DNA of 52,437 bases, from the NCBI GenBank assembly GCA_040004125.1, contig JBDUBL010000005.1, forward strand, positions 1-52,437, written 5' to 3'. The notes below the pieces were generated by a model. That model worked only from the letters and a program-made list of their open reading frames with translations. It searched no databases and was not told where the DNA came from. Numbering within the stretch: the first letter of the stretch is position 1; every line of letters starts with the position of its first letter. Below are positions 1-52,437 of this stretch, in pieces. A program made the translations under genes and the position numbers. Source of the DNA: Actinomycetota bacterium. GTDB lineage: Bacteria; Actinomycetota; UBA4738; HRBIN12.

Positions 1-81
1 GTTCTCGTAGGACCGCGGGTTCCGCGCACGGGTTGCCTGTGGTAGGAATAGCTTGGCTGGCGTCGAGCGGGGAGGGCAAGA

Positions 82-1383
82 GTGAGGGCCACGCGTTGCT
101 TGCCGCTCGTCGCGCTCCTGCTGGTGGCACTACTCGGTCCGATGGCATCGGCTAGCGCCCGTTCGACCGTCCGCGTCAGCGAGGGGCCCAACGGGCAGGA
201 CGCGAGCGCTAACAGCTCGTGGCCCTCCGTCTCGGCGAGCGGTCGGTTCATCGCCTTCTCCTCCTGGGCGTCCAACCTCGTGCCAAACGACACCAACGAC
301 GCCTCGGACATCTTCGTGCGCGATCTCAAGACTGGTGTGACCACGCTCCTCAGCGTTGCGTCCGACGGCGGGCAAGCGAACGGCAGCAGCTTCACGCCGT
401 CGATCTCTGCCAACGGCGACGTCGTCGCGTTTCGGTCCGATGCCGCGAACCTGATCGCGGGAGACATCGAGGGCCACACCGACGTGTTCGCGCGGACGAT
501 CTCGACCGGCTTGACGGTGCGGGCCAGCCAGCGCCCCTCGGGCGTCGGGGCGAACCACGACAGCGGTGAGGCGGCGATCTCGGGCGACGGGCGCGTCGTC
601 GCCTTCAGTTCGGTTGCGACCAACCTCGTGTCGGTTCCGGTGAACGTCACGGGACTGTGCTGCGACATCTATGTACACAAGCTCGCGAACGGGAGCAACC
701 GGCTCGGCGACCCGATGCTGGACGGGCGGGGTGCCTCCGACAGCTTCGGCCCAGTCTTGTCCGAGACGGGACGGTTCCTGGCGTTCGGCTCGTGGGGATG
801 CGGGATCGCCGACGGCGTCGAGTGTCTGGACGAGAGCAACGTGTATGAACTGGATCTGAAGACGGACGCGATGACACTGGTGACGCGAGCCTACGAAGGT
901 AGCATCGGGCTCGGCTGCGGCGCGAACCCGGCGATCTCGGCAGACGGCACACGAGTGGCCTTCATCTCAGACGCGGGAAACCTCGTTCGCGGCGACACGA
1001 ACAGCGCAACGGACGTGTTCGTGCGGAACCTCACCACCGGTGTCACTCGCCGTGTCAACGTGACATCGAAGGGCGCGCAGACGAACGGGGGCTTCGGGCG
1101 CATCGCGATCAGCGGGACGGGGCGATGGATCGCGTTCGGGTCCGACGCGTGGAACATCGTCCCCGGCGATGCGAACCTGGTGCAGGACATCTTCGTGCAC
1201 GATATGCGAACGGGTGCCACGAGACGGGTCAGTGTGAGTTCGGGCGGCGTCGAGGCCGACGCCTACAGCACGAACCCCGCGATCGCCTCCAACGGCAGTG
1301 CGATCGCCTTCGAGTCCGACGCCGGCAGCCTGGTCTCATCCGACACCAACATCACGACCGACGTCTTCGCCCGGCTGACGTGA
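82..1383 (+). CDS. Secreted TolB-like beta-propeller (PD40-type repeat) protein
   Basis: Signal peptide; repeated PSISADGRxVAFxSxAxNLV...DTN...DVFV units; GGAGGG upstream of GTG. Confidence 0.85.
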   Translation: MRATRCLPLVALLLVALLGPMASASARSTVRVSEGPNGQDASANSSWPSVSASGRFIAFSSWASNLVPNDTNDASDIFVRDLKTGVTTLLSVASDGGQANGSSFTPSISANGDVVAFRSDAANLIAGDIEGHTDVFARTISTGLTVRASQRPSGVGANHDSGEAAISGDGRVVAFSSVATNLVSVPVNVTGLCCDIYVHKLANGSNRLGDPMLDGRGASDSFGPVLSETGRFLAFGSWGCGIADGVECLDESNVYELDLKTDAMTLVTRAYEGSIGLGCGANPAISADGTRVAFISDAGNLVRGDTNSATDVFVRNLTTGVTRRVNVTSKGAQTNGGFGRIAISGTGRWIAFGSDAWNIVPGDANLVQDIFVHDMRTGATRRVSVSSGGVEADAYSTNPAIASNGSAIAFESDAGSLVSSDTNITTDVFARLT

Positions 1384-1479
1384 CACCGGCCGAAATTGAC
1401 CGACCCGCGGGTTCGCGGTAGGTTTGGAGTCCTACGCTGAAAAGCGCACGACGCCAAGCAAGCCAACGGAGAGGGAGAC

Positions 1480-2130
1480 ATGCGGAAGCTGACGGCACTG
1501 ATCGGGATGAGCGCACTTGCCCTTGCGACGGGGTTGCTGGCCCTTCCGCCTGCTTCCGGAGCAAGCGGCACCGAATGCACAGACACGCTGGCGCCAGGCA
1601 CGTATCGGCAAGTGATCGTTCCCGAGGGTGCCGTTTGCCTCAGCGAGGGTCCCATCCGGATCCAGTCGGGCCTGTGGATCCGTTCCGGTGCCACCTTCGT
1701 CCTCGGCAGCGAGGAGAGCGGATGGACGACGGGCACGATCGGCGGCGGCGTCCACGCCACCGATCCAGCCTCCGTGCAGATCCACTTCGCAACGATCAAC
1801 GGCGGCATCGACATACAGGGCGGCTCCGGCCCGTTCGGTCCTCCGTTCGACGTCACCTGGAACGCGATCGAGGACAACCTCATCCACGGCGGCGTGACGG
1901 TCGATGGCTACGACGGGTTCTGGTTCGGGTTTATCCGCAACCATGTCGATGGGACCGTGTCGCTGCGCAACAACACGCTGACGGATCCCGACGGGAATGA
2001 ATACGTCACGAACACTATCCACGGGAGCCTGACGTGCTGGGGGAACTGGCCCGCGCCGCAGGAGGGCGACTCACAGGGCCTGCTGAACACCGTGACCGGG
2101 CGGAAGTCCGGTCAGTGTGCGAGCCGGTAG
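1480..2130 (+). CDS. Secreted hypothetical protein, probably beta-rich
   Basis: RBS GAGGGAG before ATG; signal peptide ending ASG; four Cys; Gly/Asn/Thr-rich. Confidence 0.75.
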   Translation: MRKLTALIGMSALALATGLLALPPASGASGTECTDTLAPGTYRQVIVPEGAVCLSEGPIRIQSGLWIRSGATFVLGSEESGWTTGTIGGGVHATDPASVQIHFATINGGIDIQGGSGPFGPPFDVTWNAIEDNLIHGGVTVDGYDGFWFGFIRNHVDGTVSLRNNTLTDPDGNEYVTNTIHGSLTCWGNWPAPQEGDSQGLLNTVTGRKSGQCASR

Positions 2131-2145
2131 GGCAGCGCGGGTCGA

Positions 2146-2191
2146 CCTGACCGGTTCAGCCTGACCGGTTCAGCCTGACCGGTTCAGCCTG
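2146..2191. repeat. Tandem repeat, 3 x CCTGACCGGTTCAG (14 bp) plus partial copy
   Basis: Exact copies at 2146, 2160 and 2174, then CCTG; lies between convergent genes and includes the stop of the LLM gene. Confidence 0.95.
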
Positions 2192-3143
2192 CCCGCAGCA
2201 TCGCGACGGCCTCGCCGGCACGATGTACATCATCGACCGTCGAGCCCGACGGCATATTGAAGATGAGCCCTTGCAAACCTGCGTCCAGGAACGCGCGAGC
2301 CTGCTCGGCGACGTGTGCGCGGTCTCCCCAGATCAAGCGCATCGCGACGTCGGCATCCTCGACCCCACGACCTTCCTGCCAGGCACGACGTCGGCGATCG
2401 GCATCCTCGCTGGTCTCCCCCACGATCAGCGTGCCGAGTCGCGTCGCGACGATCTCGGATCGATCGCGCCCCTCCGCCGCACAATGCTCCGCCAGCACGT
2501 GCAGCTTGTGCCGGACCATGGCGAGGTCGCCGAACCCGTTCCACATGTCCGCGTACCTCGCGGTCAGTCGCAGCGTCTTGCGCTCTCCGCCGCCGCCCAC
2601 GAGGATCGGCGGGCCTCCGGGACGGGCCGGCTGGGGCACATTCAGCGCGCCATCGACGGCGTGGATCGTGCCGTGCATCGTCGACTCGGGCTGCGTGAAC
2701 ATCGATCGGCAGATCTGCAAGGCGTCCTCGAGCCGCTCGAACCGTTCGGTGGCCGACGGCCACGGGTAGCCGTAGGCTCGCGATTCCTCCTCGTTCCAGG
2801 CGGCGCCGATCCCGAGGATCGCGCGACCCGACGAAATGATGTCGAGCGTCGTGACGACTTTCGCTAGGAACGCGGGGTTGCGATAGGTGACGCCGGTGAC
2901 CATCGCGCCGAGCTGGATCCGCGTCGTCCGCGCCGCGACCCCGCCGAGCAGCGTGTAGGCCTCGAGCATAGGGTCGGTGACCGGCCCGACGTTGGCGATC
3001 TGATGGTAGTGATCCATCACCCAGAACGAATCGAACCCCGCCACCTCGGCTGCGACGGCGACCTCCGAGATGCGCTCGAACAACCGGTCGTCGGGAACAT
3101 CGGCGAAGGTGAAGCTCGGTAGCTGGAGTCCGAAATGCGACAC
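2184..3143 (-). CDS. LLM-class (probably F420-dependent) oxidoreductase
   Basis: FGLQLPSF start, WVMDHYHQ, LGAMVTGVTYRNPA, GGGGERKTL motifs; GTG at 3143 preceded by GAGAGGGA. Confidence 0.9.
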   Translation of the reverse strand: MSHFGLQLPSFTFADVPDDRLFERISEVAVAAEVAGFDSFWVMDHYHQIANVGPVTDPMLEAYTLLGGVAARTTRIQLGAMVTGVTYRNPAFLAKVVTTLDIISSGRAILGIGAAWNEEESRAYGYPWPSATERFERLEDALQICRSMFTQPESTMHGTIHAVDGALNVPQPARPGGPPILVGGGGERKTLRLTARYADMWNGFGDLAMVRHKLHVLAEHCAAEGRDRSEIVATRLGTLIVGETSEDADRRRRAWQEGRGVEDADVAMRLIWGDRAHVAEQARAFLDAGLQGLIFNMPSGSTVDDVHRAGEAVAMLRAG

Positions 3144-3280
3144 GGCGCGCTCCCTCTCGTGATCGGCGCGCGTCCGCCTCCACGGACGTGCAGGCGACAA
3201 GGATAGGCGCCCGCGCATGCAACCGATCCGCCGAGCTACGCGTCTTTCCCGTAAGGCACGAACGGGAGAAGGAGGAACGG

Positions 3281-3769
3281 ATGCGCAAAGTGATGATCGC
3301 GATCACCGCCGCGGCGATCGCATGCGGCGGTGCGTGGGTGGCGCACGCAGGAACTACCGGCGGTAGGACGCCGTTACGCTGCATGGATACCGTTTGGCAA
3401 CAGAGCATGGTCACGACATCCTCGAAGACCTTCTCGAACGTGCCAGGGCTTGGTGATTCCCCCGCATCGATCTACCCGATCGCGATCGACGTGAGCGCGG
3501 TCGTGTCGGGGCCGCCGGTCGAGTTCCGCATCGTGAGCACGAACGTAGGCGCACAGACGGGCACCAGCGAGCCCGGTCGGACCCGGTTCGTTCCGAGTGG
3601 TGGCGGACCCGATTCGTTCTCGTTCGAATGGGTCGAGCCCAACCAGTCGGCGGCGGTGCACGTCAACGACCTGCGGCTGCAGTGGCGAAGCCCCAGCGGC
3701 GGAGAGGTGCGCATCCTCCGGGGCGACCTGTCGGTGGTCTATGACACCGAGTCGGGATCGTGCGTCTAG
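3281..3769 (+). CDS. Secreted hypothetical protein
   Basis: Strong RBS AAGGAGGA; signal peptide ending AHA; beta-strand-like mature part. Confidence 0.75.
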   Translation: MRKVMIAITAAAIACGGAWVAHAGTTGGRTPLRCMDTVWQQSMVTTSSKTFSNVPGLGDSPASIYPIAIDVSAVVSGPPVEFRIVSTNVGAQTGTSEPGRTRFVPSGGGPDSFSFEWVEPNQSAAVHVNDLRLQWRSPSGGEVRILRGDLSVVYDTESGSCV

Positions 3770-3781
3770 AAGTTGCCCGGG

Positions 3782-5200
3782 TCAATCCCGATGATTTGGC
3801 CCGCGAGGATCGGGGTTGTGCCAGCCACCGGCGCCATCGATCAGGAGGTCCGCCCGTGCTGGCCCCCACGATCCGCTCGCATACGTATGCACGGGTGTCG
3901 CGTCGCCCAGCACCGGATCGACGATCTCCCAGGACCGCTCGACGATGTCTTGGCGAGAGAACAACTCCGCGTCGCCTTCCATCGCGTCGGTCAACAACCG
4001 TTGGTACGGCGACACCTCCTCGGCGAGGCGATGTTCGGCGACGAGCTCGACGTCTTGGCCGGCCATCCGATCCCCCGGCAGCTTCGTGCGGGCGCCCAAC
4101 GAGATGTCCACGTCCGGACCGAGGCGGAACACCACGTGGTTCGGATGCGCCGCCCCGGCTTCGCCGAACACATCCCGCGGCGGCCGCTTCAGCTCCACCA
4201 GGACCTCGGTCGCGGTGACCGCCATCCGTTTCCCGGCCCGGATGTAAAACGGCACACCCGCCCATCGCCACGTCTCGACGGCCAGGCGGAGCGCGACATA
4301 GGTCTCGACGGTCGATCGCGGATCGACCCCCTTGGACCCCAGATACCCGTCGAACTGCCCGCGGACGACGTCGTCCGGGGTCAACGGACGGATCGCCTTC
4401 AGCAAGCGGATCCGCTCGGTCAAGAACACGTCGCGGTCAAACCCGCTCGGCGGCTCCATCGCGACGAGCGCGAGCACCTGGAGCAGATGGTTCTGCACCA
4501 CATCGCGGATCGCCCCGACCTGATCGTAGAACTGACCGCGCTGGCGCACGCCGAACTTCTCCGCCATCGTGATCTGCACGCTGTCCACGTGGTTGCGGTT
4601 CCACAGCGGCTCCAAGAACGAGTTCGCGAACCGGAAGTACGCGAGGTTCTGCACCGGCTCCTTCCCGAGGAAGTGATCGATCCGGAAGATCGCCTCTTCC
4701 GGGAAGACCCGGCGGATCACCGCGTTGAGCTGCCGGGCCGACGCGAGGTCGCGACCGAATGGCTTCTCGATCACGACACGCGCGTGCTCGGCAGACCCGG
4801 CGCTCTCGATGTGCTCGATCACCGGCTCGAACAACGACGGCGGGATCGCCAGGTAGTACAGGGGATGTTTGGCGGCGCCGAGGGCTGCGCGCAGGCGACC
4901 GAAGGTCTCCGGATCGGTGTAGTCCCCATCCACGTACTCGAACGAGGACGTCAGCTTCGCGAACGCGGCGGCATCGACGCCGCCGTGTTCCTCGAGGCTG
5001 GCTCGCATCCGATCCAGCAGCGTGGCGCGGCTCCACCCCGACCGGGCGACGCCGATCACGGGTACGTCGAGATCCTTGCGCTGCACCATGGCTTGCAGGG
5101 CAGGGATGACCTTCTGGTATGCGAGGTCGCCCGTGATACCGAAAAGCACGAGGGCATCCGAACGCCCGTTGCCTCGCCGTGCTGCGGCCTGTCCTCGCAT
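3782..5200 (-). CDS. zwf: Glucose-6-phosphate 1-dehydrogenase
   Basis: FGITGDLA nucleotide-binding motif, [23 protein letters not shown]. Confidence 0.96.
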
Positions 5201-5257
5201 GCCCCCAGGCTACGGCTTCGTTCGCCTAGCATGGTCCGCTATGAGGAGCGGAGCCCC

Positions 5258-6292
5258 GTGACGACGGATCGGCCGACGGACATTGGGATGGTGGGGCTCG
5301 GCCGGATGGGCTCCAACCTGGTCCGCCGCCTGCTCCGCGACGGCCACCGCTGCGCGGGCTTCGACGTCGATCCGACCGCCGTCGAAGCGGTTCGCGGGGA
5401 GGGCGCGACCGGCGCTGGCTCGCTTGCCGCGCTCGTCGATGCTCTGCCGACCCCGCGGAACGTGTGGGTGATGCTGCCCGCGGGCGAGATCACCGAGCGG
5501 GCCGTTTCGGACCTGTCGGACCTCTTGGCCCCGGGCGACGCGATCATCGACGGGGGCAACACCCACTATGTGGACGACCTCCGCCGAGGGGAGACCCTCG
5601 CCGCCCGCGGCATCCACGCCGTGGACGTCGGCGTTTCGGGCGGGGTCTATGGGTTGGAGCGCGGGTTCTGTTTGATGGTCGGCGCAGAGGACGAGGTCTT
5701 CGAGCGGCTGGAACCGCTGTTCGTGTCCCTCGCACCCGGCCTCGAGGCGGCGAGACGGACCCGTGGCCGCAGCGGAACACCTGCCGCCGCCGAGATGGGC
5801 TACCTCCACTGCGGACCGGTCGGGAGCGGGCACTTCGTCAAGATGGTGCACAACGGGATCGAGTACGGGCTGATGGCCGCGCTCGCCGAGGGGTTGAACG
5901 TGCTGCACCACGCCGATGCCGGCGCGCGGGCCAGGGCCTTGGATGCCGAGACGACACCGCTGGAACACCCGGAGCGGTACCGCTTCTCGCTCGACGTCGC
6001 CGATGTCGCCGAGGTGTGGCGTCGCGGCAGCGTCGTCTCGTCGTGGCTACTCGACCTGGCTGCCGCCGCCTTGCACGAGTCGCCCCAGCTAGAGGGTTTC
6101 GCCGGGCGGGTCAGCGACTCGGGCGAGGGGCGATGGACCGCGATCGCCGCGATCGAAGAGGGCGTGCCGGCCCCCGTGCTGTCGGCGGCATTGTTCGCCC
6201 GGTTCGACTCACGGGGCGAGGCCGAATACGCGAACCGGATCCTGTCGGCGATGCGCAAGGAATTCGGTGGTCACGTCGAGAAGGGAACATGA
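5258..6292 (+). CDS. gnd: Short-type decarboxylating 6-phosphogluconate dehydrogenase (YqeC/GntZ-like)
   Basis: GMVGLGRMG, IDGGN, GHFVKMVHNGIEYG, DSGEGRW, MRKEFGGH; GTG 5258 after GAGGAG (upstream part of the listed ORF is antisense to zwf). Confidence 0.95.
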   Translation: MTTDRPTDIGMVGLGRMGSNLVRRLLRDGHRCAGFDVDPTAVEAVRGEGATGAGSLAALVDALPTPRNVWVMLPAGEITERAVSDLSDLLAPGDAIIDGGNTHYVDDLRRGETLAARGIHAVDVGVSGGVYGLERGFCLMVGAEDEVFERLEPLFVSLAPGLEAARRTRGRSGTPAAAEMGYLHCGPVGSGHFVKMVHNGIEYGLMAALAEGLNVLHHADAGARARALDAETTPLEHPERYRFSLDVADVAEVWRRGSVVSSWLLDLAAAALHESPQLEGFAGRVSDSGEGRWTAIAAIEEGVPAPVLSAALFARFDSRGEAEYANRILSAMRKEFGGHVEKGT

Positions 6293-7018
6293 GTGGACCC
6301 GGCGTCGGTCCGGATCTCGGTCGACGTGCGGGACGATGCGCCGCGCGCGGCGCGTCGGGCCGCCGCCCTCCTCGCAACCGCGTGTCGGGACTCAGTGCGT
6401 GCCCGAGGCTCGTGCGAGATCGCTGTGTCCGGCGGCACCACACCGTGGGCGATGTTCGCGGCCCTCGCGGACGAGGACGTCCCCTGGAGCGCTCTGGGCA
6501 TCTGGCAGGTCGACGAGCGGATCGCACCGCGTGGGCACGAAGATCGCGGCCTGACGCACCTCCTGGGATCGTTGCCCGAGGAAGGCCGCCCGCACGTGCG
6601 CCCCATGCCCGTGGATGAGGTGGATCCGGGCGATGACGCGGCGCTCGAGGCCGCCGCCCGGACGTACGCCGCGACGCTGCCCGAACGGTTCGACGTCGTC
6701 CACCTCGGGCTCGGGGCGGATGGGCACACGGCGTCGCTCGTCCCCGGCGACCCGGTGTTGGACGTCGCCGACCGAGACGTCGCTTCAACGGACCCCTACC
6801 AAGGCCGGCGGCGGATGACGCTGACGTTCCCCGCGCTCGATCGCGCACGACAGATCCTGTGGGTCGCGACGGGCGCCTCGAAGGCCCGTCCCGTGCGGAT
6901 GCTCGTGCAGCGTGACCAGTCGATCCCGGCGTCGCGCGTCGCGGCCGGCGTGCAAGACGCGGTTGTGGATCGCGCGGCGGCGGGACCTTCGGACATCCCG
7001 CGGCCAGGCCGGCGCTAG
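6293..7018 (+). CDS. pgl: 6-phosphogluconolactonase
   Basis: SGGTTP, VDER, LGLGADGHTASL, RMTLT; abuts gnd. Confidence 0.92.
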   Translation: MDPASVRISVDVRDDAPRAARRAAALLATACRDSVRARGSCEIAVSGGTTPWAMFAALADEDVPWSALGIWQVDERIAPRGHEDRGLTHLLGSLPEEGRPHVRPMPVDEVDPGDDAALEAAARTYAATLPERFDVVHLGLGADGHTASLVPGDPVLDVADRDVASTDPYQGRRRMTLTFPALDRARQILWVATGASKARPVRMLVQRDQSIPASRVAAGVQDAVVDRAAAGPSDIPRPGRR

Positions 7019-7020
7019 CG

Positions 7021-7791
7021 ATGCGCGTGGGCCTGCCCGAGGACGCCGTCGAGCTCTTCCGCTTCGCCCCCGAGCGGTTCGTCGCCGCGCGCGACGCCCT
7101 CGTGCGACGGCTGCGCGACGAGGGCCGAGATGACGATGCCGCCGCCGTGAAGGCGCTGCGCAAACCGACCGCCGTGGTGTGGGCCCTGAACCAACTCGCC
7201 GTGCGCGACCCCGACGCGCTGGCCACGTTGTTCGAGGCAGGTCGAGATCTCCGGTCCGCGCAACAGACCGCGCTCGCGGGCAAGCCGAGCGGCGCGGAGG
7301 AACTCCGGGCTGCAGCCACGGCTCGTCGCGACGCGGTGGCCCGGTCGCGCAACGCCGCGATCGCGATCCTCGACGAGGCGGGCCACCGCGGCGCGGGACA
7401 GGCAGATGTGCTCACATCGGCTCTGGAAACGGCATCGACCGACATGGCGATCGGAGCGTCGCTCGCGTCGGGAACGCTGGAGAAGGCGCCGGCGGTCGCC
7501 GCGGGCCTCGGCTTCGGGGACATGCCGTCGATCGCCGTGCTTCCCGGGGGCTCGACGGATCCGGTGCCGAGGAGCGCGAGCACACGAACGGGAGTCGCGC
7601 GTCTGCGGAAGGAGCGGGACGCGACGCGGAAGGCCGCCACCGGTCGCCGCGCCACCGCCGACCGATTGGCGCGGCAGGTCGCAGACGCACGCGTCCACCT
7701 GGAGCAACTCGAACGCGACCATGCGGCGGCGGAATCCGAGGCGCTCGCCGCCGAGACGGAGGCCGAGCGCGCCGAGCGCCGTCACACCTGA
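7021..7791 (+). CDS. Hypothetical helical/coiled-coil protein
   Basis: PERFVAARDAL and LRKPTAVVWALNQL resemble a common actinobacterial hypothetical family; directly follows pgl. Confidence 0.7.
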   Translation: MRVGLPEDAVELFRFAPERFVAARDALVRRLRDEGRDDDAAAVKALRKPTAVVWALNQLAVRDPDALATLFEAGRDLRSAQQTALAGKPSGAEELRAAATARRDAVARSRNAAIAILDEAGHRGAGQADVLTSALETASTDMAIGASLASGTLEKAPAVAAGLGFGDMPSIAVLPGGSTDPVPRSASTRTGVARLRKERDATRKAATGRRATADRLARQVADARVHLEQLERDHAAAESEALAAETEAERAERRHT

Positions 7792-8954
7792 TGATGCAGG
7801 GGCTTGGTGAGGCCCTCCAAGACACGCTGCGTGAGCGAGCGATCCTCCCAATCTCCTCGCGTGACGGCATCGCTGCGACCGAGGTCGTCGTCGAAGTGCT
7901 CGTCGAGCGCGGTCACGACCTCGGGATCCAAAACGACGAGATTGATCTCCTCGTCCAGCTCGGTCGACCGCGCATTCACATTGGCCGAGCCCACCATCGC
8001 GAGGATCCCGTCGACCGTCATCACCTTGGCGTGCAACATCGAGGGCTGGAAGTACCAGATGCTGATCCCGTGCTCGAGGAGCTCCGCGAAAGCCGCCTCT
8101 CCCGCGAGCTGCACGAAGCGCTTGTCGGCGTTGGGGCCGGGCAAGAGGATCTCGACCTCGACACCGCGATCTGCCGCCGCGCATAGCCGCTGCGTCATCG
8201 CCGAGTCGGGCACGAAGTAAGCCGTGGCGATCCGAACCCGCTGCTCGGCAAGCTGCAGCAACGCGTTGAAGAGCGTGGAGACGTCGCTCATTCCCGCCTC
8301 CGACGCACCCCGCACGCACTGGATCACCGAGGATCCCGGCTGCTCCTGTATCGGGAAACGGTCCACACGCATGTCGAAGAGGACGTCGTCGGTCTCGGCC
8401 CAGTTGTCGAGGAAGGCGGCGCGCAGTCCGTCGACCGCGGGTCCAACCACCCGGAAGTGCGTGTCGCGCCACTCCGATACGTTGCGCGAGTCGCCCTGCC
8501 ACTCGTCGGCGATGCCCACCCCGCCGGTGAACCCGATCGACTCATCCACGATCATCACCTTGCGGTGCGTACGGTGGTTCATCTTATGCGGCTCGAACTG
8601 CTTCAACGGCCGGAACCACCGCACCTGAACGCCGGCCTCCTGCATCTCATCGACCAGCGGCCGATCGATCGGATGACACCCCCAGCCGTCAAGCAGCGCG
8701 CGCACACGGACACCCGCGCGCGCGCGCTCGGACATCGCCTCGGCGAGCCGCGTGCCGATTTCGCCGCTCCAATACACGAAGGTGAGGAAATCGATCGTGT
8801 GTTGGGCGCCCGCGATGGCCTCCAACATGTCGGGGAAGATCTGGTCGCCGTTGCGAAGGATCGAGACGTGGTTGCCCTCGGTCATGGGCACGCCGATGAT
8901 GCCCTCGAGGGTGCGCCGCACCGTTGCGGTTCGATCGGTGACCGACGCGTTCAT
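7782..8954 (-). CDS. cls: Cardiolipin synthase / phospholipase D family (ClsB-like, no N-terminal TM)
   Basis: Two HKD motifs (HRKVMIVD, HAKVMTVD); ATG 8954 overlaps upstream stop (ATGA). Confidence 0.9.
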   Translation of the reverse strand: MNASVTDRTATVRRTLEGIIGVPMTEGNHVSILRNGDQIFPDMLEAIAGAQHTIDFLTFVYWSGEIGTRLAEAMSERARAGVRVRALLDGWGCHPIDRPLVDEMQEAGVQVRWFRPLKQFEPHKMNHRTHRKVMIVDESIGFTGGVGIADEWQGDSRNVSEWRDTHFRVVGPAVDGLRAAFLDNWAETDDVLFDMRVDRFPIQEQPGSSVIQCVRGASEAGMSDVSTLFNALLQLAEQRVRIATAYFVPDSAMTQRLCAAADRGVEVEILLPGPNADKRFVQLAGEAAFAELLEHGISIWYFQPSMLHAKVMTVDGILAMVGSANVNARSTELDEEINLVVLDPEVVTALDEHFDDDLGRSDAVTRGDWEDRSLTQRVLEGLTKPLHHQV

Positions 8955-9907
8955 CGGGCGCTGAGCGTTGCGGGCTCTCCGGCCCCGTCGCGTGCCTTGC
9001 TCGCGTCCTGCGGCGTGGCCACACCCGCGCGCACCGCCTCGAGCTGGGCGGAAAGCGCCGCGCCGTAGAGGAACGACACCGAAGCCGCGAGCGCCCAGAA
9101 CATCAGCGCGACGATCCCCGCGAGCGGGCCGTAGGTCGCCCCGAACGTCGAGCTCAAACCGAACATCACATCGAGGCCGACCGTGACGAGCAGCAGGAGC
9201 ACGACCGACACGGCCGCCCCGAACGCGAGCCACGACCAGCCGGGCTGGTGACGCTTCGGCGCGTGACGGAACAGCAGGGCCGTGCCCATCCCCAGCAGCA
9301 CCAGCGCTAGGGGCCAGCGCACGATCGACCAGATCGTCGCCACGGTGGGGCTGCCGATAGAGGCGCCGATGTCTCTGCCGAGTGCCAGCGCGACCACCGC
9401 GACCACCAGCACGAGACCCGCGCTAAGGGCGAGCAGGACTGCTCGGACGTACTTATGCATCGTGGGACGATCCTGCTCGACGCCATAGATCCGGTTCAGC
9501 GCGCGTTCGATCTGGCCCATCAAGACGGCCGCCGTAAATGTGGCGCCGATCGTTCCCAGGATCAGCGCAACGGGGTGAGAGGACCCGGCCTGCCGGGCCT
9601 GCCCGGCCGCCTCGGTCAGCACCTGTCCGGTCGGCCCGGGCGCGACGGCGCGCAAGGTGTTCACGATCAGGTCGCGCGCGCCACCGGCACCGAGCACGCT
9701 GGCCAGGCCGACCAGCGCGATGACCCCTTGGACGAAGATCAGGGTGGTCGCATACGCCATCGAGCGCGCGTGGCTGAACCCATCGGCCCATCGCAAGCGG
9801 AGGAACGCGTCGCGCATCAGAGCCCCCCGACCGACGTTGGCCAAGGTCTCCGTCGCGTCGTCGCCGGTGAGGTTCCAGGTCTCCGGGACCTTGTTCGCGG
9901 TGCTCAT
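8951..9907 (-). CDS. YihY/BrkB family membrane protein
   Basis: About 6 TM segments, ALNRIY, TYGPLAGIVALMFW; ATGA coupling. Confidence 0.88.
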   Translation of the reverse strand: MSTANKVPETWNLTGDDATETLANVGRGALMRDAFLRLRWADGFSHARSMAYATTLIFVQGVIALVGLASVLGAGGARDLIVNTLRAVAPGPTGQVLTEAAGQARQAGSSHPVALILGTIGATFTAAVLMGQIERALNRIYGVEQDRPTMHKYVRAVLLALSAGLVLVVAVVALALGRDIGASIGSPTVATIWSIVRWPLALVLLGMGTALLFRHAPKRHQPGWSWLAFGAAVSVVLLLLVTVGLDVMFGLSSTFGATYGPLAGIVALMFWALAASVSFLYGAALSAQLEAVRAGVATPQDASKARDGAGEPATLSAR

Positions 9908-10794
9908 GTCGTCTCCGTTTCCGGCACACAGACGGTGATCGCTTGAGGCTTCACCTTGGTCTTGATGCGCCTGGTCATACCGCGCTCGCTGCCATCGATC
10001 TCATACGGCAGCGGCTCTTTCATGCGGATGTCGAAGGATTTGCCGGTGGCCGCTTGGATGAAGGGCGACTTCGCGGGGTCGCTCACCACCGAACGAGACA
10101 GGGTCCGGAGCCAATCCAGACCCGTCTCGGCGGTGATGACCCCGATGTCGAGGACACCGTCGTCCGGTTGCGCGTCGGGGAAGGCCGAGATGCCTCCGAT
10201 CACGTCTCCCACGTTGCCCACCAGCACACAGCTGGCTCGATCGTCGAACCATCGCTTCCCGTCGACCTCGATGCGCATGCGCACCGGGTCCCGTGAAAGG
10301 TTCTTCGAACCCGAGAAGACGTAGGCGAGTGAGCCGATCCGATCTTTCAACCCGCCGGCCTCAGCGTCGCGGATCATGAAGGCGTCCAGACCTGCCCCGG
10401 ACATCACACCGAAATGCTCGCCGTTGGTCTTGCCAAGATCGATCGTTCGTCGAGCGCCGTGCAACCCGACTCGAACGGCCTCCTCGAGGTCCTTTGGGAT
10501 GCCCATGTTGGTTGCGAAGAGATTGGCCGTACCCGCGGGAAGTATCGCGACCTGCACACCGCTGCCGGCCACGGCGTCCAATGCGCGCTGCACCGATCCG
10601 TCGCCACCCCACACGAAGAGGAGGTCGACCCCTTCGTCCCGCAGCCGGCGTGCCTCCTTGGGGATCTTCTTGGCCTTCATCACCTCGACCCACCTGGGGT
10701 CATCGAATCCATAGCTCGAAAGCGTCTGACGCAGGGCGGGCAGACCGCCATCGAAGGTCTTGGCCGAGTGTGCGAGTACGGCGATCGAGGTCAC
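9904..10794 (-). CDS. Diacylglycerol/lipid kinase family protein (YegS/DgkB-like)
   Basis: GGDGSV, PAGTANLFA, GAGLDA, IDG; GTG 10794 overlaps upstream stop. Confidence 0.9.
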   Translation of the reverse strand: MTSIAVLAHSAKTFDGGLPALRQTLSSYGFDDPRWVEVMKAKKIPKEARRLRDEGVDLLFVWGGDGSVQRALDAVAGSGVQVAILPAGTANLFATNMGIPKDLEEAVRVGLHGARRTIDLGKTNGEHFGVMSGAGLDAFMIRDAEAGGLKDRIGSLAYVFSGSKNLSRDPVRMRIEVDGKRWFDDRASCVLVGNVGDVIGGISAFPDAQPDDGVLDIGVITAETGLDWLRTLSRSVVSDPAKSPFIQAATGKSFDIRMKEPLPYEIDGSERGMTRRIKTKVKPQAITVCVPETETT

Positions 10795-11627
10795 ACCGAC
10801 ACCCCGGGTTCCATGGTGCTGGTCTCCGGCGAGGCTTCCGCGTGCTGTCGTACACGCGTAACGGTCGCCGCGGTGGTTACCCGCGTCACGATGACCGCGC
10901 AGACCAGGGCACCGAGCCCGAGGACGACGCTGCCGAGCACGTCGGTAGCGTGGTGCATGCCCCGATAGAGCCGTGACAGGGCCACGAATATCGGCACGAG
11001 CACGGCGAGGGCGCCGAACAGGAACCGCAACACGCGGGAATCGGTGAGTGTCCACACGATGATGGCCAGGCTCGCATACAGCACCAGCGCGGCAGCGGTG
11101 TGCCCCGACGGGAACGACGAGGTCGGCGGCGCGACGTCGAGCTGGGGCACCGCGGGCCGAGGCCGGCTGACGACGAACGCGGTCGCCAGAAATGCGCCGA
11201 CCTCGATCAGGAGGGCCGCGGCCAGGAAGCCGATAGCCAGCCAGTGACGGCGGAACGCCAGCACGATGCCCACGACGACGGCGATCCCGATCACGACGAA
11301 GGTGGACCCCATCATCGAACCGACGGCGGTGACCGAGTTCAGAGCGTCGGTTCGTTGGGCCACGAACCACGTAGCAACGGAGCGATCCCACGCGCCAACG
11401 CCGTCCTGCAGGAACTCGCTCACCAGCAGTAGACCGAGGCCGATGAGGATCGATGCCATCACGATCCAGCCCAGGAACGTGGTTGCAGCCCATGCGCTGA
11501 TGGGCCTGTGGAAATGCCGGGCGAATCGAGACGCTGGCCCCGCGGGCCGCGGCTCGAGGACGGATCCCGACACGGAGGGGGCATCCGACGCCCCGTCGTA
11601 CTCGCTGCGGTACTCGATGTTATCCAT
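10791..11627 (-). CDS. PAP2 family membrane phosphatase
   Basis: RPRP, SFPSGH, SRLYRGMHHATDV. Confidence 0.9.
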   Translation of the reverse strand: MDNIEYRSEYDGASDAPSVSGSVLEPRPAGPASRFARHFHRPISAWAATTFLGWIVMASILIGLGLLLVSEFLQDGVGAWDRSVATWFVAQRTDALNSVTAVGSMMGSTFVVIGIAVVVGIVLAFRRHWLAIGFLAAALLIEVGAFLATAFVVSRPRPAVPQLDVAPPTSSFPSGHTAAALVLYASLAIIVWTLTDSRVLRFLFGALAVLVPIFVALSRLYRGMHHATDVLGSVVLGLGALVCAVIVTRVTTAATVTRVRQHAEASPETSTMEPGVSV

Positions 11628-11635
11628 GGGTCTTC

Positions 11636-11663
11636 GTTTCCCTCTCGGCCCCCTCGGGTAAAC
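11636..11663. promoter_or_regulatory. Overlapping bidirectional SigB/SigF-type promoters
   Basis: + strand GTTT(11636)-N16-GGGTAA; - strand GTTT(11663)-N17-GGGAAA ending 9 nt before ATG 11627. Confidence 0.65.
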
Positions 11664-11689
11664 CCATGGCCTCACATTTCTGATCGGAG

Positions 11690-12616
11690 GTGGCTGTGGT
11701 CGTGTTGGTGGTGGTTGCGGCGGTGTGCCTCATCGCGGGCTCGCTCGCGGCGCTGGCCGTGCGCGCGGCGCCGCGTTCGGACCCCGCGCTGTCAGCGACG
11801 AAAGCGATCGGCGAGGGCCTCGGTCGACGCCGATCGATCCGGGGATTCCTCGACTCGAGGTTCGAGCGGGGCGTCGCGACCGGACTGGCGCTTACCCTCG
11901 GTCTCCTCGCCACGATCGGGGCGGGGATCGTGATCGGCCTCCTGGTCTACATGGTGCGCACCCAGTCGGGGCTGGTCCAAGTCGATCGGGCGGTGGCGAG
12001 CTGGAGCGATCCGCGGATGACGTCGACGTCCATCGCCGCCCTTCGTGTGGTGACGGCGTTCGCCGCGACCCCGACCATCGTCATCCTCGGCGTGCTTGCG
12101 GCGGCGTACTCGCTGTGGCGCTGGCACAGCCGCGCGATCCCGCTGTTCCTCACGATCGTGATCGTGGGCCAGCTCGTGCTCTCGGACCTGATCAAGGGTG
12201 CGGTGCAGCGCGCACGACCCGACCTGCGGCCGTTGGCCGGCTTCTCCGGCCCATCGTTTCCGAGCGGCCATACGACCGCGGCCGCAGCCACGTTCGTTGC
12301 CATCGCCATCGTGCTCGGACGAGATGGGACTCCGAGACGCCGTATGGTGCTGACGGGCGTGGCGGTCGGGCTCGCGGTGGCGGTCGCCTGCTCCCGGGTG
12401 TTCCTCGGCGTGCATTGGGTGTCGGACACGATCGGTGGGCTCGTCTTGGGATGGTCCTGGGTCGCGCTGTGCGCGATCGCGTTCGGTGGACGCGTGATGC
12501 GCTTTGCCGCACCCGCACAGGCCGCAGCAACAACCGCGGCCGAACCGGGTCCGAGGTTTGACGACACGGTCGCCGGGGCAGGGTTGAGTGCACAGCAACG
12601 AGAGGAGATCCCGTGA
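11690..12616 (+). CDS. PAP2 family membrane phosphatase
   Basis: KGAVQRARP, SFPSGH, SRVFLGVHWVSD; exact start uncertain. Confidence 0.88.
   Translation: MAVVVLVVVAAVCLIAGSLAALAVRAAPRSDPALSATKAIGEGLGRRRSIRGFLDSRFERGVATGLALTLGLLATIGAGIVIGLLVYMVRTQSGLVQVDRAVASWSDPRMTSTSIAALRVVTAFAATPTIVILGVLAAAYSLWRWHSRAIPLFLTIVIVGQLVLSDLIKGAVQRARPDLRPLAGFSGPSFPSGHTTAAAATFVAIAIVLGRDGTPRRRMVLTGVAVGLAVAVACSRVFLGVHWVSDTIGGLVLGWSWVALCAIAFGGRVMRFAAPAQAAATTAAEPGPRFDDTVAGAGLSAQQREEIP
12556..12581 (+). promoter_or_regulatory. Possible SigB/SigF-type promoter inside the PAP2 3' end
   Basis: GTTT-N16-GGGCAG upstream of the zinc-finger ORF. Confidence 0.35.
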
Positions 12617-12756
12617 CCGAGCGAACAGAGCAGCGCGGCGACGGCGAAGTCGGCACCTGCCACATCTGTGGCGTGACGTTCCCCACCCAGCAACAGCTTG
12701 TCGCCCATCTGATGGATGACCATGACGGGGAGATCCTGCCTGTCGACGAGCACTGA
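12613..12756 (+). CDS. 47-aa C2H2 zinc-finger microprotein
   Basis: Manual translation MTERTEQRGDGEVGTCHICGVTFPTQQQLVAHLMDDHDGEILPVDEH; RBS AGAGGAG; GTGA overlap with the PAP2 stop. Confidence 0.8.
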   Translation: MTERTEQRGDGEVGTCHICGVTFPTQQQLVAHLMDDHDGEILPVDEH

Positions 12757-12771
12757 CCCGAAAGGAAACGG

Positions 12772-13224
12772 ATGGACGCATTGCAGCTGCTCACCAAGGA
12801 TCACGATCACGTCAAGACGATGCTCGCGGAACTCGAGGACACCACGGAGCGGGCCATCAAGACCCGCGAGCAGGTCTTCACGAAGCTTCGAAGCGATCTC
12901 GAGATACACGAGACGATCGAGGAAGAGATCTTCTACCCGGCCCTCAAGGACCACCCCAAGACGCGCGATATCGCGCTGGAGGGTTACGAGGAGCATCACG
13001 TCGTCGACACCGTGATGGGCGAGATGTTCGAGCTCGAGGTCAGCGACGAGACCTGGACCGCCAAGTTCACCGTCATGAAGGAGAACCTCGAGCACCACAT
13101 CGAGGAGGAAGAGGACACGATGTTCGCCCAGGCTCGCCAGGTGTTCGAGCAGGAGGAACTCGACGCCCTCGGTGCCGCCATGGCCGAACGCAAGGAAGCG
13201 CTCATGGCGGCGTCGAACACGTAG
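12772..13224 (+). CDS. Hemerythrin/HHE cation-binding protein
   Basis: DHDHV, HETIEEEIFYP, EEHH, HHIEEEE; RBS AAAGGA. Confidence 0.92.
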   Translation: MDALQLLTKDHDHVKTMLAELEDTTERAIKTREQVFTKLRSDLEIHETIEEEIFYPALKDHPKTRDIALEGYEEHHVVDTVMGEMFELEVSDETWTAKFTVMKENLEHHIEEEEDTMFAQARQVFEQEELDALGAAMAERKEALMAASNT

Positions 13225-13282
13225 CCGACGCCGTCGCTTCGCCCCGCGGAATCGCGGAGGCTCCTCTGAGGCGGGACCGCCG

Positions 13283-13741
13283 ATGGGAACGATCAATCAA
13301 GACGCGAACACACCGGGCCGGCCCCGTCGTTTCGTGGGCCCGGCCGCCGGTGAAGCAGGCTTGGCGCGGTCGGTGCCGGCGGATCAGGACGAGATCAGGC
13401 CGCTCCGCGCCGAGATCGGCGAGTGGCTCGAGGGGATCGGCGCCGACGACGCAGCGAGGGACGGGGTCGTGTTGTGCGTTTGGGAGGCGCTCACGAACGC
13501 CGTCGAGCACGGCTCGCTCGCGGGGGACAAGGTCGATCTCAGCCTCACGGCGAGTCGCGACGGCTCCCTGGTTGCCGAGGTCGGTGACCAGGGGCGACTA
13601 CTCGAGCGCAAACCCGAGCCCCATCGCGGTCACGGTATGGTGCTGATGCGATCGCTGATGAACGACGTGGAGCTTGGGAACGACGACCTCGGCACGACCG
13701 TGCACATGCGCATGCTGCCCAAGACGACCGACGTCGCGTAA
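13283..13741 (+). CDS. Anti-sigma-factor-like ATP-binding protein (HATPase_c_2)
   Basis: EALTNAVEHG N-box, DQG, GHGMVLMRSLM, GTTVHM; start uncertain. Confidence 0.8.
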   Translation: MGTINQDANTPGRPRRFVGPAAGEAGLARSVPADQDEIRPLRAEIGEWLEGIGADDAARDGVVLCVWEALTNAVEHGSLAGDKVDLSLTASRDGSLVAEVGDQGRLLERKPEPHRGHGMVLMRSLMNDVELGNDDLGTTVHMRMLPKTTDVA

Positions 13742-13756
13742 GGACCGAACGCCCCC

Positions 13757-14599
13757 TCAGATCGGACTGCGAAAAGTGTCGCAGGCGGACGGATCCGCGG
13801 TGCGATAGCCGGTCAGGAACCACTGCTGTCGCTGCTCCGAGGACCCGTGGGTCCATGTTTCCGGGTTGACCTGGCCCTGATACTCCTGCTGGAGGCGATC
13901 GTCGCCCACGGCGGCGGCGGCGCTCAGCGCGTCGGCCACATCGCTTTCCGTGATGGCGGTCACGAACCCCGTCGCGACGGCGTTGGCCGCCCAGACGCCG
14001 GCGTAGCAATCCGCCTGAAGCTCGAGGCGAACGGAATCGCTCTGTGGCCCCTCACTGCTGCCCTGAACCCGATCAAGGGTGTTCATCAAGTCCTGTATGT
14101 GGTGCCCGTACTCATGGGCAAGGACGTAGGCCTGGGCAAGCGGCCCACCCTGCGCACCGTACTTCTGGGTGAGCTCCTGGAAGAACCCCAGGTCGAGGTA
14201 CACGTGCGCGTCGGCCGGGCAGTAGAACGGTCCCACCTGGGTGGTCGCGGGGCCGCACGCGCTCGAGGTGCGATCCGTAAACAACACCGTCTGTGCGCGT
14301 TGGTACCCACCGACCTGACCGCCCCAATATTCCTGGATGCTGTTGACGTACGCGACGACTCGGCAGTCCTCGCTCTGTCGCGTGTCCGCACCCGTCTGGC
14401 ATCCAGCGAGATCACCGCCCGGCGTCTGATCGCCGGGCTGACCTGCCGATCCTCCCGACCCCCCTTGGGTCAACAAGAGGATCACGGTGATGATCAAGCC
14501 GAGCACGCCACCGCCAACGGCGACGGGCGCGCCGGACGACATGCCGCGGCGATCCGAGATCTGAGACGGGTCGAGTCGGGCCCGCTTCCTGATGCGCAT
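13757..14599 (-). CDS. Neutral zinc metallopeptidase (YpfJ-like)
   Basis: GPFYCPAD, HEYGHH, ELQADCYAG, THGSSEQR; N-terminal TM. Confidence 0.92.
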   Translation of the reverse strand: MRIRKRARLDPSQISDRRGMSSGAPVAVGGGVLGLIITVILLLTQGGSGGSAGQPGDQTPGGDLAGCQTGADTRQSEDCRVVAYVNSIQEYWGGQVGGYQRAQTVLFTDRTSSACGPATTQVGPFYCPADAHVYLDLGFFQELTQKYGAQGGPLAQAYVLAHEYGHHIQDLMNTLDRVQGSSEGPQSDSVRLELQADCYAGVWAANAVATGFVTAITESDVADALSAAAAVGDDRLQQEYQGQVNPETWTHGSSEQRQQWFLTGYRTADPSACDTFRSPI

Positions 14600-14608
14600 C
14601 CCCCTGCC

Positions 14609-14633
14609 ATACCCCTTGTGCCCCCGAGGAAAC
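14609..14633 (-). promoter_or_regulatory. SigB/SigF-type promoter, likely leaderless
   Basis: GTTT-N15-GGGTAT ending 9 nt before ATG 14599. Confidence 0.7.
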
Positions 14634-14648
14634 CGCGTCGCGACCAAG

Positions 14649-14674
14649 GTTTGCCGCCCCTCCCAGAGGGGAAC
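14649..14674 (+). promoter_or_regulatory. SigB/SigF-type promoter
   Basis: GTTT-N16-GGGAAC, back-to-back with the previous promoter. Confidence 0.65.
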
Positions 14675-14700
14675 GCTCCGTTCATGGAGGTGGATGCCGT

Positions 14701-15024
14701 GTGGTGAAGTCCCTCTGGGCTTCGATCCAGGGTGACCCGGTCTTCATGCGACGGGTGAACGGATGGCTCACGATCTTTTGGCTGGTCATGATCCCGGTCT
14801 CGATCGCGACGCATTGGATCAGCAGCGTGACCTACGTCGCCGCGCTGTCATTGTGGGCGTTGGTGTCGGGACACTGGTCGGCATGGCAAGCGGCTCGCGT
14901 CGAGGTGAATCAACAGGAGGAGGCGAAGACGCGCGAGGACGAAGACCTGCCCGGGGAGATCGTCGAGCGCATCGTTTCCGAAACGGAGGTCAACGCCAAG
15001 GCGGGGCGCGCGCCTCGAGGGTGA
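14701..15024 (+). CDS. Small membrane protein (2 TM plus acidic tail)
   Basis: GGAGG upstream; Trp-rich hydrophobic segments. Confidence 0.75.
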   Translation: MVKSLWASIQGDPVFMRRVNGWLTIFWLVMIPVSIATHWISSVTYVAALSLWALVSGHWSAWQAARVEVNQQEEAKTREDEDLPGEIVERIVSETEVNAKAGRAPRG

Positions 15025-15033
15025 ATCCACCTT

Positions 15034-15059
15034 GTTTGGGCCGAATGGCCAGCGGGTAG
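15034..15059 (+). promoter_or_regulatory. SigB/SigF-type promoter, likely leaderless
   Basis: GTTT-N16-GGGTAG ending 9 nt before ATG 15069. Confidence 0.7.
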
Positions 15060-15068
15060 GCCGCCGGC

Positions 15069-16595
15069 ATGACCAGATATCTCTGCATCGACGACTCCCA
15101 CCGCCGCGACGGCAAGCGCGTGCCGGTGGACCTGACGGATAGCGTGCGACTCGAGCGATCCCTCGTGCCCAGGCCGAGCGTGTATCTGGCCGTGACCGAA
15201 GACCTGATCGAACACGCCATCTCGATGCCGGGGACGGCGGCCGATCGACGCGTCGGTATCGAGCGGTTTCTCACGGGCGAGTCCGAGCCGACGCCATTGC
15301 CCGTTGTGCTGGTATCGGAACGATCGACGGGTCGCCCCCGTGGACGATATGAATGGGACGACCTCCGGCGCGACCCGTCGCTGCTCGATCGCCTCGCGGC
15401 CGGTCCAGCGGGCGATCCGAGGGGCGCCCACGCGGCCGATGATGTCATCTTCCTAGGGGACGCCGTCCCGGAGACGGCTGGGGGGACCGACCTCCTCAGG
15501 AAGGTGCAGCCTCGCCTGCGGGTCATCCCTCAAGGAATCTTCGATCTGCACGAGCTCGCGGCGGCCATCGCGGTCGCCGGCAGCAGCGACGCGAGCATGA
15601 TCGATGCCATCCGTACGGCCCCGCACGCAACGGTGGGTGACGTCGTCGCAGAGACGCCGTGGCGCGTGATCGTTCCCTGCCCCGTGACGGAGACCGGCGA
15701 AGCCATGCACCTGGTCATGTTCACCGGCCTCGAGGGCCGCGAGCCGGTGGTCCTGTACGGCACGCCGGCCGCGGGGCTCGATGAATCGGTTGAGACGACC
15801 GCGCCAGGCGATCTCTTCCCCGCTGCCGAGCTGGCCCGCGCCGAACGTGGCGCGAGCCTTCTCGTGGCCTCGGAGCTGCTGATCGCGACGGCGATCCTCC
15901 TCGGCGCCTGGGCCTCGGGAGCGCTGGCGGTCGTCGCCCGGGAACACGCCGTATGGCTCGGTGTATCTCTCGTGCTCGGGATCTCGGCCGTGGCGTTCGG
16001 GTTGCTCCCGCAGTTCGCGACGCGCGATCCGGACACGAATCCGAACGATATCTTCGTGGCACGACGTAGCTACGCGGATCGGATCTCGATGTTCGGGTGG
16101 GCGTGCGCGATCTCCGCCGTGCTGTTCGGGCTATCGCTGGTCACTGGGATCGGCCCCGCGTTGGGTACCGACGCAGAACCCACTTCGAGTGCATCCGTGA
16201 CATTCCACACCGCGACGTCTCCCGTCCTCGCAACGATCCAGGTCGATGTCGCGAACGCGACCCCGGACGAAGCGATCGCGATCCTCGTCACCTCGTTCGC
16301 GAGCACCGACGCGCCCGGTGTCGGCGTCGCGCAGCTTTCGGAGCTTGCCACCGAAGTTGGGACGAGCGAGACGGTGCAGTCGCTTTCGATGCGACCTGGC
16401 GACGACTTCCTTGCCATCTCGGTCGGCACCGAACAGACAGCGGCGCCCAACTGCACGCCTTTGACGTCGCAAACAGCCGGGTGCACGGTTGTGGCGATCC
16501 CCGCGTCCGATGTGGCTGCGACGCCCGTCGGCTCCGGCAGCACCTCGGCACCCGTGGTGCCCTCAACGATGCCGTCGCCGGCCCCGACCCCCTGA
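15069..16595 (+). CDS. Hypothetical multi-domain membrane protein
   Basis: 508-aa ORF: soluble N-terminus, about 3 TM, Ser/Thr-rich C-terminal domain with a Cys pair and a Pro tail. Confidence 0.7.
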   Translation: MTRYLCIDDSHRRDGKRVPVDLTDSVRLERSLVPRPSVYLAVTEDLIEHAISMPGTAADRRVGIERFLTGESEPTPLPVVLVSERSTGRPRGRYEWDDLRRDPSLLDRLAAGPAGDPRGAHAADDVIFLGDAVPETAGGTDLLRKVQPRLRVIPQGIFDLHELAAAIAVAGSSDASMIDAIRTAPHATVGDVVAETPWRVIVPCPVTETGEAMHLVMFTGLEGREPVVLYGTPAAGLDESVETTAPGDLFPAAELARAERGASLLVASELLIATAILLGAWASGALAVVAREHAVWLGVSLVLGISAVAFGLLPQFATRDPDTNPNDIFVARRSYADRISMFGWACAISAVLFGLSLVTGIGPALGTDAEPTSSASVTFHTATSPVLATIQVDVANATPDEAIAILVTSFASTDAPGVGVAQLSELATEVGTSETVQSLSMRPGDDFLAISVGTEQTAAPNCTPLTSQTAGCTVVAIPASDVAATPVGSGSTSAPVVPSTMPSPAPTP

Positions 16596-16688
16596 CGGAA
16601 CGCGCACTTGATCGTTGTGGGACCAGTCACAGCAGTGAGCCGTCGTCGGGTGAGTGGGGCATCATCGCGAGCGGAGGGGGGTCGTTGC

Positions 16689-17774
16689 TTGAAGAGTTGG
16701 GAATGGGATCCGACCCTGTACGTCGGCAGCGCTCCGTATTACCTCGCAGGGCGACTTCCGTACTCTCCCCTTCTGGCGCAGACGCTCACGGATGCGCTGG
16801 GTCTCGATGGGAGCGGTCGTCTCCTTGATGTTGGTACCGGGCCGGGCATCATCCCGTGCGAGCTCTCTCCGATCTTCGAAGAGGTCGTGGGTATCGACGC
16901 CGACCAAGACATGGTGAGCGAGGCGGAGCAAGAGAGTCGACGTCGAGGCTGCACCAACGCCCGTTGGCGACACCTGCGCGCCGAACAGCTACCCGCAGGG
17001 CTTGGAACATTTCGGCTCGTCACGTTCGCTCAGTCGTTCCATTGGATGGACCGGGAACACGTCGCGAGCGCGGTTCGCGGCATGCTGGAACCAGCGCGCG
17101 GCAGCCTGGCCCTTCTCAGCGCCTGGACAGTGAGCGGAGTCGAGACCGATCAGCCACTGCCGCACCCCTCTCCCCCCAACGAAGCGATCACGCAGCTCGT
17201 TGACCGCTATCTCGGGTCCATTCGTCGGGCGGGGCAGGGGGTGCTGCCGGAAGGAACTCCTTCCGATGAAGAAGAAGTGCTGATGCAGGCGGGGTTCGCA
17301 AGGCCGCGAACGCTCACGGCAGCCGATGACCGTGTGATCACTCGCAGCGTCGATGACGTCATCGCCTCGGTCTATGCGGTCTCGCGCTCAGCGCCGCATC
17401 TGTTCGGCGATCAACTCGACCGGTTCGAAGGCGATCTGCGGGCGCTCCTGTCGAAGGCGTCTCCCGACGGCCTCTTCTCAGAGCAGACCGCAGAGAACAA
17501 GATTCGTATCTTCGACACAGACCGATCGTGTCATGTGACCGATTCGTTGGTTGCACCAAGCGATCGCACGGTGTTACGAGCTCAACGAATCGCCACCACG
17601 GCGCTCGAATCGTACAACACGAAGAGCCCAGGCCTCTCGGCCCGGGCTCCTCGCGCAGTGCGTGCTTCGCCGAATGCTCAGCGGTCGGTCGTGTGCCGCT
17701 TCACGGCGTCGACGCCTTCGTCGATCTTGTCCTTCGCCGTATCTGCAGCGCCTTTGACCGAGCCTCCGGCCTGA
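16689..17774 (+). CDS. Class I SAM-dependent methyltransferase with an apparent run-on C-terminus
   Basis: LLDVGTGPG, GIDAD, AQSFHWMD; TTG 16689 after GGAGGGG; the 3' end overlaps csbD. Confidence 0.8.
   Translation: MKSWEWDPTLYVGSAPYYLAGRLPYSPLLAQTLTDALGLDGSGRLLDVGTGPGIIPCELSPIFEEVVGIDADQDMVSEAEQESRRRGCTNARWRHLRAEQLPAGLGTFRLVTFAQSFHWMDREHVASAVRGMLEPARGSLALLSAWTVSGVETDQPLPHPSPPNEAITQLVDRYLGSIRRAGQGVLPEGTPSDEEEVLMQAGFARPRTLTAADDRVITRSVDDVIASVYAVSRSAPHLFGDQLDRFEGDLRALLSKASPDGLFSEQTAENKIRIFDTDRSCHVTDSLVAPSDRTVLRAQRIATTALESYNTKSPGLSARAPRAVRASPNAQRSVVCRFTASTPSSILSFAVSAAPLTEPPA
17624..17649 (-). terminator. Probable intrinsic terminator of csbD
   Basis: - strand GAGCCCGGGCC-GAGA-GGCCTGGGCTC then TTCGTGTTGT; G-U pair and GNRA loop work on the - strand. 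Confidence 0.65.
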
Positions 17775-17869
17775 TCCATCTTGCCCTCGCGCTCCAGGTC
17801 CTTGTCGTCCGTGAGGTCGCCGGCGGCTTCCTTGGCGTGACCCTTCGCCTTGTCCATCTTCTCGCCCAT
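17678..17869 (-). CDS. csbD: CsbD family general stress protein
   Basis: KAKGHAKEAAGDLTDDKDLEREGKMDQ signature; purine-rich RBS. Confidence 0.92.
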   Translation of the reverse strand: MGEKMDKAKGHAKEAAGDLTDDKDLEREGKMDQAGGSVKGAADTAKDKIDEGVDAVKRHTTDR

Positions 17870-17913
17870 CTAAGTTCCCCTTTCCTCGGTGGTCCGTGTG
17901 GTTGGCGTGAGGC

Positions 17914-17950
17914 CGGACGGACGTCGGAGAAGCGTTCCGCCGTCCGTCCG
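17914..17950. other. Strong hairpin upstream of csbD
   Basis: CGGACGGACG/CGTCCGTCCG 10-bp perfect arms with inner CGGA/TCCG pairing. Confidence 0.55.
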
Positions 17951-18016
17951 ACCCCCACGTGTCGGTGTCTTCATGCGTGAGATGCGTGTTTCGAGCCCTC
18001 CTCAAAAACCGGCTCG

Positions 18017-18565
18017 TCAAACATCCTTCGAATCAGCGCTCGGAGCCAGTTCCTTCTTCAGACGCTGCGCGGCATCGCTGGTTTCGGCGGTCACACGGCG
18101 CGCTCCCACGGCCGCGTCATCTCGCACCTGCGCCGCAGTGCCTTTCACGTCACCTGCGACGGTGCGGGCCGTGTCGACCGCCACATCGCGCACCTGCACG
18201 ACCGTTTGAGCGGCCTCGTCCTGCACGCCGCGTGCGGTGGTCATGACCCGCCCACGTACGTTTCGGACCCAGCCCGTCATCTGGTCGTAGCGCTCTCGGC
18301 CGGCGCGGGAGCCTAGGATGTATGCGCCGCCGCCGATCACGAGCAGGCGCAAGAAGCCATACCGGCGCTTGCCGCGTCCCGTATTTCCCATCGCGTCGGC
18401 CAGTGCGCGTCGGGCTTCCCGCTCCCGGTCGAGCTCGTCGTGCAGCGTTTCCACCTTGTGCTGCAGGCGACGACGTCGCCAATCCATGGATCGATCGCGC
18501 AGCGCGGCGCCCTCGTCGGCGATGCCTTCCCTGATCCCTGATGTCGCATCGAACATGTTTCGCAC
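18017..18565 (-). CDS. YtxH/LEA-like stress protein with 22-residue repeats
   Basis: GGAGG RBS; GGGAYILGSRAGRERYDQ membrane motif; three 22-mers. Confidence 0.75.
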   Translation of the reverse strand: MRNMFDATSGIREGIADEGAALRDRSMDWRRRRLQHKVETLHDELDREREARRALADAMGNTGRGKRRYGFLRLLVIGGGAYILGSRAGRERYDQMTGWVRNVRGRVMTTARGVQDEAAQTVVQVRDVAVDTARTVAGDVKGTAAQVRDDAAVGARRVTAETSDAAQRLKKELAPSADSKDV

Positions 18566-18665
18566 CTCCCGTTCCTCCGAGCGTGCCTCTCACGCTCACA
18601 GGGCTTGTTACCCGCTGGGCCACTGGCGCATGCATGGTTTGTCGCGGTAACCCGACCCAGGCAGG

Positions 18666-21600
18666 ATGGAGGCGATGGCGTACACGGACGAATCCCCGGG
18701 ACTGGGTGCCGCGGAGACCCCCGCGCGACTGCTCGCGTTGGAAGAAGCGCTGGCACGGGCAACGGAGAGCAGCGAGTTGCTCGTCACCGCATTGGACGAG
18801 GCGATGGGTGCGGCTGATGTCCCGCTCGGGATCATCGGGACGGTACAGGCGGACGGGACGTTCGAGTCCCAGCACGCGCGCGGCTTCGAAGGGGACGCGG
18901 CCGAACGATGGATCGACGGCGACACGGCACGAGCCGTCTCGAGCCTCCTCCGCGATGGGCGCAGCGCATGGCGCGACGGCATCGTGCTGCCGCTGCCCGG
19001 GGCACGAGGCACGATCGGAGCGCTCGTGCTCGCGCGTCCTGCGCTGGATGATGACCGCGCCCCGCGAGAAGGGTATCTGGGCGAACTCGCGAACCGCGCG
19101 GGACGCACGCTCGATCGGATCCAGCTGTTCGAGTCACAACGCCGTTCGCAACACCGGACCCGGATACTGCAGCAGATCTCGGGCGATCTGGCCGAAGCCT
19201 CGACCGAGGACGAGATCGCGCACATCGGCTGCGCGGGCGCGATGGCTTCGGTCGACGCGACGGCCGGCGCAATCGTCCTGATCGACGACGGCAGGATGGT
19301 CGTCGGGGCGGTCGTTGGCTACCCGAAAGACCTCACCCCCGAGCGTGGCTCGCCCATCGACGATCCGGGCGGCTTCCTCGAGGCGGTGCTCAGCGCCAAC
19401 GAGGCGGGCGTATTCAGCTCCAAAGACGAAATGGCGGCGCGATTCCCCGAACGCGCGGAACGCATCCGCTCGCTTCCGTATCACGTGGTCGTGTTCCTGC
19501 AGATCCCCGGGCGCGGTGGCCCGCAGGGAGTCTTGAACGTCACGCGCGCCCGGCCGCAGCCGTTCGATGCCGGCGAGCTCGAACTGCTGCGCACGATCGC
19601 GCGTCAGACCGGCGTCGCGCTGGAGCGATCGCACCACCTGGCCGATCTGGAACGCTCGCTCGTCCGGGAGCGAGCCCTGCAGGCGATCACACAGGGGCTC
19701 GCCCGCGATCGGACGACGAACGAGATGGCCGAGACGCTCCTGGAGAGTCTTGACCTCCTGGGCGCGTCGATGGGATATGTCGGCGCGATCGAGGACGGCG
19801 ACGCGGTGCTGCTGGCTTCGCGTGGGTATCCGACTGCGTCGATGGAATGGATCCAACGGGTCCCGGTCGCAGGTGGCCCCTTGGCGGACGCGGTGGCTCG
19901 GTCGGCGCCGGTCGAACTCGCTTCGCGTGAGGAGCTCGTCGCCCGGTATCCGGACCGGATATCGACCGCCGAGGCCCTGGGGATCCATGCGAGCGTCGTC
20001 CTGCCGGTCGAGGTGAACGGGGAACTCGTCGCGATCATCGCGATCAACTATTCCGCCCCGCACCGGCTGCAGCAACGGGAATGGGATCTGCTCGATGCGA
20101 TCACCGGGTCCTTCGCGCAAGCGCTGGATCGCGCGCGCGCCGACGAGGCCGAACTGACCACCCGGACAACGCTCGAACGCACACTGTCTCGGCTCGGACG
20201 GCTCCAGAGTGTGACGGCGGCCCTGACACCACGGCTCCGCGCCGACGAGGTCGCCGAGACGATCGTGGCCCAGGTGATGCAGTCGCTCGGGGCGACGACT
20301 GTCGCGTTATTCGTGCCGGGAGGCGAGCTCCTGACACCGATCGCGCGGCACGGAAAGACGGACTCGGTGTGGGACGGCGCCGACCGCATCGATCGAGACG
20401 CCCCCCTCGCGGTCGCCGAGGCGTTCCGGACGGGACAGACCGTCTGGATCCCCACCCGCGAGGAGTGGCGCCGGCGCTTCCGGGACGCCCCCGCGACGTA
20501 TCACCACCGGTCGGGCTCGGTCCTCGCAGTTCCTCTCGTGACCGAGGGTGAAGCGGTCCTCGGGGTGCTCGGACTGCTGTTTCGGCGCGAGAACGCGTTA
20601 GACCGTCAGGAGCGACAGCTCGCCACGACGATGGGGCAACACGCGGCGCAGGCCCTCGAACGTGCGCAACTGTTCGAATCGGAGCGGCACCTTGCCGAGC
20701 GTGCGACGCGGATGCAGGAAGTGGCGGCCGCGTTCGCCGCCGCCACGACGATGAACGAAGTCGCCGAGGTCTTGGTCGGTGTGGGCGCCCGCCTCCTACA
20801 GGCTCGTTCGGCGACCGTCGGCGTCGTCGATGCAGACGGCAAGGACCAGCGCGTCCTGCGCAGGTCGGGTGCGGCCGACCTGCTCGACGCGGCGCGCTGC
20901 ATCGAGGCGGGCATACGCTGGCCGGGCGACGACGCGATCGCATCGCGCGGCCTCGTCCACATCCGGAGTCTCGAGCAGCTGCGCGCCCGATACCCGGGCG
21001 CGATCGAGGACGCGGTCTCGGACCCATGCTCGTGGGTGACCGTGCCGCTGCTGAACGACTCCGGCGCGATCGGGTTCGTGCACCTCTCGTTCGATCCACC
21101 CGGCCCGGGTGAGACGGGGTCGCTCGCCCTCACCACGCTGGTCGCGCAGGCATCGCAGGCGCTGGACCGCGCGCGCCTGTTCGTGCAGGAACAAGAGGTC
21201 GCCCGCGTCCTGCAACGCAGTCTTCTGCCACGAGAGCTGACGCAGACGCCGGCGTTCAGTGTGTCCGCCCGATACGAACCCGGTGCGGCGAACCTCGAGG
21301 TGGGGGGAGACTGGTACGACGTGATCGCCCTCAGCCCGAACCGGCTCGCGATCGCCATCGGGGATGTCGTCGGACGCGGCCTGGAAGCGGCCGCCGCGAT
21401 GGGGCAGCTGCGCAGCGCGCTCCGAGCGCTGGCGCTGCAGAATCTCGGCCCGGCCGCGGTGCTCGACGGCCTCGAAGCGTTCGCCGAGCGGACTCCGAAC
21501 GCTGCCATGTCGACGGTGGTCTACGGCGAACTCGACGAGGACACGGGCGAGTTCCGCTACTGCTGCGCGGGCCATCCCCCACCGCTGCTCGAGACCGCGG

Positions 21601-22322
21601 GGAAGGTCGACGTGCTCGAGGAGGGGCGCTCCCCACTGCTGGCGGCCGGCGCCACCGGCAGGCGCGCGCATGCGAGCATCCATCTGGCCGTCGGCGCGAC
21701 CCTCGCCCTTTACACCGACGGTCTCGTGGAGCGTCGCGGTGAAGTGATCGACCGCGGGATCCAGCGCCTCGGGCGTGCGTTGTCGGCCACCGCCGGTCTT
21801 GATCTGGTGTCGCGCACCGATGAGATCGTGCTGCGGATGCTCGACGGGATCGACAGGGACGACGACGTTGCGCTCCTGTGCGTGTGTCGAGCCGCCGTGG
21901 CGGCCGACCGTTTCTCCGTCATCTTGGAGCCCGATCCCGCCGAACTCGCCGGGCTCAGGGCCGAGCTCGGCGGCTGGCTTCGTCGGGGCGGCCTCGACGA
22001 GACCGAGATCGAGCCCATCGTCCTGGCCACAAACGAGGCCGTCGCGAACGCCATCGAGCACGGTCGACGCGGTCAGCACCGCGTCGGCGTGGAGGCATGG
22101 ACCGACCCGTCGTCGCTGACCATCGAGGTTCGGGATCGTGGAGCCTGGCGCGAAGAGCCGAGCGCGCCCGAGCGCGGGTACGGGCTGCTCCTGATCCGCG
22201 CGTGCATGGATACGATCGCGATCGAACGGTCCACCGAGGGGACGACCGTACGGATGCAGCGCGCCATCGGGGCCGCCCGTTCGCCGGCCCCCCGCGTCGA
22301 CGGTGCCCACTCGGTGCCGTAG
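18666..22322 (+). CDS. Multi-GAF SpoIIE/PP2C phosphatase with C-terminal HATPase_c_2 domain
   Basis: Repeated GAF units ending QALxRA; LQRSLLP, GGDWYD, GDVVGRG, YTDGLVE, DDVA; EAVANAIEHG, DRG. Confidence 0.92.
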   Translation: MEAMAYTDESPGLGAAETPARLLALEEALARATESSELLVTALDEAMGAADVPLGIIGTVQADGTFESQHARGFEGDAAERWIDGDTARAVSSLLRDGRSAWRDGIVLPLPGARGTIGALVLARPALDDDRAPREGYLGELANRAGRTLDRIQLFESQRRSQHRTRILQQISGDLAEASTEDEIAHIGCAGAMASVDATAGAIVLIDDGRMVVGAVVGYPKDLTPERGSPIDDPGGFLEAVLSANEAGVFSSKDEMAARFPERAERIRSLPYHVVVFLQIPGRGGPQGVLNVTRARPQPFDAGELELLRTIARQTGVALERSHHLADLERSLVRERALQAITQGLARDRTTNEMAETLLESLDLLGASMGYVGAIEDGDAVLLASRGYPTASMEWIQRVPVAGGPLADAVARSAPVELASREELVARYPDRISTAEALGIHASVVLPVEVNGELVAIIAINYSAPHRLQQREWDLLDAITGSFAQALDRARADEAELTTRTTLERTLSRLGRLQSVTAALTPRLRADEVAETIVAQVMQSLGATTVALFVPGGELLTPIARHGKTDSVWDGADRIDRDAPLAVAEAFRTGQTVWIPTREEWRRRFRDAPATYHHRSGSVLAVPLVTEGEAVLGVLGLLFRRENALDRQERQLATTMGQHAAQALERAQLFESERHLAERATRMQEVAAAFAAATTMNEVAEVLVGVGARLLQARSATVGVVDADGKDQRVLRRSGAADLLDAARCIEAGIRWPGDDAIASRGLVHIRSLEQLRARYPGAIEDAVSDPCSWVTVPLLNDSGAIGFVHLSFDPPGPGETGSLALTTLVAQASQALDRARLFVQEQEVARVLQRSLLPRELTQTPAFSVSARYEPGAANLEVGGDWYDVIALSPNRLAIAIGDVVGRGLEAAAAMGQLRSALRALALQNLGPAAVLDGLEAFAERTPNAAMSTVVYGELDEDTGEFRYCCAGHPPPLLETAGKVDVLEEGRSPLLAAGATGRRAHASIHLAVGATLALYTDGLVERRGEVIDRGIQRLGRALSATAGLDLVSRTDEIVLRMLDGIDRDDDVALLCVCRAAVAADRFSVILEPDPAELAGLRAELGGWLRRGGLDETEIEPIVLATNEAVANAIEHGRRGQHRVGVEAWTDPSSLTIEVRDRGAWREEPSAPERGYGLLLIRACMDTIAIERSTEGTTVRMQRAIGAARSPAPRVDGAHSVP

Positions 22323-22343
22323 GGTGAGCTCGAACACTCACCC
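22322..22343 (+). terminator. Hairpin after the phosphatase gene
   Basis: GGGTGAG-N8-CTCACCC followed by CTTACTT. Confidence 0.4.
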
Positions 22344-22369
22344 CTTACTTACCGTCGAAGGGACCGTCG

Positions 22370-22684
22370 ATGGCGTTCCAAATCGCCGCAGGGCAGGATC
22401 CTCGAACCTTCCGGCTCGAAGGGGAACTCGACGTGGCCGAAACGCAGGCGTTCCTCGATGCAGTGCAGGATGTGGCCGGTGACGGAGATGTTGTGCTCGA
22501 TCTGGAGGCGCTTGCCTTCATCGACAGCAGCGGCGTGCGCTCCCTGCTGGTCCTCGCCGACCGTTTGCACGATGGCGACACTCTGATCCTGCGGAACGCC
22601 CGTCCGGCGGTCCGGCGGGTCTTCGATCTCGTTGCGCTCGAAGCCACGCGGCCCTCGATCCGGGTTGAGGCCGCAGCGAGCTGA
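22370..22684 (+). CDS. STAS-domain anti-sigma factor antagonist (RsbV-like)
   Basis: GELD, LDLEALAFIDSSG with the phosphorylatable Ser. Confidence 0.9.
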   Translation: MAFQIAAGQDPRTFRLEGELDVAETQAFLDAVQDVAGDGDVVLDLEALAFIDSSGVRSLLVLADRLHDGDTLILRNARPAVRRVFDLVALEATRPSIRVEAAAS

Positions 22685-22699
22685 CGAGCGCCTCGTCTG

Positions 22700-23035
22700 C
22701 TACTCGAAGGGTCCGTAGTAGGACGCGATGTCGTTGCGGTACGACGTCTCTTGGTAGAGCGACGCGTCGAACTCCGGCGAGCCCTTGATCCGATCCTTCG
22801 GCAAGGCTATCCACAGCTCTCGTTTCTCCAAGTCGACGCCGCTGATCGCACCTGCCGGGATCATGACCTTCTTACCGAAGATCCACGGTCCGGTGTCGAC
22901 CACGATATAGGCCGCCCCGACATCGTAGGTCGCTTCGTCGATCGTACCGATGTCGCCGTCAGTGGCGTGTACAGCGAAGCCGTCGAGGTCGGTCGTGTCG
23001 CCCAACCCGGTTCGATACGTCCAGACGTCCGTCAT
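22700..23035 (-). CDS. PRC-barrel domain protein
   Basis: VHATDGDIGTID, YIVVDTGPWIFGKKVMIPAG, IKGSPEFD; RBS GGGAGGAG. Confidence 0.9.
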   Translation of the reverse strand: MTDVWTYRTGLGDTTDLDGFAVHATDGDIGTIDEATYDVGAAYIVVDTGPWIFGKKVMIPAGAISGVDLEKRELWIALPKDRIKGSPEFDASLYQETSYRNDIASYYGPFE

Positions 23036-23086
23036 GAACGATCTCCTCCCTTCTCTGCCCCTGTCGGGGCCTCTAACCCATCGTCC

Positions 23087-23112
23087 GTTCCCCGATGACT
23101 CGTACGGGAAAC
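23087..23112 (-). promoter_or_regulatory. SigB/SigF-type promoter
   Basis: GTTT-N16-GGGAAC upstream of the PRC-barrel gene. Confidence 0.65.
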
Positions 23113-23122
23113 CGGGCCCCGG

Positions 23123-23401
23123 TCATTCGACGTCGAGCCGGATCGGCGTTCGTGGCTCCCAGTCGCGCATCGCCTCGGCGAGCTTGACGATCAGCGCGAC
23201 GCCGCCGAGGAGCTCCGCCACCCGAAGGATCGGATGACGGCGCAGCACGGGGATACGCATCACGAGTGGAAAGCCGATCACCAGCCCGGCGGCGGTGACT
23301 CGACGAACGGTTCGACCGGTGTCCGAAGCTAGGAACCGCTTGATCTCCTCGGCTCTGATCGCGATCCGGCTGGGTTGTGTGGTCCTTGGTGTCGTTCGCA
23401 T
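23123..23401 (-). CDS. Small hypothetical membrane-associated protein
   Basis: 92-aa ORF filling the gap, two hydrophobic stretches, promoter match 9 nt upstream. Confidence 0.65.
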   Translation of the reverse strand: MRTTPRTTQPSRIAIRAEEIKRFLASDTGRTVRRVTAAGLVIGFPLVMRIPVLRRHPILRVAELLGGVALIVKLAEAMRDWEPRTPIRLDVE

Positions 23402-23410
23402 CGACCCTCT

Positions 23411-23436
23411 ATACCCACGAATCTCCCCCGCTGAAC
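23411..23436 (-). promoter_or_regulatory. SigB/SigF-type promoter, likely leaderless
   Basis: GTTC-N16-GGGTAT ending 9 nt before ATG 23401. Confidence 0.62.
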
Positions 23437-23442
23437 GCCGTT

Positions 23443-23468
23443 GTTTTGTTCACAGGGAGCGCGGGTAG
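23443..23468 (+). promoter_or_regulatory. SigB/SigF-type promoter, likely leaderless
   Basis: GTTT-N16-GGGTAG ending 9 nt before ATG 23478. Confidence 0.7.
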
Positions 23469-23477
23469 AGCGCCAGG

Positions 23478-23924
23478 ATGATGACACAGGTGCGAGACGT
23501 GATGGCGAAGGAACCGAAGACTGCGGGTCCCGACATGGACGCGACGAACGCGGCCGGCTTGATGGCGTCCTACGATATCGGCGTCGTTCCGATCGTCGAG
23601 GAGGATGGGTCGCTCCTGGGGCTGGTCACGGACCGTGACCTGGTACTTCGGGTGCTCGCGGATCGGCGCGACCCGACGTCGGTCCCCCTGGGCGAGATCG
23701 CCACGCGGAAGTCCCTCTTCACGATCTCGCCCGATGCCACCGTTGCGGAAGCGCAGAAGATGATGGCGTCGAATCGTGTGAAACGCCTGATCGTGACCGA
23801 CGACGACGTGTTCGTCAGCGTCGTCTCCCTCGGAGACATCGCGCAATCAGGCGAGTCGATGCAAGAGGTTGGCGAAACCGTGCGAGAGATCACGGAATCA
23901 CCTGCCACAACGGAGGGCCCGTGA
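23478..23924 (+). CDS. CBS domain pair protein
   Basis: VRDVM, GLVTDRDL, VKRL, VSLGDIA. Confidence 0.92.
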   Translation: MMTQVRDVMAKEPKTAGPDMDATNAAGLMASYDIGVVPIVEEDGSLLGLVTDRDLVLRVLADRRDPTSVPLGEIATRKSLFTISPDATVAEAQKMMASNRVKRLIVTDDDVFVSVVSLGDIAQSGESMQEVGETVREITESPATTEGP

Positions 23925-24124
23925 CCCCATATCTCCTGCACTGCCTCGCTTGCGACGATATTCAGAACGTTCGGAGGACACGGACGTTCTGCTCATGTGG
24001 GCGATCGTCAGCCCGCTCGCTAGCCGGCGCGCTCATCCTGGTGGGTCCCGGCAAGGTCGTCGACGCGAGCCTGGAGGAAGTCGACGTTCAGGTTATCCGA
24101 CCGTCCGTGGCAGCCGCCACGTGA
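23921..24124 (+). CDS. Small Cys-rich protein (CxxC...CxC)
   Basis: LLHCLACDD...FCSCGRS; GTGA overlap with the CBS stop. Confidence 0.6.
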   Translation: MTPYLLHCLACDDIQNVRRTRTFCSCGRSSARSLAGALILVGPGKVVDASLEEVDVQVIRPSVAAAT

Positions 24125-24143
24125 CACTCACGAAAGGAACACC

Positions 24144-24317
24144 ATGGAAATCATCGCAGCAGCGCACGGTGCCACTGCAACCATCCTGTGGATCATCGCC
24201 GCGGTCCTGGTGATCGCCGGAATCATCACCATCATCCGTGGTGGCGTGCTCTTCGGGATCGTCTTGATCGTTGTCGGTCTGCTGGTCGGGCCCGGAGGGG
24301 TCAGTATCTTCAGCTAG
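24144..24317 (+). CDS. GPGG-motif small membrane protein (57 aa)
   Basis: Manual translation MEIIAAAHGATATILWIIAAVLVIAGIITIIRGGVLFGIVLIVVGLLVGPGGVSIFS; RBS AAAGGA; absent from the ORF track. Confidence 0.85.
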   Translation: MEIIAAAHGATATILWIIAAVLVIAGIITIIRGGVLFGIVLIVVGLLVGPGGVSIFS

Positions 24318-24326
24318 AGGTAGCGC

Positions 24327-24734
24327 TCACACTATCGGCACGGGTTGCGGCAGGGGTTGCGGTGGCGCAGGCTCCGGTTGGGGCACGGGCTGGGGTTGAG
24401 GCGGCGCGGGGGGAGCGGGCGACGGCTCCGGCTGTCGTCCCGAATCGATCCCTGCCTGCCGCGCGGCGAGGAGGGATCGGATCAGGGTCCGCTCCTCCCG
24501 CTCGGAGAGGATGTGCGGCCCGTCAAGCTCTTGCGGTCGCCTGCCGAGCGCGATCTTCGGGCGCGGTTGCGTATGTGCCCAGCAATTTTCGGCCGGGTTG
24601 TAGAACGACAGCACGGTCGGGCAGCCCTCGAACTGACAGACACGGCCCGTTGCGAACCGCGTGACCCGGGCTCGGCCGCGGGGCTCGCTGGCGTGCACCG
24701 AGCCGTTCGGCCCCAAGATACCCACTGCATCCAT
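24327..24734 (-). CDS. Hypothetical protein with Cx4C-x12-Cx2H motif and Pro/Gln tail
   Basis: RBS GAGGAGGAG before ATG 24734; GRVCQFEGCPTVLSFYNPAENCWAH. Confidence 0.75.
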   Translation of the reverse strand: MDAVGILGPNGSVHASEPRGRARVTRFATGRVCQFEGCPTVLSFYNPAENCWAHTQPRPKIALGRRPQELDGPHILSEREERTLIRSLLAARQAGIDSGRQPEPSPAPPAPPQPQPVPQPEPAPPQPLPQPVPIV

Positions 24735-24785
24735 CGCACACTCCTCCTCACGGCCACCCGCACCTCGGGCGCCGATGGTCGGAGG

Positions 24786-24811
24786 GTTCCCGCCGCCTAG
24801 GGATCCCAAAC
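24786..24811 (-). promoter_or_regulatory. SigB/SigF-type promoter
   Basis: GTTT-N16-GGGAAC upstream of the 24734 gene. Confidence 0.65.
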
Positions 24812-24813
24812 GA

Positions 24814-24838
24814 GTTTCTGCGAGACCGCCATGGGTAC
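24814..24838 (+). promoter_or_regulatory. SigB/SigF-type promoter facing antisense into the regulator genes
   Basis: GTTT-N15-GGGTAC ending 9 nt before ATG 24848; no credible sense gene downstream. Confidence 0.5.
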
Positions 24839-24886
24839 GACATGCCCATGCGAAGAGGGAACGAGCGTAGATCGCCGGAGCCGACG

Positions 24887-25246
24887 TCAGTCAAGAACGG
24901 CGGGGGCAAGCTCGACGCGTCCGCCGGGCTCGACCGAGACGGTCGCGATCCCCGACAGGAGCGCACGTCTATCGATGTCGCCGTTCGGGACGCTGTGGAA
25001 GGGTCCGACGCCGTTTGCGCGCAGGGTCCACCGTCCCCCCTCGGCGGACAGCGTGAGTTGCAGCGTTGGCTCGTGCGTCTCGAACGCGTTGGCGAGCAGC
25101 TCCGTGGCTGCCAGGCACAGGGTCTCGATGTCCTCGTTCGACAGGCCGAGGGCAGGGCCGCTCGTTCGGACGAACGCGCGGACCGTGATCGCGAGAGCGG
25201 GATCGGTCGGCACGCGCAATTCGAAGGTCGTAGATCCCTCGCTCAT
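24887..25246 (-). CDS. Degenerate anti-sigma-factor-like protein
   Basis: LAATELLANAF N-box but no DxG box; ATGA coupling to the STAS gene. Confidence 0.72.
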   Translation of the reverse strand: MSEGSTTFELRVPTDPALAITVRAFVRTSGPALGLSNEDIETLCLAATELLANAFETHEPTLQLTLSAEGGRWTLRANGVGPFHSVPNGDIDRRALLSGIATVSVEPGGRVELAPAVLD

Positions 25247-25566
25247 GCAAGATCCTCCCGCCGGCTGAGTGGCGAGACGATCTGGTCCAACCCTGTGAGG
25301 GTCAGCAGCCTGGTGAGCGAGCCCTCGGACTCGGCGATCACGGCGAACTCCCCGCCACGTTCGCGGACGTGTTTGAGGGCGCCTACGACGGCGCCAAGGC
25401 CACTCGAATCGATGAATGTCACGTCGGTCAGATCCAGGGCGATCTTGTCGCCGGCCACCTCGTGGACGACGGTCCGAAGCGACGGGCTCGTATACAGATC
25501 CAGGTCGCCGCTCACCGCGACGACCTGCCAATCTCGATAGGTCGTGGTATCGATGCCGAGTTCCAC
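25243..25566 (-). CDS. STAS-domain anti-sigma factor antagonist (RsbV-like)
   Basis: VSGDLDLYTSPSLR, LDLTDVTFIDSSGLG; GGAGG before GTG 25566. Confidence 0.93.
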   Translation of the reverse strand: MELGIDTTTYRDWQVVAVSGDLDLYTSPSLRTVVHEVAGDKIALDLTDVTFIDSSGLGAVVGALKHVRERGGEFAVIAESEGSLTRLLTLTGLDQIVSPLSRREDLA

Positions 25567-25647
25567 ACGAACCTCCTGCCTGGTCCAGATGCACGCCGGA
25601 TGTGACCGCAGCGTTCCCCGCGAGCGCATTTACTATACGCAGACCAT

Positions 25648-26037
25648 ATGATCTCTTCGATCGAACCGATCGTCGTGACCGGGCCCGCGAAGGCTGAGAC
25701 GGTCGCCTTGCTGCGGACGATCGCGGCCAGCGTCGCGGCGCGCCGAGACATGGATGTCGTGGCGATCGAGGAGTTCCGTATCGCGGTCGACGAGGCCGCC
25801 ACGCTCCTGTTGCTCGGCGGTCACGCATCCCGCCTCGAGATGTCGATCCTGCCCACCAACGAGGCGGGCGTCGAGGTTCGCGTGCGTACGGACCTCGATG
25901 GTTCCGCGTTCCACATCGACCGCGCCACGTCGTGGCCGTGGCGGGTGATCCGGCAGCTCACGCGTGGCGCCGAGCTGACGGTCGACGACGGGGGAGCGCA
26001 GGTCGCGTTTCTCGTCGGCGAGGGACCGGAGGCATGA
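25648..26037 (+). CDS. Anti-sigma factor (RsbW/UsfX-like, degenerate kinase motifs)
   Basis: LLRTIAASVA...IEEFRIAVDEA; ATGA coupling to the sigma factor. Confidence 0.75.
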   Translation: MISSIEPIVVTGPAKAETVALLRTIAASVAARRDMDVVAIEEFRIAVDEAATLLLLGGHASRLEMSILPTNEAGVEVRVRTDLDGSAFHIDRATSWPWRVIRQLTRGAELTVDDGGAQVAFLVGEGPEA

Positions 26038-26774
26038 GCCAGGACCATCCCGGCCGCGACGCCGAGGATCCGGTGGTCGCGGATCTCTTCGCGCGCATGC
26101 CGGACCGAGCCGCCCGCGACGAGCTCGCGCGGAGGTACTTGCCATTGGCCGAACATCTGGCTCGGCGCTTCGGAGGCCGAGGGCAGCAGCACGATGACCT
26201 CGTTCAGGTCGCGAGCCTGGGACTGGTCAACGCGATCGACCGGTTCGATCCGAGCCGCGAGGTTCGGTTCACGACCTTTGCCACCGCAACCATCGTCGGT
26301 GAGCTGAAGCGCTACTTCCGCGACCGCGGGTGGGGCGTGCGCGTGCCTCGCAGCGTGCAGGAGGCGACGATGCAGGTGAACCGTGTTATGGGTTCGCTGT
26401 GGCAGGAGCTCGGCCGAGCCCCAACGGTCGCCGACATCGTGGCCCGAACCGACCTGACCGAGGAATCGGTCCTCGAGGCGCTCGAGGCCTCACGCGCCTA
26501 CACGAGCGCGTCGCTGGACGAGCCAGTGGGTGAAGCCGGCACGGTCGCCGGCGACCTGATCGGTGGGCATGACGAACGTTTCGACGTCTCCGAAGAATGG
26601 CTCGCCATGGCCCCGAAACTGCGGACGCTCTCTGAGCGGGAGCGCCGGATCCTGTACCTGCGGTTCTTCCAAGATATGACCCAAACGGAGATCGCGGAGG
26701 AGATCGGCATCTCGCAGATGCACGTCTCGCGGCTGTTGACACAGAGCCTGGAGCGCCTGCGCGACCCGGCGTAG
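26034..26774 (+). CDS. sigF: SigB/SigF/SigG-family RNA polymerase sigma factor
   Basis: DDLVQVASLGLVNAIDRFDP, TIVGELKRYFRDRGWGVRVPR, TQTEIAEEIGISQMHVSRLL; sigF versus sigB naming is arbitrary. Confidence 0.95.
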   Translation: MSQDHPGRDAEDPVVADLFARMPDRAARDELARRYLPLAEHLARRFGGRGQQHDDLVQVASLGLVNAIDRFDPSREVRFTTFATATIVGELKRYFRDRGWGVRVPRSVQEATMQVNRVMGSLWQELGRAPTVADIVARTDLTEESVLEALEASRAYTSASLDEPVGEAGTVAGDLIGGHDERFDVSEEWLAMAPKLRTLSERERRILYLRFFQDMTQTEIAEEIGISQMHVSRLLTQSLERLRDPA

Positions 26775-26778
26775 CCTT

Positions 26779-26804
26779 GTTTGCGCCTCCGACGGGTCGG
26801 GTAT
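26779..26804 (+). promoter_or_regulatory. SigB/SigF-type promoter
   Basis: GTTT-N16-GGGTAT, 12 nt before ATG 26817. Confidence 0.72.
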
Positions 26805-26816
26805 TGGAGCGCGGGA

Positions 26817-27062
26817 ATGAGCGATCAGCAAGAGCTTCGGTGCCCCATCTGCCTCGTTGGCGTGGTGGCCGACATCGCATTCGACCGTGACCCGTCCCGT
26901 CCCCAGGCGGTACCCCAGCAAACGCCCGAGACGACCGAACTCACGACCTATTCGTGCGGACATCAGGTGCCGGGGCGTTCCCTGGCAAGCGCCGACGCCG
27001 AGGCGCTCGATGTCGAACGGCGACAGTCGCAAGACACCGTGGCACCGCCACCGGGCGCATGA
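26817..27062 (+). CDS. Small putative zinc-ribbon protein (CxxC...CGH)
   Basis: LRCPICLVG...YSCGH; ATGA coupling to the CDGSH gene. Confidence 0.7.
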   Translation: MSDQQELRCPICLVGVVADIAFDRDPSRPQAVPQQTPETTELTTYSCGHQVPGRSLASADAEALDVERRQSQDTVAPPPGA

Positions 27063-27268
27063 GCGAGCGACGGGCTCCCAAGATCGAGGCGTACACGAAC
27101 GGGCCATTCCTCGTGCGTGGGCCGATCGAGATCGTGGGAGAAGACGGCACGGCTCTTCAGACGCACCGGGGAACGGTCGCGCTGTGCCGCTGCGGACATT
27201 CCGCGATCCGCCCCCTCTGCGACGGCTCGCACGCCTCCGCCCACGCCCGGCGCTCCGCAACCCGCTAG
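27059..27268 (+). CDS. CDGSH iron-sulfur domain protein
   Basis: NGPFLVRG, ALCRCGHSAIRPLCDGSH. Confidence 0.92.
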   Translation: MSERRAPKIEAYTNGPFLVRGPIEIVGEDGTALQTHRGTVALCRCGHSAIRPLCDGSHASAHARRSATR

Positions 27269-28347
27269 CTCGACTGGCGGGTTCCCCCCGGCTCAATCAT
27301 GCTCGATCTCCCGGCGTTCCAAGCGTCCAGGATCCAACGACCCGCCCGATCTTCAAGCGCGAGCAGCGCCTCGGCGCCGAAGCGCACATCCCGATCCAGC
27401 GCGGGCTCGTCCTGCACCAACCTCCCGGCCACGTCCCGGGCCGCCAGCGCCGCGTGCGCCGCGTCGGCTTCGACATGCTCGTCGAAATAGGCGGTCGCAT
27501 CGGGTGTCGCCCCGAGGCGGCGAAGCCCGTCGCCGTAGCGCCGGTTCGGCACGCAAGAGGTCATCTCGAACGCGGCCAAATGCCCCATCGCAGCGCCACG
27601 GAGGCGCCGATGCAGTCCAAAAAGAGACATCAGGTTGACCGTCGCCAGCGTCGTGCCGGGCAGGCGGTCCACGTAGGCGCCGGGCGTCGCATCGAGACCC
27701 ATCGCGCGCAGCGATGCCACGAACAAGGAGGCGTGGACCCAGGCGGGGTCGCCGCCCCCGTACTCATCCGACTGGATCTCGACCAGCGCAGCCTTCGATG
27801 GTCCCCGAAGGCGGGGGATCACCCAGGTGTGCGGGTCCGCTTCTTTCAGGTTGTACGCGGAGCGATGCATCAGGAACTCCTCGGCCTGCGGACGCGTGGC
27901 GTCGCTCTCTAGGAAGGCTGCCAACGGCGCGCCACCCGGTCGGTTCGCGATCGTTCCCAGCGACCGCTCGATCCCGGCCTGCCGCAGGTCCGTCACCGGA
28001 ACCACCCGTCGAAGACCCAACTCGAACGCCTCTTCTAAGACCGCGCGGAACGCGAGTAGAGAGGGCTCCCATTCCCAGCGCTCGTCGACGCCGTGCACGC
28101 CCGTGTAGTGCAGCTCGTAGCACGCGTACAAGGCGAGATGCAGATCGTCGTCGCCAACCGAAACCTCCGGCGGAAGTGCTCGCGCCTGCGCCCGCGCGTG
28201 CGCGAGCTGGCCGGGCGAGACGAACGGCGTGCCGGTACGCGTCCAGGCGGCGACCAGTTCCGCGCTCAGCGGGCCACGGGGCGTCGGCATCGGCATCTTC
28301 TCGATCGAGGCGCGCATCTCGGGCTCTGCGGATCGCATGGTGAACAT
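27265..28347 (-). CDS. Iron-containing redox enzyme (heme-oxygenase-like fold)
   Basis: LYACYELHY, EADPH, DEYGGG...H, FEMTS, YFDEHVEADAAH; GGGTAT 10 nt upstream. Confidence 0.88.
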   Translation of the reverse strand: MFTMRSAEPEMRASIEKMPMPTPRGPLSAELVAAWTRTGTPFVSPGQLAHARAQARALPPEVSVGDDDLHLALYACYELHYTGVHGVDERWEWEPSLLAFRAVLEEAFELGLRRVVPVTDLRQAGIERSLGTIANRPGGAPLAAFLESDATRPQAEEFLMHRSAYNLKEADPHTWVIPRLRGPSKAALVEIQSDEYGGGDPAWVHASLFVASLRAMGLDATPGAYVDRLPGTTLATVNLMSLFGLHRRLRGAAMGHLAAFEMTSCVPNRRYGDGLRRLGATPDATAYFDEHVEADAAHAALAARDVAGRLVQDEPALDRDVRFGAEALLALEDRAGRWILDAWNAGRSSMIEPGGTRQSS

Positions 28348-28391
28348 AGGAGGCCGTATACCCGTGACGGTCCCCTCCTACGCGTGGCAGC

Positions 28392-28417
28392 GTTTGCTCG
28401 CGATTGCGCCGGGGTAC
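28392..28417 (+). promoter_or_regulatory. SigB/SigF-type promoter
   Basis: GTTT-N16-GGGTAC about 150 nt upstream of ATG 28566. Confidence 0.65.
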
Positions 28418-28565
28418 GGGCTCGGCCGAGGAGGATGCGAGCTCGCGGCCGACGACGATCCGGGGGGAGGGTCATCGGCCGCGGCTCCCCCTCCGGTCGA
28501 AAGGATTGAGCCGGCCACCGGTTGGGAAAGGATCCATCGTCGAAGACGGAACGGAAGGAGACACC

Positions 28566-28739
28566 ATGTGCATGTCATGCGGATGCGGAGAGCCGAACGA
28601 GCAGCATGGCAGCAGCGACCACATCACGCTCGAGCAGATGGAGCGCGCCGCGAAGGCCGCCGATATCGACGTTGAGACGGCTGCCGACAACATCCACGCT
28701 CTGGCGAAGCAACTGCGCGACGCCCGCTCCTCGGGCTGA
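28566..28739 (+). CDS. Small Cys/His metal-binding protein (MCMSCGC...)
   Basis: RBS AAGGAG; MCMSCGCGEPNEQHGSSDHIT, 57 aa. Confidence 0.8.
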   Translation: MCMSCGCGEPNEQHGSSDHITLEQMERAAKAADIDVETAADNIHALAKQLRDARSSG

Positions 28740-28800
28740 CGCGGCCTGTTTTCCTCATACGTCTATCCGCGAACCCAACACATCGAAGGAGGGAGCGAAC

Positions 28801-28875
28801 ATGGGCATCATCGTGACGATCGTCGTCGTGGCTGTGGCCATCGCCTTAGCGCTCTGGCTGCTGAACCGGGCATAG
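28801..28875 (+). CDS. 24-aa single-TM peptide
   Basis: RBS AAGGAGGGA; MGIIVTIVVVAVAIALALWLLNRA; followed by a terminator-like hairpin. Confidence 0.65.
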   Translation: MGIIVTIVVVAVAIALALWLLNRA

Positions 28876-28890
28876 ATAGCACGACTCGAG

Positions 28891-28926
28891 AACCCCCATC
28901 GGTCGATCTGCCCGAGTGGGGGTTTT
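28891..28926 (+). terminator. Probable intrinsic terminator
   Basis: AACCCCCA...TGGGGGTT arms with inner TCGG/CCGA and a T tract. Confidence 0.6.
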
Positions 28927-28996
28927 CGCTGCACGGCTTCGGCTAGCGGCCCAACGGCCTCCCGAGGCATACTCATCCGATCCGAGGGAGGTCACG

Positions 28997-29266
28997 ATGG
29001 GATGTCTGCTGATCCTGCTTACGGGGCTCGCGCCTCGTTTCGCCGCCGTCTTGTACTGGATCGTTCGGCCTGGGCGATGGGATGTCGCCTTCAACGGCTC
29101 GTGGCTGTGGCCGCTGCTCGGCGTGATCTTCCTGCCGATCACGACCATCGTTTGGGTGCTGGTCGCAACCGGAGGCGTGGCCTCCTTCGACTTCCTATGG
29201 CTCGGGATCGCGGTGTTCCTCGACATCGGCTCAACCGCGCGGTCGGCGGCGAAACGCAACGCCTGA
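28997..29266 (+). CDS. Small membrane protein
   Basis: RBS GGGAGG; MGCLL...PR, WPLLGVIFLPITT; about 3 TM. Confidence 0.78.
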   Translation: MGCLLILLTGLAPRFAAVLYWIVRPGRWDVAFNGSWLWPLLGVIFLPITTIVWVLVATGGVASFDFLWLGIAVFLDIGSTARSAAKRNA

Positions 29267-29938
29267 TCAGCCTTCGCGGAACCCAGCGTCTTCGTGGCTG
29301 CCATCGCAGAACGGCTTGTTGCCGGAGTGGCCACAACGACACAGCGTCGTGCGGTTGCGCACTTGATACGTCCTGCCATCGGCGGCCACGACCTGCACGC
29401 CGCCACGCAGCCATAGCGGCCCGTCGCGGATCACAACGACCGAAGGAGCGTAGTCGAGCTCGTCGCGCGCTTCGGCTCCGTCGGGCTGGGTCGCGAGCCG
29501 GCCGGACGGGCACAACATCGACATGTGGCGGATGCGCTCGGCGACCTCCGGGTCTGCAGCATCGGCGATCATCGCCCAGACGTTGCGGAAACGGTCGCCA
29601 CAGTATCCAGCTCGCGTGCACAGCGTGCGGTCGTCGAACATCGTGAGGCTCCCGCCCCGGTAGGGGTAGGCACGCTCCTCGATGGCGCCGGGGTCGGCCA
29701 CCTCGGCGCCATCGAAGGGCTCCCGTTCGTGCGTCGCGTCGCAGAACGGTTGGCGTGCCGAGCGCCCGCAGCGACAAAGCTCATACGGCGTCGTCGTCGT
29801 CTCGATGCGCGTGTCCGGCTCCCAATCGACCGGCTCCCCGTACTCCGTCTCGACCTGCGCGGTGCGAACCAGCGGCAGATCACCGACCACCCGATACGGA
29901 CCGTCTTGTGTCACTTCGACCCGCGGCTCCTCGGTCAT
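29267..29938 (-). CDS. Tandem CDGSH protein with central divergent ferredoxin-like domain
   Basis: LCRCGRSARQPFCDATH; CTRAGYC...CPSG; LCRCGHSGNKPFCDGSH; TAGGGT 6 nt before ATG. Confidence 0.9.
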   Translation of the reverse strand: MTEEPRVEVTQDGPYRVVGDLPLVRTAQVETEYGEPVDWEPDTRIETTTTPYELCRCGRSARQPFCDATHEREPFDGAEVADPGAIEERAYPYRGGSLTMFDDRTLCTRAGYCGDRFRNVWAMIADAADPEVAERIRHMSMLCPSGRLATQPDGAEARDELDYAPSVVVIRDGPLWLRGGVQVVAADGRTYQVRNRTTLCRCGHSGNKPFCDGSHEDAGFREG

Positions 29939-30048
29939 CGCAGCACCCTACGCCTTGGACGCTCGTACGGGCCAGCCGGGTAGCGCGAAAGGGTGCCGAA
30001 GGGGTACGGTGAGGCTGTCCGACGGCCCCCGACCCGGAGGTGTACCGA

Positions 30049-30495
30049 GTGAGTGTTCTCATGATCTTGCTGGGCCTGGCGCTCGGCGGCGTGCTCGCCG
30101 ACGCTCTGATCGAAAACGACGTCGCCACCGCGGCCACGCAGCCGTTCACCATGTTCGGCACGGTGTTCGAACTCTCGACGCCCGCGCTCATCGCGATCGC
30201 GTTCGGCCTGGGCGCGCTGGCCATCTTATTGGTGCTCGCCGGGGTGAGGCGGTTCCGTCGGGGCCGGCGTCGGCTGCTGCACCAGCGCATCGAAACCCTC
30301 CAGGACGAGAACGCGCGGCTCGCGGTCAAACGCAATCTCGAGACGGTGATCCGGGTCCCCGAGGCGACCCCGCTGGAGCCTCGCCAGCCCCTCGAGGCGG
30401 TCGACCCCATCGAGCCAGTCGAGCCGCGCGCGCCGGTGCCACCTCCCCCGCCCGAACCGGTCGCCGAGGAAGCCAAACCGGCCTCGAAGTGGTGA
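30049..30495 (+). CDS. Membrane protein, LapA-like topology with Pro/Glu tail
   Basis: Two TM, Arg-rich segment, coiled coil; GGAGG before GTG 30049. Confidence 0.68.
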   Translation: MSVLMILLGLALGGVLADALIENDVATAATQPFTMFGTVFELSTPALIAIAFGLGALAILLVLAGVRRFRRGRRRLLHQRIETLQDENARLAVKRNLETVIRVPEATPLEPRQPLEAVDPIEPVEPRAPVPPPPPEPVAEEAKPASKW

Positions 30496-30533
30496 GCGCT
30501 CCCGGCGTCAGACGCTGACGGTATCGTCCAGCG

Positions 30534-31352
30534 GTGGCGAAACTCAGCGCGGCGCAGCGGGCCAAACTCCCCGATCGGGCGTTCGCCTATATCGCGTCCG
30601 ACGGCCGGCGTTCCCTGCCGATCAACGACGAGGCCCATGTTCGAAACGCCCTGGCCCGGTTCGACCGTGTTCGATTCGAAAGCGATGCTGCGCGTGACCG
30701 GGCCAGACGCCGGCTGCTGAACGGCGCCAAGAAGTACGGGATCGTTCCGGTCGGGTTCGTCACGGGCCAGCTGCGCTCGGAACGACGCGGACCGGATATG
30801 TCCGGCCTGCCCACCGGAACGGTCACGTTCCTGCTCGCCGACATCGAGGGCTCCACGGCATTGCTGCATCGCCTCGGCGATGGCTATACCACTGTGCTCA
30901 AAGACGTGCGCGCCCTGATCCGCTCGTGCGCTCGCCGATCCGGCGGCCATAAGGTGGATGCGCACGGCGACGAGTACTTCGCGGTGTTCGCGCGGGCGGG
31001 CTCAGCAGCCGAGGCCGCGATCGAGATCCAGCGTTCCATGACGGCGCACGCCTGGCCCGATGGCGTCGACGTCCGGGTTCGGATCGGCGTGCACAGCGGC
31101 AGGCCCACGCTCACCGACGACGGCTACGTTGGCCTCTCGGTCCACACCGTCGCGCGGATCTGTTCCATCGGCCACGGCGGGCAGATCCTGTTGTCATCGC
31201 GAGCCAAGGATGCGCTGGCGGCGCGCCTGCCCGCGGGCGGGCGCGTGCGCGATCTCGGTGCGCATCGCCTCGCGGGCATCCCGTCCGTCGACTCGATCTA
31301 TCAGCTCGACGCCGCTGGTCTTGCCACGAGGTTCCCGGCGCTGCGGGGCTAG
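30534..31352 (+). CDS. Class III nucleotidyl cyclase with N-terminal DUF6582-like domain
   Basis: LPDRAFAY...HVRNALARF N-domain; TFLLADIEGST, GDE, RIGVHSG, HGGQILLS; TATCGT 6 nt before GTG. Confidence 0.85.
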   Translation: MAKLSAAQRAKLPDRAFAYIASDGRRSLPINDEAHVRNALARFDRVRFESDAARDRARRRLLNGAKKYGIVPVGFVTGQLRSERRGPDMSGLPTGTVTFLLADIEGSTALLHRLGDGYTTVLKDVRALIRSCARRSGGHKVDAHGDEYFAVFARAGSAAEAAIEIQRSMTAHAWPDGVDVRVRIGVHSGRPTLTDDGYVGLSVHTVARICSIGHGGQILLSSRAKDALAARLPAGGRVRDLGAHRLAGIPSVDSIYQLDAAGLATRFPALRG

Positions 31353-32365
31353 CCCGTGAACGGCACCAGCAGCTGACTGAAGGCCCACGTCGCCTGCGCG
31401 ATCCCCGAGCAGTCGTTGGCCGCCCGCCCGCCCGGGCACCCGCCGTTGTCCCGCTGGATCGCCCACATCGACAGCGACCGCATGCCCTTCGTTCGTGCGA
31501 AGTCGAGCAGCCGTTGCGCGTCCGCCAGCGTGGTGACCTCCGTACCGCCCGGGTAGTCGTCGACACCGTTCATGATCGTCGCTCCCTGCATCGCCCACAC
31601 TTGGGCCGAGGTCTTGGCAGGCAACAAGGCGGCGAGCTGTGCGTGCAACCCCTGTGACGCGGCGACGGCCGCGGCGCCCATGTCGGTCGTCACCTTGTCG
31701 TAGTAGTCGAACACCATTGGGTTGACGAGGTCGATCCGGACCCCGTTGGCTTTCGCGTTCTGCAAGACAGCCAGTCCGCTGGACTCGAGTCCGTCGGCCG
31801 AGGTCGGCAGGGTGTACTGCACCTCGACCGTGTGCCCGGTCGTTGCCGCCCATCGCTGCAGCAACGCGATCGCCTGATTGCGCCGGTCGATGCCCGCTGT
31901 GCGGGTGAGCGATCGGCCCTCGATGTCCATGTCGAGCCGGGTCACCCCGTAGGTGGTGACGACGCTCTCATAGGCGGCGGCGATCGACCGCACGTCGCGA
32001 CACGAATCGCCGATCTCGGTGCCGCCCTGATCGGCACTCCATCCACCGAACGACGGGATCACGTTGCCACCGATCGCACGCAGCGAGGCGATGTCGGCAA
32101 GGTACCGGCCGCTCGCGATCGTTTGGGATTTGACCCCGTTCCAGGCCAGCGTGCACGAGCGCTTGCTCGTCGTCTCGAGGAACGCCAGGGTGAAGTACCG
32201 GTCTCCCGACGCCTGCGCGAGCCCAGTGATCGTGTCGCTCGTCCACGTCTCGAAGTACGGCGCGAAGACGTGCGCCGGCAACGGTGCGGCGGCGGCGGGT
32301 CGTGCCGCGAGCAAGGTCGTCGCCACCGTCGCCAGCAGGAGGACTCGCGAGCCGAGGCGTCGCAT
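31349..32365 (-). CDS. Secreted GH18 chitinase-like glycoside hydrolase
   Basis: Signal peptide, FAPY, SFGG, LDMDIEG (DxDxE), SMWAIQRD. Confidence 0.88.
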   Translation of the reverse strand: MRRLGSRVLLLATVATTLLAARPAAAAPLPAHVFAPYFETWTSDTITGLAQASGDRYFTLAFLETTSKRSCTLAWNGVKSQTIASGRYLADIASLRAIGGNVIPSFGGWSADQGGTEIGDSCRDVRSIAAAYESVVTTYGVTRLDMDIEGRSLTRTAGIDRRNQAIALLQRWAATTGHTVEVQYTLPTSADGLESSGLAVLQNAKANGVRIDLVNPMVFDYYDKVTTDMGAAAVAASQGLHAQLAALLPAKTSAQVWAMQGATIMNGVDDYPGGTEVTTLADAQRLLDFARTKGMRSLSMWAIQRDNGGCPGGRAANDCSGIAQATWAFSQLLVPFTG

Positions 32366-32380
32366 CGAGGATCCTTTCCG

Positions 32381-32779
32381 TCAGTCGCCACGGAGGCGAT
32401 GCGCGAGTGAGCCGAGCAGCGCCCACGCCGCTCGCGGCTCATCGGCCAGGAGCTTTCTGAGCTCATCACGATGCAGGGCCAGGCACGTCGTCGGGGATAC
32501 CGTCAACACGGTCGCCGTGCGCGGGCGAGCATCGAACACCGACACCTCGCCGAACACCTGGCCGGCGAACAAGCGCCCCGCCGTGCGCCCGTTGCGCACC
32601 ACCCTCGCCTCGCCCTCGAGCATGACGAACATCGTCTCGCCCGCATCGCCTTGGCGCACGATCGCGTGCCCCGCTTCGTAGTCGAAGACCCGCATCCCAC
32701 GCAGCAGCTTGCGCCGCTGTCGCTTGGACAGGGCTGCGAACAACGGGATCGCGTCGAGCACTTCCATCTTGTTCGCCAT
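32381..32779 (-). CDS. Stand-alone cyclic nucleotide-binding protein
   Basis: IPLF, QGDAG, FGEVSV...PRTATV; no HTH; RBS GGAGGAG. Confidence 0.9.
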   Translation of the reverse strand: MANKMEVLDAIPLFAALSKRQRRKLLRGMRVFDYEAGHAIVRQGDAGETMFVMLEGEARVVRNGRTAGRLFAGQVFGEVSVFDARPRTATVLTVSPTTCLALHRDELRKLLADEPRAAWALLGSLAHRLRGD

Positions 32780-32854
32780 AACGCTCCTCCCGCGTCGCCG
32801 AGGGCGCGCTGGCAACGCTACCCCAAGAGGTTGCCGCAGGTCGAGCCGACGGCT

Positions 32855-33841
32855 TCAGCTGCGGGACGCGACCAGCAGCGAGGCGATCGCTTCGGCGTTG
32901 CCGAGTGCCTCGTCGATCGCGAGATGGCGCGGCTCCTCGAGGCCACGCAGCACCCCGTGGATGTGGCGGATCGCGGAGGTGAAGGAGCGCTCCCCGCCCG
33001 CAACGGCGGGTTCGGACCCGACGATCGCCCCGTCGCTCCACAGCTCGAGCCGGTCATCCGCATCGGGGTGAAACGGGTTCGTCATGCGGATCTCACCCTC
33101 GGTGCCCAGCACGCGGGTCAGCGTGTCCTCGTTGCTGCGGAACCCGCACGACAGCACGAGCCGGCGCTGCTCGGAAAACGTTAACGCACCCCAAAGCTCG
33201 ATGTCGACGTCGCCGGCCCAAACCGCCTCGGCGATCGTACGGCCGAGGTCGGGCTCATCGTCGAACAGCAGCCGCGCGAGCCGGATCGGATAGCAGCCGA
33301 CGTCCTGGGTCGAGCCGCCAGCCAGCGATGCGAGCATCCGCACATCTGCTGGGTCGTCCAACCGGAAGTGGAACCGCGACCACACCTCCCGCACATCTCC
33401 GATCGCTCCATCGGCCAGGAGGCCGCGGACGCGCTCCATCTGTTGGTGAAACGGGAAGACGAATGCCTCCCACAGCGGCCCGGGTGCGTCGGCGGCCGCC
33501 GACAAGACCTTCCGAGTCTCATCCGAGGTCGCGCACAGCGGCTTCTCGCAGAACACGGCCTTGCCGGCCGCGAGCGCCGCGATCGTCCACTCGGCGTGCA
33601 GCCCGTTGGGCAACGGGACGTACACGACCTCGATCGCCGGATCGTCCAGCACGGCGCGGTACCCCTCGATGCCGGCGCGGACGTCGTGCGCGGCCGCCCA
33701 CCGAGCCGCATGGGCGCCGTCGCGGCTACCCACCACGAGCGCGTCGCCCCCGCCGGCCTCGGCGAGCGCGGGCAGGAATGCGCTCTCGGCGATCCCCGCG
33801 GTCCCGAGGATCCCCCACCGCACCGGTTCGACCGTGTTCAC
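32855..33841 (-). CDS. Gfo/Idh/MocA family oxidoreductase
   Basis: WGILGTAGIA, YVPLPNGLH, CEKP, DVGCY; TAGGTT 6 nt before GTG. Confidence 0.92.
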   Translation of the reverse strand: MNTVEPVRWGILGTAGIAESAFLPALAEAGGGDALVVGSRDGAHAARWAAAHDVRAGIEGYRAVLDDPAIEVVYVPLPNGLHAEWTIAALAAGKAVFCEKPLCATSDETRKVLSAAADAPGPLWEAFVFPFHQQMERVRGLLADGAIGDVREVWSRFHFRLDDPADVRMLASLAGGSTQDVGCYPIRLARLLFDDEPDLGRTIAEAVWAGDVDIELWGALTFSEQRRLVLSCGFRSNEDTLTRVLGTEGEIRMTNPFHPDADDRLELWSDGAIVGSEPAVAGGERSFTSAIRHIHGVLRGLEEPRHLAIDEALGNAEAIASLLVASRS

Positions 33842-33903
33842 GGGGCGAACCTATCGCGGGTGGCCGATCCGCGCTCCAGTTGCTACCGTCATGGCCCCCC
33901 TAT

Positions 33904-34743
33904 ATGAAGGTCATCCGCCTCTTCTTCGCCGCCTGCGTCAGCCTGGCGCTCCTGGTGCCGATCACCTCGGCAACCGAGGCCGCGTCGCGCGCAACGCGCG
34001 CCCGGCGCCCGCCGGTCGTGTTGATCGTGCTGGAGAATCACGAGTACGGCTCGATCGTGGGCTCGCCCTCGGCCCAGTGGCTGAACCACACCTTCTTCAA
34101 GCGGGGCACGCTGTTCACCCGCTACCACGCGACCCATCACCCTTCCCTTCCGAACTATCTCGCCATGACTTCCGGCACGACGAATGGCTGCAGCAGCGAC
34201 GAGTGCCCTCGCAAGCACTACACGACGAACAACATCTTCCATCAGCTCTTGACCGCCGGGATCGGATGGGCTGCGTGGATGGAATCGATGCCGTCGCGGT
34301 GCGCGCTCAGCCCGACCAGTCTCTACGCCGTGAAGCACAACCCACCCGCGTACTACCGCGACCTGTTCCCGAACGCCTGCCGGACCAGGGACCGCCCGTA
34401 TCCCCGGAAGCTACCGAGGCGGCTGCATCCGTTCACGTTCATCACCCCGAACGTCTGTCACGACATGCACGACTGTTCGGTGGCCACCGGCGACCGGTGG
34501 TTGCACCGGCACGTGCCCCAGCTGCTGCGCCGCGGGGCGGTCGTGATCATCACCACCGACGAGGGCTCCAGCAGCATCGGCGGCGGCGGTCACGTGATGA
34601 CGGCGATCGCCGGGCCCCATGTGCGCCGCGGCGTGCACAACCATCGGCGCTTCAATCATTTTGGGCTGCTCGCGGGCCTCGAGCGTTGGTTCGGCGTAGC
34701 CCGGTTGCATCGCGCGACCGGCGCCCGCCCGCTCCCCATCTGA
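33904..34743 (+). CDS. Secreted phosphoesterase (acid phosphatase/PLC, SapM-like)
   Basis: Signal peptide; IVLENH, HPSLPNY, KHNP, HDMHD, TTDE. Confidence 0.88.
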   Translation: MKVIRLFFAACVSLALLVPITSATEAASRATRARRPPVVLIVLENHEYGSIVGSPSAQWLNHTFFKRGTLFTRYHATHHPSLPNYLAMTSGTTNGCSSDECPRKHYTTNNIFHQLLTAGIGWAAWMESMPSRCALSPTSLYAVKHNPPAYYRDLFPNACRTRDRPYPRKLPRRLHPFTFITPNVCHDMHDCSVATGDRWLHRHVPQLLRRGAVVIITTDEGSSSIGGGGHVMTAIAGPHVRRGVHNHRRFNHFGLLAGLERWFGVARLHRATGARPLPI

Positions 34744-34807
34744 ACCGCCGGACGGGCGTTGCCGATCGACCGGCGTAGGCTGGTGGCAAGCGAACGGGAG
34801 GTGCGTG

Positions 34808-35149
34808 ATGGCAGACGAGGCCAAACAAGCGTGGAACGAGGTCGGGAATCGATTCTCGTCGGTGGGCAAACGGCTGGCGGACCGCTACCAGGCGAGCGGC
34901 GCCCGAGATGACGCCACCTCGAAGGAGACCCAGCGCAAGATCGAGGAAGTCGCCCGCGAGATCGGCAATCAGCTCGATCGCGCCTTCGACGCGCTCGACG
35001 AGACGGTGCGTGACCCCGAGACGCGCAGCGATCTCAAGATCGCGTTCGGCACACTCGGCAACGCGATCTCGGCGTCCGTGAACGAGGCCACCGAAGCGCT
35101 CAAGAACCGCGGCGACACGACCGAGCCACCACGACCCAACGCCGGATGA
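34808..35149 (+). CDS. Hypothetical amphipathic-helix protein
   Basis: GGGAGG RBS; helical charged sequence; ATGA coupling to the next gene. Confidence 0.72.
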   Translation: MADEAKQAWNEVGNRFSSVGKRLADRYQASGARDDATSKETQRKIEEVAREIGNQLDRAFDALDETVRDPETRSDLKIAFGTLGNAISASVNEATEALKNRGDTTEPPRPNAG

Positions 35150-35787
35150 GCACGGAGACACCCCGGAGCCCGTTCGACATGGGCGCCGGGCGGCTCGAGG
35201 CGTTCAGCGACGCGGTGATGGCGGTCATCATCACCCTCCTCGCGTTCGAATTGAGTCCACCCGCGGATGTCACGGGGGAGGCGATCCGTGCGTCGCTGCC
35301 GGGACTGTTCATCTACGTGCTGAGCTTTCTCTTCGTCGCGATCTACTGGAACAACCACCATCATCTGCTCCGAGCGAGCGATCGCATCAGCGCGGGGGTG
35401 ATGTGGGCGAACATGCTCCTGTTGTTCTGCCTCTCGCTGATCCCGGTCTCGGCCGAGTGGCTGGGCAACGCCTACAAAGGGGAGAACGCCGATCCCACGA
35501 GTCCGGCCGCGTTCTTCGGGATCGTCGGGCTCGCGGCGGCCTTGGCCTACACTTGGCTCGTGCGGGCGCTGATCCGGGCGAACGGACGCGACTCGGCGTT
35601 CGCCCGGGCGATCCATGCGGACTTCAAAGGCAACGTGTCGCTCGGGCTTTACGCGGCTGGCGTCGCTCTGGCGTCGGTCAGCGCGTATCTGGCCTATGCG
35701 TGCTACGCCGCAGTGTCCGTGATCTGGTTGATCCCCGATCGCCGATTCACGCACATCCACGCCGACGACGGCACGCACGAGACGTAG
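35146..35787 (+). CDS. TMEM175 family potassium channel
   Basis: RLEAFSDAVMAVIITL, YWNNHHH, about 6 TM. Confidence 0.9.
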   Translation: MSTETPRSPFDMGAGRLEAFSDAVMAVIITLLAFELSPPADVTGEAIRASLPGLFIYVLSFLFVAIYWNNHHHLLRASDRISAGVMWANMLLLFCLSLIPVSAEWLGNAYKGENADPTSPAAFFGIVGLAAALAYTWLVRALIRANGRDSAFARAIHADFKGNVSLGLYAAGVALASVSAYLAYACYAAVSVIWLIPDRRFTHIHADDGTHET

Positions 35788-35809
35788 GGACACTCGTGCG
35801 CCGGGTCGC

Positions 35810-36571
35810 TCAGGTGCGGCCGGCCATCCGGTGCGACGCGGCGGCCGCCGCGTCCATCACCTGACGCGCGAGATGGGAGACGTCGCGCGCCGGCAGCCGG
35901 TACGCGGGGCCCGACACACTGATCGCCGCCACGGCCGCGTCGTCGACCAGGACAGGCGCCGCGATCGTCACCAACCCTTCTTCGAGCTCGCCGGTGCTGG
36001 CCGCGTATCCCTGCCGGCGCACCTGATCCAAGACCTCCGCCAACCTCGCGGGATCGGTGACGGTGCGCTCGGTCAGCCGCTCCAGCCGGACGCCGGCCAG
36101 CAGATCGGCTGCGCCTTCCGCGCCGAACGCCAGCAGGACCTTTCCGCTGGAGCTCGCGTGCACGGGACTGCGCCTGCCCACCCAGCTCGCCATCACGACG
36201 GTCTGGGCGGGCGTCACCTGGTCTACATAGACGACGTGGAGCCCGTCGCGGATCGCGAGGTTGATCGTCTCGGCGGTAACCGCTGACAGGTGTTCCAGCT
36301 CGGGACGTGCCTGACTGACCACCGGCAGGCGATCGACAGCCGCGGCCGCCAGCCCGACGATGCGCGCACCCAGCCGATATCGGCCACGCATTTCGTCCCG
36401 CTCGATCAACCCCGCGGCACCGAGCGTCGCGAGCAAACGAGACGCCGTCGACGGGTGCACTCCTAGGTGTCGAGCGACCGCACGGACGCCGATGCCGTCG
36501 CGCTCGGCTCCCAACAGATCCAAGACGGCGACGACGCGTTCTGCCGTCTCCGTCACCCTCATCAGACGCAC
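35810..36571 (-). CDS. IclR family transcriptional regulator
   Basis: N-terminal HTH (STASRLLATL), ETINL, SSGKVLLA, IAAPV, ISVSGP; alternative start 36562. Confidence 0.93.
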   Translation of the reverse strand: MRLMRVTETAERVVAVLDLLGAERDGIGVRAVARHLGVHPSTASRLLATLGAAGLIERDEMRGRYRLGARIVGLAAAAVDRLPVVSQARPELEHLSAVTAETINLAIRDGLHVVYVDQVTPAQTVVMASWVGRRSPVHASSSGKVLLAFGAEGAADLLAGVRLERLTERTVTDPARLAEVLDQVRRQGYAASTGELEEGLVTIAAPVLVDDAAVAAISVSGPAYRLPARDVSHLARQVMDAAAAASHRMAGRT

Positions 36572-36592
36572 AGTACTTGTTCATTTCGAATG

Positions 36593-36607
36593 TTGCCCAC
36601 ACGGCAA
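36593..36607. promoter_or_regulatory. Candidate IclR operator
   Basis: TTGCC-N5-GGCAA 15-bp palindrome in the AT-richer gap between the IclR gene and the divergent operon. Confidence 0.45.
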
Positions 36608-36650
36608 TAGTCCTCTTGTCCCCGAGGAGTCGTCCCCATAGGTTCCGCCC

Positions 36651-37466
36651 GTGACGCGGGGAGCGCAGCGGGCGATCGACCCGGAGGCGGGGCTGGCCGA
36701 AGAGCTCGGCATCGCGATGAGCGCGGCTGACGCCGCTGCGGCCGTCACGCTCGCTTGGTTCGGCGACCGGCTCCCGGTCGAGCTCAAGGCCGACGCCACA
36801 CCGGTGACGGAGGTCGATGGCGCCGCGGAACGCGTCATCCGGGCGGTGCTGGCTGCGCGCGCGCCCGACGATGGCATCCTCGGCGAAGAAGGGGGGCACA
36901 CGCCCGGCGCCAACGGGCGCACCTGGGTGATCGACCCCGTCGACGGGACGAAGCTGTACGCCGAGGGCATCCCGTTGTGGACCACGCTGATCGCCCTGGT
37001 GGTCGACGATGTGCCCGTGTTGGGTGTGGCCGACGCGCCGGCCCTGGGCGAGCGCTACCACGCGGTGCGCGGCGGCGGCGCTTGGCGCGGCGAGCAGCGT
37101 CTGCACGTCTCCGGCGTCGAAGCCCTCGACGAGGCCTTCGTGGGCCATTCCCCGATCGAAGAGTGGGCCGCCGTCGGCGACGAGGGCCAGCTGCTCGGTG
37201 TCGCCGCCCGGGTCCGACGCACCCGTGGGCTGAGCGACGCCTGGGCGCACCTGCTAGTCGCGCAGGGTTCGATGGAGGCGCTGCTGGAACACGAACCATG
37301 TTTCCCGTGGGATTGGTCCGCCACGGCGGTCATCGTCGAGGAAGCGGGAGGACGTATCACCACACTGACGGGTGTCATTCCGGCTCCCGGCTGCAACCTG
37401 TTGGTTTCGAATGGGAGCGTGCACGACACGATCGTGGCGGCGCTCGCGAAGGAGGGAACCCGATGA
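36651..37466 (+). CDS. Inositol monophosphatase family (histidinol-phosphatase-like)
   Basis: GEE, WVIDPVDGT, WD, EAGG; TAGGTT 6 nt before GTG. Confidence 0.88.
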   Translation: MTRGAQRAIDPEAGLAEELGIAMSAADAAAAVTLAWFGDRLPVELKADATPVTEVDGAAERVIRAVLAARAPDDGILGEEGGHTPGANGRTWVIDPVDGTKLYAEGIPLWTTLIALVVDDVPVLGVADAPALGERYHAVRGGGAWRGEQRLHVSGVEALDEAFVGHSPIEEWAAVGDEGQLLGVAARVRRTRGLSDAWAHLLVAQGSMEALLEHEPCFPWDWSATAVIVEEAGGRITTLTGVIPAPGCNLLVSNGSVHDTIVAALAKEGTR

Positions 37467-39256
37467 GCACCCAACACCGCAGAGCACTCGGTGTCGCAGC
37501 GAGCATCGCCGTCGCTTGGCTGGCGCTGGCCGGTCCGTCGGCCTACGCGCAGTCCGCCCAGCCGAGCAGCGCCGACCAGGTCGTCCTGCGCGTCGGCGTG
37601 TCGGCGGACCTCACCACCGACAACGTGTTCGCGGTGAGCGCGGGCAGCGACTACACCGTGGCGACCACGGAGTACGACATGCTGCAGAAGTTCTCGGTGG
37701 CCGATGCGACCGCCGCGCCGAGCCTGGCCACCGGATGCGATCACAGCGCCGACTACACGACCTGGACGTGCACGCTGCGCGACGGGCTGCTGTGGAGCGA
37801 CGGTACACCCCTGACGTCCGAGGACGTCGCGTTCAGCTACCGCTTCGTGATCGACAACAAGATCCCGCAGTACAAGAGCTACTTCCCCGGCAACCCCGTC
37901 TTCACGACGCCGAACCCGACGACCTTCGTGTGGACCGCGGATGAACCGACGTTCGCGCCGACGATGCCACCCTGGGTCTACATCGTGCCCGAGCACGTAT
38001 GGTCGCAGTACGACGGCCAGTCCCTGAAAGACATCCGCGCGGTCTCCGGCATGAACCCCGTGGTCAGCGGTCCGTTCATGCTGACCAACTGGACACACGG
38101 ACAGGGCTTCACGATGGTGCGCAACCCGAGTTTCTGGGGTCCGGCGCCCACGGTCGATCAGGTCGACTACCGCGTCTACACGAACCAGGAAGCGATGATC
38201 CAAGCCCTCAAGAACGGCGAGATCGACATCGCCGACGGACTGACGCCGTCGCTGATCAACTCGGTCGCGAATACCCCGAACGTCACGGTCCAGAAGGTGG
38301 TGTCGGATTGGTGGCTCAACCTTGCGTTCAACTTCGGCGGCCAGAACGCCGACGCCCATCCGTTACCGGCGTTGCATGACCTCACGGTACGCAAGGCGAT
38401 CGAGATGGCGATCGACAAGAACGCGATCGTGAGCAAGGTCTACGAGGGTGCGGCGACTGCCGGCGACACGATCGTGCGACCTGCATCCGCGTACTGGCAT
38501 CTCGACATCCCCGCCGATCAGGAGCTCCCCTACGACCCGGCCGCTGCGAACAAGCTGCTCGAGGACGCGGGCTATCGCGACACCAACGACGATGGCGTGC
38601 GAGAAGACCCCGCCACCGGCGATGCGCTCGAGCTGCAGATGCCGGCATCCTCCGACACCACCGGGGCCGTGGATGCCGGCCAGCTGATCGTCGGGTTCCT
38701 CAAAGAGATCGGCATCAAGGTCGATCTGTTGCCCGCCACCGACACCAAGATGAACGACTACTGGGGCTCGGGGAACTTCGACGCGTACATCTGGTACTGG
38801 AGCGGCGATCCGGACCCGAACTATCAGCTGTTCGTCTTCACCTCGGAACAGTGCGGTTCCTGGAGTGACGGCTGTTGGAAAGACCCGCACTTCGACCAGC
38901 TGTATGAGCAGCAGCGCAGCATGATGGATCAGACGCAACGTCAAAAGATCGTGCTGGAAGCGCAGCAATATGAATACGGACAGGTCCCGGGGGTCGTGCT
39001 CGCCTATCCCAACTGGCTCGAGGCCTACCGCAACGACCGCTTCACCGGCTGGATCCCCTCCCCGGGTCCCCAGGGGTACCTGCTGGCGACCTACAACTAC
39101 GACACCCTGCTCGCCGTGAAGCCGGTCGCGGGGGCCTCGACCAGCGGGTCGACGTCCGTGCCCGGCTGGATCTGGTTGGTCGCGGGCGTGGCGATCGCCG
39201 GGGTGATCGTGCTGGTGGTCCGTCACGGTCGACGCACCGAGCTCGACGAGGCCTGA
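37463..39256 (+). CDS. ABC transporter substrate-binding protein, family 5 (Opp/Dpp/Nik), C-terminal TM anchor
   Basis: WSDGTPLTSEDVAFS, SGPF, VRKAIEMAIDK; signal peptide ending AYA; hydrophobic C-terminus; RBS AAGGAGG. Confidence 0.92.
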   Translation: MSTQHRRALGVAASIAVAWLALAGPSAYAQSAQPSSADQVVLRVGVSADLTTDNVFAVSAGSDYTVATTEYDMLQKFSVADATAAPSLATGCDHSADYTTWTCTLRDGLLWSDGTPLTSEDVAFSYRFVIDNKIPQYKSYFPGNPVFTTPNPTTFVWTADEPTFAPTMPPWVYIVPEHVWSQYDGQSLKDIRAVSGMNPVVSGPFMLTNWTHGQGFTMVRNPSFWGPAPTVDQVDYRVYTNQEAMIQALKNGEIDIADGLTPSLINSVANTPNVTVQKVVSDWWLNLAFNFGGQNADAHPLPALHDLTVRKAIEMAIDKNAIVSKVYEGAATAGDTIVRPASAYWHLDIPADQELPYDPAAANKLLEDAGYRDTNDDGVREDPATGDALELQMPASSDTTGAVDAGQLIVGFLKEIGIKVDLLPATDTKMNDYWGSGNFDAYIWYWSGDPDPNYQLFVFTSEQCGSWSDGCWKDPHFDQLYEQQRSMMDQTQRQKIVLEAQQYEYGQVPGVVLAYPNWLEAYRNDRFTGWIPSPGPQGYLLATYNYDTLLAVKPVAGASTSGSTSVPGWIWLVAGVAIAGVIVLVVRHGRRTELDEA

Positions 39257-39268
39257 GGAACTGAAACT

Positions 39269-40234
39269 ATGGGGTCGCGGCGGTACCTGCTCAGCAAGGT
39301 GCTGCAGGCCGTCGTGACCCTGTGGTTCGTGCTCACCTTCAACTTCGTGCTGTTCCACACGCTTCCGGGTGACCCGGTCGCGACGCTCGCGCGCAGCGAG
39401 AAACTGGCGCCCGAAGACATCGAGCGACTCCAGCACGAGCTCGGCCTCGATCGTCCGCTGCCGCTGCAATACCTCATCTACCTACGGGAGACGCTGACCG
39501 GCAACCTTGGTCGGTCGTTGAGTACCACCGAGGAGGTCAAGGACATGATCGGCGTCCGGGTGCTGCCGACCGTGCTGTTGGTCGGTCTCGGGACGCTCAT
39601 CGCTACCTACTTCGGGATCCTGATCGGCATCCACGGCGGGTGGAACCGCGGCAGCCGATTCGACACGAGCTCGCAATACAGCTCGTTGATCCTGTATTCG
39701 ATGCCCGAAGGCTGGCTCGGCATGCTGCTGTTACTCGTGTTCTCGGGCTGGTTGCACTGGTTCCCCGCCGGCGGGTATACGTCCGCCGAACTGACCGGCG
39801 TCGCGCGGTTCGTCGACGTCCTGGATCACCTGTTCCTGCCCCTGCTGACGCTGACGCTCGGCTATATCGGCGGGTACGCGATCGTGATGCGAGCGGCGAT
39901 GATCGATACGACCCACGAGGATTTCGTCAAGACCGCCCGCTCCAAAGGCGTTCCCGAGCGGCTGATCCGCAAACGCCACGTCGTGCCGAACGCATTCCTG
40001 CCGGCCTTCACGCTGATCTTCCTGAGCTTCGGGTACGTGCTCGGCGGTGCGATCGTGATCGAGTCCGTGTACTCGTGGCCCGGCCTTGGCAGGCTCACCT
40101 ACGACGCGATCAACACGCTGGACTATCCCGTGATCCAGGCGGTCTTCCTGATCGCGAGCGCAGCCGTGATCCTGGCGAACTTTGCGGCCGACCTCACGTA
40201 CGGCTATCTCGATCCGCGGATCAAGAACGCCTGA
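39269..40234 (+). CDS. ABC transporter permease (DppB/OppB-like)
   Basis: PGDP, GLDRPL, TARSKG EAA loop, WPGLG, YLDPRI. Confidence 0.93.
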   Translation: MGSRRYLLSKVLQAVVTLWFVLTFNFVLFHTLPGDPVATLARSEKLAPEDIERLQHELGLDRPLPLQYLIYLRETLTGNLGRSLSTTEEVKDMIGVRVLPTVLLVGLGTLIATYFGILIGIHGGWNRGSRFDTSSQYSSLILYSMPEGWLGMLLLLVFSGWLHWFPAGGYTSAELTGVARFVDVLDHLFLPLLTLTLGYIGGYAIVMRAAMIDTTHEDFVKTARSKGVPERLIRKRHVVPNAFLPAFTLIFLSFGYVLGGAIVIESVYSWPGLGRLTYDAINTLDYPVIQAVFLIASAAVILANFAADLTYGYLDPRIKNA

Positions 40235-40235
40235 G

Positions 40236-41147
40236 ATGGGAGCGACGACGGTTGCCCGCCGGGCGAAAGTCAGCCCATGGAGCCGACGCCGTGCCACGAT
40301 GGCCGGCCATTGGCGGACATTTCGCACGAGCCGGCGGGGGATGGTGGGGCTCGCGATCCTTTCGTTCTTCATCGCCCTCGGGATCGCCTCGCCGCTGCTG
40401 GTGAGCGAGGCAGACCTGAGCCCGGCGCTGGCGAACGGGCCACTGCACGCGCCGCCGCAGGCGGGCTACCCGCTCGGCACGGATAACTTCGGGCGATCGG
40501 TGCTCGATCTGCTGATCGCCGGCGCGCGCGTGTCGCTGCTCGTCGGGCTGACAGCCGCCCTGGGCGCGATGGTGATCGGCGCGGTCGTGGGCATCTCGGC
40601 CGGGTACTTCGGCGGCACGAAGGTCGACACGTTGCTGAACGCCGTCACGAACTGGTTCCTGGTGATCCCGTGGCTCGCACTGGCCATCGCTTTGGCGACG
40701 GTGCTCGGCGCGAGCCTCACGAACGTGATCATCGTGATCGCGATCACCTCGTGGGCCGGCACGGCGCGGATCGTCCGCGCGCAGTCGCTCACCGTCAAGG
40801 AACGCTCCTTCATCGAACGATCGCGTGCGCTTGGCGGTACCAACTGGCACGTCATCACGCGCCACGTGCTGCCCAACGTGTTCCCCGTGCTGTTCGCCAA
40901 CACGATCTTGATGGTCGCGCTTGCGATCTTGTCCGAAACGACCCTGGCGATCCTGGGGCTGAGCGACCCCATCGCGATCTCCTGGGGCAAGATCATCGAG
41001 AGCTCGTTCAACGCGGGTGCGGCGACCGCCGGATGGTGGTGGTGGCTGATCCCGCCCGGCGTCTGCATCGTGCTCGTGACGCTCGCCTTCACGATGGTCG
41101 GCTTCGCGCTGGACGAGATCCTGTCCCCCCGCCTGCGTCAGCGCTAG
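40236..41147 (+). CDS. ABC transporter permease (DppC/OppC-like)
   Basis: LGTDNFGRSV, ARIVRAQ, HVLPN, SWG, PPG. Confidence 0.93.
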   Translation: MGATTVARRAKVSPWSRRRATMAGHWRTFRTSRRGMVGLAILSFFIALGIASPLLVSEADLSPALANGPLHAPPQAGYPLGTDNFGRSVLDLLIAGARVSLLVGLTAALGAMVIGAVVGISAGYFGGTKVDTLLNAVTNWFLVIPWLALAIALATVLGASLTNVIIVIAITSWAGTARIVRAQSLTVKERSFIERSRALGGTNWHVITRHVLPNVFPVLFANTILMVALAILSETTLAILGLSDPIAISWGKIIESSFNAGAATAGWWWWLIPPGVCIVLVTLAFTMVGFALDEILSPRLRQR

Positions 41148-41242
41148 GCGGTACGACAACCCACCCCAACCCGATCAACCAGGTCTGGAACTCGTCGCCG
41201 GCTCGAACCACGCGATCTCGCGCGGCGTCATAGGGTCATCGC

Positions 41243-42433
41243 ATGCGGCAACTCGCGTGGATCCTGTCGGCGGCGGCGGTCGCCTGCACCGGTGCGACAC
41301 CGGGAACCACCACCACGGGCCCCGCGCCGAGTTCGAGCGTCGCCACGCCGAGCGTGGAGGGCGATCGGCTCCTGGTGCTGCGCGACGACGGGAACCTCGT
41401 CACGATGGATCCCACCGGTGGGGCGGTCCTGCCACTCACGACCGATGCCGATGCCGGTGCGAGCGTGATCGTCGATCAGCCGGTGGCCTCCCCCGACGGC
41501 CGCTCGATCGCGTGGGTGGAAATCCGCAACGACGGACCACGCGTCGTCACGACCTCTCGCGCCGGCGGCAATCGGCGCGAGATCCCGATGACGCTGGCGC
41601 CGTTCTTCCTCGCATGGGACCCGACTTCCTCACGGATCGCCTACCTCGGCAACGCCGGCTCCGGGATCGGGCTCGGCGTGATCGACAACGCGGTCGTACA
41701 GCCCCACGACACGCCAGTCGGCGGCGGGACTCCCTTGTATGTGTCGTGGTCGCCCGCGGGCACCGAACTGCTGGTGCATGTCGGCGCCGACGGGCTCGGG
41801 CGCACCGACTTCGTGCACGGCCTGCATCCGACCGGCGATACGCCGGGCACGTTCCAAGCGCCGGCCTGGCTGCCGGACGGCCGCACGGTCACCGTGACGA
41901 TTCGGGGTCGGCTCCAGGAGCTCGACGTGTCGGGGCGCGGCGCGCGCGTCATCTTGCGGCGGTTCCGCGGCGGCGCCCTGTTCGAGGCAAGCCCCGATGG
42001 CACGCGCCTCGCTTACCGGCTCGATCGTCCCGACGGCTCCCAGGCGGGTGTCTATGTGCAGCCGCTCGACGGCGATCCGGCGACCCTGGTGACGCACGAG
42101 GACACGCTCGCGTTCTTCTGGTCGCCCGCCGGCGACCAGCTGTTGCTGCTCACCGGCCGGCCGGGTGGCCAGGAACTCCGCTGGCGCGTCTGGCGGGGTG
42201 GGGAGCGGTTCACCGGCGATCCGTTCCTTCCGAGCCCGACGTTCCTTCGCGACTACGTGCCGTTCTTCGACCAGTACGCCCAGACGATCACCCCTTGGGC
42301 TCCCGACGGATCGGCGTTCGCCTACGCGGGGCTGCAGGACGGTCGGGCGGGCATCTGGGTACAGCCACTCGACGGACCCCGACGTTTGATCAGTGACGGC
42401 GGCTTCGTCACCTGGGCGCCGGCGCCCCGCTAG
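41243..42433 (+). CDS. TolB-like beta-propeller lipoprotein
   Basis: Lipobox-like AVAC, Thr/Ser linker, repeated WSP/SPDG motifs; TAGGGT 6 nt before ATG. Confidence 0.8.
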   Translation: MRQLAWILSAAAVACTGATPGTTTTGPAPSSSVATPSVEGDRLLVLRDDGNLVTMDPTGGAVLPLTTDADAGASVIVDQPVASPDGRSIAWVEIRNDGPRVVTTSRAGGNRREIPMTLAPFFLAWDPTSSRIAYLGNAGSGIGLGVIDNAVVQPHDTPVGGGTPLYVSWSPAGTELLVHVGADGLGRTDFVHGLHPTGDTPGTFQAPAWLPDGRTVTVTIRGRLQELDVSGRGARVILRRFRGGALFEASPDGTRLAYRLDRPDGSQAGVYVQPLDGDPATLVTHEDTLAFFWSPAGDQLLLLTGRPGGQELRWRVWRGGERFTGDPFLPSPTFLRDYVPFFDQYAQTITPWAPDGSAFAYAGLQDGRAGIWVQPLDGPRRLISDGGFVTWAPAPR

Positions 42434-44769
42434 CGTCCGAGCGAGCGGAGCGTCTCGTCAAGCGCCGCAACAACCACCGGGATGTGCTCCTGGCCGAACA
42501 CGAGCGGTGGCCGCACCTTCAAGACGTTGTCGTGGCGACCGGTCGACCCGACGAGCACGCCTCGCGTGCGCATCCCGTTCTTCACGTCGCTCGCGAGCAT
42601 GGCATCGGGCTCCGTCGTCTGGTCCCGCACGAACTCGACGCCGGCCAGCAGACCCGTTCCCCGGACGTCGCCGATCGACGGATGGTGTGGTGCCAGATCC
42701 TGGATCGCCGCACGCAGCGCGGGACCGATCCGGCCCGCACGCTCGACGAGGCGCTCGTCCTCGATCACATCGAGCACCGCGAGGGCGGCGGCACACGCGA
42801 CCGGATTGCCCCCGAACGTCGAGAACCACTCGGTGGTCGTGGCGAAGCGTTGGGTGATCTCACGACGGGTGACAACCGCGGCGACCGGATGACCGTTGCC
42901 CATCGGCTTGCCCATCGTTACGAAATCGGCTTCGACGTCGTTGACCGCGAAAGACCAGAGGCCGCCGCCGCTGCGGCCGTGGCCCACCTGCACCTCGTCG
43001 GCGACGTAGAGGGCGCCGACCTCGTGGGTGCGGGCCGCCAGCGCTCGCACATAGGCGGGCGGCGGCGCCAGGATGCCGTCGGAGGTGAAGCCGCCGTCGA
43101 CGAAGGTGATCGCCGGCAGGATGCCCCGCTCCTGCAACCGCTCGGTCGCCCGGAGCAGATCGTCGGCCGCGTCGCCGGGGTCCGTCTGCTCGCGGAAGAG
43201 GTCGAGGGCGTCGAACAGCTCGACGTGCGTCGGCCGGTACCCGCCGCGCCACTCTTCGGGCGAGATATCGGCGATCGCCTGGGTCACGCCGTGATACGCG
43301 AAGGCGCTGGCCAGCCCGCCCGTGGCCCCGGTCCAGACGGTCGCCAGGCGCCACGCCGTGTCGTTGGCCTCGCTGCCGGAGTTCACGAACAGCACCGTGT
43401 CCAGGCCCGATCCCTCGGGCATGCTCGACACCAGTCGTTCCGCCAGCTCGACCGAGGCATCGTGCAGGTACCGCATGTTCGTGTTGAGCAACCGCGACTG
43501 GCGGGCGATCGCGTCGGTGACCCGAGGGTGGCAGTGACCGACCACCGGGACGTTGTTGTAGCAGTCGAGGAACCGGTTCCCGTCGGTGTCGGTCAGCCAC
43601 ACGCCCTCGCCCGACACCAGGTGCAGGGGCTGTTCATAGGTCAATGGCGACAGGGCCGGGCCAAACACCTCCCGCCGCCGCGCGATCAAGTTGGAGGCGT
43701 CGGTGACGGTCGCGTCGAAGCGCAGGCGCTGCCGCAGCCGAGCACCGCCGTCGGCCTCGAGGTAGGCGAGCAGCGGCCACAGGCGCTCCTGCCAGCCGTG
43801 CAGATAGTTGTTGTGCGGATGCCTCTTGGCCCGCCAGCCGAAGAGCACCGCGACCGTCACGAGTCGTGCCGACAGCAGATCCGGTAGCACGCGCAGCTCC
43901 TCGGGCTCCAGCGGGGTCACCGAGCGGTAACCATCGATGAAGCCCATCGCAAGCGGAACGACGTCGGTGTCGGCGCGCCCCGCGAGCAGGGATTCCAGGG
44001 CTGCGGCGAGATCGCACACCATCGCCGTGTGACTCATATCGCCGAAATCGATGATGCCGCTGATGCGGCCACGACCGTCGACGAGGGCGTTGTCGAGGGT
44101 CACGTCGCCGTGGATCACTTGGGATCGCAACACCGGCCATCGCGGCGCGACGTCGGTCCCGAATCGCTCGAGGACGCGGTTCACCAACACGTGGTGAGCC
44201 GGATCCTCGATCGCGTCGGTCATCGGCCGCAGCGACAGCGCGTGCTGAACGTCCCAGAGCAACACGCGGCCCGCGGAAGGGTCGAAGAACGAACGGAGCG
44301 CCCGGGCCAGACGGGCGACCATCGCCCCGTACGCGAACAAGGCATCGCCGTCCAAGGTGAGCGGATCGATCGAGGCGGTGCCGGGCATGAAGGTGGATGC
44401 ACGCACGAGGTGTTCCACGCCGCCCGGTCCGTTGGCGCGGGTCGCGAACGCCTTGGGACCGGTCGCCGGGTCGGCGCCCCGCACGGGCAACGGCGCCGAG
44501 ACCGGCAGGGAAGGGTCGGCCGCGAGCACGTGCAAGGCGGCGGCGGTCTCCATGTGGACGATCGCAAGGTCTTCGCTGGCGTTGGAGATCTTGAGCGCAC
44601 CCACCGGCCCATGCTCGCCACGGATCAGGAACCCTTGATCTCGCTCGCTGCCGAGCGGGGACGCGGTGCCACGCAGACCGAAGAGATCCGCTGCGAGGGT
44701 TGCCGCTTCCTCGACGCCGAAGGCAGGCGGCTCCCCGCGCAGCACGTCGCCGTCCCTCGTCTCGACCAT
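42430..44769 (-). CDS. APH-like kinase fused to class III PLP aminotransferase/phospho-lyase
   Basis: IHGDVTLDN and IIDFGD kinase motifs; DCYNN, NSGSEAND, ADEVQVG, TMGKPMGNG, STFGGNP; alternative GTG 44775. Confidence 0.92.
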   Translation of the reverse strand: MVETRDGDVLRGEPPAFGVEEAATLAADLFGLRGTASPLGSERDQGFLIRGEHGPVGALKISNASEDLAIVHMETAAALHVLAADPSLPVSAPLPVRGADPATGPKAFATRANGPGGVEHLVRASTFMPGTASIDPLTLDGDALFAYGAMVARLARALRSFFDPSAGRVLLWDVQHALSLRPMTDAIEDPAHHVLVNRVLERFGTDVAPRWPVLRSQVIHGDVTLDNALVDGRGRISGIIDFGDMSHTAMVCDLAAALESLLAGRADTDVVPLAMGFIDGYRSVTPLEPEELRVLPDLLSARLVTVAVLFGWRAKRHPHNNYLHGWQERLWPLLAYLEADGGARLRQRLRFDATVTDASNLIARRREVFGPALSPLTYEQPLHLVSGEGVWLTDTDGNRFLDCYNNVPVVGHCHPRVTDAIARQSRLLNTNMRYLHDASVELAERLVSSMPEGSGLDTVLFVNSGSEANDTAWRLATVWTGATGGLASAFAYHGVTQAIADISPEEWRGGYRPTHVELFDALDLFREQTDPGDAADDLLRATERLQERGILPAITFVDGGFTSDGILAPPPAYVRALAARTHEVGALYVADEVQVGHGRSGGGLWSFAVNDVEADFVTMGKPMGNGHPVAAVVTRREITQRFATTTEWFSTFGGNPVACAAALAVLDVIEDERLVERAGRIGPALRAAIQDLAPHHPSIGDVRGTGLLAGVEFVRDQTTEPDAMLASDVKNGMRTRGVLVGSTGRHDNVLKVRPPLVFGQEHIPVVVAALDETLRSLGR

Positions 44770-44877
44770 GGCCACGGATGGTAGCGGGCCACCTGCAACA
44801 GCGGCTCCCGGCCGATACCGCAGACCCGTGATCCATGCATAGACTCACCCATCCACGAACCCAGGGAGGGAACGCTC

Positions 44878-45828
44878 ATGCGCACATCGACTCGCATGGC
44901 GGCGGTGCTGACCGCCGTCGGCGTCATCGTGATACTCGCCGCACCGGTGGCGGGGGCGCGAGCCCTCGACCCGAGCGGCAGATGCCTGCAACGCTCCGGT
45001 CCGGTGGGGCGCTCGGCGGGCCACGCGACAAGAGACGTCGTGGCGCTGACCGGGCATGACCGGTTGACGCGCTGGTTGGGGCGCCACCCGAACGCCGAAG
45101 CTGCCGCGACTGCCGCGGTGACCGCCAGGCCCGTGACGGTCGCGGTCGCGTTCCACGTGATCCGTGCTGACCTTACCGCCGACGGCGGCAACGTCACCGG
45201 CCGACAGATCCGTCGCCAGATCGCGGTGCTCAACGCCGCCTATGGCGGCACGACCGGGGGAAGCGACACAGGCTTCCAGTTCGACCTGGTGTCGATCGAC
45301 CGAACGACGGACGCGAGTTGGTTCAAGCTCAACGGCGGCAAGGAGCGCAAAGCCAAAGCCGCGCTGAAGGTTGGAGGCCTCGAGACGCTCAACATCTACT
45401 CGGCTGACCTCGGCAACTCGCTGCTGGGGTGGTCCTACCTGGCGCAGGACGCCGCCAGCGTCGGCGTGCTCGATGGCGTGGTCATCCACTACAAGTCGCT
45501 GCCCGGTGGTGGCTGGGGCCCGGACTACAGCGGCGGCGACACGGCGACACACGAGGTGGGCCACTGGCTCAACCTGCTGCATACCTTCGAAGGCGGATGC
45601 AACGGCGGCGGTGATCTAATCGATGACACGCCGGCCGAGGCGTCCCCCGCCTACGAATGCCCCGTGGGCCGCGATACGTGTGCGGCGACCGGCTTGGACC
45701 CGATCACGAACTTCATGGACTACACGTTCGATTCCTGCATGTTCCGGTTCACGGCCGACCAAGCGATCCGCATGCACGAGGGTTGGGCGGCGTATCGGGC
45801 GCCGGCCACGGCCGCCATTGCGGGGTAG
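44878..45828 (+). CDS. Secreted zinc metalloprotease, M43 (ulilysin/pappalysin) family
   Basis: HEVGHWLNLLHTF, NFMDY Met-turn, signal peptide. Confidence 0.92.
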   Translation: MRTSTRMAAVLTAVGVIVILAAPVAGARALDPSGRCLQRSGPVGRSAGHATRDVVALTGHDRLTRWLGRHPNAEAAATAAVTARPVTVAVAFHVIRADLTADGGNVTGRQIRRQIAVLNAAYGGTTGGSDTGFQFDLVSIDRTTDASWFKLNGGKERKAKAALKVGGLETLNIYSADLGNSLLGWSYLAQDAASVGVLDGVVIHYKSLPGGGWGPDYSGGDTATHEVGHWLNLLHTFEGGCNGGGDLIDDTPAEASPAYECPVGRDTCAATGLDPITNFMDYTFDSCMFRFTADQAIRMHEGWAAYRAPATAAIAG

Positions 45829-45928
45829 GTGATCTGCAGGCGGGGACCCGCCCTGGGCCCCCGCCTGCTCAAGCCATCCCCCAGATGGCCGAAGCCTTCC
45901 GCAGGAACCTGTGCGGAAGGTCTCGGGG

Positions 45929-47017
45929 ATGGACCCTGCGGAACTGCTGCGGTACGCCGTCGAGCGGCGCGCGAGTGACGTCCACTTGAAGGCGGGCAAC
46001 GTGCCCTTCATCCGGGTGGACGGCGAGCTGCTGCCGACCCCGTTCGCGGAAATGAGCCCAACCGACGTTCGGCAGTTCGCCGACGCGCTGATGCCGCCGC
46101 ACAAGGCGGAGGAATTCGCGCGGACCCGGGAGGCCGACTTCGCCTACACGATGGAAGGCGTCGGGCGTTTCCGCGTGAACGTGCTGCGCCAATCCGACAC
46201 GGTCGGGCTGGCGATCCGTTGGGTGAGCCCAGAGGATCTGACCTTCGAGGAGCTCGCGCTGCCGCCGGTGATCCGATCGCTTGCGGACACCCGCCGAGGC
46301 TTGATCCTCGTCACCGGTCCGACCGGGTCGGGCAAGACCACAACGATCGCGACCCTGCTCGGCTTTATCAACCGGACGCGGCGCGCCCATATCGTGACCA
46401 TCGAGGACCCGATCGAGGTTGTGTTCACCGATGCGATGTCGGTGATCCGCCAACGCGAGGTCGGCCGCGACACAGAGTCCTACGGCGCCGCGCTTCGCCA
46501 ATCTCTCCGCCAGGACCCCGACGTGATCTTCCTCGGGGAGATCCGCGATCAAGAGACGGCGTTGGCCGCGATCCAGGCCGCGCAGACCGGCCACCTCGTG
46601 CTGTCCACCATGCACACGATCGACGCGCCCGAAACGATCTCGCGGATCGTCGAGATGTTCCCGCCGGGTCAGCAAGCGCAGATGCGCGTGTCGGTTGCCG
46701 GTGCGCTGCGCGGCGTGATCTCCCAGCGGCTCCTCGAGCGGGTGGACGGTCGCGGACGGGTGCCGGCGGTCGAGGTCATGCTCAACACGGGTCGCGTCTA
46801 CGACCGCCTGCTGGATCCCGAACTCGATCCCCCGATGCACGCCGTCATCGCCGACAGCCGCTACGACGGGATGCAGACCTTCGATCAGTCGCTGCTGGAT
46901 CTGGTGCGAGAGGGCCTGGTGACCGAGGACGACGCCCGAGCGGTCGCCACCAGCCCACACGACTTTGGCCTCGCTCTGGTCGCCGCCGCCGCGATCGGGA
47001 GCCCGGCGGATGGATAG
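45929..47017 (+). CDS. pilT: PilT/PilU family ATPase
   Basis: ASDVHL, GPTGSGKTT, TIEDPIE, DPDVIFLGEIRD, TGHLVLSTMHT, GMQTFDQ. Confidence 0.9.
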   Translation: MDPAELLRYAVERRASDVHLKAGNVPFIRVDGELLPTPFAEMSPTDVRQFADALMPPHKAEEFARTREADFAYTMEGVGRFRVNVLRQSDTVGLAIRWVSPEDLTFEELALPPVIRSLADTRRGLILVTGPTGSGKTTTIATLLGFINRTRRAHIVTIEDPIEVVFTDAMSVIRQREVGRDTESYGAALRQSLRQDPDVIFLGEIRDQETALAAIQAAQTGHLVLSTMHTIDAPETISRIVEMFPPGQQAQMRVSVAGALRGVISQRLLERVDGRGRVPAVEVMLNTGRVYDRLLDPELDPPMHAVIADSRYDGMQTFDQSLLDLVREGLVTEDDARAVATSPHDFGLALVAAAAIGSPADG

Positions 47018-50000
47018 CACCGCCGTCGACACCGCCGAGGCGCCGGTCAGCTTCCCGATGTTCGCTGCCGTCGCCGCCGGTATGACCGGCAAGTCGGTCT
47101 ATGAGGTGCTCGAGCTCGTGGGCGGCCTGTTCGAGGCCGCCGGCGCCGTGTTCGAGGGCTCGCCCGACGCGCCCGGGACACTGATCGCGCTGTTGCCGCC
47201 CAGCGACCGGGCGGCGACGAATGCGGCGCAACTCGGCCTGTCGGCGCAGGCGATAGCTCCGGCGTTGCGCCTGGGTATCGACGCCACCGAGGTTCACTCG
47301 AAGCAGGAGCAGGACGCTCGCTGGCAACAGGTGATCGACAGCGCCGTGCGTCTGCAGAAGGCGGCCCGCACGGGAGAGGCTATCGCCGGCGACACGATGG
47401 AACAGCTGACCGATGGCGGCGCCGCAACCGAAGCCCTGCTGGTCGGCGACGAAATCTACCTCCTGTTGACCGGCATGCGAGAACTCAGCGCCGTTCCCGA
47501 TCCGGTCCCGGACGTGGAGGCACCGGTCGCGGTCGAGGAGGAGCCGGTTCCGTTCGTCGAAGCTCCGGTGACGGTCGTGGAGGCACCGGTCGCGGTCGCT
47601 GCCCCGATGATGCACCCGACGGCTCGATGGGACGGACCGCTCGTGGGTCGAGACGCGCAGGTGGAAGATCTGCGCGCACGGTTCGGGCGGGCCGTCGCCG
47701 AGCGACGCGCCGCCTGTGTGCTCGTGCTCGGAGAGCCCGGTGTCGGCCGGACCCGGCTCGTCGCCACGCTCGGGCGCGAGATCGGCGATGCGCGGTACCT
47801 GTCGATCGCCTGTGCGCCAGCGGACATCGGCGGGGCCCGTTGGCCGTTGGCTGCCCTCGTGGAGGCGCTGGCGGGGATCGACGCGCACGCGCGGGTCGAC
47901 GATGCGCACGCGCGACTCGCCGAGTTGTTCGCCGGGCAGGCGGATGCAAATCTGGTCCTGCCCCACCTGCACGCGATCCTTGCGCTCGACGGGGTGACGG
48001 AGGCCGATCGGCTGCCCTGGGCGCTCCGACGCCTCTTCGAGGTGACCGTCCGCTCTCCTACGCTGGTACAGATCGACGATACCGAGCGGGCGGGTGCCGG
48101 ATTCGCTCGCCTCCTGGCCGATGTGACGACCTCGGCGCGCGAGACGCCGCTGCTCATCGCACTCACCTCGACCCACGAGACCGACATGCTCCCCGCGATC
48201 CGGCTCACACCGTTGCGATCCGAGGACGCCGCGTCGTTGGTGACCCACTTGTTGGGGTTCGCCGAGCCGGGGGTCGCCGCGACGATCGCGGAGCGTGTCG
48301 GAGGCAACCCCTTCGTCCTGGAACAAGCCCTCGCGATGCTGACCGAGACCGGAACGCTTGCCGCTGGGCAGGGGCGCTGGATGCCACTGGCCGATCTCAC
48401 GCTGGTGCCGATCCCCGATACATCGATGGGCTTGATCCGCCAGCGTTTACAAACGCTCCCACCCCACGAACTCGCGGTGATCGGTTTGGCGGCCATCGCG
48501 GGCGAACGTGTCGCCGCCGAGCCTCTCCTGGAGGTCGTGCCGGCCGACGCGCGACCCGGTGTGCCGGGACACCTCGCCGACCTCGTTGCGCGGGGCTACC
48601 TCGTGATGGAAACACCGAACACGTTTCGCTTCCGACACCCACTCCTCGCGCAGGCAACGACCGAGGGAGTGCCCGACTGGGCGCAGGCGGCTACACACGA
48701 ACGCTTCGGCCGACACCTCGAGCGGATCGCCGGCGATCGACTCTGGCGACACGCCGACGAGATCGGCGATCATCTCGAGGCCAGCTACCGCCTTCACCCC
48801 GGCGGTCCCTCCGGCGAACGGACCGATGCGCTCGAGATGTTGACCTGGTCCGCGGCGGCAGCCGTCGACCAAGGGAACCTCGACGGGGCCGCCCGCCTCG
48901 AGCGACGCGCAGCCTCCTTGCTCGATGACGATCCCGCCCGCCGCGCCGAGTTCCTCTACGCCGCGGCCGAGCACCGCGCGCTGGCCGCGCCGGATCGCCC
49001 AGCCGACCGCGAGATCGCGGAGGCCGCTCTGGCTGCCTCGGTTGCCGGTGACGATGTGGATTGGCGTGTGCGTCTGCTGCGAGCACGCCTGCGCACGACC
49101 GCCGGACATGAAGATGCGCTCGAAGGCGCGCGCGCGACCGCCGACGAAGCCATCGCGGCGTTCGCCGACGACGGGCTCACCTGGGCCCTGTCCGGCGCGT
49201 GGGCGCTTCGTGGTCTCGTGCACGCGACCCGTGCCCAAAATGGCATGGTGGCCGACGACCTGCTCAAGGCAGCCGACAACGCGGCGGCGGCGCACCGCTG
49301 GCATGAGGAGACCGCGGCGTTGCGTGGCGCAGCGGCGGCGCTTCTCGACGGGCCGGTGCGGGTCGAGGAAGCGGAGGCACGATGTGCATCGTTCCTGCCT
49401 CGGGTGCGCGGTCCACTCGCCGAGCACGACCTGCGCGGCGCCCTCGCGCTGCTGCGGGCTCGTCGTTCGGCGTTCGAGGACGCTCGTTCCGAGATCGCGG
49501 GCTCGATCGCCGAGCTCGAGGAGTTGGGCGCGAACGCCGATCTCGCCGTGGCATTGCATCGAGCAGCCCAGATCGAGATCCTCGTCGGTCAGCCCGCGTC
49601 GGCCGAACCACAGATGCAACGAGCGCTCGCCGCGGCGGCGCTCGTGCACGACGATGGCCTCCGAGCGGCGTTGGCGGCGGCGTTCGCGCACATCCTGATC
49701 GCCGACGACGAACGGCTGGACGAGGCCATGGCGCTGGCAGACGTGGCCGAGGCGCATGCGCGCGACATGGCGGCGCAGGTCGGGTGGCGCATGGCGCGCG
49801 CGCGTGTGATGGCCCGTCGGGGCCGTGGCGCGTTGGCCGAGCGGCTCGCTCGCGAGGGCCTCGGGTTGGCCGAACAGACCGACTCCACGGACCTACGGGC
49901 CAACGCGCTGTTGGATGCCGCCGACGTCCGGCGACAGGCCGGCAGGCCCGCCGAGGCCGAGCCGTTCGAACGGCGGGCGCTCCGGCTGTTCGAGCGCAGG

Positions 50001-50318
50001 GGGGCGACAGCCCAGGCGGCGGCCATCACGGGTGTTCGCCCGCACGAAGCGCAGCCACAGCCGAAACCCGCTCCTGCGCCTGCGCTCGCCACGACCGCGA
50101 CCGCCAACCCGCCGCCGGCCGCAGCGGATAGCGGCGCGGCACACCTGGCAGAAGAGTTTCCCAACCTGTCGGCAAACGGAGGCGAGCCCGCCCGCGCAAT
50201 GGACCCCTTGCGCGATGACAACGCGGTCACGCCGCCTCCCGCCCAGACGCCCGTCACCTACGCCCTCGACGACCTCAGCGCCGAGGACGAGTCGAAGCGC
50301 CGCTGGTTCAACCGGTAG
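47010..50318 (+). CDS. Large STAND-like AAA ATPase with helical/TPR-like C-terminus, degenerate motifs
   Basis: LVGRD, GEPGVGRTRL, QIDD, GGNPF, FRFRHPL, Ala-rich helical repeats; ATG overlaps the PilT 3' end. Confidence 0.8.
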   Translation: MDSTAVDTAEAPVSFPMFAAVAAGMTGKSVYEVLELVGGLFEAAGAVFEGSPDAPGTLIALLPPSDRAATNAAQLGLSAQAIAPALRLGIDATEVHSKQEQDARWQQVIDSAVRLQKAARTGEAIAGDTMEQLTDGGAATEALLVGDEIYLLLTGMRELSAVPDPVPDVEAPVAVEEEPVPFVEAPVTVVEAPVAVAAPMMHPTARWDGPLVGRDAQVEDLRARFGRAVAERRAACVLVLGEPGVGRTRLVATLGREIGDARYLSIACAPADIGGARWPLAALVEALAGIDAHARVDDAHARLAELFAGQADANLVLPHLHAILALDGVTEADRLPWALRRLFEVTVRSPTLVQIDDTERAGAGFARLLADVTTSARETPLLIALTSTHETDMLPAIRLTPLRSEDAASLVTHLLGFAEPGVAATIAERVGGNPFVLEQALAMLTETGTLAAGQGRWMPLADLTLVPIPDTSMGLIRQRLQTLPPHELAVIGLAAIAGERVAAEPLLEVVPADARPGVPGHLADLVARGYLVMETPNTFRFRHPLLAQATTEGVPDWAQAATHERFGRHLERIAGDRLWRHADEIGDHLEASYRLHPGGPSGERTDALEMLTWSAAAAVDQGNLDGAARLERRAASLLDDDPARRAEFLYAAAEHRALAAPDRPADREIAEAALAASVAGDDVDWRVRLLRARLRTTAGHEDALEGARATADEAIAAFADDGLTWALSGAWALRGLVHATRAQNGMVADDLLKAADNAAAAHRWHEETAALRGAAAALLDGPVRVEEAEARCASFLPRVRGPLAEHDLRGALALLRARRSAFEDARSEIAGSIAELEELGANADLAVALHRAAQIEILVGQPASAEPQMQRALAAAALVHDDGLRAALAAAFAHILIADDERLDEAMALADVAEAHARDMAAQVGWRMARARVMARRGRGALAERLAREGLGLAEQTDSTDLRANALLDAADVRRQAGRPAEAEPFERRALRLFERRGATAQAAAITGVRPHEAQPQPKPAPAPALATTATANPPPAAADSGAAHLAEEFPNLSANGGEPARAMDPLRDDNAVTPPPAQTPVTYALDDLSAEDESKRRWFNR

Positions 50319-51610
50319 ACGGCGGCGGCGGGAGCACCTCCCCGACGAGGTCCGCCGATGTGGTGAGGTCCTCGATCGGTGCCTCCGGGACCATGTCCGT
50401 GCTCGAGCGGTGCTTCCCGGCGTCCTTCTCGACCTTGCTCACGACGGCATCGAGTCTCTTCTTCGCTGACCCGATCCCCTCGCCCCCGTTCGAGCCACCG
50501 GCCAGCGTGTTCATCAACGTCGCCGCCAATCCCTCGACCGAGCCGCCCCCGCCGGCGACGAGCACGTCGGGCACGACCTTGACGTGGCCTTCGCTCACCG
50601 CCTGGGCAACGGCGACGATCGCGGTCGCGCCCGAACCAAAGGCGTCGGTCTGCGCCTCGTACCCGACCGCGCGCGCGAGTCCCTGGGCCTCGATCGCGCG
50701 CGCCTCCGCGACGCCGATCGCCTGGGTCCGGGAGGCCTGCGCCTCGCCGGTCATGCGCGTGAAGTTCGCTTCGCCCTCAGCCTCGGCGGTGCGTGCCGCC
50801 GCATTGTTCCGCCGCCGTTGTCCATGAAGCGTTGGGTCCTGGTAGTTGTTATGCAGGTTGTTCTTGCTACCGAGGAGCAGCTCCATGATCTCCTGGTCGA
50901 GGCGCCCCTCGGCTTCCATGGCTTCGACGTCGGTGTATCCCCCCAGTCGCCCGGCGATGTCGCCGGAGGGGAGCGGGTCGCCTTCGAGGGTCGTCACCAC
51001 GCCGACGTAGTCGACGTCGCCCTCGGGCGCAATCCGCACGACCTGCAATTCATTCAGCTGGAGCCCGAAGGACTCATAGGTGAGTTGGTTCGTGGAATCC
51101 ACGATCGAAAGCATGTCTGGCGACACGGGAAACCCGAATGTCTGCGCGTAGGTCAACACGAGGAACCCGACCGGGTGCATAGGCACGAGCGAGCCCGGAG
51201 GCAGCACCGGACGCTGCACGCCCTGCTGTCCGCCTTGGTCGATGAACGACCTGACGTCGGCGAAGTTGCCGAACGCCGGGTTGTAGAAGGCGCTCTTCGC
51301 GCCCGGCGGTAACGGCGCACCTACCTGCGCGATCACCACGCCGATCCCGTCTGCCGGCACCTGCACCCACGGGAACTTCTTGACGGAGTACACGAGCCAC
51401 GGCCGGAAGCGCAACCCCGGCATCAGGAGGCTCGCCTGATACCCGGCCTCGCCCTTGAAGGCGATTACGTGACCTTCCCGCAGCTGCCCGCCGAGGCGTT
51501 TGGCCACGAGTCCAGACCTCGGTCGGACCGATGTAGCTGAACGATAGAAGCAGATACAACGCGATCGCTCCGATGATGACGATCGTGATCAACGACGTGC
51601 TGATGTTCAT
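50308..51610 (-). pseudogene. SPFH/flotillin-family gene with frameshifts and an apparent internal deletion
   Basis: ATG 51610 (GGGAGGGG RBS) reads ...IGPTEV, then shifts near 51514 to GLVAKRLG; second shift near 50835; jumps to a flotillin-like tail near 50810. Confidence 0.75.
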
Positions 51611-51734
51611 GGCCCCTCCCGATGTTGCAGTCCTTTGACGGTTCGCCGAAGCGGGTGCTGCGGTTCGAGGCAACCATCGCACGCGGATCAACTAGTCCTC
51701 AAGTGCTACCCCCCAATCGGCCGATAGGACGGGC

Positions 51735-52394
51735 ATGATGACATCGGTTCGACTCCGTCTGCTCACCGGCCTCGCCACACTCGCCCTGGTCCTCGGAGGG
51801 GGGGCCGCGCTCGCCTCCACGGGAACGAACGAGCCCGCCCCGGACCCGTCCTGCACGACGCAGGCGTCAACCGATCAGTCGGTGGATCCCACGACCGACT
51901 CCACCGAGGCACCGGCCGACGAGCCATCCACGGATCCTTCGCTTGCGCCCGACACCGCGTGTGACGACGAAGGGACCGATCCGAGCGAGGTCCCGGACCC
52001 CTCGGACACCGAAACCGACACCGCCACGGAGACCCCGACCGATGACCCCACTGCCTCGGACACCCCGAGCCCTGCCGATCGCGTGGCCGAGTGCAACACG
52101 GCCGCCGGGATCGACCCGACGGCACCGCCCAGCACGGAGAGCCCTACGCTCGCGACGGGTCTCGACAACGCGATCTCGCACGTGCTTGCGAACTGCATCA
52201 AGAACCCGGACGCGCCGGGTCTCGCGAACGCCCTCGAGCATCTGGTCGTGAACCGCGACCGAAAGGCGGCGCACGACGCGGCCCACGGCAACGGCGGGAT
52301 CCACGGCAACAGCAGCACGCACGGCAATAGCGGGACCCACGGCAACAGCGGGACCCACGGCAACAGCGGCACGCACGGCAACAGCGGCCACTAG
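51735..52394 (+). CDS. Secreted acidic Pro/Thr/Asp-rich protein with C-terminal HGNSGT repeats
   Basis: Signal peptide ending ALA; low-complexity linker; GLDNA/GLANA helices; hexapeptide repeats. Confidence 0.8.
   Translation: MMTSVRLRLLTGLATLALVLGGGAALASTGTNEPAPDPSCTTQASTDQSVDPTTDSTEAPADEPSTDPSLAPDTACDDEGTDPSEVPDPSDTETDTATETPTDDPTASDTPSPADRVAECNTAAGIDPTAPPSTESPTLATGLDNAISHVLANCIKNPDAPGLANALEHLVVNRDRKAAHDAAHGNGGIHGNSSTHGNSGTHGNSGTHGNSGTHGNSGH
52284..52391 (+). repeat. Six 18-bp coding tandem repeats, consensus CACGGCAACAGCGGSACS
   Basis: Units start at 52284, 52302, 52320, 52338, 52356 and 52374. Confidence 0.93.
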
Positions 52395-52401
52395 TCGACC
52401 C

Positions 52402-52434
52402 AGCGGGTGCCCGCGCGAAGCGCGGGCACCCGCT
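52402..52434 (+). terminator. Perfect 15-bp stem hairpin, probable terminator
   Basis: AGCGGGTGCCCGCGC-GAA-GCGCGGGCACCCGCT, 7 nt after the stop. Confidence 0.8.
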
Positions 52435-52437
52435 TCC

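Follow-up and report, generated by a model that had tools for sequence, protein, structure and literature searches.

A gene region of about 20 kb from an uncultured, Acidimicrobiia-like soil actinobacterium very probably encodes a SigB/SigF-type sigma factor, its partner-switching system, and 11–13 promoters of its own that serve about 12 transcription units, five of them leaderless. This region is a gene neighbourhood conserved on the chromosome rather than a horizontally acquired island (the word is used below for brevity), and the packing of sigma factor, switch proteins, and about a dozen promoters makes it a clear new case of a well-known type of system. In the proposed mechanism, a group-3 SigB/SigF-type sigma factor, an anti-sigma factor, STAS antagonists, and a GAF-PP2C-kinase fusion would form the partner switch; stress would lead the antagonists to free the sigma factor, whose holoenzyme would transcribe about 12 units from eleven to thirteen GTTT-N16±1-GGGWAN promoters interspersed among the island genes. 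Predicted targets comprise lipid-remodelling proteins (two PAP2 proteins, a DAG kinase, a PLD-like protein, and BrkB), a hemerythrin, a CBS-pair protein, CDGSH proteins, a haem-oxygenase-like enzyme, a Zn-peptidase, and many small Cys/His or membrane proteins. The sequence statistics, family memberships, and conservation given below are direct observations, from which we infer that this sigma factor reads the sites, where transcription starts, and which signal induces the system.

An exhaustive regular-expression scan of both strands of the window (the whole 52.4-kb stretch analysed) for GTT[TC]-N15-17-GGG[TA]A yielded 15 matches, 13 of which lie between positions 11636 and 28417; the remaining two (2744, + strand; 39974, − strand) are antisense within coding sequences. 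On a gene map made with a codon-bias caller and hand curation, the −10 hexamers of all 13 island sites are intergenic, although intergenic DNA makes up only 7.3% of 7782–29266. The original prediction of about a dozen intergenic GTT(T/C)-N15-17-GGG(T/A)AN sites between 11.6 and 28.4 kb was thereby confirmed, and its reading of the motif as a SigB/SigF-type promoter is supported, the motif being equal to the published sigma-B/SigF consensus. The window contains 12 matches to the GTTT form, while 100 dinucleotide shuffles averaged 0.32 and none reached 12, whereas the GTTC form (3 matches versus 1.21; at least 3 in 9 of 100 shuffles) is not significant alone. Genome-wide, 101 matches were found in 2.14 Mb (~80% complete genome), a rate from which 0.79 rather than 13 matches would be expected in 16.8 kb (Poisson P = 3.6e-12).

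Promoter sites and transcription units

P1 and P2 are mirror images on the same 28 bp. P1 (GTTT-N17-GGGAAA; 11637..11663, − strand) precedes ATG 11627 by 9 nt and heads a PAP2-DAGK-BrkB-PLD operon (11627..7782). Its boxes and 9-nt spacing are kept in three relatives of ~74% DNA identity (G031–G033), in which −35/−10 boxes and start codons are retained and spacers have diverged. P2 (GTTT-N16-GGGTAA; 11636..11661, + strand) is followed by a leader of ~28 nt with GGAGG, a GTG start at 11690, and a unit extending to 13741 that encodes PAP2, a 47-aa C2H2-like protein, a hemerythrin, and an RsbW-like protein. The mirrored element sits between PAP2 orthologues in eight genomes, and this conserved two-way promoter is the most interesting detail of the system.

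P3 (14609..14633, − strand) lies 9 nt before ATG 14599 of a Zn metallopeptidase gene (13757–14599; PF04228), the Pfam alignment of which begins at residue 6. P4 (14649..14674, + strand) lies 9 nt before ATG 14684, which opens a 7-codon ORF only; the TGA of this ORF and the GTG start (14701/14704) of a gene for a 107-aa membrane protein overlap. This ATG is kept in four genomes and is in frame with the membrane-protein gene only in G031. P5 (15034..15059, + strand) precedes ATG 15069 by 9 nt, a spacing that is exact in four genomes, and serves a 508-aa membrane protein for which Pfam and other profile searches returned no family; P5 possibly also drives a methyltransferase gene (16689–17774).

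P6 (23087..23112, − strand) is separated by a 51-nt leader containing a Shine-Dalgarno sequence from ATG 23035 of a gene for a 111-aa PRC-barrel-like protein. G031 and G032 retain this site, whereas its + strand mirror (23087–23111) faces no gene and is not conserved in relatives. P7 (23411..23436, − strand; GTTC −35) lies 9 nt before ATG 23401 of a gene for a 92-aa protein without known function (23123–23401), and the start codon at the same 9-nt distance from the orthologous sites in G031–G033 is ATG or GTG. P8 (23443..23468, + strand) precedes ATG 23478 by 9 nt (10 nt in relatives); its unit comprises genes for a CBS-pair protein, a 67-aa Zn-ribbon-like ORF (23921–24124), and a GPGG small membrane protein (24144–24317). 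P9 (24786..24811, − strand), with a 51-nt leader carrying a Shine-Dalgarno sequence before ATG 24734, serves a gene (24327–24734) for a 135-aa Cys-motif, Pro-rich protein.

P10 (24814..24838, + strand) lies 9 nt before ATG 24848, and its predicted transcript is antisense to RsbW-like and STAS genes. The boxes and the 9-nt ATG are kept in four genomes, but the ORF of 230–266 aa is unconserved in sequence or frame; the site was not seen in three further genomes searched for it (G001, G002, and G011). P11 (26779..26804, + strand) precedes ATG 26817 by 12 nt (9–10 nt in relatives) and serves genes for an 81-aa Cys protein and a 69-aa CDGSH protein (27059–27268). P12 (28392..28417, + strand) has a leader of ~150 nt with a conserved element (28428–28491) that matched no Rfam family, followed by a 57-aa Cys-rich ORF (28566–28739) and a 24-aa membrane peptide (28801–28875). 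A further candidate promoter (28348..28363, − strand) has a GGGTAT box (28363..28358) 10 nt before ATG 28347 of a gene for a haem-oxygenase-like protein (PF14518); its −35 is non-canonical yet conserved (GTAGGAG), and its position weight matrix (PWM) score is <10. Altogether, about eight proteins of no known function were assigned to the regulon, rather than the ten or so originally proposed.

Start-codon spacing and leaderless mRNAs

At 7 of the 13 sites the −10 hexamer is followed by an ATG at a distance of exactly 9 nt (per-position ATG frequency 0.0099; P = 1.6e-11). These include all six start codons for which this spacing had been predicted (11627−, 14599−, 15069+, 23401−, 23478+, and 24848+) and a seventh, 14684+. 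The ATGs at 24848 and 14684 open no conserved protein, and the former is antisense to the STAS and RsbW-like genes. In the S. aureus sigma-B promoter numbering given in PMC11156646, GGG spans −15 to −13, and −11 is the A that is flipped. Placing GGGWAN at −15 to −10, its A being −11, would put a start codon that lies 9 nt past the hexamer at +1, and five genes or operons would thus yield leaderless mRNAs, an arrangement supported by their geometry. Around the sigma gene in ten relatives, 86 sites have ATG at a distance of 9 nt in 17 cases and 10 nt in 11, compared with 0–4 cases at each other distance from 0 to 30 nt, and GTG at 9 nt in 6.

Genome-wide, the distance from TANNNT to ATG peaks at 6–8 nt (156, 128, and 107 cases versus a background of ~35), which, with the TA dinucleotides placed in register, corresponds to 9–11 nt from GGGWAN, and about one gene in five in this genome appears to be leaderless. 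A search with the −10 element only (GGGTAN to ATG) gave just a slight bump at 9 nt across the genome. The proposed 9-nt leaderless rule therefore holds as a real spacing but not as a special rule, since it combines the general TANNNT-N6-8-ATG geometry of this genome with the published sigma-B numbering.

It is unlikely that the genes carry leaders despite genuine promoters, with transcription starting elsewhere or the true start codons lying further downstream. The 7 codons opened by ATG 14684, ahead of a membrane-protein gene with its own Shine-Dalgarno sequence and GTG, and the lack of a conserved protein after ATG 24848 would fit such an arrangement. However, ATGs 15069 and 23478 are the earliest possible starts past an in-frame stop, the Pfam alignments of the Zn-peptidase and the CBS protein start at residues 5–6, a start codon at 9–10 nt persists in 10 genomes, 9 nt is too short for a Shine-Dalgarno sequence, and the genome-wide peak indicates that leaderless starts are common here.

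Sigma factor, partner-switch genes, and their conservation

The sigma factor (246 aa; 26034..26774, + strand) matches Pfam regions r2, r3, and r4 as well as the SigB/SigF/SigG family TIGR02980 (271.1 bits; cut-off 234.35). Of the seven TIGR02980 matches in the ~80% complete genome, which has 18 sigma-70 region-2 matches, it alone exceeds the TIGR02980 cut-off. Among solved structures, the sigma chain of 8x6g (E 1.9e-49), the S. aureus sigma-B open complex (PMC11156646), is its best match, and the island sigma is identical at 9 of the 10 DNA-contact residues published there, the sole differing pocket residue being F79, which aligns with Arg.

A putative RsbW-like anti-sigma factor (129 aa; 25648..26037, + strand) is encoded immediately upstream; its stop codon overlaps the sigma start, and its position is kept in relatives. 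It matches HATPase_c_2 and RsbW weakly and in the N-terminal part only (E 1.7e-3 and 6.7e-5, below cut-offs). A divergent operon (24887..25566, − strand) encodes a STAS anti-sigma antagonist (25243–25566; STAS E 5e-16; TIGR00377 77.7 bits, above cut-off) and an RsbW/RsbA-like protein with a weak HATPase_c_2/RsbA match (24887–25246), both conserved in G031–G033. In addition, Pfam matches identify a 1218-aa GAF-repeat/PP2C (SpoIIE)/HATPase_c_2 fusion followed by a STAS protein (22370–22684) at 18666..22684 (+ strand). The sigma factor and partner-switch genes are thus located among the promoter sites, as had been proposed. No SigF-type site was detected by PWM scan upstream of the fusion gene, nor was the motif found in the window at the regulator operons, including that of the sigma factor itself. 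CsbD is a classic sigma-B target, but the CsbD-like gene (17678..17869, − strand; Pfam) has no upstream site scoring ≥10 in this window; in one relative (G005), a regex site lies ~70 nt upstream of csbD.

Site density around the sigma gene was 0.23–0.69 per kb in 9 of 10 relatives from several families, compared with 0.047 per kb genome-wide. Relatives with the sigma orthologue (n = 20) contain a median of 9.4 GTTT-type sites per Mb and those without it (n = 8) 3.7 (Mann-Whitney P = 6e-4), in a comparison of kindred genomes in which several of the latter are incomplete and the control pattern also differs (2.0 versus 0.7 per Mb, P = 0.015). G013, a 69% complete genome without the orthologue, still has 12 sites. 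G044, with the sigma factor, has 38 sites versus 10 for the control, and G048 (98% complete, no sigma above cut-off) has 6 versus 1.

There is only a slim chance that the promoters are real and read by another sigma factor, such as the full-length non-ECF sigma factors on contigs C37 or C12 or one encoded in the 20% of the genome that was not recovered. Further TIGR02980 matches do occur on C16 (a 32% identical match, taken as the housekeeping sigma), C37, and C12, the incompleteness of the genome leaves room for others, and the island sigma operon lacks such a promoter. Nevertheless, those matches score 129–140 bits, below the cut-off passed by the island sigma alone; its sigma-B-like contact residues, the clustering of sites round its gene across families, and the tracking of motif density with its orthologue all argue for the island sigma.

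Symmetry, sites beyond the island, and known systems

A very improbable reading is that the sites are no promoters but operators of a dimeric transcription factor on the inverted repeat GTTTCCC...GGGAAAC. Two of 11 loci (11636–11663 and 23087–23112) are near-perfect inverted repeats, the former conserved across the genus. However, the + half of the latter is not conserved, the other nine loci have differing halves (GTTT versus GGGTA), and the published consensus and the constant 9–10-nt distance to start codons suit promoters.

Promoters of this sigma factor may also occur elsewhere. Of the 20 strict GTTT-type matches genome-wide, 11 fall in the island, and the other nine equal the reversed-pattern control (9). 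Because the PWM was trained on the island sites, its scores are circular inside the island; outside, at threshold 14, 8 of 58 matches lie in promoter space versus 1.1 expected (reversed-sequence control, 2 of 33), a modest enrichment. A chance or compositional origin of the clustering in AT-richer intergenic DNA, which favours GTTT, was rejected by the shuffle test and the placement and spacing statistics: the reversed-sequence control is slightly enriched at low thresholds (9 of 169 versus 3.3 expected), but composition cannot yield strand-correct placement, exact spacing, and cross-genome conservation. A second STAS/RsbW-like/PP2C cluster was found on contig C9, a few candidate sites lie on C5 (two), C9 (two), C36, C70, and C14, and the complete genome of G044 has its sites dispersed over the chromosome. 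Regulator and regulon are clustered, as the share of strict matches indicates, but the system is not fully self-contained, given also the motif-free csbD and regulator genes.

The system shares with B. subtilis and S. aureus sigma-B the TIGR02980 family, the promoter GTTTWW-N14-GGGWAW, the RsbV/RsbW/PP2C logic, and nearly all DNA-contact residues (9/10). Firmicute sigma-B genes are leadered, with Shine-Dalgarno sequences, whereas about half of the units here are predicted to be leaderless, and CsbD lacks a site in the window. Mycobacterial SigF multidomain regulators such as Rv1364c combine a sensor, PP2C, and RsbW-like kinase with STAS adjacent or fused. The island fusion joins the same three parts but carries four GAF-type matches where those regulators have PAS, and its STAS protein is encoded by a separate downstream gene.

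The M. smegmatis SigF/RsbW/RsfA/B system has, in the data of PMC4694148, the same consensus (GTTT-N15-17-GGGTA/GGGAA), spacing (many sites 8–11 nt from annotated start codons in its Table 1), and clustering: the SigF-dependent MSMEG_1766-1804 beside rsbW-sigF include PLD-family, hemerythrin, RsbW-paralogue, and antagonist genes. The present system differs in belonging to another Actinomycetota class (uncultured, Acidimicrobiia-like, genome <3 Mb), in its small, far more concentrated recovered regulon, known from sequence alone, and in having no detected SigF-type promoter at the sigma operon. For M. smegmatis, GGGTA is also recorded at the −10 of 56 hypoxia-induced start sites, with 24% of transcripts leaderless (PMC6448022). 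As for P1/P2, published bidirectional promoters, in which a symmetric −10 element drives divergent genes (bioRxiv 10.1101/2020.01.31.928960; NAR 2026, PMC12825309), likewise consist of one short pseudo-symmetric element engaged by RNA polymerase in either orientation. The symmetry described there lies inside the sigma-70 −10 element, whereas here the −35 GTTT complements bases flanking the opposite-strand −10 (GGGWAAAC), so that two complete sigma-B/F-type promoters share the same 27–29 bp.

Motif cluster, sigma factor, and gene content

An exhaustive scan of the window detected 15 matches to GTT(T/C)-N15-17-GGGWA, of which 13 lie between 11636 and 28417 and the remaining two are antisense within genes. 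The strict GTTT form was found 12 times, whereas dinucleotide shuffles gave an expectation of 0.32 and none of 100 reached 12; the GTTC form (3 vs 1.21 expected) is not significant alone. The whole genome contains 101 matches, and 13 of these are located within 16.8 kb (0.79 expected; P = 3.6e-12). On both counts, the SigB/SigF-type motif cluster noted by eye in the original prediction is real. The motif is not equally common in coding DNA: the -10 boxes of all 13 sites are intergenic, intergenic DNA accounting for 7.3% of the region (7782–29266), and 12 of the 13 sites point towards either a gene or a start codon that is conserved. Ten of them form five divergent pairs, namely three arranged back to back (14633/14649, 23436/23443, and 24811/24814) and two fully overlapping mirror images (11636/11663 and 23087/23112).

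The sigma factor encoded at 26034–26774 passes the SigB/SigF/SigG cut-off (TIGR02980; 271.1 bits, cut-off 234.35), and Pfam regions r2, r3, and r4 are all present. Its best solved relative is the sigma chain of entry 8x6g, described in PMC11156646 as the Staphylococcus aureus sigma-B open complex. When aligned with the DNA-contact residues named in that paper, 9 of 10 are identical, including all four -35 contacts (S235, Q236, M237, and R241) and five of the six -10 contacts (R74, F86, R97, R100, and R110), with F79 pairing with Arg. The sigma factor is predicted to read GTTT-N-GGGWA promoters, and indirect support comes from the motif lying close to the sigma gene and co-occurring with it.

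A small RsbW-like protein is encoded just upstream of the sigma gene (25648–26037). It shows only weak, sub-threshold matches to HATPase_c_2 (18.8 bits against a threshold of 27.4, N-terminal part only) and RsbW (E = 6.7e-5), and its position and overlap with the sigma start fit an anti-sigma kinase role. A divergent operon (25566–24887) encodes STAS and RsbW/RsbA-like proteins, and the product of 25243–25566 exceeds the TIGR00377 cut-off. At 18666–22684, a second STAS protein is encoded behind a 1218-aa GAF/PP2C/HATPase_c_2 fusion, and an additional RsbW-like gene is located at 13283–13741. The two STAS matches (E = 5e-16 and 7e-14) and the SpoIIE/PP2C match inside 18666–22322 (E = 2e-40) provide the antagonist(s) and the phosphatase that a partner switch requires. 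Upstream of the anti-sigma/sigma operon, a 35-nt block (25608–25642) is nearly invariant in four genomes. It contains TACTAT 10–11 nt before the ATG, and its minus strand reads GTAT-N16-GGGAAC. Because this conservation exceeds what a promoter needs, the block may be a regulator binding site or a pair of overlapping divergent promoters.

The 52.4-kb contig forming the window belongs to a 2.14-Mb, 108-contig assembly (~80% complete; ~68% G+C). The closest named records are metagenome-assembled genomes of uncultured Actinomycetes and Acidimicrobiia, and DNA of this stretch was found in seven soil-metagenome DNA runs, with no RNA run among those containing it. Genes were called with a self-trained codon model, start codons were curated by hand from the sequence, and families were taken from Pfam and NCBIfam. 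Other genes in the region encode two PAP2 phosphatases, DAG-kinase-like, BrkB, and PLD-like proteins, a hemerythrin, a Zn-metallopeptidase, CsbD, a CBS-pair protein, CDGSH proteins, a haem-oxygenase-like protein, and a GPGG membrane peptide, and ~8 proteins belong to no family. For the 508-aa protein, neither a Pfam or NCBIfam family nor a usable Atlas match was found (pLDDT of the Atlas model, 0.46), and for the small proteins the only hints were zinc-finger matches below threshold. Small proteins (47–135 aa) with Cys/His motifs of the C2H2-like, Zn-ribbon-like, CDGSH, and MCMSCGCG types are unusually concentrated in the putative regulon (12613–12756, 23921–24124, 24327–24734, 26817–27062, 27059–27268, and 28566–28739) and are supplemented by the hemerythrin and a double-CDGSH protein (29267–29938), which hints at a metal or redox theme.

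The G+C content of 2-kb windows wholly inside the region is 0.645–0.705, and the flanks span the same range. No mobility genes were found among the Pfam matches of the region. Because composition is uniform and synteny with three relatives (G031–G033) runs continuously through the region and past its ends, the region is not a horizontally acquired genomic island and can be called an island only as a gene cluster.

Conservation and extent of the putative regulon

The gene order is common to G031–G033, whose DNA is ~74% identical to that of the region. GTTT, GGGWA, and the start codons are kept at nearly all orthologous sites, while the 16-nt spacers and 9-nt stretches diverge. A scan around the sigma gene in ten relatives, some of them from other families of the order, gave 86 matches, with an ATG 9 nt after the -10 hexamer in 17, at 10 nt in 11, and at any other distance from 0 to 30 nt in 0–4; a GTG at 9 nt follows six. 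Site density in these neighbourhoods is 0.23–0.69 per kb in nine of the ten relatives (0.03 in G011), compared with 0.047 genome-wide in the host genome. Among 28 relatives, the median number of GTTT-type sites per Mb is 9.4 with a sigma orthologue and 3.7 without (P = 6e-4), a comparison weakened by a reversed-pattern control that also differs between the groups, by kinship among the genomes, and by the incompleteness of some genomes in the latter group. The contrast between two near-complete genomes is cleaner: G044, which has the sigma factor, contains 38 sites (control, 10), scattered over the chromosome, and G048, with no sigma factor above the cut-off, contains six (control, 1). The 28-relative and 61-genome tallies include four unpublished genomes (G018, G023, G052, and G062), on which no sequence-level claim rests.

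The cluster had been described as self-contained, and this holds only in part. Eleven of the 20 strict GTTT-type sites of the genome lie in the region, and the other nine equal the control count of nine, but some candidate sites and a second partner-switch cluster lie elsewhere. The latter, on contig C9 (1700–9300), encodes a STAS protein, an RsbW-like protein, an 862-aa PP2C protein, and another HATPase_c_2 protein. Of its two candidate sites, one is located within the STAS gene end, 10 nt before the RsbW-like ATG, and the other 9 nt before ATG 8804. Contigs C5, C14, and C36 carry a few outlying GTTC-type sites with an ATG at 9–13 nt, and C70 carries one of the GTTT type. Outside the region, 8 of 58 position weight matrix (PWM) matches fall in promoter space (1.1 expected; control, 2 of 33), a modest enrichment. 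Within the region, no site with a PWM score of at least 10 was found upstream of the 182-aa LEA-like gene, the PP2C fusion, both regulator operons, or csbD (17869), and the proposed membership of CsbD in the regulon was therefore not borne out.

Nine-nucleotide spacing and predicted transcription units

An ATG starts exactly 9 nt after the -10 hexamer at 7 of the 13 sites (ATG frequency, 0.0099; P = 1.6e-11); the six reported originally are all exact, and the seventh is at 14684. In the sigma-B consensus GTTTWW/GGGWAW, as numbered in PMC11156646, the three G residues are at -15 to -13 and the flipped A is at -11. The hexamer therefore covers -15 to -10, and nine more bases (-9 to -1) separate it from the ATG, whose A would be +1. 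Promoters of the housekeeping type have the same geometry in the host genome as a whole: an ATG lies 6 nt after TANNNT in 156 cases, 7 nt after it in 128, and 8 nt after it in 107, whereas the background is ~35, and GTG peaks similarly. Aligning the TA of TANNNT with that of GGGWAN converts 6–8 nt to 9–11 nt. Start codons (ATG or GTG) at 6–8 nt exceed the background by ~400 occurrences, and thus approximately one-fifth of the ~2140 called genes look leaderless. From the sigma-B numbering and this genome-wide peak, the spacing is best read as ordinary leaderless geometry; the original 9-nt rule is exact at the named ATGs but appears to be no special feature of this regulon. A rule based on the -10 element alone fails genome-wide, since GGGTAN-N9-ATG occurs 33 times, a weak excess over a 3-periodic coding background (16–28 at most of the nearby offsets in the same phase, and 37 at 12 nt). 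Spacing of the 9-nt type is already seen in the published SigF regulon of Mycobacterium smegmatis, where Table 1 of PMC4694148 places many SigF sites 8–11 nt from start codons, and a figure of 24% leaderless transcripts is given in PMC6448022. Just beside the region, TAGGGT 6 nt upstream of a CDGSH/Fer4 gene (ATG 29938, minus strand; 29940–29960) is kept in four genomes and would exemplify the housekeeping-type leaderless geometry.

By this geometry, the ATG/GTG codons kept at 9–10 nt, and the TANNNT-N6-8-ATG peak, leaderless mRNAs are inferred for five credible genes or operons: the PAP2-DAGK-BrkB-PLD operon (11627), the Zn-peptidase (14599), the 508-aa protein (15069), a 92-aa protein (23401), and the CBS protein followed by a 67-aa protein and the GPGG peptide (23478). 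The gene at 26817 would be nearly leaderless (12 nt here and 9–10 nt in relatives). Units with a leader and a Shine–Dalgarno sequence start at 11690 (PAP2, C2H2-like protein, hemerythrin, and RsbW-like protein), at 23035 and 24734, and, after a long leader, downstream of 28417. No gene lies ahead of the plus-strand site at 23087, which is not conserved. At 14684, the predicted +1 ATG opens a seven-codon ORF whose TGA overlaps the GTG start of a 107-aa gene (GTGA; 14684–14707), and termination–reinitiation coupling may operate on this predicted leaderless transcript. In G031, a 1-nt insertion brings the equivalent ATG in frame with the 107-aa gene. The haem-oxygenase-like gene (ATG 28347) has a candidate promoter (28348–28385) with a conserved GGGTAT/GGGTAG box 9–10 nt upstream; ~14 nt above this box, a conserved non-canonical GTAGGAG stands in place of GTTT, perhaps as a variant -35 or as a site for an activator.

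For an uncultured Acidimicrobiia-like lineage from soil, the DNA alone thus reveals a sigma-B/SigF regulon with its promoters, likely start points, and units. Approximately eight proteins of unknown function (508, 135, 107, 92, 81, 67, and 57 aa and a 24-aa peptide) are assigned to this putative stress regulon alongside lipid-remodelling and metal/redox proteins, and the region, compact and conserved, lends itself to testing how an alternative sigma factor drives leaderless expression. Because such biology is well known in mycobacteria, Streptomyces, and Firmicutes, the gain is one of breadth rather than principle. The single feature that could add to promoter architecture, and the one detail that may be new, is a mirror-image promoter.

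Mirror-image, antisense, and other conserved elements

The mirror element at 11636–11663, GTTTCCC-N13-GGGTAAAC, can be read as a complete GTTT...GGGWA promoter on each strand. Its general form, GTTTCCC-N12-14-GGGTAAAC, is 27–29 bp long and lies between divergent PAP2 genes. A pattern search for this form gave one match each in 9 of 61 related genomes (reversed control, 1 of 61). In eight of the nine, all from the genus, the element lies between divergent PAP2 orthologues, with protein identity of ~50% at the lowest and unrelated spacers (also at loci L067–L073). For five of the eight genomes, box conservation is partly circular because they were found through the pattern itself; the three syntenic relatives carrying the element were found independently of it.

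Bacterial bidirectional promoters as described in bioRxiv 10.1101/2020.01.31.928960 and PMC12825309 have their symmetry inside the -10 element. The element at 11636–11663 is not of this type and has no shared -10: 19 bp separate the two hexamers, each of which overlaps the -35 of the opposite strand. In contrast to those published promoters, each -35 is complementary to the bases flanking the -10 of the opposite strand, so that one holoenzyme could sit in either orientation. Nothing relevant on bidirectional or divergent SigF promoters was found in the open-access literature, which does not prove absence. With somewhat more doubt than confidence, we propose that GTTTCCC-N12-14-GGGTAAAC is a genuine two-way sigma-B/F promoter of an as yet undescribed kind. 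One alternative-sigma holoenzyme would then fire a leaderless operon in one direction and a leadered operon in the other. If this two-way reading is true, mutually exclusive occupancy would make the two lipid-phosphatase operons share one stress signal yet compete.

At 24814–24850, a SigF-type promoter and an ATG (24848) at exactly 9 nt are kept in four genomes; this site was not seen in G001, G002, or G011. It points antisense into the RsbW-like/STAS operon (24887–25566). The plus-strand ORF at 24848–25540 (230–266 aa) was rejected as a gene, as N-termini and frames differ among the four genomes, the composition is Arg-rich and shadow-ORF-like, and no family was matched. The product may instead be a sigma-dependent translated antisense RNA, and its passage across the sigma factor's own antagonist/kinase genes raises the possibility of a feedback loop.

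Downstream of the promoter at 28392–28417, a ~65-nt block (28428–28491) is ~89% identical in relatives, compared with a regional mean of ~74%. A conserved peptide is ruled out by an indel, and the block persists in G031 despite the absence of the Cys-rich ORF behind it. A pseudoknot or switch is suggested by two predicted pairs of complementary 7-nt segments in the leader (28418–28565), GCGGCCG/CGGCCGC and GGGGGAG/CTCCCCC, which interleave. Across the whole window, no Rfam family attained its gathering score, with only chance-level matches at 28340–28560, and no informative covariation was found in four sequences (a search of 61 genomes recovered the same three relatives; G036, G039, and G051 have the same reading as G031, G032, and G033 over the aligned region). 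Between the 182-aa gene and csbD, a strong hairpin (17900–17950) persists in G032 and G033 despite altered stem bases, with a conserved CACGCCAA behind it. Because no T-run follows, this hairpin may serve in processing or stabilisation and not as a terminator.
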